The notes below the pieces were generated by a model. The model had not been told where the DNA came from, searched no databases, and saw nothing but the letters and a program-made list of their open reading frames with translations. The translations under genes were made by a program, and so were the position numbers. DNA of 64,000 nucleotides from NCBI RefSeq assembly GCF_040938485.1, contig NW_027271481.1, forward strand, positions 310,001-374,000, written 5' to 3'. The DNA comes from Diadema antillarum (Eukaryota). Positions 1 to 64,000 of the stretch are shown here, one piece after another (within the stretch, counting starts at the first letter, position 1; each line of letters opens with the position of its first letter).

Positions 1-380
1 TAGTCTGGGTGCAAAAGAGGATTTTGGGCCTGACCTCCCTTGTTTTTGGATTAACTTTCACTGATCATCGATTCCATTTGTAAAAACATTATCGTACTGC
101 ATCTCATAACATCGAGATGTTGACAAGTTTTGCCCGCATTTCTGTAACTTTTGGTCAGCGCTTTGACGAAAAGATTTTAAGCTTTAAATTATATATTGAA
201 CCGAAATGGATGTTCCTCATCGACTATTTCTGATGATTGATTGCATGGTATATCCAGTCACTCATGCATTTCGATTCCCTGAGGCACCCACTCTCCATTG
301 CCAAACTTATTTGCCCGAAACCTTCATTTTCACACAACTATACTGTATAATGACATGTAGGAATATCATTGAGCCTAATG

Positions 381-386
381 TTTATT
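381..386 (-). terminator. Candidate polyadenylation signal (AATAAA on minus) of GPCR copy 1
   Basis: TTTATT on + about 170 nt past the stop codon. Equivalent hexamer at 9423-9428, 29054-29059 and 47052-47057, but not intact in the other copies. Confidence 0.35.
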
Positions 387-554
387 TAATTCTAAACAGG
401 ACTACTATGATACTATTCCCTATCACGCTGACATCAATCGACTTCAAGTAGAGGTTTTTTTTTTTTCTTGAACTCAACCATAGATGTACGAGGGCATAGC
501 AGTCATATCATAACATAAATATTAGGAGTGGGAGTAGGGCATACTTGCACATCA

Positions 555-1748
555 TTAATGATTGTGGGCATTCTCTGTATTGTATGACTTTTCCACAGTA
601 GAAAAGAGATGTTCCCGGTTGCAAGTTTTTTTACACTGAAAAACATTTCTAATGGCTGCTCGGAACCTCGGGTACTGGGATGCGTATATGAAAGGGTTGG
701 CGCAAGAGTTGACACAAATCAGTACAGACACAGCGTTGTGAAGAGGACTGCGTAGGTACGAGTGCAGCTTTCCTTGCTGGAGATATACCAACAAAAAGGC
801 AGTTAAGTGAAAAGGAGCAAACGTCAGGATGTACGTTAAGACGATGAGGAGGGTCAGCTTGGTCAAACGGTTGCGAGCTCGTATGTGAGTGGACGATACC
901 GAGGAGGCCTGAGAAAGACTCTTGCGTGCGCGGCGTGATTGACGATGGAGTGACCATGCCGTTACCGTCTGTGTTACGATCATGATGGTAACAGGGAAGC
1001 CAAACCTAATCATGAGTAAGTAGAACAAGATTGTTTTACTGGACTTAGCTTCAACTAGGAGCTTACAGGTGTTGTTGACCACCGCCAAATCAACCGAATA
1101 GAGACAGGATGTAAACGAGAGAACACACACCGCCGATATGAATGAATAAATTTTGCGAGTGGTGACGTAAGATCGGAAATGGAGTGGACTCACCACTGCA
1201 ATCGTGCGTTCGATGGCTATTCCAACAAGAGTATAAATGGACATGTGGACTGCGACCCACATGAAGTTACGCGAGTATACAAACTTACAGTAGAGCGAAC
1301 CAACTGGAGTACGCGGAACCCTGACAGCAAGAGGTAAGGGTAGGATAGAAATGGATGTCAGTAGATCAAAAACTGCCAGTGCTCCGATGAAGATGTCGGT
1401 CGAATGTTTATTGACTCCTACTTGCATCCGTAATGCGAGGATAACGAGCAGGTTTCCTAGTATCCCAACGAAGGCAAAGCTCATCTCCAGACCATTCACC
1501 CACGTCCATTCAAAGAACCATACCCACTGCAATTGGTCGAGCTCTGGTGGATCACCGGGTTGATTTGTCTCGTCACTTTCGGTAGAGGAATTCCATGGAA
1601 AATTGCTTCTGCGAATTCCTGGAGTTCCTGCATCTTCTATGTCTATGGTTCTGTCCTCCGAGACGGCGGTTTTACCAGAAAATGCGTCAAGAGGAGATGC
1701 CAGGTCTCCATGGACTATGATACCAATCGCTACAACCAAAAACCACAT
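555..1748 (-). CDS. Class A (rhodopsin-like) orphan GPCR, copy 1, 397 aa, single coding exon, predicted signal peptide
   Basis: Seven hydrophobic segments with GN (TM1), LAxxD (TM2), C..ERT (TM3, DRY variant), FP (TM5), TFAP (TM6), NPFIY (TM7) and helix-8 RFR. ATG context GTCATCATG. Confidence 0.93.
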   Translation of the reverse strand: MWFLVVAIGIIVHGDLASPLDAFSGKTAVSEDRTIDIEDAGTPGIRRSNFPWNSSTESDETNQPGDPPELDQLQWVWFFEWTWVNGLEMSFAFVGILGNLLVILALRMQVGVNKHSTDIFIGALAVFDLLTSISILPLPLAVRVPRTPVGSLYCKFVYSRNFMWVAVHMSIYTLVGIAIERTIAVVSPLHFRSYVTTRKIYSFISAVCVLSFTSCLYSVDLAVVNNTCKLLVEAKSSKTILFYLLMIRFGFPVTIMIVTQTVTAWSLHRQSRRARKSLSQASSVSSTHIRARNRLTKLTLLIVLTYILTFAPFHLTAFLLVYLQQGKLHSYLRSPLHNAVSVLICVNSCANPFIYASQYPRFRAAIRNVFQCKKTCNREHLFSTVEKSYNTENAHNH

Positions 1749-1782
1749 GATGACGAAGCCTAGAAGTCAGTCTGTGATATCT

Positions 1783-2452
1783 CTATCGTCGAAGAAGAAA
1801 GATAAACGATCGAACTCGAATTACGTTTTGAAGTAACATATAAGCAGGTAATATGATAAGACAACAAAGATTAAGAATCAAAATTCTCACTATGAAGATT
1901 GCAAGGAAATTCAGTGAAAGTGATGACAAAATTATCTTTTCTATTCGGTAAAACTCATAATTCTTGAAATTTGTGGTATTCATATTAACTATCTCTTATT
2001 TTGCCGTTTGCAAATGTTTTACCAAGCATTCAGAAAGTCCATCCTGATAGTGTAAAATTGATGTAGTTTCAGTGGCGCACACTTTCATTTTAATATTGCT
2101 CAGGTACTGTGAAAAGTCAGTGGCATGAATCACGTAAATTAAGAAACAAAAGTCCTCGACAGTATTCAATATCGAAATAAAACCCTACATACATGAGTCA
2201 GAACAATCATAAGCTATGACTGGAACAGATGTAGCAAAGTGCACTCGGAATTGCAACTTATGAACTTACATGCTTTGCTCGGTGATGAAAACGAGGAAAA
2301 AATACGAAGAAGAAGAAAAAGAAGACTGGTTCGAGTAATGCGTGCTGTATCCGAAGACCGAAAATTTCACCTCATCAAAATATGTTTGTACTTCAAATAA
2401 ACTGTCATCAGATAGAGAAGAAAAAACTGGAAATGAATATAATGGCACTTAC
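1783..2452 (-). other. Predicted 5'UTR intron of copy 1
   Basis: Minus-strand donor ATC|GTAAGT at 2452 and acceptor TTTCTTCTTCGACGATAG|A at 1783, 34 nt before the ATG. Both signals are positionally conserved in all 8 copies. Confidence 0.65.
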
Positions 2453-2677
2453 GATAAAAGTCTGACTATTGGCTCTCCTCACGAGTCGGGATGATGGCAA
2501 GAACGATGCTGAGAGTGTTGTCGTAGTCTCATTGGATTGGACTTCTCGGAAATGTCTATTTGTACCCCATTTAGGACAGATAACATTGTCGAACCTGTCA
2601 CTCCAACAGGATTTGAAGCAAAAACCAAACACATCATTGTTGCAGTTGGGGCTCGACCAATAGAAAAACACCTGCAA

Positions 2678-2724
2678 TACGCAGGCGCATTGGAGCGAGT
2701 TGCGCAATGACCTCTCTGCGCAGA
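2678..2724. promoter_or_regulatory. Conserved CpG-rich module upstream of copy 1 (NRF-1/P3A2-like, C/EBP-like, nearby CCAAT boxes)
   Basis: TACGCAGGCGCA (minus TGCGCCTGCGTA), TTGCGCAA palindrome at 2700-2707, third TGCGCA at 2717-2722. Retained in all 8 units. Confidence 0.55.
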
Positions 2725-4256
2725 TATCAAATTGCTAGAAATCACTGATCTCTACCAGAGATATCTCATCCTACGTCCTTGGTGTGGTTTGGAGGATTTT
2801 GCTTCCCCCCCCCCCCATGCACTTTTGATTCTTAAAAAAAAAAGTCAAAAAAAAATCGAAAAAGAATCAACCCCCATGAATTTCAATTTTCGACTATTCC
2901 GCTCTTAGATTCTTCCCATCTAAGCGGGGTACCACTGATCTTTACCCCCTCCTCCTGTCCCGTTGCCTCCCCCCCCCCAAAAAAAAAGAAACCCACCAAA
3001 ACAAAACACAAACAAACTGAAAAACGCTCCGCGGCCCGTGCACGAGAACTGCCCTTGTTGCTTGCCCTGACGCACTCCCACCTCCTCACCGGCACAACGC
3101 GAAGAGTACCCCTCCCCAGACACACACAATATACACATTTACACACACACACACTGACAATCGATCGGCTCCCCCTGTGATATTTACAAGCTTGCAGATA
3201 AGTTGAATTAAAGTTGCACAGGATCAGAATTATGACAAAGATAATTATTACCTACGTGCCTTCCTGAACATTCTTCCTAAACTTCATATGTCAGTTGCAA
3301 AATTATTTGTGAACCTGATCATAACAGTCCTTGGCCTCCTACAGTAAACTTGTCTGAAAATCCTATACAGGTATAGTTATCAGTAAGTATCCGAGCCTTG
3401 AAACATAAGCACATTCCATAGGACAAAGTAAACGATTCCTTAAAAGAAAAACAACAACAATTAGGATATGGCATTTGAACTAAAACAATGATATTACATG
3501 CAAATGAGACAAAGTATGATCATATTGTCATTGTTGTCAGTGAGCAGAAATTGGACAACTGGCTGACAATCCGTTGCAAAAGAAACAACTCGACACAAGA
3601 ATAATTTCGTAATGAATCCTTTCTATGCTGTATTTCTTTCAAAATGTGTTAGATATCATATCTAAATGCTCCTCTGACGTATCCAAATAAATGTTTCTTA
3701 TTGTATGCATAAAGCCATATTCTACATCATCGTTCCCGAAAAGTTAAAGTAAAAACAAATAAGTAAGTATGTGTATATGGGGGGACTACGGGTATCATAA
3801 AGTCATTTACTTGAGTTCTTTTTTCAATCCCTCTCAAAAAAAAAACCAACAACAACATCCAAGAACCTTTACGGTGAAGCCATCAGCATTCAAGTATCAG
3901 TATTCAATCACTTCATTTTCATCGAACAGTTATTTTATTTCCTTCGAACAGTTTTATCGATCAGTCCATACTGACTACACTGAAAAGAGTTCGCTGAATG
4001 GTCATTTTTTTTCTTCTCATGTGCACAGAATGAAATATCAAAGGAGAGCGAAACGTCAAGAAATCAATCTGGAATTTTCAGTTTCTTAGATTTTTCCTTC
4101 GGAAATGTCGCTAATGGATTTCCTATTCAATTCATTACCCTGTACTCCTCATAGGAAGGATGTTGAAAAGCAGGGAGTTAGGAGTTACGTTTAAACGGTG
4201 TTCCTCAACTTCAAGGGTAGTATAGCTAACTTCCAGGATAAGGTCTTGTCCCTTAA

Positions 4257-4647
4257 AGGGATAGTATGATTTGGTTGCGATATTGATTCACATTTTGACT
4301 CTTTTTTTTTGGAGATAATTGGGAACCGTTTATCTAAAATGTGAGAGAGAATACAATTCTAGAGGAATTGAGCGTTAATTTGATAAAGATCGGTTTTAAA
4401 ATTATAAATATATATAAAAAAAGAAAGAAGTAATCATGACAAAAAATGGGACCCATCCTTTCTTATGGACTCTTTTGTTTTGGATATGTTAGCCATGTCA
4501 AAGCCGATTTTCATGAAATAAACTTTTAATTCTTTTTCGAATTGTATACTTTCAATATAATAATTTCAATATACAACTTCAGTTTCTAAATTATCTGACA
4601 GAAAGTGAAAACCTGAATCCCATCTTGACGAAAACTGTACCATCACC
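4257..4647. mobile_element. Fossil Kolobok/T2-type MITE that predates the unit duplications
   Basis: TTAA|AGGGATAGTAT.. start and degenerate inverted end (CCATCTTGACGAAAACTGTACCATC). Interior resembles the element at 18754-19138. Paralogous copies start near 23428, 41411 and 57395. Confidence 0.45.
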
Positions 4648-6950
4648 GTCTCAACGTAACTAATACCAACATTGAATTCCGAAGATAAACCAAGCCATTG
4701 AAGAAATATCCCCTTTATCTTCTGACCAACGAATTTCAGCTCAGCTGTTACAATGACATGCACAAACACGGGCCTGAAATTGACGGGAGTGAAAATTCTT
4801 TCCTTGAATACAGGATGCTCATGAGTATGATACTTTAAACGACTTTTAAGTATATAATAACTAATGCTTCATAATTATGTTCATATCATTTCGAGTTAAA
4901 GGAAAATCATTTCATTTCCTCTGGAGCAAATGGTCGTAGTGACAAGATTGACAACAGCAAGCAAAATCATTCCTTTAGGTAGATATAACGTGGGTGCGGA
5001 AACTAATGTCAAAGAAGCTCTTTATTGAAATAGAACATGACATGATATGCAGCCCCCCCCCCCCCCACTTTGTTAGCGAGACGTTTATTGTCATCAAAAG
5101 TTGTTGAAATTTTGACATACTATGACATGTTCCTCTCGCACAGATAAATTGTCATATGTACATTGCACACATTTTCTTTGCAGTTTCAGCAAGGTTTAAA
5201 CTGTGTATACAACCTGGTATATGAGGTTAAGATTATGTAGGGTTCTTATTTCAATAAATGGAATGACTAACGAAAAACCACCCCAAATCGATGCATCTGT
5301 AACTTGTATTGGTATATGTTAATAAATATGAGAATGTTGTTTCTCGATATTTTCGTATTCACGAAAGAGCATTTATTTTTTTCTTCAAAATTTCTCTCGC
5401 TTTATTCTGGAATATCGCTAGTGTGCATTTATAGACTTAACTTTGAATATTGTCAAAATGATCACAATTTCTTGATAAGTTCATTAGTGCTACAATTGTT
5501 AGTCATATAATTATATGTGGAGGAGGGAAATATCAGCACAAATACTTCAATAAAGATGTAGACACGTTCACGATTGTTTTTGTCTATATGGTAGTGCTTG
5601 CCAAAAAAAGTTCTTATTCTGATGTGATTCGACCACAAATTTCTCTTTTTTGTTTTAACAGTTTTCACGAAAACCCATCTAGTTTTGAAGGTACATGTAG
5701 TCTGATATGCAGCCATAATTTACAATACTTCCATATTGGATTATTCTTTACGTTGACTATGCTAATACTTCAGGCAGGTATCCTACATCGTACTTCATAA
5801 TGCTGTAAGTCAAATCACTCTACATAATAACAGGGAGAAATAAGCTGATGCTAAGATAAGCCCTACTCTGTATGTCGCTGCTTTATAGCTATAAAAGCCA
5901 AAGTTAATATTGTTATGCAAAAACATATATATCTAGTCACGTTTATCTGACTTACCTGACTTCAACCAACCTTTTTTTTTCTTTGATGAAGAAGTTCGTT
6001 GTATCGTGTGTGTGTGTGTGTGTCCATTTCATATCCGATTTTTAATGATTTTTCAACCCGGTGTAAACATTTCGACGATCAAGTCTAAACAAAATCTTTA
6101 ATCGATCGGACCTGTGTTAACACGTGGGACAGGAGTTGACACTGAAACAATCTTGGGTGATATGAGTCTTCGATACGAAGTCGAAATTGTGGAGCCAACG
6201 ATAGTCCTTCTCACATGGACTGCTAATTTGTGTGTGAATAGCATGTGTGCCACTTTGTTGTTGTTGTATGCTGTTCAAAAAAACAAAACAAAACAAAAGA
6301 AAACAAATACGAGGGTTTTATTCAGTACACGTAAGTGTTGTTTTAAATTCAATTCTAAGATACTTTTACGTCATAATTAAATCTTTTGTCAATCGAAAGT
6401 GGGACGACTTTCATTTCCCGCGTTACAGTTCACCGTTATTGTTCATTGCTCCGAAGGTTGTTTGGTTTAATCCAAAAGACGAAATAAGGTTCCTTCTACC
6501 AATGGTTCGTGAATAAAAAAAAAAAGAAGGAAAAGAAAAACAAATAAGGTTGGTTATTCCGAAGGCTGGTTATACTTGTAGTCTGGGTGACAAAGCCAGG
6601 ATTTTGGGCCTGACCTCGCTTTACCGTCCGCCCGCCCGAAGTTTGTTGATGGTTTTACCCTATTTTGAGGGTGCTTGAATATTTTGAAATCCTCAACCAT
6701 CCAAAAGTTGCATCATTCACATTCGGATTCAGTACCCTCGAAATAAAGCAAAATGTCATTGTTTGTCCCATTTCACCATTTGTAAGGAAATATATCTGAA
6801 GTTTTGTTGCTTTAATTTTTGTCTGTAATCTGTGGAAAAGAAGAAAGGTGTCTTGATATACCAGGCTAATTCATTCCGTTGTTCAGCCCGGGAGGCTGCG
6901 TCGTCTTAGCGTTGACGTCGCAGATCTGGAGCTTGTTATTATCATCATTG

Positions 6951-7783
6951 TAACATTGTTTGGGCAACTGCGAAAAGTCACATTGACAGTATATTGCCTC
7001 TACAAAAGAAAGCTATGATAACACTAAAGGTAAATGATATTATTTTTTTTTTTTTGCAAAATTCACTCTTCATGTTTCGTTTGTGTAACGGTCAGTTGCC
7101 ATCTTCTCTTTTTCTCATTATTTCAATTAGACAAGGACATACATTCTTATCCCACTAGGCAATCTGATAAATTTCATTTACAAAATCTTTAAACGATGAT
7201 GGCTCTGAAATCTGTCAGACACACTGGACCCGATATTTGGAACTCTCTTCCTTCTGAAATTCGAACTTTAATGTCTATGTACTCTTTTAAGAAAACTGTA
7301 AAGACAATGCTGCTCTCTGGATATCATTGATCGTATAATATCATTGTAATTGTATTGTATATAAAATTTCCTCGTGGAATTATCGCCTTTCTGAATTCAT
7401 TGTGTAATGTTATGTAACCGACCATGACCTGTAACTGTTCACCTGTACCTCGGTAAGAAAATACTTTACCATGCTTTACTATTCACTGATCCAGGTGATC
7501 TAACTTTGTGTAGACCTTTAGCGAAAGCAGACAGAGCTCCCCCTTCCTTTCTTCTATACTATCCCTATGCAAGTGATCCCTCCCTCCTAATGTCCTATAT
7601 TATGTTATGTATTATGTATGAGGGCTGCATGCAAATCAAGAACGCTTAAGCTGTTATAGCCCTTCTGTATTATTCATTGCATCGATGATATGATTTGTTG
7701 TACATTGTAAACGCAATGAAGAAGCTGTATTGCTGCATATTCTAAAGGCAATAAAGAAACTTACTTTGTTAACCATTAATGTT

Positions 7784-7827
<44 letters not shown>

Positions 7828-7916
7828 CATCAACAGTGTATAGAATACATGTGTATGTATCTGCATGAGCAATGATATAATGCAGGAACCAATAAAGCAA
7901 ATCAAATCAAATCAAA
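6951..7916 (+). mobile_element. 5'-truncated non-LTR retrotransposon (L2/Crack-like) 3' end
   Basis: Degenerate ORF2 C-terminus (VWATAKSHIDSILPLQKKAM..; HSYPTRQ..GPDIWNSLPSEIR..SFKKTVK), AATAAA at 7891 and (AAATC)n tail. Absent at the paralogous site (~46510). Confidence 0.75.
7788..7823. repeat. (TA)n microsatellite inside the LINE 3' UTR
   Basis: Pure AT dinucleotide run. Confidence 0.9.
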
Positions 7917-8242
7917 TTATCTATCATTGTCATCAAAGAGAAAAAATATCAAAATAGACAAATTGCCTCATAAAAAGCCAACCATAACATGTTTTTCGTA
8001 TAAGTCAAACTTGTCAAAGGTCAGTTGCTCGTTATGATAAACAGCATAATCCCTGCACACCTGTAGGACTAATCCAATCAATAAATCTCAGTTCTTTTCG
8101 AGTCACTTGTTTTTGGACTAACTTTCATTGATCATTGATTCCATTTGTGAAAACATTATCGTACTATATCTCACAACTTCAAAAACATAGAAAAGTTTTG
8201 CCGGCATTTCTGTAACTTTTGGTCAGCACTTTGACGAAAAGA

Positions 8243-9210
8243 CAAAAAGCTGTATTTATTTTTTGTCTCAAGTCAAACCTCTTGCCTCCAATATTTAACA
8301 TAATATTTCGGTCAAATTCAGAGATTCACTCTTATCCAACCAGACAATCCACAAATTTACATTTATTTAACCCCAAAACCGCACTCGCGCATCATTCTAA
8401 GAGACACTCTGGCCCTGACACTTGGAATTCCCTTCCCATTGAAATTAAAAACATGACCACTATGTATTCATTTAAGAGGGCTGTAAAACTTCACCTCCTT
8501 AAGCAGTATTGCCCAGGATAACATTCTGATTCCTTTATTGTATCATAATCAAATGTATATGAATATGTACGTGATACATAATGCATGGATGTGTGCATAC
8601 ATATATCGATTTATTTATCTATCCATATTATGAATATGAGTATGTATGTGTATGTATAGGATACATCATGTATATATTATGAGCATGCATGTGTACGATG
8701 TGCCTTACCATTACTGCGTACATAAAACAAGCACGATATATTTTATTCAATGTCAGATAACAATACGTATAAGATATTTTGTATTCACATATTATTATTT
8801 TCATAGTGCATATTCGGTCATTACTCCTTCAAAGGCAACTGAACGTGTTAACTTTAATATTATTATCATATTGTATTTATCATCATTACTATTATTGTAA
8901 AGTAGTTGGAGTGGTACCCATACACTCTGTAACTTTCCCTATTCCCCCTACCCTTCCCTATTTCTCTCAATTCTCTATTCCCTATTCTATTCAGAGTAGG
9001 TAAGCATATAGTCTCCATACCGTCAAGCCTCGGCTTATTTTGGAGACCCTTCTGTTTAAGTTCCATAAGCTTGTATGTTTGTATTTGTCTTGTATAATTG
9101 TACTAAAAACTATGTGTCGATATCACTGTTTGTCATAAATGACATGTACATGATCCTATCTGATGTAACGGAATTAAGCAGAAATAAATCAAATCAAATC
9201 AAATCAAATC
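8243..9210 (+). mobile_element. 5'-truncated non-LTR retrotransposon (L2/Crack-like) 3' end
   Basis: ORF 8219-8521 ends LPPIFNIIF..HSYPTRQ..GPDTWNSLPIEIK..SFKRAVKLHLL; (AAATC)n tail at ~9186-9210. Interrupts unit sequence GACGAAAAGATTTT that is intact at 165-178. Confidence 0.8.
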
Positions 9211-9557
9211 AGATTTTCAGCTTTAAATTATATATCTGACCAAATATGGATATTCCTCATCGACTATTTCTGATGATTGGTTGCATGGTATATTCAGTCA
9301 CTTATGCATTTCGAATTCCCTGAGGCACCCACTCTCGATTGCCAAACTTTATTTGCCCATACCTCATATGCCATTTTCACACAACATTATAATGACATGT
9401 AGGTATATCATTGAGCCTAGTCTTTATTTACTTCTAAACAGGATTACTATGAAACTATTCCCCATCACGCTAACATCAGTCGACTTCCAGTAGAGTTTTT
9501 TTTTCTTGAACTTCACAATAGATGTAGAAGGGCATAACAGTCATATCACAACATAAA

Positions 9558-10249
9558 TGTGACCCTGCACCTCGAAACAAACAAAAAGTCGCCAGACATG
9601 AATTTTTAGTTAAGACCATATTCTGAAAGAGCAGACTTTAAACTTTAAAATGATGTATAACTCAAATCAGATGGACTCTCCTAACCTATCTAAATATTGG
9701 AAAGAAAGCACAAACTCAGGAAAAGTGTGAACTGAGAAAAGAGGCTCTGAAGTACAGTGTCTACTCAAGCGCTTAATCTTTACCAAACCATGCTGGCTGT
9801 GAGATGAATGGGACAAAAAACAGGAAGAAAACCACCAGAGTAACAACAATGAAGGGATTATCAGATTAAACTGAAATTGAGCATGCCACATTAACACATT
9901 CTGTCCATGATTAATGCCAACTTTCAAAGCACTAGCACTATCCTTTCAAAAGTTATTAGAGTTGAAAGTGAAGAGTGTGGACAAGGTTTTTCAGAAATGA
10001 AAAAGGGATTCTAAAGACACACCTAATCACACTATTCTACAAAAAATGTTTGAGATAAACTGCTAAAAAAAACGCACTTTCCGGCCCGTTTTATGATACC
10101 AAATTTTAGCATAATGTAAAAGAATACCCGCTCTTTCAGAAAATATGAAAAAGTCTAGTTCGGCTAGGTTGACCCATTTCACTTATTTTCAGTCCTCACG
10201 CAAAATCAGTGTGTGCGACTTTATGTTCGTTTTGAGGTGCACGGTCACA
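9558..10249. mobile_element. 692-bp MITE (TGTGAC..GTCACA termini) just 3' of the copy 2 stop codon
   Basis: ~35-bp TIRs TGTGACCCTGCACCTCGAAACAAACAAAAAGTCG / CGACTTTATGTTCGTTTTGAGGTGCACGGTCACA. The empty site ACATAAATATTAGG in copy 1 implies a 2-bp (AA) duplication. Confidence 0.85.
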
Positions 10250-10286
10250 AATATTAGGAGTGGGAGTAGGACCTACTCGCACATAA

Positions 10287-11474
10287 TCAATGATTGTGGG
10301 CATTCTTTGTATTGTATGACTTTTCCACGGTAGAAAAGAGAAGTTCCCGGTTGTCAGCTCGTTTGCAATTGAAAACATTTCTAATGGCAGCTCGGAACCT
10401 TGGGTACTGGGATGCGTATATGAAAGGGTTGGCGCAAGAGTTGACACAAATCAGCACAGACACAGCGCTGCGAAGTGGACTGCGTAGGTACGAGTTCACC
10501 TTTCCCTTCAGGACGTACACCAAGGCAATTACGTGAAAAGGAGCAAATGTCAGGATGTACGTTAAGACGATGAGGAGGGTCAGCCTAGCCATGCGGTTTC
10601 GAGCTCGTATGTGAGTGGACGATACCGACGAAGCCTGAAAAAGACCCTTGCTTGCGCGGCGCGATTGACGATGGAGTGACCAGGCCGTTACCGACTGTGT
10701 TACGATCATGATGGCAACAGGGAAGAAAAACCTGATCATGAGTAAGTAGAACATGATCGTTTTACTGAACTTGGCTTCATGTAGGAGCTTACAGGTGTTG
10801 TTGACTACCGCCAAATCAACCGAATAGAGACAGGATGTAAACGAGAAAACACACACCGCCGATATGTATGAATACATTTTGCGAGTGGTGACATAAGATC
10901 TGAAATGCAGTGGACTCACCACTGCAATCGTGCGTTCGATGGCTATTCCTACAAGAGTATAAATGGACATGTGGACTGGGACCCACATAAAGTAACGCGT
11001 GTATGCAAACTTACAGTAGAGCAAGCCAACTGGAGTACGCGGCACCCTGACAGCAAGAGGTAAGGGTAGGATAGAAATGGATGTCAGTAGATCAGAAATT
11101 GCCAGTGCTCCGATGAAGATGTCGGTCGAATGTTTATTGACTCCTACTTGCATCCGTAATGCGAGGATAACGAGCAGGTTTCCTAGTATCCCAACGAAGG
11201 CACAGCTCATCTCCAGACCATTCACCCACGTCAACTCAAAGACCCATACCCACTGCAATTGGTCGAGCTTTGGTGGATCACCGTATTGACTTGTCTCGTC
11301 ACTTTCGGTAGAGGAATTCCACTGCAAATTGCTTCTGTGAATTCCTGGAGTTCCTGCACCTTCTATGTCAATGGTTCTGTCCTCCGAGATGGTTGTTTTA
11401 CCGGAAAATGCGTCAATAGGAGATGCGAGGTTCCACTGGACTATGAGACCAATTGCTACAACCAAAGACCACAT
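10287..11474 (-). CDS. Class A orphan GPCR, copy 2, 395 aa
   Basis: Full 7TM ORF with the same motifs as copy 1. Kozak-like GCCATCATG start. Confidence 0.93.
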   Translation of the reverse strand: MWSLVVAIGLIVQWNLASPIDAFSGKTTISEDRTIDIEGAGTPGIHRSNLQWNSSTESDETSQYGDPPKLDQLQWVWVFELTWVNGLEMSCAFVGILGNLLVILALRMQVGVNKHSTDIFIGALAISDLLTSISILPLPLAVRVPRTPVGLLYCKFAYTRYFMWVPVHMSIYTLVGIAIERTIAVVSPLHFRSYVTTRKMYSYISAVCVFSFTSCLYSVDLAVVNNTCKLLHEAKFSKTIMFYLLMIRFFFPVAIMIVTQSVTAWSLHRQSRRASKGLFQASSVSSTHIRARNRMARLTLLIVLTYILTFAPFHVIALVYVLKGKVNSYLRSPLRSAVSVLICVNSCANPFIYASQYPRFRAAIRNVFNCKRADNRELLFSTVEKSYNTKNAHNH

Positions 11475-11509
11475 GATGGCGAAACCTAGAAGTCAGTCTC
11501 TGATTGTTC

Positions 11510-12166
11510 CTAGAAGAAGGAGGATTAACGATTATACTCGAATTACGTTTTGATATGACGTATTTAGATATTCAGACAGGCAATAACACATCGGAGATTC
11601 ACCCTCACTTCTTAAATTCCAATTATCAAAATTGCCGGAACATTCAAAAGAGGAGATGCCATGATAAGGTTTCCTATTTCTGTAAAACACAACATTCTTG
11701 AAATTTGAAGAATTCATATTAACAATCTCGAATTTTGCTGTTTGCAAATCTTTTACCAGGAAATCCACATAAGGTAGATCCAGACAACTAATATTGATGA
11801 AGTTTCAGTGGTGCATATTCTATTTGTGAAAAGACAATGACACGAATCATGTCAATGAAAAGAAAGGAATATTTAGTGTAGAGAGCAAACCCTACATACA
11901 TTGATCAAAACATTCACAAACCAGCCATGACTGGAACAGATGTAGCAAAGTGCAGATTAAATTAGAACGGGTGAACTTATGCTTTGGTCGGTGATATTAA
12001 ACGAGAACGAAAAAGAAGAAGAAGATGAAAAGGGTATACTGTATCGAGTAATGCGTGCTATATCCGAGAACGAAAGTCCGACATCATCAAAATATGTTGG
12101 TACTTCAAATAAACTCACCCATCAGACACAGACGGAAAAGTTGTAACAGAACATAACGCAATTTAC
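11510..12166 (-). other. Predicted 5'UTR intron of copy 2
   Basis: Donor GAC|GTAAAT and acceptor CCTCCTTCTTCTAG|G at positions homologous to copy 1. Confidence 0.6.
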
Positions 12167-12391
12167 GTCAAAGGTGTGACTATAGACACTCATCACAAGT
12201 CTGGATTACGGCTTAAACGATGCTGACAGTGTGTGGTAGTCTCATTCGATAGGACTTCTCCAAACATGTCTATTTGTACCCCATCTCAGACAGCTCACAT
12301 AGTCGTACCTATTTCTCATAAACGATTCGAAGCAAAAACTGAACACGTCATTGCCGCAGTTCGAGTACCACCAATAGAAAAACACCTGAAA

Positions 12392-12438
12392 TACGCAGGC
12401 GCATTGGAACGAGTTGCGCAATGACCGTTCTGCGCAGA
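12392..12438. promoter_or_regulatory. Conserved GCGCA/C-EBP module, copy 2
   Basis: TACGCAGGCGCATTGGAACGAGTTGCGCAATGACCGTTCTGCGCAGA. Confidence 0.55.
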
Positions 12439-14268
12439 GATTAAATTGCTAAGTGATTGCTGATCTCTACATGAGATAAGTGCTGGTTAAATTCAGATGG
12501 GTACGTTCCTCGACCGTAGCACGTGAACAGCTTTTAAACTGCTTCCCTTAACCCTCCCCAGGCCTGAAGGGTTCCCCCTCCACACACACACACACACACA
12601 CACATACACACACACACATGCTGAAAATCATTCCAAACACCTTGTGATATACAAACTTGCAGATAAGTTAAATTAAAGTTGCAAAGGATCGATCATTATG
12701 GCCGCAATCGTCATTTATAACATTATTGGAGAACATAATCATAACAGTCCTTGGCCTCCTATAGTAAACTGACAATCTTATTGGTAGGCCCTATTGTCAT
12801 ATGTGTTATCCGAGTCTTAAAGCAGAAGCGAGTTCCATTGCAAAAAGTCAACGATTCCTTTAGAAAGAAAGACAATTAGGATATGATATTTGAACTAAAG
12901 CCATGACATTGCATACAAACGAGACATATATAGTATTTGGTTGGTGGTATTGACATTGTTGTTACATGAAAAAATTTTGTACCGCTGATTGACAATCGAT
13001 TCCAAGAGAAACAAATCAACGCAAGATCAGTTTTGTATTGATTCCTTTCTCTAGTTTATTTCTTTCAAAATGTGTTAGATATCATGCCTAATTGCCATTG
13101 ATGTCTTCTATATAACCTTATCCAAATAAAATTATTCTTAGTGCGTGTGTCAGTCCTGTTCTACACCATCGTTCCAGAAAAGTTAAAGTAAAGGAAAAGG
13201 CAATGAATAAGTAAGTATGTGTATAGTGGGGAAAAAAAAGGGGGGGGGGGTTAAGGAAGATTTACTGGTAACATTACAATCATTTATTAGTTTGTTTTCT
13301 ATGTCCCAAACAACAACAACAACAACAAAAATAACAACAACAACAACAACCAAGAATCCTGTGAGCCCAAAAAATACACTGCGAATTAAAAAGTTGCGGG
13401 TAATATATTATTCAGTTACTTTATTTTCATCGAACATTACAATTACTCTATTTCCGTCGAGCAGTTTTATTGATCAGTTCATACTGAATACGATGAAAAG
13501 AGTTCGCTGCATGGTGAATTTATTTCTCTCTTGTGCCTGGAATGAAACATCAAAAGACAGCGAACCATCAAGAGATCGATCTGGAATCTTCAGTATTTTA
13601 GGCCTTTTCCTTGGAAATGTCGCTAATAGATTTCCCTCTCAATTCCTCACCCTGCACTTTTCTATAGAAAGGATACTAAAATCAAGGAATCAATACCGTC
13701 AGTAAATGTCGAAGATAAACCAAGGCTGTGACAAAAAAAAAAAATCTTATTTTTTTCATCTTCTGACCATCGAATTTTAGCTCGGCTGTTACAATGACAC
13801 GCACGCAGACAGGCTTGAAATTACACATTAGACATTTCTTGCGCTGAATGAAGGCTGCTTATGAATCATGATTCTTTAAAGGATTGATATCAATAGTGGT
13901 ATTAATGCTTGATATTTTCGTTTCATTTCCTTTCAAGTGAATTTTCATTTCCACTGGAGCAAATGTACTTCCCGATACCGTTACAAACATTATAGGGCAA
14001 ATTTCCTTTTAGATGATAAAAAGTTGAAAAAAAAAACGTTGTTATTGAGCGATGTCAGAGGTGCTGATTCCAATATGTTTTTTTTTTCTTTGTCAATCAG
14101 ATCTTCAGATATCCAAAGAGGCCGTCAAATATCAATTGACATTTTTAGTATTTTTCCGTATAAATGGTGAATAATTAAAAATCAATTGATGATTTCGAGG
14201 GTGCTGAATCCCAATGTGGATGATGCATCTCTTGTATCAAAGAGGGTTTTTACAAGGTAGATATGTAT

Positions 14269-14736
14269 GGGTGCGTTTATCAACTCTTTTTCTGGGCAGA
14301 AACAGGTTTTCCAAACAGCTTTCAAGGATTTTTTACGAGTTGATAAACGCAAAGCTGTTCAGTTTTGAAAGCCCTTTCGGAAAGCCTTTTCGAAAGCCGC
14401 AAATTTGTGGCTTTCCAAACAGGTTTCCTAAACAGGTTTTCAGAAACCTGTTTGTAAAAGCCTTTTGAAGTTGATAAACGCAAAGCTGTTTTGAAGCGGC
14501 TTTGTAGTATTGTACTGCAGTTACGAACAATGCACGCCTTATATGACCTCTTCTCCTCGAGTCGGATTGCGCAATGCAGCTGTGCAGTAACAGGCCAGTT
14601 ATCGTGTTCGCGAAGAGTCGATAAACGCAACTATTTTGGAAGCCGTTTCTAAAGGGCTTTGGAAACGGCTTTCGAAGGGGCTTTGGAAACGGCTTTTGAA
14701 AGCCGTTTAAACAGGGGAAAGTTGATAAACGCAGCC
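14269..14736. mobile_element. 468-bp PIF/Harbinger-like MITE
   Basis: TIRs GGGTGCGTTTATCAACT / AGTTGATAAACGCAGCC with flanks TAT/TAA. The empty paralogous site at ~20465 (GATATGTACGATATGGCC) shows a 3-bp duplication. Confidence 0.75.
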
Positions 14737-14870
14737 TAAGACATGGCCGTCAAGAATTCATATCAACTTTATTTTTTTTCCTTGATGAATTGTAAATGAA
14801 TTATAAAAGATGATGGCTTTAAACTTTAGATAGGGTAATAACTCTGCAAGAGGTGCATCAATCATATTCG

Positions 14871-15080
14871 GGTTCAGCGTATCGGGGCAATTACCTCCCG
14901 AGGGCAATTACCCCCGGCTAAATACTGGTTAGTGATAAGTTTAGAGTAAGGATTAGGGTTAGGGTTAGACTTAGGGCATAGAGTTTGGTTTAGGGTTAGG
15001 ATTAGATTCAGGATTATAATTAGGGTTAAGGTCAGGGGATGGGTCCGGGCTAATTGCTCAGGGGGTAATTTCCCTAGACC
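14871..15080. mobile_element. 210-bp insertion containing degenerate TTAGGG repeats (CMC/EnSpm-like non-autonomous element)
   Basis: Empty site ATTCGGATTC (~20600) versus filled ATT-CG-[GGT..ACC]-CG-GATTC gives a 2-bp TSD. Subterminal GGGCAATTACC / GGTAATTTCCC inverted motifs; TTAGGG-like hexamers at ~14947-15040. Confidence 0.6.
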
Positions 15081-16665
15081 CGGATTCAGCACCCTCGTAA
15101 TAGGATAAAACCATCAAAAACACAGAGAGCGGACAGTAAAACAAGGTTCTGCTTCTGGCACCCAGATTATTAATTTGAAAATGAAATAAGGTTCTTCGTT
15201 CCGAATGTTTTACTCAGGTTACCACTCTACGCTGACAACACAGATGTTTATATTTATTTCTGCAACATTATCGTTACTCCCAATTGTAAAGCGTGACTGC
15301 ACATTGTCCGTTGTCATCAACACATAATTGATAATTCATTCAATTCAACTAGTTTCATTACTTGTCTTTATTAAACACATCAACCCCGTCAAAATTTGAT
15401 TACATAACTTTGCAAGTACGTATCAAATCAACTTCAATCACATTTTGAACAGTAAAATAATGCGACACTACGATGATCATCAATGTAACGAGCAGGTATT
15501 TGCGATGTTCTGTAATAAGTATTCAAACAATTTTATCAAACTCCGTTAGGCTAATCGAAAAATACCACAGGAAATTATATATAGGCTTATGTGAAGTACT
15601 CGTATAAGCCTTATGAAGGAAGTTACTTTTGAATAGACAATGGTATACTGAAAGGTTGGATATTTTTAAATGATTATACAGCGTTGCTCTGTAATGTGGT
15701 AATGTGTGTGTTTGTGTGGGCTGTCCCTTCTGTATGTGTGACTATAATTATTCAAGCTCAAACAAAGTTTAGTTATGAGAGATCAGGTGGAGTAATAATG
15801 TCTTTGCGTTGCTTTCATTTATGTCTATCAATCTGCGGAAAAGAAGAAAGGTACCATGGTGGCTATTTGTCAGTAATATGTTTAATTATGTGATCAAGAG
15901 ATGGGTCGAAAACGTGCATGTATTTGAATAAAATATTATTGTTATTGTCGTCTTAATTATTATTTTCATCTTCGTCATCATCATAATATATCATTACTAG
16001 TCATCGTCACATAAAGATCACATTGGATCAATTGCCTCACAAAAGGACGACAATACAATTCGTTTCGTAAAGGTTATAGTTTCCTTGTTCGTCATAAAAA
16101 GAGCATCCTCCTTGTACATTTCTAGGACTAGTCAACAAATAACTCCTAGTTACGTTTGATTCCCTTCTTTTTTCATCAACATTCCCTCATCATTGATTCT
16201 ATTTGTGAAAACATGATCGTGCTGCATCTCATAACTTCCCAAATTTTACAAAAGTTTTGCTCGCATTTCTTGAACTGTTGGTAAAGGTTTTGAAGAAAAG
16301 ATTTTCAGCTGTAAAATAACCAACAATGAATGTTCCTCGTCAACTTTCTCTCATGGATGGTTGAATGGTACATCAAGTCACTTATGCATTTCGATTTTCT
16401 GAGGTACCCAATGGCCATTGCCAATCTGAGGATCCTTTATTTGCCCATATAGCTTTATTTTCGCACGGTAGGTATGACATTTGGCCCCATCTTATTATTA
16501 TTTTAGAATTATTTAATTCTAAACAGGACTACTATGATATATTTACCTATTACGTAGACATCAACCCACTTCCAGTAAAGGGTTTTTCGTGAATTCCACA
16601 ACAGATGTACGAGGGTATGGCCTAGTCATGTCATAACATATTGGGAGTGGGAATACATGCACTCC

Positions 16666-17859
16666 TTAATGAATGTGGACATTTTCTGTATTGTACGACT
16701 TTTCCACTAAAGAAAAGAGATGGCTCCGGTTGTCAGCTCGTTTGCAGTTGAACACATTTGTAATGGCAACTCGGAACCGTGGGTACTGGGATGCGTATAT
16801 GAAAGGGTTGGCGCAAGAGTTGACACAAATTAGCACAGACATAGCGCTGTGAAGAGGGCTACGTAGGTAGGAGTGCACCTCTCCCTGCAGGACGTATATC
16901 AAGCCAGTTAAGTGAAAAGGAGCAAATGTCAGGATGTATGTTTAGACGATGAGGAGGGTCAGCTTGGCCATACGATTGCGAGCTCGTATGTGAGTGGACG
17001 ATACCGAGGAGGCCTGAGAAAGACCCTTGCGCGCGCGGCACGATTGACGATGTAGTGACCATGCCGTTACCGACTGTGTTACGATCATGATGGTAACAGG
17101 GAAGAAAAACCTGACCATGAGTACGTAGAACATGATTGTTTTACTTGACATGAGACCATGCAGGAGTCTACAGGTGTTGTTGATCACCGCCAAATCAACC
17201 GAATAGAGACAGGATGTAAACGAGAGAACACACACCGCCGATATGAATGAATAAATTTTGCGAGTGGTGACATAAGATCGGAAATGGAGTGGACTCACCA
17301 CTGCAATCGTGCGTTCGATTGCAATTCCTACAAGAGTATAAATGGACATGTGGACTGCGACCCACATGAAGTTACGCGGGTATACAAACTTACAGTAGAG
17401 CGAACCAACTGGAGTACGCGGCACCCTGACAGCAAGAGGTAAGGGTAGGATAGAAATGGATGTCAGTAGATCAAAAACTGCCAGTGCTCCGATGAAGATG
17501 TCGGTCGAATGTTTATTGACTCCTACTTGCATCCGTAATGCGAGGATAACGAGCAGGTTTCCTAGTATCCCAACGAAGGCACAGCTCATCTCTAGACCAT
17601 TCACCCACGTCCACTCAAAGACCCATACCCACTGCAATTGGTCAAGCTTTGGAGGATCACCGGATTGACTTGTCTCGTCGCTTTCGGTAGAAGAATTCAA
17701 TGACAAATTGCTTCTGTGAATTTCTGGAATTGCTGCTACTTCTATGTTTATGGTTCGCTCCTCCGGTATGGTGGTTTTACAAGAAAATGCGTTAAGTGTC
17801 GATGCTAGGTCTCCATGGACTATGATACCAATCACTACAAATCGAACCCAAGACCACAT
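16666..17859 (-). pseudogene. GPCR copy 3 with a single premature stop in TM6
   Basis: ORFs 16942-17859 and 16666-16902 are in the same frame. Codon TTA(Leu)>TAA at 16942-16944. Otherwise a full-length 7TM sequence. Confidence 0.85.
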
Positions 17860-17892
17860 GATGGTGAGTCTTGTGTCAGTCTCGGATATTTC

Positions 17893-18433
17893 CTAGAAGA
17901 AGGATAAACAGTTATACTCGAATTACGTTTTGAAATGATGCAAAATTCTTAATATTTGAAGAATTCGTATTTACTCTCTCGAATGTTGCCGTTTTCAAAT
18001 CTTTTCTCAAGCACTCTACCAAAAAGTACATCGTGATAACTAGCATTGATGAAGTAAAGCACACTGTATCCATGTTTCAGATACAGTGAAAAGGCGATGA
18101 CATGAATCATGCCAATGAAAAAAAAAAGAGAGAATATTTAGTGTTGAGAGGAAACCATACAATAAACATCTGTCAAAAATTCACAAACCAGCCATTACTG
18201 GAAAAGATGTAGCAAAGTTGTGTGGAAATTAGAACTGGTGAACTTATGCTTTGCTTGGTTATATTAACGAGAACGAAAAGAAGAAGTAGCAGAAGAAGAA
18301 GAAATGGGTATCGGGTTGTACGTGCTATATCCGAGAATGAAAATCCCACATCATCAAAATATATCTATACTTCAAATAAACTCTCCCATGAGATACACAC
18401 GGAAAAACTGTATCAGAATATAACGCAACTTAC
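17893..18433 (-). other. Predicted 5'UTR intron of copy 3
   Basis: Donor GAC|GTAAGT and acceptor TCCTTCTTCTAG|G; shortened by internal deletion. Confidence 0.55.
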
Positions 18434-18659
18434 GTCAAAGGTGTGACTACAGACACTCTTCACAAGTCAGGATTATGGCGAAAACGATGCTGACAGTGTG
18501 TCGTAGTCTCAATGGATCGGACTTCTCTGAAGATATCTATTTGTACCCCATCTCAGACAGATAACATTGTAGAACCTATTTCTCATTACACGATTCGAAG
18601 CAAAAACTGTACACGTCATTGTCGCAGTTCGAGTACCACCAACAGAAAAACATCTGAAA

Positions 18660-18690
18660 TACGCAGGCGCATTGGAACGAGTTGCGCAAT
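18660..18690. promoter_or_regulatory. Conserved GCGCA/C-EBP module, copy 3 (third GCGCA site deleted)
   Basis: TACGCAGGCGCATTGGAACGAGTTGCGCAAT followed by a deletion relative to the other units. Confidence 0.5.
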
Positions 18691-18753
18691 GACCGTTCAC
18701 ACACTGAAAAATCGTTCCGCACCCCCTGTGATTTAAGCTTGCAGATAAGTTAA

Positions 18754-19138
18754 AGGGTGTGTACAGTTCTGGTCGAGGTGAGGATTTACCTGTTCACGTT
18801 TTGAGAGATATTCAGAAACCACTCTATGAGATGTCAAAGAGCATGCAATTCTAAGGGGTATCAAAACTTTACTTGATGAAAATCGGTTTTGAAATGGCTA
18901 AGATATCCAAAAAACAAGGGGAAACAAAGAGATCCTGATAAAAGGCGTGGTCTGTCGCCTTTTATTATTATCATTTTTCTTATATCTCAGCCATTTGAAA
19001 ACCAATTTTCGTCAAATAGATATTGAATCCTTCATAAAATTACATGCTCTTTCATATTTATAAGAGGTTTCTCATTTTCTCAATTATGGGAATGTTCAAA
19101 ACATGAGTCCCCACCTCAACCAGTACTGTACAGTCCCT
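18754..19138. mobile_element. 385-bp Kolobok/T2-type MITE
   Basis: TTAA TSDs at 18750-18753 and 19139-19142. TIRs AGGGTGTGTACAGTTCTGGTCGAGGTG / CACCTCAACCAGTACTGTACAGTCCCT. Confidence 0.85.
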
Positions 19139-21185
19139 TTAAGTTGCAGATACGATAAATTAAGTTGCATAGTGTCAGTCATTGTGACCCTAAACGTAAA
19201 TTACAACAGTATTGGTGAGCCTGATCATAAAAGTCCTTGACCTCTTTTAGTAAACTTGTCTGATGATCTTATTGGTAGGCCCTGTACACATCTATAAGTA
19301 TCCGAGTCTTAGAGCATTAGCGAATTCCATTGAAAATGTCAACGATTCTTTAAAAAAAGAAGACAATTATGATGTAACATTTGAATTATTTAAAGCAACG
19401 ACATTGTATACAACCGAGACATGTGGATGTTCGTATTGACATTGCTGCCACATGAGCAAAGATTGTACAGCTGATTGATACTCAATTCCAAAAGAAACAA
19501 CTCGACGCAAGATCAGTTTTGTGTTGATTCCTTTCTCTGCTTTTTTTTCCTTTCAAAATGTGTTAAATATCATATTCTAATTGCGTCTCTATAACCGTAT
19601 CCAGCTAAAACGATTTTTAGTGCGTGTGTCACTAGTTCGTAGCTGTTCTATACCATCGTTCCCGAAAAGTTAAAGTAAAGTAAAAGGCAGTGAGTAAGTA
19701 TGTGTATATTGGGGGAGGGGGGGGGGGGGTAGGTGAGATTTACAGGTAACATCACAATCATTTATTTTTTCATGTCCCAAACAACAACAGCAACCAAGAT
19801 TGCGATGAAGCCAAGAAAATACTCTGCGAATATAAAAGTCGCAGATATTACTCTGTTACTTTATTTTCATAGGACATTACAATTTCTTTATTTCCATCGA
19901 ACAGATTTATCGATCAGTTCATACTGAATACGATGAAAGGAGCTCGCTGCATGGTCAATTTATTTCTCTTGTGCCTGGAATGAAACATCAAAATACAGCG
20001 AACCGTCAAGAGATCGATCAGGAATCATCAGTATCTTAGGATTTTTCGTTTGAAATGTCGCTAATAGATTTTCCATTCAATTCATTACCCTGCACTCTTC
20101 TAAAGAAAGGATACTGAAATCAATTTTTATGTGTGAATTTTTTATTACTGCCGGAAATGTACTTAGAGATACTATTACGAACATTCATAAGGCAAGTTTC
20201 TTTTTTGATGATAAAAGTTTTAAAAAATTGTTGTTTTCTAAGTTTAATGGTGCTGATTTTTTATATGCTTGCGATAAGCGTTTAACCCTGAGGTCTTCAG
20301 ATATCAAAAGTGATCGTCAAATATCAATCGATATTTTGAAATAAGTACTTCCGTACAAATTGTGAAAAATTAAGAATCAATTGATGGGTTTACTCTATTT
20401 CGAGGGTGCTGAATCCAAATCTGGATGATGCAACTCTTGTATCAATGAGGGTTTTTACAATGTAGATATGTACGATATGGCCGTCAAAAATTGATATTCT
20501 CTTTATTTTCTTTTTCCTGATGAATTCTAAATGAATTACAAAAGATGATGGTTTTAAGCTTTAGTGAGGGTAATAAATCTGCACGAGGTGCATCAACCAG
20601 ATTCGGATTCAGAACCCTCGTAATGGGATGAAACCATCAAAGACATATAGGGTGGATAGGAAAACAAGGTTCTGCTTTTGGCACCCAGTTTATCAATTCG
20701 AAAGTGAAAAAAGAAGGTTATTTGTACTGAATGTTTTCACCCAGTTGACCACTCTACGTTGACAATGTAGATGCTTATATTTCTGCAACATTGTCGTTAC
20801 TTCCAATATAAGTGTGACTGCACATTGTCCGTTGTCATCAATACATACTAGATGATTCATTTAATTCAATTCATTTCATTAGATGTCTTTATGAAACACG
20901 TCGACCCCAGTCAAAATTGGGTTACATAAGTTTGCAAGTACGTATTACTAGTAAATCAATATCAATCACATATCAAGCAGTAAAATAATGCGACACTACA
21001 GATGATCATCTACGTATCAAAACGAGCAGGTGTTTGCGATGTTCTGTAATACTTATTTGAACAATTTTATAAAACCCCAGTAAAGGCTGATTGAAAAATA
21101 CCACAGGAAAAGTAAATGTTAGGTTTATGTAAAGTGTAAAACCTTATTTGAAGGAAGTTACTTTAGAATAGACGGGTTGGAAATT

Positions 21186-21294
21186 TGTAACTGAAATTTG
21201 TAACTGTGTTTGTAAATTCCACAAATCTATACATGGAGTTGTCGATTTATGTACTACATGATGTGAAATTATGAAAATCGTCTGGAATGTCCCT
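21186..21294. mobile_element. Right-end remnant of a Kolobok/T2-type element at a deletion junction
   Basis: Ends CTGGAATGTCCCT|TTAA; unit sequence restarts right after the TTAA at 21295-21298. Confidence 0.45.
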
Positions 21295-21492
21295 TTAAAT
21301 TAATGTTACATAGGATCGGAAATTAAGACCAACATGATTATTACCTATACGTGCTTTCCTGAACATTCCAGCGACTGCAAACGTTAGTTACAACATTACT
21401 GAAGAACCTGATCATAACAGTCCTTGGCCTCCTATAGTAAACTGACAATCTTATTGGTAGGCCCTACAGTCATCTTTAAGTATCCCAGTCTT

Positions 21493-21854
21493 AGATGTCA
21501 TGTTTACCTTTGGGAGCAGTGATTTAAACAATGTTCAAAATATCACTTTTGATGCATAGGTGTAGGTATGTTGTTCACAAAACATCCTACCATATAAAAT
21601 TTTTGTAACATAGCCTAAAATATGAGGGGATATCACTATTTTTCTTATTCCTAAACCATAACTGTGGACGGTTTAGCCTGAAAACATTTTTGTTATAACT
21701 ATTGTTCACATTTGTATATTCAACAATACTTAACATTGATTATACTGGTTCAAATTTTTACATTGGTTGTTTCTATCATCAACTTGAATTATAGAACTAT
21801 ATTGACGCTCTAATGCTGGGTTTTTGTTTCATTTGCAAATGGTAAATAATGCCT
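21493..21854. mobile_element. Degenerate TTAA-targeting MITE
   Basis: Imperfect TIRs AGATGTCATGTTTACC / GGTAAATAATGCCT|TTAA; sequence is absent from paralogous spacers. Confidence 0.5.
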
Positions 21855-21858
21855 TTAA

Positions 21859-22419
21859 AGGACAAGTCCACCTTCATACACATAAGGGTTGAGAGAATGC
21901 AGCAATATTAGTAGAACATATCAGTGAAAGTTTGAGGAAAATTGGACAATCCGTTCAAACGTTACGAATATTTTAAGTATCTGCGCAGTCACTGCTGGAA
22001 GAGAAGACTACTACAGTGTATGATGTCACATGCGTACAACTATATAAGGGAAATAAAAAGAGAATTTCACAAAACTTTACTTTTTGAATAAAGTGCACAT
22101 TTCCTCGACTTGCTACTGACGTATACGTTAAGGGTAATATTATTCCCCCTGCCTTCTGAAAGAGAGAAGTCGAGTGTTCTTTTGTTTTGCGAGAAAAATG
22201 GAAATATGTTGAATTTTCTTTATTCTTTCTTCATATCGTTGTACTCATGTGGCATCACAAGCTATAGTAGTCTTTTCATCCAGCCATGACTGAGAAGAAA
22301 CTTCAAAAATTCATAACTTTTGAACGGATTGTCCGATTTTGTTCAAACTCTCACTGATGTGTTCTACTAATATTGCTGTATTCACTCAACCCACATGTCT
22401 ATGAAGGTGAACTTGTCCT
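21859..22419. mobile_element. 561-bp Kolobok/T2-type MITE (same family as 53172-53739)
   Basis: TTAA TSDs at 21855-21858 and 22420-22423. Long TIRs AGGACAAGTCCACCTTCAT.. / ..ATGAAGGTGAACTTGTCCT. Confidence 0.88.
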
Positions 22420-22793
22420 TTAACGCATAAACGAATTCCATTGAAAAAAAGTCGACGATTCCTTAAAAAAACAATTGGGATATGACATTTGAATTAAAGC
22501 AACGACATTGCATACAAACGAGACATATATTTGGTTGGTCGTATTTACATTATTGTCACATGAGCAAATATTGTACAGCTGACTGACAATCAGTTGCAAA
22601 AGAAACAACTCGACGCAAGAACAGTTTCGTAATGATTCCTTTCTATAATGTATTTCTTCCAAATACCTTAGATATTATTCCTAATTCGGTCTTCTAACGT
22701 ATTCAGAAAAAAAACGATTCTTAGTGCGTGTGTAAAGCCCTGTCCCACACCATCGCTCCCAAAAAGTTAAAGTAAAGTAAAAACAAGTACATG

Positions 22794-22895
22794 CAGAGGC
22801 GGATCCAGGAATTCCGTAAAGGGGAGGTGATTTTACAAAATTCAAGGGGAGGGGGAGGGGGGGGGGCCGGTGCGCCCCGCCTGGATCCGCCACTG
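22794..22895. mobile_element. 102-bp hAT-like mini-element
   Basis: TIRs CAGAGGCGGATCCAGG / CCTGGATCCGCCACTG with a G-rich core. Imperfect flanking duplication TACATG/CACATG. Confidence 0.55.
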
Positions 22896-23913
22896 CACAT
22901 GAGTGGTGGAAGTTGGGGGGGGGGGGGGGGAGGGGTAGGGAAGATTTACGGGTAGCATCAGAATCATTGATTTTTTTTTTTAATTGCCCCTCAAAACAAC
23001 AACAGTCAAGAATTCTTACGGTGAAGCCAGGAAAATGTTCTGCAAATAAAGAAGTATCAAATATTATTCACCTACTGTATTTTCATCGAACAGTTACTTT
23101 ATTTCCTTCGAACAGTTTATCAATCAGTCCAGACTGACTACTCTGAAAAGAGTTTGCTGCATGGCCAATTTATTTTCTCATGTGCATGGAATGAAATATC
23201 AAAAGACAGCGAAACATCAAGAAATCAATCTGGAATGTTCAGTTTTTTAGGTCTTTTCCTTCGGAAATGTCCCTAATTATAATGGATTTCCTATTCAACT
23301 CATTACCCTGCACGTTCTGTAGGAAGGATGTTGAAAAGCAGGGAGTCAGGAGTTACGTTCAGACGATGTACCTTAACTTAAAGGTTAGCTATAGTAAACT
23401 TCCAGGATAAGCTGTTGCTCCTTAAAGGGATGGTATGTTTTTGGTTGAGATGTTGATTCAGATTTTAATTTCTTTCTTTTTCTAGATAATAAGAAACCAC
23501 TAATCAAAAATACTAGAGAGAATACAATTCTAAGAGGAATTAAACGTTTATTGATGACAATCGGTTTTTGAAATGACCGAGATATAAAAAAGAGAGTAGG
23601 ACAGAGTACCCAAATAAAAGGTTGGGCCCACCCTTTTATTATGACCTCTTTCGTTTTGGATATCTCAGCCATTCATTTCAAATTCGATTTTCATAAAATA
23701 AACTTTGTATTCTTGTCAGAATTGTCTGCTCTTTAATATTTCATATAAATGGTGCCAAATTCTCTCGCAAAAAGTTAAACCCTGAATATCCATCTCAACC
23801 AACACCGTCTGAACGTAACTAATACCAACATTGAATGCCGAAGGTAAACCAAGCCATTTCAGAAATATCTCATTCATCTTCTGCCCTACAAATTTCAGCT
23901 TGACTGTTAAATG

Positions 23914-23945
<32 letters not shown>

Positions 23946-24702
23946 CTTGAAGGACGTTCGTGAGTACGGTACTTTAAAGACTTATAAGTACACTGTAGTA
24001 TTTTCATTATTTCATTATGTTCATATCATTTTGAGTTAAGATGAGATCTTTTTTTGATTACTACTGGAGCAAAATGATCGTCGTGATACACTTTAGAACA
24101 AAAGGCGAAACTCATTCCTTTAGGGTGCGGAACGCTAATGCCAAACCAGTTCTTTATTGAAATGTAACATGACATGAAATATAGCTCAACTTTAATAGCG
24201 AGATATTATATATCTTGTCATCAAAAGTCGTTGAAACTTTGACACACTATAACATGCTCCTCGTGCACACATAAATTATCTACATTATGTTGTAGGCCTA
24301 CACATTTGATTTGCAGTTTCAGCACGATGTAGGCTGTATATTATGATGTTAAGGTCATGTAGCATTCACATTTCAATAAAAGTAATGACTAAACGAATAA
24401 TTAGCTTAAATTGATGCATTTCTAACTCAAATCAGTATAATAAATACTAAAGTTGTATCTCCATATTTTCATATTAACGTAAACACATTCACAATCATAT
24501 TTGCCTTCGTGTAGTAAGTGCCCCCCCCCCATAAAAGTTCTTATTCTGACATTATTCGATCATACAATTATCTTCTTTTTTTTTCAAAATGTTCGACAAC
24601 AGCTATCTTTTCATGAGAACCCATCTCGTTTTGAAGGTACACGTAGTCTGATATGCAGTCATAATTAGTAAAGGCCCTACATTATTCCATATTGCATCAT
24701 TC

Positions 24703-26885
24703 CTTGGGAGGGAAGATTAGCAGAGTAAATAAACTTGAAGAATAATGCAATATGGAAGTATAGAAGTGTTATGAGAAACGGGTGATCCTCGTTCAATCCC
24801 ACACTGTGTATTTTATCTGTAAGAGGCAAATGTCTTCAGTTGACCTTTCTCATTTTCCAAGAAAGTTTTTTTTTAACATACTTTTACAATTCATGCTGTA
24901 CAAAAGCTACTTAGACTGTTCTTCAAAGGAAGTGAAATAGGCCTACAGGTTCTGTATGGTCCCCCTGTCTGTTTGATACCCATGAACAAGACTGAATGTA
25001 GGAATCTCTCAGCCTGTTTCTTTCAGTTCTGTTGCCATCTTGCCACTCTCTTAGATGATTGAGGTTTCATTGCAGTAACCTGAAATAGATATCATGGTGT
25101 ATAGCTTCTCGCAAAGCTCTTCACATTTCATGATCATGGTGTCCAAGAGTTCACGATGCACTGATGCTTCAAACAGGAGATCATGGGTAGCCTGCCCTAT
25201 CGTTAGTAATATGGACTGTACATTCGTTTGAAGTACTTCCCTGTGAATACGTGGCATATTGTTGAGGGAGAAAAGAAAACTGAAACCACTGTCCTCAAGA
25301 TACTTTGCGAACTTGCATGCACTGATGCAGAGCAAACATGGAGTTCACCAATTCGAAGAATCCAGTTCCCATTAAGAGTGCAATGTGGTTGCTCTCTCAT
25401 ACAAGTCAGGTTCAAGAGTAGCGACTGTTTTATGATGACGACCATGCCACTAACTGATATTCCTTTAGCACGATTTGAGACCGCCAAGAGGGCTGAATTG
25501 TTGTTGGTATTTGAAAACATCTGACCGCATGAAAGCTTCAAATCTCTCGTGTCTCACTGTTTCCATCAGAGTACCAACGCAGTTGAATCTCCCTATCAAT
25601 GGTTTACTCTGTAAAGTGTTGAGTGATCTTCAAGAGACTAACGTCCATTGGGACAAATCAGCGTGTAGAGATTACTCTGCAACGTCAAGAATATTGCAAG
25701 ATATACTTGCTTGCTTTTCTTCATTTTCTCGGGGCAACATCAGTTTTGACTAGCACCTTCAATCGTATATTAATGGCGTCTTTTGTACAAATAGTTAATG
25801 ACTGGAGCTCAATATATCATACTTATTAAATTTATGGCGGCCATTTTGAATTGTGAGATGACTGTCACTCTGCGTGACCTGGAAATTAAGGTCTAACTAC
25901 AAAAATTTTGGCATATTTGAAGCTCTGAACATGGGTATTCTCTCAAGTTACTTTTGTCTAAGGAGGTCATCAGTGGATACGTAAGCCAGCATTATTATGT
26001 CGTTTTTTTTTCTATGGTGGCCATCTTGAATTTCATGACGCTGGCCTAAGCTATCAACTGATCCACAATTTTGAGAAAAAAAAAGTTGAACTGGTGTTCT
26101 TGGACACCGCAAGCATGTGTATTCCCAAAAATGTGAAGCTTTTACAATGATTGAAACCAGAAATATGGGTAAAAATACATTTAACTATGGCGGCTATTTT
26201 GAAGTTCAAGATGGCGGCCCATCAAAACAACCCAAATATTAGAAAAAGATGTATCAGGATATCTGACACGACAAGCATGCTTTTTGCACCAAATTTGAAC
26301 CTTCTACGATACTCACATTATGAGATATGGGCCAGAATATAGTTTGCTAGGGCGGCCATTTTGAATTTCAAGATGGCAACCTATCAAGATGAGCCATGAT
26401 ATCAGAAAAAGAAGGATCAGAATATTTTACATGACAAGCATGCTTTTTGCACCAAATTTGAACATTCTACGATACTCACATGATGAGATATGGGCCAAAA
26501 TACAGTTTGCGATGGCGGTCATTTTGAATTTCCAGATGGCGGCCTATCAAAAGAAGCATAATAGAAAAAGATGAACCAGAATGTCTGACATCACAAACAC
26601 GCTTTTTTTAAAGCAAATTTGAATCTTCTACGTTGCTCACTTTATGAGATATGATGGGTCAAAATAGAGTTTGCTCTGGCGGCCATTTTGAAATTCAAAA
26701 TGTCGACTGAAGACGTGGTCGAAAAAATGGAATCAAAGTTGTTGGGTTGTTTTGTTTTGTTTTGTTTTTTTTTTTTGATTCAGCACCCCAAAATTGACAT
26801 TTCTTAAAAATCTATTTTGGCAAGAAAGTCTCAAAGTATTATATAGTAACCTCTACTATAATTAATTTTATTAAGTTATTTTTTT
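24703..26885. other. ~2.2-kb foreign insertion in the spacer (unique segment plus tandem repeat), possibly a rolling-circle element
   Basis: No counterpart in the other units. Unit sequence stops at ~24702 and resumes at ~26886. Confidence 0.4.
26130..26720. repeat. ~163-bp tandem repeat (about 4 copies) with a GGCGGCCATTTTGAA-TTCAAGATGGCGGCC palindromic core
   Basis: GCACCAAATTTG recurs at 26286 and 26449 and degenerately at ~26611. Related single motifs at ~25836 and ~26007. Confidence 0.8.
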
Positions 26886-27140
26886 TTTGCGTAGACATAG
26901 ACCATACTGTCAATATGTCGCTTGTTATAGCTAAGCCAAAGTCAATATTGTATTGCAAAAACGTAATACAACGAGTCACGCTTATCTGTCTTACCTGACT
27001 TCGACAAACCTTATTTGATGACGAAGTTCACTGTAGCGTGTGCGCATGTGTGTATGTGTGTGTGTCCGTTTGAATCCGACTTTTATGATTTTGCGATTTG
27101 GTGTAAAATTTTTACGATCAAGTCAAGTAAACAAAATCAA

Positions 27141-27974
27141 ACTAGAAAAGCACTCTGAGAGCGCAGACCTTCACCAAGCAGCTACTTTCCACCGATGATC
27201 TTGCTCTTTCCAAAGAGATTGTTTTCCTCTCCACCACTGGGGAAAAGCTCTTTGGGCGAGAGCAGTGATTTCCACCCATAGGTATATATGAAGAGTTTGT
27301 TTGCAAAAACCGATAAGTCCATTTTTGAAGATTTTGAAGTACGGTCTCTGTCATAAAGTACAAAATAATACCTTTTAAATGATATAGTGGTCACTACATA
27401 TAAAGGTACATTTTTGAAGTTATGGACAAAAGAAGCAAAAATTTTCTTATTATTCTCTTTATTTTTCTTGACCTTTAATCGCAAATATCTCCATTTGGCA
27501 AATATGGATTTATCGGTTTTTGCGAACAAACTCTTCATATACATGCTGAAAAAAAAAATCGCCCGATTTCCAAAATAGAAGCCTTTGTTACGTCATAAAC
27601 CAAAGACGCTTTGTCATAAACCCACAGCTGCGCGGCGCGCCTCACCCTAGCAGAAACGAATTAAGACGCTTAACTATCTTTGGCAGAAACTAGAGCACAC
27701 ACTTTAGTGCGCGTTTGAGAGCCTTAAAAATGCGCATCTTGAACTCCCAAGTTCATTGACCCTACCTGTCGAAAATATCAAAAGTCCTTCTTAAATTAAA
27801 AAAAAAAAATCTCGGATTACTACCAAAATATAAGCATTTGTTACTTATGTAATTCTCAACCTTTCCTGTAAGTCTCCATCTAAATCCGTTAACTACTTTT
27901 TGAGTTATTTTGCACACGGACAAACAAACAAACCAACGGTAACGAAAACATAACCTCCTCTCTTGGCGGAGGTA
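27141..27974 (-). mobile_element. 834-bp non-autonomous Helentron/Helitron-like element
   Basis: Minus strand starts TACCTCCGCCAAG and ends CTTGGTGAAGG + hairpin GCGCTCT-C-AGAGTGC + TTTTCTAGT. Inserted between T residues with no TSD relative to the empty site AATCAAATAATGAG at ~35059-35072. Confidence 0.7.
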
Positions 27975-29225
27975 ATAATGAGATTCAATTGGACTTCTCG
28001 ACACACGTGGGACGGGAGGTGGTCCTATACAGGAGTCTTGAGTGCAAATGAGTCTTCGTAGCGAAGTCGAAATTGTGGAGTGAACGATAGTCTTTCTCAA
28101 CTGGACCGTTAATTTGTGTTTGAATAGCACATGTGTCACCTTTTTTTTTTTTTTTTTTTGTTCTGCTACTTGCTGCTCGGAAAAAAGTGTTATATTGTAG
28201 GTGTAAGTGTTGTTTTCTACTCGAATCCAAGACTCTTTTACGCCATAATCTTTCGTTATTCGAAAGTGGGGCGACTTTTATTTCACGCGTTACAGTTCAC
28301 CGTTATTCTTCGTTAGTCCGAAATGTGTTTAACCCAAAAACGAAATAAGGTTCCTTATTCCGATGATTCGTTAATCAGAAAACGAAATAAGGTGAGTTAT
28401 TCCGAAGGTTGGTTATACTTTGTAGTCTGGGTACCAAAGCCAGATTTTGGGCCTAACCTTGCTTTACCGTCCGCCTAATGTTTTTGATGGTTTTACGCTT
28501 TTTTGAGGGGCATGGATATCTCAAAATCCTCAACTATCCTAAAGTTGCATCATCCAGATTCGGATTCAGCACCCTCGAAATAGGGTGAACTGTCAACTTT
28601 GCGTTCAATGTTTTACTATTTATAATTCAATATTTGCCTATGTGAAGTTCCGTTGTCACTTCTAGACTAGTCCAATCAATATCTCTCAGTGATTTTCGAG
28701 TCCCGTGTTTTTGGACTAGCATTCAATCATCAGTGATTCCATTTGTAAAAACATGATCGTGCTTCATTCCATAACTCCCAAAAATATCATAGAAAATTTT
28801 CCCTCGCATTTCTTCGAATTTGGGTCACCGTTTTAAGGAAAAGATTTTCAGCTTTGGATAATGTATTTAACCAAAAAATTGATTTTCCCGATCAATTTTC
28901 TGTGATGGGTAGTTGCATAGTTCATCCAGTCACTTATGCATTTCAATTTCTCTGAGGAAAGATATGGCCATTGTAAATCTTATTTGCCCATAGCTCATTT
29001 TCGCACAATATCATTTATACTAATGACATTTAGGTAAATCATTGAGCCTCATCTTTATTAAATTGTAAACAGGACTACTGTAATGTAGGGGCCTACTATT
29101 CCTTATCACGCTGACATCAATCGACTTCCAGTAGAGGGGTTTTGCTTGAATTTCACAATAGATGTAGGAGGGTATAGCCCACAGTCATATCATAACATGA
29201 TATAGGAGTGGAATATTTGCACACG

Positions 29226-30416
29226 TTAATGAGTGTTGACATTCTCTGTATTATCATATGACTTTTCCACAGTAGAAAAGAGATGTTCCCGGTTATCAGC
29301 TCGTTTACAATTGAAAACATTTCTAATGGCGGCTCGGAACCTTGGGTACTGGGATGCGTATATGAAAGGGTTGGCGCAAGAGTTGACACAAATCAGCACA
29401 GACACAGCGTTGTGAGGAGGACTACGTAGGTACGAGTGCAGTTTTCCCTGCAGGACATATACCAAGCCAGTTAGGTGAAAAGGAGCAAATGTCAGGATGT
29501 ACGTTAAGACGATGAGGAGGGTCAGCCTGGCCATACGATTGCGAGCTCGTATGTGAGTGGACGATACCGAGGAAGCCTGAGAAAGACTCTTGCGTGCGCG
29601 GCGTGATTGACGATGGAGTGACCATGCCGTTACCGACTGTGTTACGATCATGATGGTAACAGGGAAGAAAAACCTGATCATGAGTAAGTAGAACATGATT
29701 GTTTTACTGGACTTGGCTTCAAGTAGGAGCTTACAGGTATTGTTGACCACCGCCACATTAACCGAATAAAGACAAGATGTAAACGAGAGAACACATACCG
29801 CCGATATGTATGAATAAATTTTGCGAGTGGTGACGTAAGATCGGAAATGGAGTGGACTCACCACTGCAATCGTGCGTTCGATTGCTATTCCTACAAGAGT
29901 ATAAATGGACATGTGGACTGCGACCCACATTAAGTTACGCGAGTATACAAACTTACAGTAGAGCGAACCAACTGGATTACGCGGCACCCTGACAGCAAGA
30001 GGTAAAGGTAGGATAGAAATGGATGTCAGTAGATCAAAAACTGCCAGTGCTCCGATGAAGAAGTCGGTCGAATGTTTATTGACTCCTGCTTGCATCCGTA
30101 ACGCGAGGATAACGAGAAGGTTTCCTAGTATCCCAACGAAGGCACAGCTCATCTCCAGACCATTCACCCACGTCCACTCAAAGAACCATACCCACTGCAA
30201 TTGGTCGAGCTTTGTTGGATCACCAGATTGACTTGTCTCCTCACTTTCACTAGAGGCATTCAATGACAAATTGCTTCCGTGAATTCCTGGAGTTCCTGAA
30301 CGTTCTATGTCTATGGTTCGGTCCTCCGAGATGGCGGTTTTATCAAAAGATCCGTCAACTGGAGATGCTAGGTCTCCATGGACTATGATACCAATCGCTA
30401 CAACCAAAGACCACAT
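29226..30416 (-). CDS. Class A orphan GPCR, copy 4, 396 aa
   Basis: Full 7TM ORF with all family motifs intact; GCCATCATG start. Confidence 0.93.
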   Translation of the reverse strand: MWSLVVAIGIIVHGDLASPVDGSFDKTAISEDRTIDIERSGTPGIHGSNLSLNASSESEETSQSGDPTKLDQLQWVWFFEWTWVNGLEMSCAFVGILGNLLVILALRMQAGVNKHSTDFFIGALAVFDLLTSISILPLPLAVRVPRNPVGSLYCKFVYSRNLMWVAVHMSIYTLVGIAIERTIAVVSPLHFRSYVTTRKIYSYISAVCVLSFTSCLYSVNVAVVNNTCKLLLEAKSSKTIMFYLLMIRFFFPVTIMIVTQSVTAWSLHRQSRRARKSLSQASSVSSTHIRARNRMARLTLLIVLTYILTFAPFHLTGLVYVLQGKLHSYLRSPPHNAVSVLICVNSCANPFIYASQYPRFRAAIRNVFNCKRADNREHLFSTVEKSYDNTENVNTH

Positions 30417-30449
30417 GATGGCGAAGCGTGCGTCAGTCTCCGATATATC

Positions 30450-31016
30450 CTACAACAAGAAAGATAAACGATCGGACTCGAATTAAGTTTTGAAATGACG
30501 TATTTAGATATTCAGGCTGGCAATACCACAACGGAGATTAACCCTCACTTCTTAAATTCTATTATCGAAATTGCCGGAACATTCCAAAGAAGAGATGACA
30601 TGAAAAGGTTTTCTATTTCTGTAAAACACAAAATTCTTGAAATTTGAAGAATTCATATTTACTATCTCGAATTTTGCTGTTTGCATTTTTTTTTTTGTGC
30701 CAAGAACTCCACATAAACTACATTCTGATAACTAATATTGATGAAGTTTCAGTGGTGCATATCTCATTCACTGTTCAGTTACAGTGAAAAAACAACGACA
30801 TGAATCATGTTAATGAAAAAAAGGAACATTTAGTGCAGAGATCAAACAAGCCTACATTCATTGGTAAAACATTCACAAACCAGCAATGACTGGAACATGT
30901 GTGCTTTATCTGAGAACGAAAATCCCACATCATCAAAATAATTTTGTCTGTACTTCAAATAAACTCGCCCATCAGATACAAACGGAAAAGCTGTAACAGA
31001 AAATAAAGCAACTTAC
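30450..31016 (-). other. Predicted 5'UTR intron of copy 4
   Basis: Donor GAC|GTAAGT and acceptor TTTCTTGTTGTAG|G. The (GAA)n segment seen in other copies is deleted near 30900. Confidence 0.6.
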
Positions 31017-31236
31017 GTCAAAGGTATACACACTCTTCACAAGTCTGGATTACGGCGTAAACGATGCTGACAGTGTGTCGTAGTCTTATTGAATTGGACT
31101 TCTCCGAAGATGTCTATTTATACCCCATCTCGGACAGATAACATTGTTGAACCTATTTCTCATTACACGATTCGAAGTAAAAACTGAGCACGTCATTGTC
31201 GTAGTTCGAGTACAACCAATAGAAAAACACCTGAAA

Positions 31237-31283
31237 TACGCAGGCGCATTGGAACGAATTGCGCAATGACTATTCTGCGCAGA
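31237..31283. promoter_or_regulatory. Conserved GCGCA/C-EBP module, copy 4
   Basis: Contains the perfect palindrome ATTGCGCAAT at 31258-31267. Confidence 0.55.
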
Positions 31284-31440
31284 GATTGAATTGCCACGAA
31301 TCGGTGCATGATATCTACATTAGATCAGTGCTGGCTAAATTCAGATGGTATCCCCTCCTACATATAGTTGGTGTGGTGTGGAGGGGAAGGGTGTAACCAT
31401 AACGACCCTTGACCCAACCACGACAGGGGTTGCGCGACTG

Positions 31441-31578
31441 NNNNNNNNNNNNNNNNNNNNNNNNNNNNNNNNNNNNNNNNNNNNNNNNNNNNNNNNNNNN
31501 NNNNNNNNNNNNNNNNNNNNNNNNNNNNNNNNNNNNNNNNNNNNNNNNNNNNNNNNNNNNNNNNNNNNNNNNNNNNNN
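31441..31578. other. Assembly gap (N run)
   Basis: 138 N. Confidence 0.99.
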
Positions 31579-31694
31579 GAAATAGCGCAATAATGATGTC
31601 AAGAATCCTGCACCCATGAATTTCAATTTCGAAAGATTCCGTCCTTAGATTCTTCCCGGTTAAGGGGGGCGGGGGGGGGGGGGGTGGTTACCAT

Positions 31695-32040
31695 GTCATT
31701 TCATTTCATTTCTCACATGCATGTTCACATACATACATGTCTTTTTATTTTCATTTCCAATCAATATACACAGATAATACACTTCAAATGATTACATATC
31801 TTGGAACCTAATAATACATATTGGTTCTTAAAGAACTTGATGGAAATGAAAATTGAGGGGCTGCTAAAAAGCGAACTTGTATAGTGCAGTCCCCTCACGT
31901 ACGTTACATTACTGCAATACATTAATTATACATGGCTTTATAACACAATACTACGATACATGTACCGTACAAGCTAATCATTGAAAGTATACAGTTTTCA
32001 TTCAATCGAATCGGAGGGTAACATGAATCATACGCTTTCA
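31695..32040 (-). mobile_element. Short retroposon 3'-end insertion
   Basis: (CATTT)n at the left end is an (AAATG)n tail on minus; GAGGGGCTGC..GCAGTCCCCTC hairpin. Absent from the sister spacer (~49700). Confidence 0.5.
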
Positions 32041-33975
32041 CACATTGACCTTGACTCTTTCGTGGTCCATTCCCCTCCCCCCCCCCCAAGAAAAAACAAA
32101 AAACAAAAAAACGTTCCGCGGCCCCTGCACAAGAATCGCTTTTGATTTCTTTAACCCATATACCCCATCCCCGGGGTCCCCCTCTACACACACAAACACA
32201 TGTACACACTCTAAACATCGTTCTGCAACCCCTGTGATATAAGTCTGCAAATAAGTTATGCTGCAGATAAGATAAATTAAGTTACATAAGATCAGTCATT
32301 ATGACCGCAAATGTAAGTTACAAAAGTATTGGTAAACGTGATCGCACAGTCCTAGACCTCCTATAGTAATCTTCTCTTACAATCTTATTGGTAGGCGTTA
32401 TAGTCATCTATAAGTATCCGAGTTTCTAAGAATATCCGAATTCAATTGCAAAATCTCACGATTCCTTTATAAAAAAAAAGAGACGATGAGGAACAATTGA
32501 ATTAAAGCAATGACATTACATACAAACGAGACATATATTTGGATGGTTATGTTGACATTGTTGTCACATGAAAAATATTGTCTAGTTGATTGACACTCAA
32601 TTCCAAAAGAAACAACTCGACACAAGAACAGTTTTACATTGATTCCTTTCCTTGCTTTATTTCTTTCAAAATGTGTTAGATACCATTCGTAATTGTTTCA
32701 ATTTAACCGTATCCAGATAAAACAATTCTTAGTGCGTGTGTTAGTCCTGTTCTACACCATCGCTCCCAAAAAATTAAAGTAAAGTAAAAGACAGTGAATT
32801 AATAAGTATTTCCATAGTGACGGAAGGGGAGGGGAGGGGAGATTTACGGGTAACATCACAATCATTCATTTTTTATGTCCCAAACAACAACAGCAACTAA
32901 GAATGCGGTGAGACCAAGAAAATGCACTGCGAAAAAGAAGTAGCAGATATTCAGTTACTTTACTTTTATTGAACATTACAATTGCTTTATTTCCGTCAAA
33001 CGGTTTTATCGACCAGTTCATACTGAATACGATGAAAAGAGCTCGCTCCATATTCAATTTATTCCTCTCTTGTGCCTGGAATGAAACATCAGAAGACACC
33101 GAACCATCAAGAGATCAACCTGGAATCATCAGTATCTTAGGATTTTTCCTTTCGAAATGTCGCTAATAGATTTTCTATTCAATTCCTTACCCTGCTCTCC
33201 TCTAAAGAAAGGATACTGGAATCAAGGTAATAATACCATCATTAAATGCCGAAGATAAACCTTCTGTCACAACAACAACAACAACAAAAATCTCTATTAT
33301 CCTTTGACCAACGAATTATCGCTCGGCTGTTACAATGACAGTCACGCACACAGGCTTGAAATTACCCTGTAGAAATTCTGTCGCTGAATAAAGGATGCTT
33401 GTGAATCATGATTCTTCAGAGGACAGATGAGTAAAAGTTTTAATGCTTCATATTTTCGTTTCATTTTCTGTAAAGTGATTAATTTTTTTTCATTACCACT
33501 GGAGCAATGCACTTCCTGATACCGTTACGAACATTATAAGGCATATTTCCTTTTAGATGACAAAAATTAAAACAAAAAAAAATGTTGGTTTTAAGCTATA
33601 TTAGTGGTGCTGATTCCGAATATGGTTGCTGGAAGCTTATTATCCCTGAAGTCTTCAGATATCCAAAGTGGCCGTCAAATATCAGTCGATATTGTGAAAT
33701 AGGTATTTTTTCGTTATTAATTGTGAAAAAAAAAGATTCAATTACTTTTTTTATTAGGATCTATTTGGTTTTGGATATCTCAGCCATTTCAAATCCGATT
33801 TAAAAAAAAAAGTTTTATTCTTTTAAGAATTGTACGTTCCATAAACCAAAAACTATACTATCTGAACGTAACTAATACCAATTAATATTGAATGCCGAAG
33901 ATAAGCCAAGCCATTGTGGAAATATACCATTCATCTTCTGCCCAATAAATTCCTTGATTGTTACAGTCACACGGA

Positions 33976-34015
<40 letters not shown>

Positions 34016-36253
34016 GTTTAAATCACCCGTCAGAAATTCTGTCATTGGGTAAAGGGTGTTCGTGAGTACTGTACTTTAAACGACTTATATGTAGTACTTT
34101 TAATGCTTTATTATGTTCATATCATTTTTTAAGTTAAAGTGAGAGCTTTTCATTATCACTGGAACAAATGGTCGTCGTTAAAAGTTTTAGAACGAAAGGC
34201 GAAAATCATTCCTTAATAGGTAGATATAACGTATTGAAAGTAACATAATATGAAATAAAGCCCCACTATGATCGCCAGACATATGTTGTCATCAAAGTGT
34301 CATTGACACTGTAACATGTTTCTCTGGTAGTGACAGATAAATTGTTATCTACATTACATTGTACACATTTAATTTGCAGTTTCAGCACAATGTACGCTGT
34401 ATGTTATAATGATGTCAGATCTCGGAGCAGTCACATTTCAGTAAAAGAAGTGAATATATCAAGAATTACCTCAATTCAATGCATTTCTAACTCACGTTGG
34501 TATGGTAAATATGAGAGCTGTATCTCGACATTTTCTTATTAACGTAAGCATATTCACAAGCACATTTCCACTTGTGGTAGTGTCGCCCCCCCCCCCCCCC
34601 CCGGATCTGCGACTTCTTATTCGGACAATTTTTTTCCAGCATGTTCGACAACAGATATCTTTTCATAAAAACCTACTTAGTTTTGAAGGTACACGTAGTC
34701 TTATTTGCAGTCATAATGAAATTGATCGCTCGGATTCTGAATTTGAATGCCCGAATAATTTCGCGTGCGTCCGCTATGTAAATTTGAATGCGGATTAAAT
34801 GAATTTCACTGACAAAAGCATGAAATTGACCGGGGAAACCCAGTGCCGTATATAATATGTATACGGCACTGGGGAAACATATATAAGAAGTCACGTTTAT
34901 CCATCTTACCTGACTTCAACGAACCTTACAGTATTTGATAACGAAGTTCATTGTACGGTGTGCTTATGTGTGCATGTGTGTGTGTGTGCGTCCATTTTGA
35001 ATCCGACTTTTATGATTTTGCAACCTGGTGTAAAATTTTGACGATCAAGTCTAAACAAAATCAAATAATGAGATTCAACTGGACTTCGGGACACACGTGA
35101 GACGGGAGATGGTACTACAGGAGTCTTGCGTTGTATGAGTCTTCGTAGCGAAGTTGAAATTAGTCTTTCTCAATAGGGCCGCTAATTTGTGTTTGAATAG
35201 CACGTGTGTCACTTTTTTTTACTGTTACTTGCTGCTCGGAAAAAGTGTTATATTGTAGGTGTAGGTGTTGTTTTCTACTCGAATCCAAAACTCTTTTACG
35301 CCATAATCTTTCGTCATTCGAAAGCGGGCCGAGTTTCATTTCCCGCGTTACAGTTCACCATTATTCTTCGTTTGTCCGAAATGTGTTTAACCCGAAAACA
35401 AAAAAGGTTCCTTATCCCGACGATTCGATAATCAGAAAACGAAGTAAGGTGAGTGTATTCCGAAGGTTGGTTATACTTTGTAGTCTGGGTGCCAAAGCAA
35501 GATTTTTGGCCTAACCTTGCTTTACCGTCCGCCTAACGTTTTTGATGGTTTTACTCTATTTCGAGGGGCATGGCTATCTTTTTAAAAATCCTCAACGATC
35601 CAAAGTTGCATCACCCAGATACAAATTCAGCACCCTCGAAATAAGGTAAACTGTCAACTTTGCGTTCAATGTTTTACTATTCATAAGGCAATATTGACCT
35701 AATACGTGAAGTTCCGTTGTCACTTCTAGACTATTCCAATCAATATCTCTCAGTGATTTTCGAGTCCCGTGTTTTTGGATTAGCATTCAATCATCAGTGA
35801 TTCCATTTGTAAAAACATGATCCTGCTTCATCCCATAACTCCCAAAAATAACATAGACAAATTTCCCTCGGATTTCTTGAAATTTTGGTCTCCGTTTTGA
35901 GGAAAAGATTTTCAGCTTTATTATTTAACCAAAAATGGATGTTCCTCACCAACTTTCTGTGATGGGTAGTTTCATAGTTCATCCAGTCACTTATGCATTT
36001 TGATTTCTCTAAGACAAGCTACGGTCATTGCCAATGTTACTTGCCCATATAGCTTTAGTTTTGCATGATATTGTTTACACTCGATGTGTAGGTGTGACAT
36101 TAAGTCTTATTTCTATTTAATTCTAAACAGGACTAACGTAATACTACTCCCTATCACCCTGGTATTAATCGACTTCCAGTAGAGGGGTTTTGCTTTAATA
36201 AGAACCCCACAATAGATGTACGAGGGTATAGCCCAGACTCATATCGTAACATG

Positions 36254-36298
<45 letters not shown>

Positions 36299-49385: not shown

Positions 49386-49515
49386 GATTGAATTGGTACC
49401 TTGTATAGTATTCCTACGTATAGTTGGTGTGATTTGGAGGGGAAGGGTGTAACCATAATGACCCATGACCCAACCACAACCACGGGTTGCGGAACTGGTT
49501 AAAGGGGAGGCTACA

Positions 49516-49565
<50 letters not shown>

Positions 49566-49718
49566 TGGCTAGCCAAAAAAAAAAAAATCGCAATAATCGA
49601 TTCATCAAGAATCCTTCACCCATGAATTTCAATTTCGAAAGATTCCGTACTTAGATTCTTCTCGGTTAAGGGGGGGGGGGGGGGGGTGGGGGTTGGTGGT
49701 TACCATTGACCTTGACGC

Positions 49719-49900
49719 NNNNNNNNNNNNNNNNNNNNNNNNNNNNNNNNNNNNNNNNNNNNNNNNNNNNNNNNNNNNNNNNNNNNNNNNNNNNNNNNNN
49801 NNNNNNNNNNNNNNNNNNNNNNNNNNNNNNNNNNNNNNNNNNNNNNNNNNNNNNNNNNNNNNNNNNNNNNNNNNNNNNNNNNNNNNNNNNNNNNNNNNNN
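49719..49900. other. Assembly gap (N run)
   Basis: 182 N. Confidence 0.99.
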
Positions 49901-50229
49901 AAAACGTTCCGCGGTCCCTTCACGAGAACTGCTTTTGCTTTCTTTAACCCACATACCACATCCCCAGGGTCCCCACATACTAACCACACATACACACATA
50001 CACACTCTAAACATCGTTCTGCACCCCCTGTAATATAAGTCTGCAAATAAGTTATATCGCAGATAAGATGAATTAAGTTGCATATAATGATCAATCATTA
50101 TGAGCTCAAACGTAAGTTACAATGGTATTGGTAAACGATGTTACACATTCCTAGACCTCCTATAGTAATGTTGTCTGACAATCTTATTGGTATAGGCACT
50201 ATGGTCATCTTTAAGAATCCGAGTCTGAA

Positions 50230-51725
50230 CCTGATAAAGCCCAAGCTATTTTGACCATTCCCAGGCCCAAGGGGGGGGGGGACATTGTGCCCCCATATAA
50301 CTTTGTTATTGTTTGATGTTTCATTGTCATATTTGGCACATGGGTAGAACAACTCATACTCTACATGACCCTATACTTGAATTTTTTCAAGATCACTCAT
50401 AGAGGGCGCTATTTACCAAAATATAAAGAAATACATGGGAAAAATGCAAAAAACATGATTTTTCTGTATAATTTCTTTATTCCCAGTATGTCTTATCATA
50501 GACCAATAGTTTTCATTCTTGCGGCAAATGATGTGCAAGTCAAAGCTCATTATTTGTTATGGTTGTAATTTCTCAAAGTCACCAAGTGGGGGCGTTATTC
50601 ATAACAAAATAAAGAAATACATTATGAGACCCACGTTGTATTGTTTAGAATAGGTTCATGCATAGTTATCATATTTCATACTAACATAATATTGGAATTT
50701 TAAATTTGCAGATTGATAATGTGATAAACAAATGATATTAGAAGCATAACCTGGGTGAGGGAATCAAAATGACATGAAATAGAACGGCAATCGTTAGAAA
50801 ATACTGTTATTTTTAAGTATCTCTTATCATATCTATTGTTTTATGCCGTTGTCACAGAAAAACATCTCAGGGCCATAAAGTACTTCACATTTTGCTTCTT
50901 CAGCAAATTTGAACCAAGAAACCCCATTTCATACATTTTTTTTTAATTTGATTTGATTTGATTTATTGGTTTCTGTATCATCATTGTATCATCATTGTAC
51001 GTATACACATTGTACATAATTATACACATTCATGTACAAACATAAATATGATAATATATATAAATATTCTCTTGTTCATTGCCTGTGTACAATGTACAGC
51101 AAAAGTACAACAAAACATGCAACAATGAATAATACAGAGGGGCTACAGCATAAGCGTAGATTGATTTGCGGGCAGCCCCCGTAGCATAACATAATATCAT
51201 TCATCGGAAGGAGAAGAGAAGGGAGGGATGACTTGCATAGATATAGGATAGTTGAAAGGAGAAAGGGAAAGGAGAGGTTTGTCTGCTTTCACTAAAGGTT
51301 TATACAAAGCAAAGTCACCTGTATCACTGAGTAGCAAGACATGACAAAATATTAACAATATATCGAGGTACAGGTGGACAGTTGTTACAGGCCATGGTCG
51401 GTTACATAATCATTATCACATGATAGATTGCGTCGATATTTCTACGAAAGAATCTCGTGTATAATACATTTACAATGACATTATAATATTGTTAATTGGA
51501 CTTGGAACAGAAAACTATGCAAAATCTGACTGACATGGTTGTCAGTTTATGGTTGCCTTGGCAACCAGCAATATCCCATATAGCTGAATTATATATCAAA
51601 ATGTTTGGAATAAGATTTTAGGAAAAGTTACCAAATTTGGTAAAAATTGCATGAAGGGCGAAGGAGTGGCGAATGAAAATCTGGTAGGGGGCAAAATGTG
51701 CCCCCCCCCCCTTGGGCTTTATAGG
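50230..51725. mobile_element. ~1.5-kb TTAA-targeting (piggyBac-like) non-autonomous element with a nested LINE fragment
   Basis: TIRs CCT(G)ATAAAGCCCAAG at both ends, with subterminal G-run+CACATT.TGCCCCC motifs. Flanks TGAA/TTAA versus empty GAGTCTTAAAG (~12812). Confidence 0.7.
50946..51488 (-). mobile_element. LINE 3' UTR fragment, same family as 6951-7916, nested in the TTAA element
   Basis: (ATTTG)n tail; CGAGGTACAGGTGGACAGTTGTTACAGGCCATGGTCGGT is the reverse complement of ~7417-7453. Confidence 0.75.
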
Positions 51726-52545
51726 TTAAAGAATAATCATGTGAATTCAATTGCAAAATGTCAACGATTCCTTAAAAAAGACAATGAGGAAATAACATTC
51801 AAATTAAGGCAATGACATTGCATCCAAATGAGACATATGTTTGGATGGCCATATTGACATTGTTGTCACATCAACAAATAATGTACAGCTGATTGACACT
51901 CAGTTCCAAAAGAAACAACTCGACTCAGAACAGTTTTGTTTCCTTTCTCTGCTTTATTTCTTTCAAAATGTGTTACTACAATGCATAATTTCTGCACTTT
52001 AACCGTATCCAGATAAAACAATTCTTAGTGCATGTGTCAGTCGTGTTCTACACCATCGTTCCCGAAAAGTTAAAGTAAAGTAAAAGACAGTGAATTAATA
52101 AGTATTTCTATATTGAGGGAAGGGGGTGGGGAGGGGAGATTTCGATCATTCATTTGGTTTTTTTAATGTCCCAAACAACAACAGCAACCAAGAATGCGGT
52201 GAGACCAAGAAAATGCACTGCGAAAAGACAGTAGCTGATATTCAGTTCCTTTATTTTCATTGAACACTACAATTGCTTTATTTCCGTCAAACAGTTTAAT
52301 CGATCAGTTCATACAGAACACGATGAAAAGAGTTTTCAATTTATTTCTCTCTTGTGCCTGGAATGAAACATCAAAAGACACCGAACCATCAAGAGATCAA
52401 TCTGGAATCATCAGTATCTTAGGATTTTTCTTTCGAATTGTCGCTAATAGATTTTCTATTCAATTCCTTGCTCTCTTCTATAGAAAGGATACTGAAATCA
52501 AGGAGTCAATACCATCATTGAATGCCGAAGATAAACCCTGCTGTC

Positions 52546-52592
<47 letters not shown>

Positions 52593-52773
52593 CTCTATTA
52601 TCCTTTGACCAACGAATTTTCGCTCGGCTGTTACAATGACAGTCACGCACACATACTTGAAATTACCCTGTAGAAATTCTGTCGCTGAATAAAGGATGCT
52701 TGTGAATCATGATTCTTTAGAGGACAGATAAGTAAAAGTAGAGCGAACCAACAGTGCAGTTCGTGGCACCCTA

Positions 52774-52989
52774 AAGCCAGGCTGACACTTGCACGACTTT
52801 GGGCCACGATTTTGTCGTGGCAAGTCGTGACCAAAATTTTGAACAATTCAAAATTCTCGTCCCGACATGGCACGCAGGTCACGACGGGTCTACGCACACT
52901 TCACGCTAGTTTACGACTAGTTTGCGCACTGGCACGACTCGAGTCGTGCCAATGCGTGCCACAGAATCGTGCAAGTGTCAGCCTGGCAT
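52774..52989. mobile_element. ~216-bp PIF/Harbinger-like MITE in copy 7
   Basis: TIRs AAGCCAGGCTGACACTTGCACGA / TCGTGCAAGTGTCAGCCTGGCAT with TA(A)/T(T)A flanks. Perfect 22-bp palindrome TGGCACGACTCGAGTCGTGCCA at 52930-52951. Confidence 0.78.
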
Positions 52990-53171
52990 TAGTGTGAGTA
53001 GGATAGAAATGGATGTCTGTAGATCAGAAACTGCCAGTGCTCTGATGAAGATGTCGGTCGAACGTTTATTGACTCCTACTTGCATCCGTAATGCGAGGAT
53101 AACGAGCAGGTTTCCTAGTATCCCAACGAAGGCACAGCTGATCTCCAGACCATTCACCCACGTCCACTTAA

Positions 53172-53739
53172 AGGACAAGTTCACCTTCATAAACATAAGG
53201 ATTGAGAGAATGTAGCAATATTAGTAGAACACATCATTGAAAGTTTGAGGGAAATTGGACAATCCGTTCAAAAGTTATGAATTTTTGAAGTTTTTGTGCA
53301 GTAACCGCTGGATGAGAAGACTACTGCAGTGTGTGAATAACTTAGATGTCACATGCGTACAACAATATACGGAAAATATAAAGAGAATTTCACAAAATTT
53401 CATCTTTTGCAAAAAGTACAAAATCCCCCGACTCGTTACCGACAAATGTTATGGGTAATATTATTCCCCCTACCTTTAGAAAGAGTCAAGTCAAGTGCTC
53501 TTTTATTATGCGAAAAAAGTGAAAATATGTTGAATTTTCTTCACATTTTCTTTATACTGTTGTACGCATATGACTCACAAGCTGTAGTAGTCTCCTCATC
53601 CAGCGGTTCCAACACAAAAATTTTAAAAATTCATAACTTTTGCATCGATTGTCCAATTTTCCTCAAACTTTCACTGATATGTTCTACTAATATTGTTACA
53701 TTCTCTCAATCCTTATGTTTATGAAGGTGAACTTGTCCT
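53172..53739. mobile_element. 568-bp Kolobok/T2-type MITE in copy 7
   Basis: TTAA TSDs at 53168-53171 and 53740-53743; TIRs of about 90 bp starting AGGACAAGTTCACCTTCAT. Removing it restores a colinear GPCR sequence. Confidence 0.92.
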
Positions 53740-54011
53740 TTAAAGACCCATACCCACTGCAATTGGTCGAGCTCTGGTTGATCACCTGGTTGATTTGTCG
53801 CGTCAGTTTCGTTGGAGGAATTCCATGACGAATTGTTTCTGCAAATTCCTGGAGTTCCTACACCTTCTATATCTAGGGTTCGGTCCTTCGAGATGACGCT
53901 TTTACCAGAAAATTCGTCAAGAGGCGATACTAGGTCCCTTTGGACTATGATACCAATCGCTACAACCAAACACCACATGATGGGGAAGCGCGCCTTAGTC
54001 TCTGATATCTC

Positions 54012-54700
54012 CTACGACAATAAAGATAAACGATCGGACTCGAATTACGTTTTGTAGTGACATATACACGTATAGATATTGTAGCAGGTAATAAGACAAC
54101 AGAGATTAAGAATCAAACTTCTCATTATGAAGAATACAAGAAAATTCAATGAAAGTTATGACAAAATTATCTTTCCTATTCGGTAAAACTCATAATTCTT
54201 AAAATCAGAATGTGTATAAACTATCTCTTATTTAGTTGTTTGCAAAAGTTTTACCAAGCATTCAGAAAGTCCATCCTGATAGTCTAAAATTTGTGTAGTT
54301 TCAGTTTCATCCATTGTTCAGGTACTGCGAAAAGTCAATGGCATGAATCACATAAATGAAGGGAAAAAAAGTCCTCAACAGTAATTGATATCGAAATAAA
54401 ACCCTACATTCATGAGTCAAAACAACCATAAGCCTGCCATTACTTCAACAGATGTAGCAAAGTACATTGGAAATTGGAACTTGTGAACTTATATGCTTTG
54501 CTCGGTGATAAAAACGAGGACAAAAGAAGAAGAAGAAGAAGAAGAAGAAGAAGAAGAAGAAGAAAAAGAAGACTGGGTCCAGTAAAGCGTGCTGTATCCG
54601 AAGACCGAAAATTCCATCTTATCAAAACATATTCGTACTCCAAAGAAACTGTCATCAGATAGGGTAAGAGAATGAAAAGCTGCCACAGAATATAACTTAC
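54012..54700 (-). other. Predicted 5'UTR intron of copy 7
   Basis: Donor GAC|GTAAGT and acceptor TTTATTGTCGTAG|G. Expanded (GAA)n at ~54525-54565. Confidence 0.5.
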
Positions 54701-54882
54701 GTCAAAGGTGTGACTATGGACACTCTTCACAAGTCGGGATTATGGTGAAAACGATGCTGACAGTGTCTCGTAGTCTCATTGGATTGGACTTCTCGAAAGA
54801 TGTCTATTTGTACCCCATCTCAAACAAATCTTTACATGCCCATGTCGTAGATCGAGTATCACCAACAGAAAAACACCTGAAA

Positions 54883-54928
54883 TACGCAGGCACATTGGAG
54901 CGAGTTGCGCAATGACCTTTCTGCGCAG
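54883..54928. promoter_or_regulatory. GCGCA/C-EBP module, copy 7 (NRF-1-like site mutated GCGCA>GCACA)
   Basis: TACGCAGGCACATTGGAGCGAGTTGCGCAATGACCTTTCTGCGCAGA. Confidence 0.45.
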
Positions 54929-55316
54929 ATTGAATTGCAGATTGACTTTTACCCTCCCCTTCCCTCGTCACATAGCCCATCCCAAATTGAAAAACGTCCC
55001 GAGGCTCCTAGCTGCATGAGAACTGCTCATGCTTCCGTTAACCGACTCCCGCTCAGCCCAAAGGACACCCCCCCCCCCACACACACACACATACACTGAC
55101 ACTCGTTCCGCACCCCTGAGATTTACAGGCTTGCAGATTTAAAGGGGACTTAAAGCTGCACAGGAACAGAAACTATGACCTACATAATTATTACCTACGT
55201 GCCTTCCAGAACATTCTAGCGACTGCAAACGTCAATTACAGCATTATTGGTGAACCTGATCATAATTATTAGTCTTTGGCCTCCTGCAATAAACTGGTCG
55301 GGCTATATCATACAGG

Positions 55317-56444
55317 CTAAGAGTAACGGCCTGCTACACGTTTCCGGGTAAGCTAAGCGGGCTTGTTGCGAGTACGGATTTTCCAGCACGCAGGAACATT
55401 TTCCGCGGTCGGACAAGGACGTTGGCGAGTTCCGTACTTGCGTCCTACCTGCTAAACGCGTGCTACTTACGTGCTACTTGCGTGTATTCCGTGTGAAGTG
55501 CGTGGGAGCTTCGAAACCGATCTGTTTTCAGCTGCGAGCGACACACAGGGTCTGCGAAGAACCCTCGCATGAGTTGCCTGCGTGGTGCTGCCGCTAGGAT
55601 AAAGGGCCTCCTACTGGTGATCTACCTGTACCTCTGAGGGCAAAACCCTGCGACTCACCCGGAACTAGTTTTGAGTATTATCAAGGCCTTGTCACATCGT
55701 GTTTGGAGGAGCATTGCGGGTTTATCTGCGGGGGGGGGGGGGGGGGGGGGGACTGCTACCCGGACCAGCCAGCAGTTGGCCAGGACCTGACAGTACATAG
55801 CGCGTATCTCGCCCGAAGTTGCCCGGAGGTGCGCACGCAAGTCCGATTATACCCGCAGCCAAGGTTTGAGCATGACAAAAAGTTTTCCCGGTGAATCGCA
55901 GGGATTGCCCGCTGACGTCCACGCAAAACACCAGTAGTAACAGGCAGTTTACCCGCTTAAAGTATGTTGCCCGTGGATGTATGCTTTCCCACCGGAAGGG
56001 CGTGTCATCTGCATATCATTCTGTGGGACATCTGCCATATCAGATTCCTTCAGAGGAATATTTTCACCGAGTTGTCAGCCATCATTCGCCACCCAAGAGC
56101 CTACACGCAGGTCAAACGGAATGGACGTAAGTAGAACGTAAGTAGCAAGGGTCCAGCTGGTAAGTCATGCGAAACTCGCTCAAATCCTTGCCCGCCTGCA
56201 AAATCTGTCCTGCGTGCTGGAAAATCCCCACACGTATCAAGCCCGCGTATCTTGCCCGGGAAGGTGTGACAGGGCCAAAACTTGGCTGCGGGTAAGGAGG
56301 ACTTGCGTGCGCAACTCCGGGCAACTACGGGTGAGATACGTGCTAGGTGCTGTCATGTGCGGGTCATCTGCGGGGACCCCCGGATAGCAAATATTGTTCT
56401 TCGCAAGTCGCACGCAAGGCTTGCCTTGAAAGGTGTGCAGGGCC
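55317..56444. mobile_element. GC-rich composite of nested inverted repeats with Harbinger-like termini
   Basis: GGCCTTGTCACATC (~55685) inverted to GGTGTGACAGGGCC (~56263), with a second terminus at ~56432-56444. Inverted pairs ~55377-55500/56119-56228 and ~55790-55845/56293-56350. Confidence 0.55.
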
Positions 56445-56462
56445 AAAGTGTCCGAGCTTTAA

Positions 56463-56553
56463 CCCGTTGTGGACGGATTGATTTTGCTACAACAAACATT
56501 TCCCATAGACACCTGCCCGAGTATCATACTTAACTCGGAACTCGTCATCAACG
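56463..56553. mobile_element. ~90-bp TTAA|CCC mini-element remnant
   Basis: TTAA at 56459-56462, then CCCGTTGTGGACG with inverted CGTCATCAACG at the right end. Confidence 0.45.
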
Positions 56554-57848
56554 TGAGCAAAGTCTATCGCAAAAATTCAACCATTGCTTGAAAAACAACA
56601 ACGAACAATGATATGACAGGGCATTTAAACTAAAGCAATGACATTGGATGAAAACGAGACATCTGGATGGTCGTACGATACTGGCATTGTTGTCACATGA
56701 GCCGATATTGTACAGGTGACTCACAGTCAGTTGCAAAAGAAACAACTCAACGTAACATTAGTTTCGTATAATAATTCCTTTGTTTGCTGTATTTCTTTCA
56801 ATTACCTGAAATATTCCTAATCGCATCTTCTAACGTATCCATATAAATCGATTCTTAGTGCGTGTGTAAAGCCTTGTCCTTCACCATCACATGAGTGGGG
56901 ACAAACGGAGGAGGGGGGGGGGGGGAGGGATTTACGGGTAGCATCACGATCATTTATTTGTTTTTTTTCATGGCCCCTCACAACAACAACGGTTAAGAAT
57001 TCTAAAGGTGAATCCAGGAATAAAAGGAGTCGGGTATTATTCACTTGCTGTATTTCCATTGAACAGTTACTTTATTTCCTTTGCACAGTTTTATCGATCA
57101 GTCCATAATGACTACACTGAAAAGAGTTCCATGCACGGTCAATTTATTTTTCTCATATGCATGGAATGAAATATCAAAGGACAGCGAAACATCAAGAAAT
57201 CAATCTGGAGTTCTCAGTTTCTTAGGTCTTTTCCTTCGGAGATGCCGCTAATGGATTTCCTATTCAATTCATTTCCCTGCACTCTCTATTAATAGGATGT
57301 TAATGTGCAGGGAGTCAGGAGTTACGTTCAGTCGATGTTCCTTAACTTCAAGATTAGCTATTAAACATTCAGGGTAGGCTCTTGCTCCTTAAATGGATGG
57401 CATGAATTTGGCTGAGATGTTGATTCAGATTTCAACTTTTTTTAAAAACATAATTACAATCACTAACTTAAAATATTACAGAGAATACTTATTTTAAAGA
57501 GGATTTAAATGTAACTGATGAAAAATCTGCTTTGAAATGACCGAGATAAAAAAAAGGGAGTAAGACAGAGTCACCCAAATAAAAGGTTGGGCTCACCCTT
57601 TATTAGGATCTCTTTGGTTTTGGATATCTCAGCCATTTTATATTCGATTTTCATTAAAAAAAGAAGACAAAAAAAACCGTTTTATTCTTTTAAGAATTGT
57701 ATGTTCCATAAACCAAAAACTGTACCATCACCGTCTGAAAGTATAGTAACAAATACCAATTAACGTTGAATGCTCAAGATAAGCCAACCATTGTGGAAAT
57801 ATCACATTCATTTTCTCCCCAATAAATTCCAGCTTGATTGTTACAGTG

Positions 57849-57898
<50 letters not shown>

Positions 57899-58506
57899 GC
57901 TCACAGGTTTGAATTACCTGTTAGAAATTCGTCATTGGGTAAAGGGTGTTCGTGAGTATGGTACTTTAAACGACTAATATGTAGTACTTTTGATATTGTG
58001 TTCATATCATTTTTTAGTTAAAGTGAGAGCTTTTCATTATCACTGGAACAATAATTGTCGTCGTGAAACGCTTTAGAACAAAAAGGCGAAATTTATTCCT
58101 TAATAGGTAGATATAACCGTAGGCCGAGGAACGTTAATGCCAAACCAGTTTTTTCTTTGTTGTTGTTGAAAGTAACATAATATGAAATATAGCCCCACTA
58201 TGATGACCAGACGTATGTTGTCATCAAAAGTTGTTGAAACTTTGACACACTAACATGTTTCTCTTCCAGTGACAGATAAATTGCTATCTACATTACGTTG
58301 TACACATTTAATTTGCAGTTTCAGCACAGTGTACGCTGAATGTTATAAGGATGTTAGATCTTGGAGCATTCACATTTCAATAAAAGAAGTGAAAATGTGA
58401 AGAATTACTTCATACCTTAAGCACGTTTGCATTAGTGGTAGTGTCCCCTACTCATAAAACTTCTTATTCGGACATTTTTTTTATTCAATATGTTCGAGAA
58501 CAGATA

Positions 58507-58775
58507 TGTGACCATGCATCACAAAATGAACAAAAAGTCGCACACACTGATTTTGTGTGAGGACAGAAAATAGGTGAAATGGGTTAACCGAGCTGATCTT
58601 TAATTTTTCATATTTTCTGGAAGAGCAAGGCTTCTTCTACATTATGCTAAAATTTGGTAGAATAAAACAGGCAAAACAAGTGTGTTTTCTAGCAGTTTAT
58701 CTCAAACATTTTTTTTTTTTTTTTTGGCGGAATAGTGTGATTAAGTGTGTCTTTTAGAGTCCTCTTTTCATTTCT
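58507..58775 (-). mobile_element. Truncated, inverted, diverged copy of the TGTGAC MITE family
   Basis: Reverse complement of the right ~270 bp of 9558-10249 (TGTGACCATGCATCACAAAATGAACAAAAAGTCGCACACACTG..). Confidence 0.75.
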
Positions 58776-58989
58776 TAGTTACAGACATGTACATTCAACG
58801 GTGTGCACTCTTTGACTCTAACACACACACGCGCACGCACATGCACAGACACGCACGCACATACATACACATACACACACACACAGACACACACACACAT
58901 AAGAATTCTCCTTTTACATTTCTAGGGCTAGTCCAATCAATAACTTTCAGTGACTTTCGAGTCCCTTGTTTTTGGATTAACATTCCCTG

Positions 58990-59385
58990 ATCATTTTTAT
59001 TCATGTTCCATATTCCACATTTCATACAAGTTTTATATTCCATTTGATTTTGAAAAAGAAATGTTTTTAACACAATGGTCGCTTTGAAACAAAATTGCAC
59101 AAATATACAAGGACGTATAATTGACGTGTAATATGAGGAACCCACTAAAAAGCAAAGCTTGTAGGATGTGGGTTCCAAAAATAAAATATAGGCTTAGTAC
59201 AGTATATTAATGTCAAAAGTGAAGTAACATGCAAAAATACAAGATGTCGAGAATATTATAAAGTTTGCGGAATGTACAAAGTATTGTATGATGTTAATGA
59301 TTAAACTTTTGGTATCAATGCTAAGAAAAGTAGCAAGTTGATCAAACAAAATGAAGTCATTGATTCCTTGAATTGAATTATTGAA
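58990..59385 (+). mobile_element. AT-rich insertion ending in (TTGAA)n, probable retroposon tail
   Basis: Interrupts unit sequence CTGATCATTGATTCC; short tandem tail at ~59370-59385. Confidence 0.35.
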
Positions 59386-59812
59386 TCATTGATTCCCTTT
59401 GTGAATCAACATGGTAGTGCTTCATCTCATAAGTTAACAAAATGAAGAACAATGTTGCCCGCCTTGCTTGAACTTTTGGTCTGCCTTCTGAATAAAATAC
59501 AGCTTTAAATGGTACATTTTGTAACCAAGAATGGACGTTCCTCTTCAACTTTCTCAGATGGGTGGTTGAATGGTACATTCAGCCCTTATGCATTTCAATT
59601 TCTCTGAGGCACCCAGTGGCCATTGTCAATCTTAAATGCCCATATAGCTTCATTTTGCTTCAATATTATATACACTCAAGATTTCAGTATGACATTATAA
59701 GTCTCATTTCTATTCAATTCTACATAGGACTTACATTATATTATTCCCTATACTTCCGAGGGGTTTTGCTTGAACTCTCAAAATAGAAGCGTGAGGGTGC
59801 ACACCTAAAGAA

Positions 59813-61000
59813 TTAATGACTACGGTCATTCTCTGCATTGTACGACTTTTCCTGAATAGAAAAGAGATGTTCCCGGTTGTCAGATCGTTTGCACTTGAAC
59901 ATATTTGTAATGGCAGCTCGGAACCTTGGGTACTGGGATGCGTAAATGAAAGGGTTGGCGCAAGAGTTGACACAAATCAGCACAGACACAGCGTTGTGAA
60001 GAGGACTGCGTAGGTTCGAATACTCCTTTCCCTGAAGGACATATACCAAGCTAGTTAAGTGAAAAGGAGCAAATGTCAAGATGTATGTCAGGACTATGAG
60101 GAAGGTCAGCTTGGTCATACGGTTGCGAGCTCGTATGTGAGTGGACGATACCGAGGAGGACTGAGAAAGACCTTTACGCGCGCGGCGTGATTGTCGATGG
60201 AGTGACAATGCCGTTACCGACTGTGTTACGATCATGATGGTAAAAGGAAAGCCAAACCTGATCATGAGTAGGTAGAACATGATGGTTTTACTGGACTTGG
60301 ATGCATGTAGAAGCTTACAGGTGTTGTTGACCACCGCCATATCAACTGAATAGAGACATGATATAAACGAGAAAGCACACACCGCCGCCATGTATGAATA
60401 CACTTTGAAAGTGGTGACGTAAGATCGGAAATGTAGTGGACTCACCACTGCAATCGTTCGTTCGATGGCTATTCCTATAAGAGTATAAATGGATATGTTG
60501 ACTGGGACCCAAATAAAGTAACGCGTGTATGCAAACTTACAGTAGAGCGAACCAACTGTAGTACGCGGCACCCTGACAGCAAGAGGTAAGGGTAGGATAG
60601 AAATTGATGTGAGTAGATCAGAAACTGCCAGTGCTCCGATGAAGATGTCGGTCGAACGTTTATTGACTCCTACTTGCATCCGTAATGCCAGGATAACGAG
60701 CAGGTTTCCTAGAATCCCAACGAAGGCACAGCTCATTTCCAGACTATTCACCCAGGTCCACTCAAAGAACCATACCCACTGCAATTGGTCGAGGTTTGGT
60801 GGATCACCTGATTGACTTGTCTCGTCACTTTCGGTAGAGGATTTCCACTGGAAATTGTGTCTGTGAATTCCTAGAGTTCCTGCATTTTCTATGTCTAGGG
60901 TTCGGTCCTGCAAGATGGCGGTTTCATAAAGAAATCCGTCAACAGGAGATGCTAGGTCTCCATAGACTATGATACTAATCGCTACAACCAAAGACCACAT
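59813..61000 (-). CDS. Class A orphan GPCR, copy 8, 395 aa (true start at 61000, not 61117)
   Basis: MWSLVVAI start homologous to the other copies; all 7TM motifs intact. The upstream 39 codons run across the predicted splice acceptor. Confidence 0.92.
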   Translation of the reverse strand: MWSLVVAISIIVYGDLASPVDGFLYETAILQDRTLDIENAGTLGIHRHNFQWKSSTESDETSQSGDPPNLDQLQWVWFFEWTWVNSLEMSCAFVGILGNLLVILALRMQVGVNKRSTDIFIGALAVSDLLTSISILPLPLAVRVPRTTVGSLYCKFAYTRYFIWVPVNISIYTLIGIAIERTIAVVSPLHFRSYVTTFKVYSYMAAVCAFSFISCLYSVDMAVVNNTCKLLHASKSSKTIMFYLLMIRFGFPFTIMIVTQSVTALSLHRQSRRARKGLSQSSSVSSTHIRARNRMTKLTFLIVLTYILTFAPFHLTSLVYVLQGKEYSNLRSPLHNAVSVLICVNSCANPFIYASQYPRFRAAITNMFKCKRSDNREHLFSIQEKSYNAENDRSH

Positions 61001-61032
61001 GATGCCGAAGCGTGCGTCAGTCTTTGATATCT

Positions 61033-61688
61033 CTATGGTGGAACAAGAAAGATAAACGATCGAACTCGAATTACATTTTGAAGTGGTATACAGATATTCA
61101 GGCAGGTAATAAGACAAAAGGGATTCTTATATGTTATGAAGATTGCAAGGAAATTCAATAAAAGTGATGTCAAAATTATCTTTTCTATTTGGTAAAACTC
61201 ATAATTGTTGAAATCTGTATAGAATTCATATTAAGTATCTCTTATTTCGGTGTTTGCAAATGTTTTACCAAGCATTCAGAAAGTCTATACTGATAGTCTA
61301 AAATTTGTGTAGTTTCAATTTCATTTATTGTTCAGCTCCTGTGAAAAGTAAATGGTGTAAATCACGTAAATAAAGAAAAAAAGTCCTCAACAGTATCTAA
61401 AATCAAAATAAAACCCTGCATACATGAGTCAGAAAAATCATAAGCCTGCCATGATTGCAGGAGATGTAGCAAAGTGCAGTGGAAATAGGAATTGTGAACG
61501 TATATGCTTTGCTCGGTGATAAAAATGAAAGATAACAAAATAAGAAGAAAAAGAAGAAGACTGGTTCCAGTATAGCGTGCTGTATCCGAAGACCAAAAAT
61601 TCCATCTTATCAAAAATATGTCTGTACTCCTAAGAAACTGTGATTACATCGAGAAGGAAAAGCTGGAAATGAATACAATGGCACTTAC
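61033..61688 (-). other. Predicted 5'UTR intron of copy 8
   Basis: Donor ATC|GTAAGT and acceptor TTTCTTGTTCCACCATAG|A. Confidence 0.6.
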
Positions 61689-61913
61689 GATAAAAGTCTG
61701 ACTATAGGCTCGCTTCACGAGTCGGGATGATGGCGAGAACGATGCTGATACTGTGTCGTACTCTCATTGGACTGGACTTCTCCGAAAATGTCTATTTGTA
61801 CCCCATCTGGGACAGACTACATTGTCAAACCTATCACTCCCACAGGATTCGAAGCAAAAACCGAACACATCATTGGTGCAGTTGGTGTTCGACCAATAGA
61901 AAAACACCTGCAA

Positions 61914-61960
61914 TACGCAGGCGCATTGAAGCGAATTGCGCAATAACCCCTCTGCGCAGA
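61914..61960. promoter_or_regulatory. Conserved GCGCA/C-EBP module, copy 8
   Basis: Perfect ATTGCGCAAT at 61935-61944. Confidence 0.55.
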
Positions 61961-62257
61961 AATCAAATTGCTAGAAATCACTGATCTTGGCGTGGTGTGG
62001 AGGATTTTTCTACCCCCCGCCCATAAACATTTCATTCTTTAAAAAGCGGGGTTGACCTTTACCCCCCCCCCCCCCCCCCCCCACAGTACCATAGCCTCTC
62101 CCCTCAAAAACAAAAATAAAGCCACACACACAAACAAATTGAAAAACGGTCCGTGGCCCCTGCACGAGTACTGCCCTCTTTGTTGCTTGCCGTGACGCAC
62201 TCACACCCCCTCCCGCGGCAGAACACAAAGAGTTCCCCTCCCCCACACACAATTAAC

Positions 62258-62289
<32 letters not shown>

Positions 62290-63019
62290 TCATAATCGAT
62301 CCGCACCCCCTGTGATATTTAAAGCCTTGCAGATCAGTTGAATTAAAGTTGCACAGGATTAATCATTATGATCAACATTACGTGCTTTCCTGAACATTCA
62401 GCCGACTTCAAACGTCAGTTGCAACATTATTGTTGAACCTGATCATAGCAGTCTTTGGTCTCCTATAGTAAACTTGTCTGACAATCCTATAGAGGTGTAG
62501 TTATCAATTAGTATCTGAGCCTAAAAGGCATGAGCAAATTCCACAGTAAAAAGTAAACGATTGCTATTCAGAAGAAACTACAAGTAAGGTAGGATATTGG
62601 TGCATTGAACTATCAAAAAGCATTAGATAAAAACGAAACATATCTGGATGGTTGTACTGACATTGTTGTCACATGGATATATATTGTACAACTGACTGAC
62701 CATTCCGTTTGCAATAGAAGCAACTCGACGCAAGAAAAGTTTGGTAATGATTCCATTCTATGCTGTATTTCTTTAGAATATCTTAGATATTATTCCAAAT
62801 TTCGTCTCTTTAACCGTATCCAGATCAAACGATTCTTAATGCGTGTGTAAAACCCTGTCTTACACCATCGTTTACGAAAAGTTAAAATAAAAACAAATAA
62901 ATGTGTGTAAATGGGGGGGGGGGTTATGGGTTTCACAAGGCAAGAGCCAAATTGTTTTTCACCTATTCCCATCTAAGAAATCAATATTTTTCTAATTACC
63001 GGAAGTTCATTGTAACGCC

Positions 63020-63960
63020 TATGGCCGTTCACCTTGTGGTGACCTTATACTCCCCAAGGGACATTTACAATCTACAGTAAGTTTGGTCACAAACAGACAG
63101 AGATCAAAAGTTATGAGCCATAGTCGAAACTCGCCATACAAATTTAACAATGGGCCCTAAAAAATCGTTGACCCCTGTCTGTGACATTTGATATTGTGGT
63201 GACCTTCAACTACCCAAGGGACATCTACTATTCAAGTTCGGTCACAAACAGATATAGGGATCAAACGTTATGAGCCATAATCGAAATGCGCCGTAAGAAC
63301 TTAACATTGGGCCCTAAAAGTTCGTTGACCCCTGTCTGTCACATTTGACCTTGTGGTGACCTTCAACTCCCCAAGGGATCTACCATCCAAGTCTGGTCAC
63401 AGACGGACATAGGGAACAAAGGTTATGAGCCATAATCGAAATGCGCCGTAAAAACTTAACATTGGGCCCTGAAAGTTCGTTGACCCATGTCTGTAACCTT
63501 TGACCTTGTGTTGACCTTCAAATCTTCAAGGGACATCTACCATCCAAGTTTGGTCACAAACATACATAGGGATCAAAAGTTATGAGCCATAATCGAAACG
63601 CGCAATAAAAACTTAACATTGGGCCCTTACAGTTTGCTGACCTCTGTCTGTGACCTTTGACCTTGTGGTATGGTGACTTTCAGCTCCTCAAGGAACATCT
63701 GCCCTTCAAGTTTGGTCACAGAAGGACATAGGGATCAAAAGTTATGAGCCATAATCGAAATGCGTCGTATAAACTTAACCGGTTCCATACGGGAACCTGG
63801 TGGCCTGTGTATTAAGTCTATCGGGATTTCACAATTCAGTATGGAATGGGTAAATATTGGGCCCTAAAGTTCATTGACCCCTGCCTGTGACCATTGACTT
63901 TGAGGTAACCTTCATGTTTGGTAAAATGTCTAATTTTGTATAACCACTCTTCCCTCCAAG
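63020..63960. repeat. ~157-bp tandem repeat array (about 5-6 copies), probably the core of a Helentron-type element or a satellite
   Basis: TTATGAGCCA recurs at 63111, 63268, 63423, 63580 and 63742. Confidence 0.85.
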
Positions 63961-64000
63961 TTTGATTGTAATTGAAATCCTCAGTAGAGAGGTATTGAAG

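Follow-up and report, generated by a model that had tools for sequence, protein, structure and literature searches.

The window, a 64,000-nucleotide stretch of DNA from a diadematoid sea urchin, holds eight minus-strand paralogs (c1 to c8) of a single-coding-exon rhodopsin-class G protein-coupled receptor (GPCR), and these copies are mosaics in which ancestry changes at approximately placed breakpoints. By PHI, triplet, GARD-like and AU tests, the trees of the upstream region, of three coding blocks and of the 3' flank conflict with one another. The array probably represents lineage-specific rhodopsin-class GPCRs of the echinoderm 'OR-like' or 'surreal-GPCR' kind that evolve by non-allelic homologous recombination. 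Its eight copies extend over 61 kb, compared with four copies over about 45 kb in Diadema antillarum; five of the eight are intact, and c3, c6 and c7 are broken (pseudogenes).

The Pfam 7tm_1 profile (PF00001) matched c1, c2 and c5 over profile positions 1–260 at 114–117 bits against a cut-off of 30.5, with E values of about 1e-33 (c1, E=1.2e-33). D2.50 is kept (LAV[FS]D aligned with D79 of the beta-2 adrenergic receptor), as are R3.50, where ERT replaces DRY, the NPxxY hallmark of TM7 (NPFIY) and the cysteine pair of TM3 and extracellular loop 2 (the cysteines of CKF and NNTCK); TM3 is two residues longer than in solved receptors. The closest relatives are all echinoid, with D. antillarum nearest (71–73% identity) and the Strongylocentrotus and Lytechinus proteins only 36–38% identical to the array receptors. 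The D. antillarum orthologs likewise lie in tandem, about 10 kb apart, and the features of an OR-like expansion, namely lineage-specific growth, a single coding exon read without interruption and tandem order, were found in the array and the D. antillarum copies.

An earlier note on this DNA had given each copy an upstream type (A or B) and most copies a pocket type (N or Y), where 'promoter/5'UTR' and 'pocket' are labels for inferred categories, and our results agree with both sets of assignments. Type A was placed in c1, c5 and c8, where its motif has exact matches (2447, 39550 and 61683), and type B in c2, c3, c4, c6 and c7, where the type B motif is found at 12161, 18428, 31011, 49106 and 54695; both motif counts lie far over shuffle expectation. 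The translations confirm type N (LAVFD in TM2; VY[SP]RN..VAV in TM3) in c1, c3 and c4 and type Y (LA[VI]SD; A[YF][TM]RY..VPV) in c2, c5 and c8.

The genes share a predicted layout of a noncoding exon 1 and one coding exon, and all features located here are on the minus strand. The intact open reading frame of c1 (555..1748, 397 aa) joins a type N pocket to a type A 5' module (1784..2718, from alignment) comprising a conserved promoter block, a TATA-like TACAAATAG near 2561 and noncoding exon 1, with a putative intron that would run from the donor G at 2452 to an AG about 35 nt ahead of the ATG. The internally mosaic c2 (10287..11474, intact, 395 aa) is of type Y with a type B module (11510..12432; donor G at 12166), and c4 (29226..30416, intact, 396 aa) is of type N with type B, its promoter block reaching to about 31277, 164 nt before an assembly gap. 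Type Y is combined with type A both in c5 (37680..38858, intact, 392 aa; donor G at 39555) and in c8 (59813..61000, intact; donor G at 61688), where the listed reading frame begins further upstream at an in-frame TTG and the homologous ATG is at 61000. Among the pseudogenes, c3 (16667..17859; type N with type B) carries a premature TAA at 16943–16945 (codon 306) and c6 (47219..48409; type B) has lost one nucleotide near 47811 and gained one near 47540, while the c7 remnant (53742..53978) retains only about 80 codons, its coding part stopping at the border of a 576-bp palindromic repeat (53168–53743).

The two upstream types differ at 42 fixed sites, all of them in alignment columns 171–1203 (promoter, exon 1 and intron) and none in the CDS. 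The intron differs by 0.178 among A copies, by 0.209 among B copies and by 0.356 across the two types, whereas the corresponding dS values (0.191, 0.187 and 0.192) do not separate the types. Upstream, the branch between A and B measures 0.165 substitutions per site, a length that predicts about 46 changes at 282 synonymous sites, compared with none observed; upstream divergence between copies is 11–28%. The description of c7 as a B-type donor and exon 1 followed by an A-type intron body holds at the diagnostic sites: up to column 460 it is B at 15 of 16 scorable sites, and from column 474 to 1154 it is A at 21 of 22, with the final site (column 1203) again B. This switch from B to A, placed at about 54676..54686 by which state c7 carries at each of the 42 diagnostic sites, falls within about 12 bp lying about 20–35 nt inside the intron, with the B promoter and exon 1 above it and the A-type intron below.

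Duplication along a single tree fails to account for these sequences, as had been argued before, and the PHI, triplet, GARD-like and AU tests all point to recombination among the paralogs. In the PHI test, 0 of 2000 permutations for the whole unit and 3 of 2000 for the CDS alone reached the observed value, and there was no signal in the upstream region only, with seven copies (775/2000). In the triplet tests, 56 of the 210 triplets reached p≤0.002 across the whole unit, and six triplets within the CDS alone survived Bonferroni correction. A GARD-like search placed breakpoints near columns 1171, 1371 and 1971 and brought the AICc down from 16643.6 to 16313.2, the resulting segments largely rejecting one another's trees in AU tests whose segment boundaries were picked from the same data. 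The block at columns 1431–1925 rejected a clade separating A from B (p-AU 0.003); the whole CDS, with its almost star-shaped tree, did not reject that upstream topology (p-AU 0.09), so the incongruence is established block by block.

The A–B topology is also rejected for the noncoding 3' flank (delta lnL 110, p about 1e-6, AU). The D1 segment of this flank, found by alignment at 33..528 in c1, has homologs behind c2 (9205–9566), c3, c4 (28694–29209), c5 (35758–36263), c6 (46697–47197) and c8, and the D1 tree places c1 with c2 and c6, and c4 with c5, leaving c3 and c8 each on its own. This grouping of c1 comes from the proper flank alignment; an apparent likeness of c1 to c4 was dropped, since c5 and c2 carry an insertion there and the comparison was non-homologous. 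The insertion, of about 730 bp, lies directly 3' of the c2 stop (9543..10268) and behind c5 (36941..37669), and is shared at 91.8% identity despite the different upstream types of the two copies; tRNA and Rfam scans of the conserved repeat that follows c2 and c5 gave no match. The junction zone of c1 lies at 1748..1815 (from triplet walks and breakpoints at columns 1172–1240); upstream of it the copy tracks the A copies c5 and c8, and from the ATG onward it tracks c4 and c3, its lowest dS (0.119) being to c4. A GENECONV-like test of long identical tracts was non-significant (best pair c1–c3, 78 bp, global p 0.07), so nothing points to exchange that is recent or still under way, and all of the exchanges are old. 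A shifted duplication unit, in which an upstream region co-duplicates with the neighbour's CDS, was also considered and rejected, as fewer pairs fit it than fit same-gene pairing.

Polarity for the pocket types came from D. antillarum, where type Y states occur in all four orthologs, making Y ancestral and N derived; the B-Y combination of c2 can thus be plain retention. Copy c6 had been called a TM3 hybrid, and it does possess mixed states (S in TM2; V, T, Y and A, an intermediate set, in TM3), but of the derived N states it has just two in common with the N copies, and such a nested intermediate pattern needs no recombination. All four combinations of A or B with N or Y exist as claimed; with Y ancestral and c6 nested, the argument from them needs one event, in c1, and a second, in c2, is weakly indicated.

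The earlier note's proposal that recombination is a functional device, re-coupling two expression controls (A and B) with two ligand pockets (N and Y) and so diversifying the repertoire, appears unlikely to us. The presence of all four combinations would suit it, as would the four derived type N changes, which are all nonsynonymous, the alignment of the TM3 V/A and N/Y sites with the beta-2 adrenergic receptor's pocket positions 3.28 and 3.32, and a dN/dS of about 0.5, as in fast-evolving receptor families. However, given the outgroup, only c1 (and weakly c2) requires exchange for both characters; the A and B modules have identical conserved promoter features, both keeping every core-promoter block conserved with Diadema, the TATA-like box and the splice donor; the TM2 F/S site aligns to 2.49, beside D2.50, which is not among the usual ligand contacts; three of the eight are pseudogenes; and the exchanges are few as well as old. 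A diversified receptor repertoire may be a possible consequence of exchange. It is decidedly unlikely that the intron/ATG boundary would be a preferred exchange point, at which long-lived A and B regulatory modules serving different sensory cells or stages would be re-paired with receptors that vary at TM3 pocket positions, as a selected route in at least two genera to fresh pairings of receptor and cell type in echinoderm chemosensation.

The array might also go back to a single ancient event, a one-time homogenisation of the coding sequences of an A gene and a B gene, each of which then duplicated with no later shuffling. The near-star coding tree, the tolerance of the whole CDS for a clade of A against B with a zero-length branch, and the ending of the A–B signal at one place (columns 1154–1212) in all comparisons are what such a history would leave. 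It is nonetheless already disfavoured, and we regard it as very unlikely, in view of the rejection of the A–B topology by the central coding block and the 3' flank, the PHI signal and Bonferroni-significant triplets in the CDS alone, and the additional events represented by the c7 recombinant and the c2/c5 insertion.

The scaffold joins three contigs across two assembly gaps (31441–31578 and 49719–49900). These lie beyond the promoter blocks of c4 and c6, on their upstream side, and touch none of the partitions compared; every promoter-to-stop unit falls within one contig, and the gap flanks are colinear on both sides with the ungapped unit c2. Public DNA-type Logan unitigs (at most 313 nt) did not span any junction; they covered the c1 intron (2018–2335) exactly, with zero differences, in two independent samples, and the c1 3' flank exactly in one of two samples. 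One X1 unitig departs from the c1 sequence at 1799, and the listed joints from public unitigs are non-canonical, their source probably being paralogs with deletions. Although the joined contigs, the short unitigs and the departing X1 unitig would be compatible with assembly chimeras, or with haplotigs misplaced in tandem, this is scarcely credible, because each copy differs from all the others by 7% or more in every segment and the longest identical run for any pair is about 100 bp, leaving an assembler without near-identical sequence to switch on, and because the upstream differences are too large for alleles, all junctions are internal to contigs, exact unitigs cover parts of c1, and a similar hybrid gene occurs in the independent assembly of another genus.

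That hybrid is D. antillarum P0002, which resembles P0001 upstream and in the early CDS and P0003 from the mid-CDS onward, the 3' flank included (338 of 354 sites, p<5e-5), and which is an independent hybrid gene. Copies cluster by species in clades with 100% support, dS being 0.18 within the window against 0.46 to Diadema, and the contrast of a coding dS of 0.19 with an A–B intron distance of 0.356 is a pattern of concerted evolution. The history of the array, which is chemoreceptor-like, is probably one of unequal crossing-over and gene conversion, the usual course of evolution in tandem receptor families. Under the mechanism we propose, unequal crossing-over and interlocus gene conversion, with exchange points in or just ahead of the conserved CDS, would repeatedly have re-paired a 5' module (flank, promoter, noncoding exon 1 and intron) with coding blocks and 3' flanks taken from other copies, and the same exchanges would have partly homogenised the CDS. 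The A and B types would persist as two old 5' lineages too divergent from one another for frequent recombination, c7 being the sole apparent exception. The parts assigned to crossover and to conversion, like the splice structure, are inferred from the sequences. Crossover and conversion are indistinguishable from one haplotype.

The array leaves the known picture of tandem gene family evolution unchanged, and offers a quantified example of sea-urchin receptor evolution with two old 5' lineages, partly homogenised coding sequences and hybrids in two genera. For annotation, it is a caution that trees of such genes vary with the segment chosen and that three of the array copies are pseudogenes; it also provides a starting point for asking about a possible role of the conserved noncoding first exon and promoter blocks in receptor choice.

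The OR-like receptors of Strongylocentrotus purpuratus ('surreal-GPCRs') form lineage-wise expansions of mostly single-coding-exon genes in tandem arrays (PMC7042368). The receptors of the window are also rhodopsin-class, single-coding-exon and tandem, with relatives that are all echinoid. Further marks of the surreal-GPCRs are their named groups (A–F) and expression in sensory appendages (tube feet, pedicellariae); the array is likened to them from its sequence. We came across no account of surreal-GPCR arrays that mentions recombination or a conserved noncoding first exon. At HMA4 of Arabidopsis halleri, ectopic gene conversion among tandem coding sequences has produced a network-like genealogy, the conversion being recurrent, recent and tied to dosage selection (PMC3749932). 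There, as in the array, paralog divergence is lower in the CDS and promoter regions keep separate histories; in contrast, the array exchanges are old, the copies being 7–14% diverged, and some extend into the 3' flank, more like unequal crossover. In vertebrate olfactory receptor clusters and the red/green opsins, non-allelic homologous recombination yields hybrid genes that unite the 5' part of one copy with the coding part of another. Those arrays, too, hold hybrids of tandem class A GPCRs, in another receptor family and another phylum.

There is good support for recombination among the eight paralogous receptor-gene units of the window, all on the minus strand, and it is seen again in a sister genus. 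Five of the eight units carry an intact single-exon reading frame of 392-397 aa: c1 (555-1748), c2 (10287-11474), c4 (29226-30416), c5 (37680-38858) and c8 (59813-61000). In c3 (16667-17859) there is a premature TAA at 16943-16945; c6 (47219-48409) has lost 1 nt near 47811 and gained 1 nt near 47540; and c7 (53742-53978) retains only some 80 codons, ending against a 576-bp palindromic repeat. This foldback-like element, which is its own reverse complement, occurs at 53168-53743, adjoining the c7 truncation point, and at 21855-22423; self-comparison also revealed tandem repeats of roughly 160-bp period at 63025-63779 and 26008-26705. The array proteins matched Pfam 7tm_1 (E about 1e-33) and their relatives were echinoid throughout, the nearest being three Diadema antillarum proteins named 'allatostatin-A receptor-like' (71-73% identity), while Strongylocentrotus and Lytechinus proteins were 36-38% identical; the genome is accordingly that of a diadematoid sea urchin. 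The 'OR-like / surreal-GPCR' receptors of echinoderms are lineage-specific, tandem and single-exon (PMC7042368), and the array genes are of this kind; dN/dS was about 0.5 among the intact copies.

A MAFFT alignment of all eight units showed that a block some 0.95 kb ahead of every ATG is conserved in 8/8 copies and in three genes of the D. antillarum array (the outgroup, treated as another genus), with short invariant stretches and a TATA-like TACAAATAG or TATAAATAG. The TATA-like element is followed, after about 110 nt, by a splice donor, CG/GTAAGT (GTAAAT in c2), and a pyrimidine tract followed by AG stands about 35 nt ahead of the ATG in all copies; together, these features make it plausible that exon 1 is noncoding and is followed by an intron of some 0.7 kb, an arrangement conserved across genera. 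The motifs by which the earlier note had defined two upstream types, A (c1, c5, c8) and B (c2, c3, c4, c6, c7), occurred exactly in the copies named. The split between them is deep: all 42 fixed differences between the types fell in alignment columns 171-1203 (promoter, exon 1 and intron), with none across the 1207 coding columns, and BLAST similarity within types ran another 1-3 kb upstream. The promoter blocks conserved with Diadema are kept in both types, which differ only in the spacers, and in the promoter tree Diadema attaches on the branch separating A from B.

No single tree suffices for these units. Intron distances (JC) were 0.178 within A, 0.209 within B and 0.356 between A and B, and the corresponding synonymous divergences (dS) were 0.191, 0.187 and 0.192. 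The upstream branch separating the types (0.165 substitutions per site) predicts about 46 such changes at 282 synonymous sites, where 0 were observed. The coding tree was firmly rejected by the upstream data (delta lnL 300). The whole coding sequence, with its almost star-like tree, did not reject the A/B clade (p-AU 0.09), which is an important caveat; columns 1239-1430 (p 0.007) and 1431-1925 (TM1-TM4, 'pocket' included; p 0.003) did. The check that the earlier note had proposed, of single-tree fit across upstream and coding partitions with recombination tests, found incongruence in the AU blocks and in the PHI, triplet and GARD-like analyses. A GARD-like search (dynamic programming on a 100-column grid, with data-chosen boundaries as in GARD itself) placed breakpoints near columns 1171, 1371 and 1971 and brought AICc down from 16643.6 to 16313.2; the four segments rejected each other's trees in most cases (AU p 0.03 to <0.001). 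By PHI, the signal was significant over the whole unit (0/2000 permutations) and within the coding sequence taken by itself (3/2000), and not in the upstream region alone. In a 3SEQ-like test of the whole unit, 56 of 210 ordered triplets reached p<=0.002, and six passed Bonferroni correction when the test was confined to the coding sequence, their breakpoints lying near columns 1350-1430, 1905-1950 and 2000. The noncoding 3' flank gave {c1,c2,c6} and {c4,c5}, each with 100% support, and rejected the tree of the upstream region (delta lnL 110, p about 1e-6); since the flank evolves neutrally, the conflict cannot come from selection on pocket residues.

Individual exchanges could be traced in several units. 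Copy c1 tracks the A copies to about column 1172 and c4/c3 from the ATG on, the closest copies changing within window positions 1748-1815 (minus strand), and its dS is lowest to c4 (0.119, against 0.204 to c5 and 0.187 to c8). The A-type intron body and B-type donor and exon 1 described for c7 were borne out by diagnostic sites, which were B at 15 of 16 scorable positions up to column 460 and A at 21 of 22 beyond it (columns 474-1154), the final site (column 1203) being B. An insertion of some 730 bp sits directly behind the stop of both c2 (B) and c5 (A) and, at 91.8% identity, is the most similar part of the two units; past it, the flank of c2 goes with c1 and that of c5 with c4, and the c2 coding sequence is internally a patchwork.

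The same two stops are closely followed by a repeat some 260 bp long (9993-10252 and 37397-37654, minus-strand sense), which recurs inverted at 58504-58775, about 1 kb beyond c8. The 94-bp core of this repeat shares 96% identity with D. antillarum sequence (L001 18579-18672; L002 8344-8437), far above the neutral level between the two genera; searches for tRNA and Rfam matches were negative, and the repeat may represent either a mobile element that has been conserved or some functional element. Two ORFs, at 36527-37000 (-) and 8219-8521 (+), resemble by eye the C-terminal tails of non-LTR retrotransposon proteins, one of them within an extra 690 bp or so of c5 behind the insertion shared with c2.

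The TM2/TM3 residue types reported earlier, N (c1, c3, c4) and Y (c2, c5, c8), were likewise present as described. In all four Diadema copies TM2 has S and TM3 has A..(Y/L)..P, so type Y is ancestral and the N states S127F, A157V, Y161N and P166A (c1 numbering) are derived. Copy c6, previously read as a TM3 hybrid, has only A157V and P166A, a nested pattern expected of an intermediate and not of a recombinant. Copy c2 may simply have retained type Y; the derived states that link it to c5 and c8 number only two, at codons 51 and 210. The four combinations of upstream and pocket type do occur in the array, but for those two characters one exchange, in c1, suffices; the shuffling is real, and is evidenced mainly by the flanks and coding blocks and not by the two-by-two table. 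Alignment to the beta-2 adrenergic receptor placed the TM3 V/A and N/Y sites at 3.28 and 3.32, which belong to that receptor's pocket; the TM2 F/S site fell at 2.49, beside D2.50, and the A/P site within a two-residue insertion peculiar to this receptor family. The functional proposal, that recombination would re-couple expression control with receptor specificity, is partly weakened.

Identical runs between any two copies reach about 100 bp at most, the exact-run test was not significant (best global p 0.07) and every segment diverged from all others by at least 7%; this makes the exchanges old, and it left an assembler no near-identical sequence in which to switch copies. The two assembly gaps (31441-31578 and 49719-49900), upstream of the c4 and c6 promoter blocks and alike in relative position, lie outside all compared partitions, each promoter-to-stop unit falling within one contig; the ungapped unit c2 runs colinear with the two flanks of each gap, so that order and orientation appear correct, and no reading frame is in question there. 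Both are a few hundred bp upstream of a B-type promoter block, inside unit-specific extra sequence, which suggests a shared hard-to-assemble element. Public runs supplied only unitigs of <=313 nt, none of which bridged a junction; those from two independent samples matched the c1 intron (2018-2335) exactly, and one of these samples gave an equally exact match to the c1 3' flank. One X1 unitig matches c1 upstream of 1799 and then reads like a c5-type 5'UTR, and may represent a paralog outside the window or a variant haplotype.

The D. antillarum array has four intact copies, one of them unannotated (L001 967-2110, JBFRCO010001363.1; apparently intact). The P0002 gene (L001 8600-11900) resembles the P0001 gene in its upstream region and early coding sequence and the P0003 gene from the middle of the coding sequence to 800 bp into the 3' flank (338/354 sites, p<5e-5), with a single breakpoint about 300-900 nt into the coding sequence. 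It is a textbook hybrid gene, and an independent replicate in another genus and assembly. Old 5' lineages joined to partly homogenised, mosaic coding sequence are known behaviour of tandem gene families (e.g. PMC3749932), of which this array adds a fresh example.
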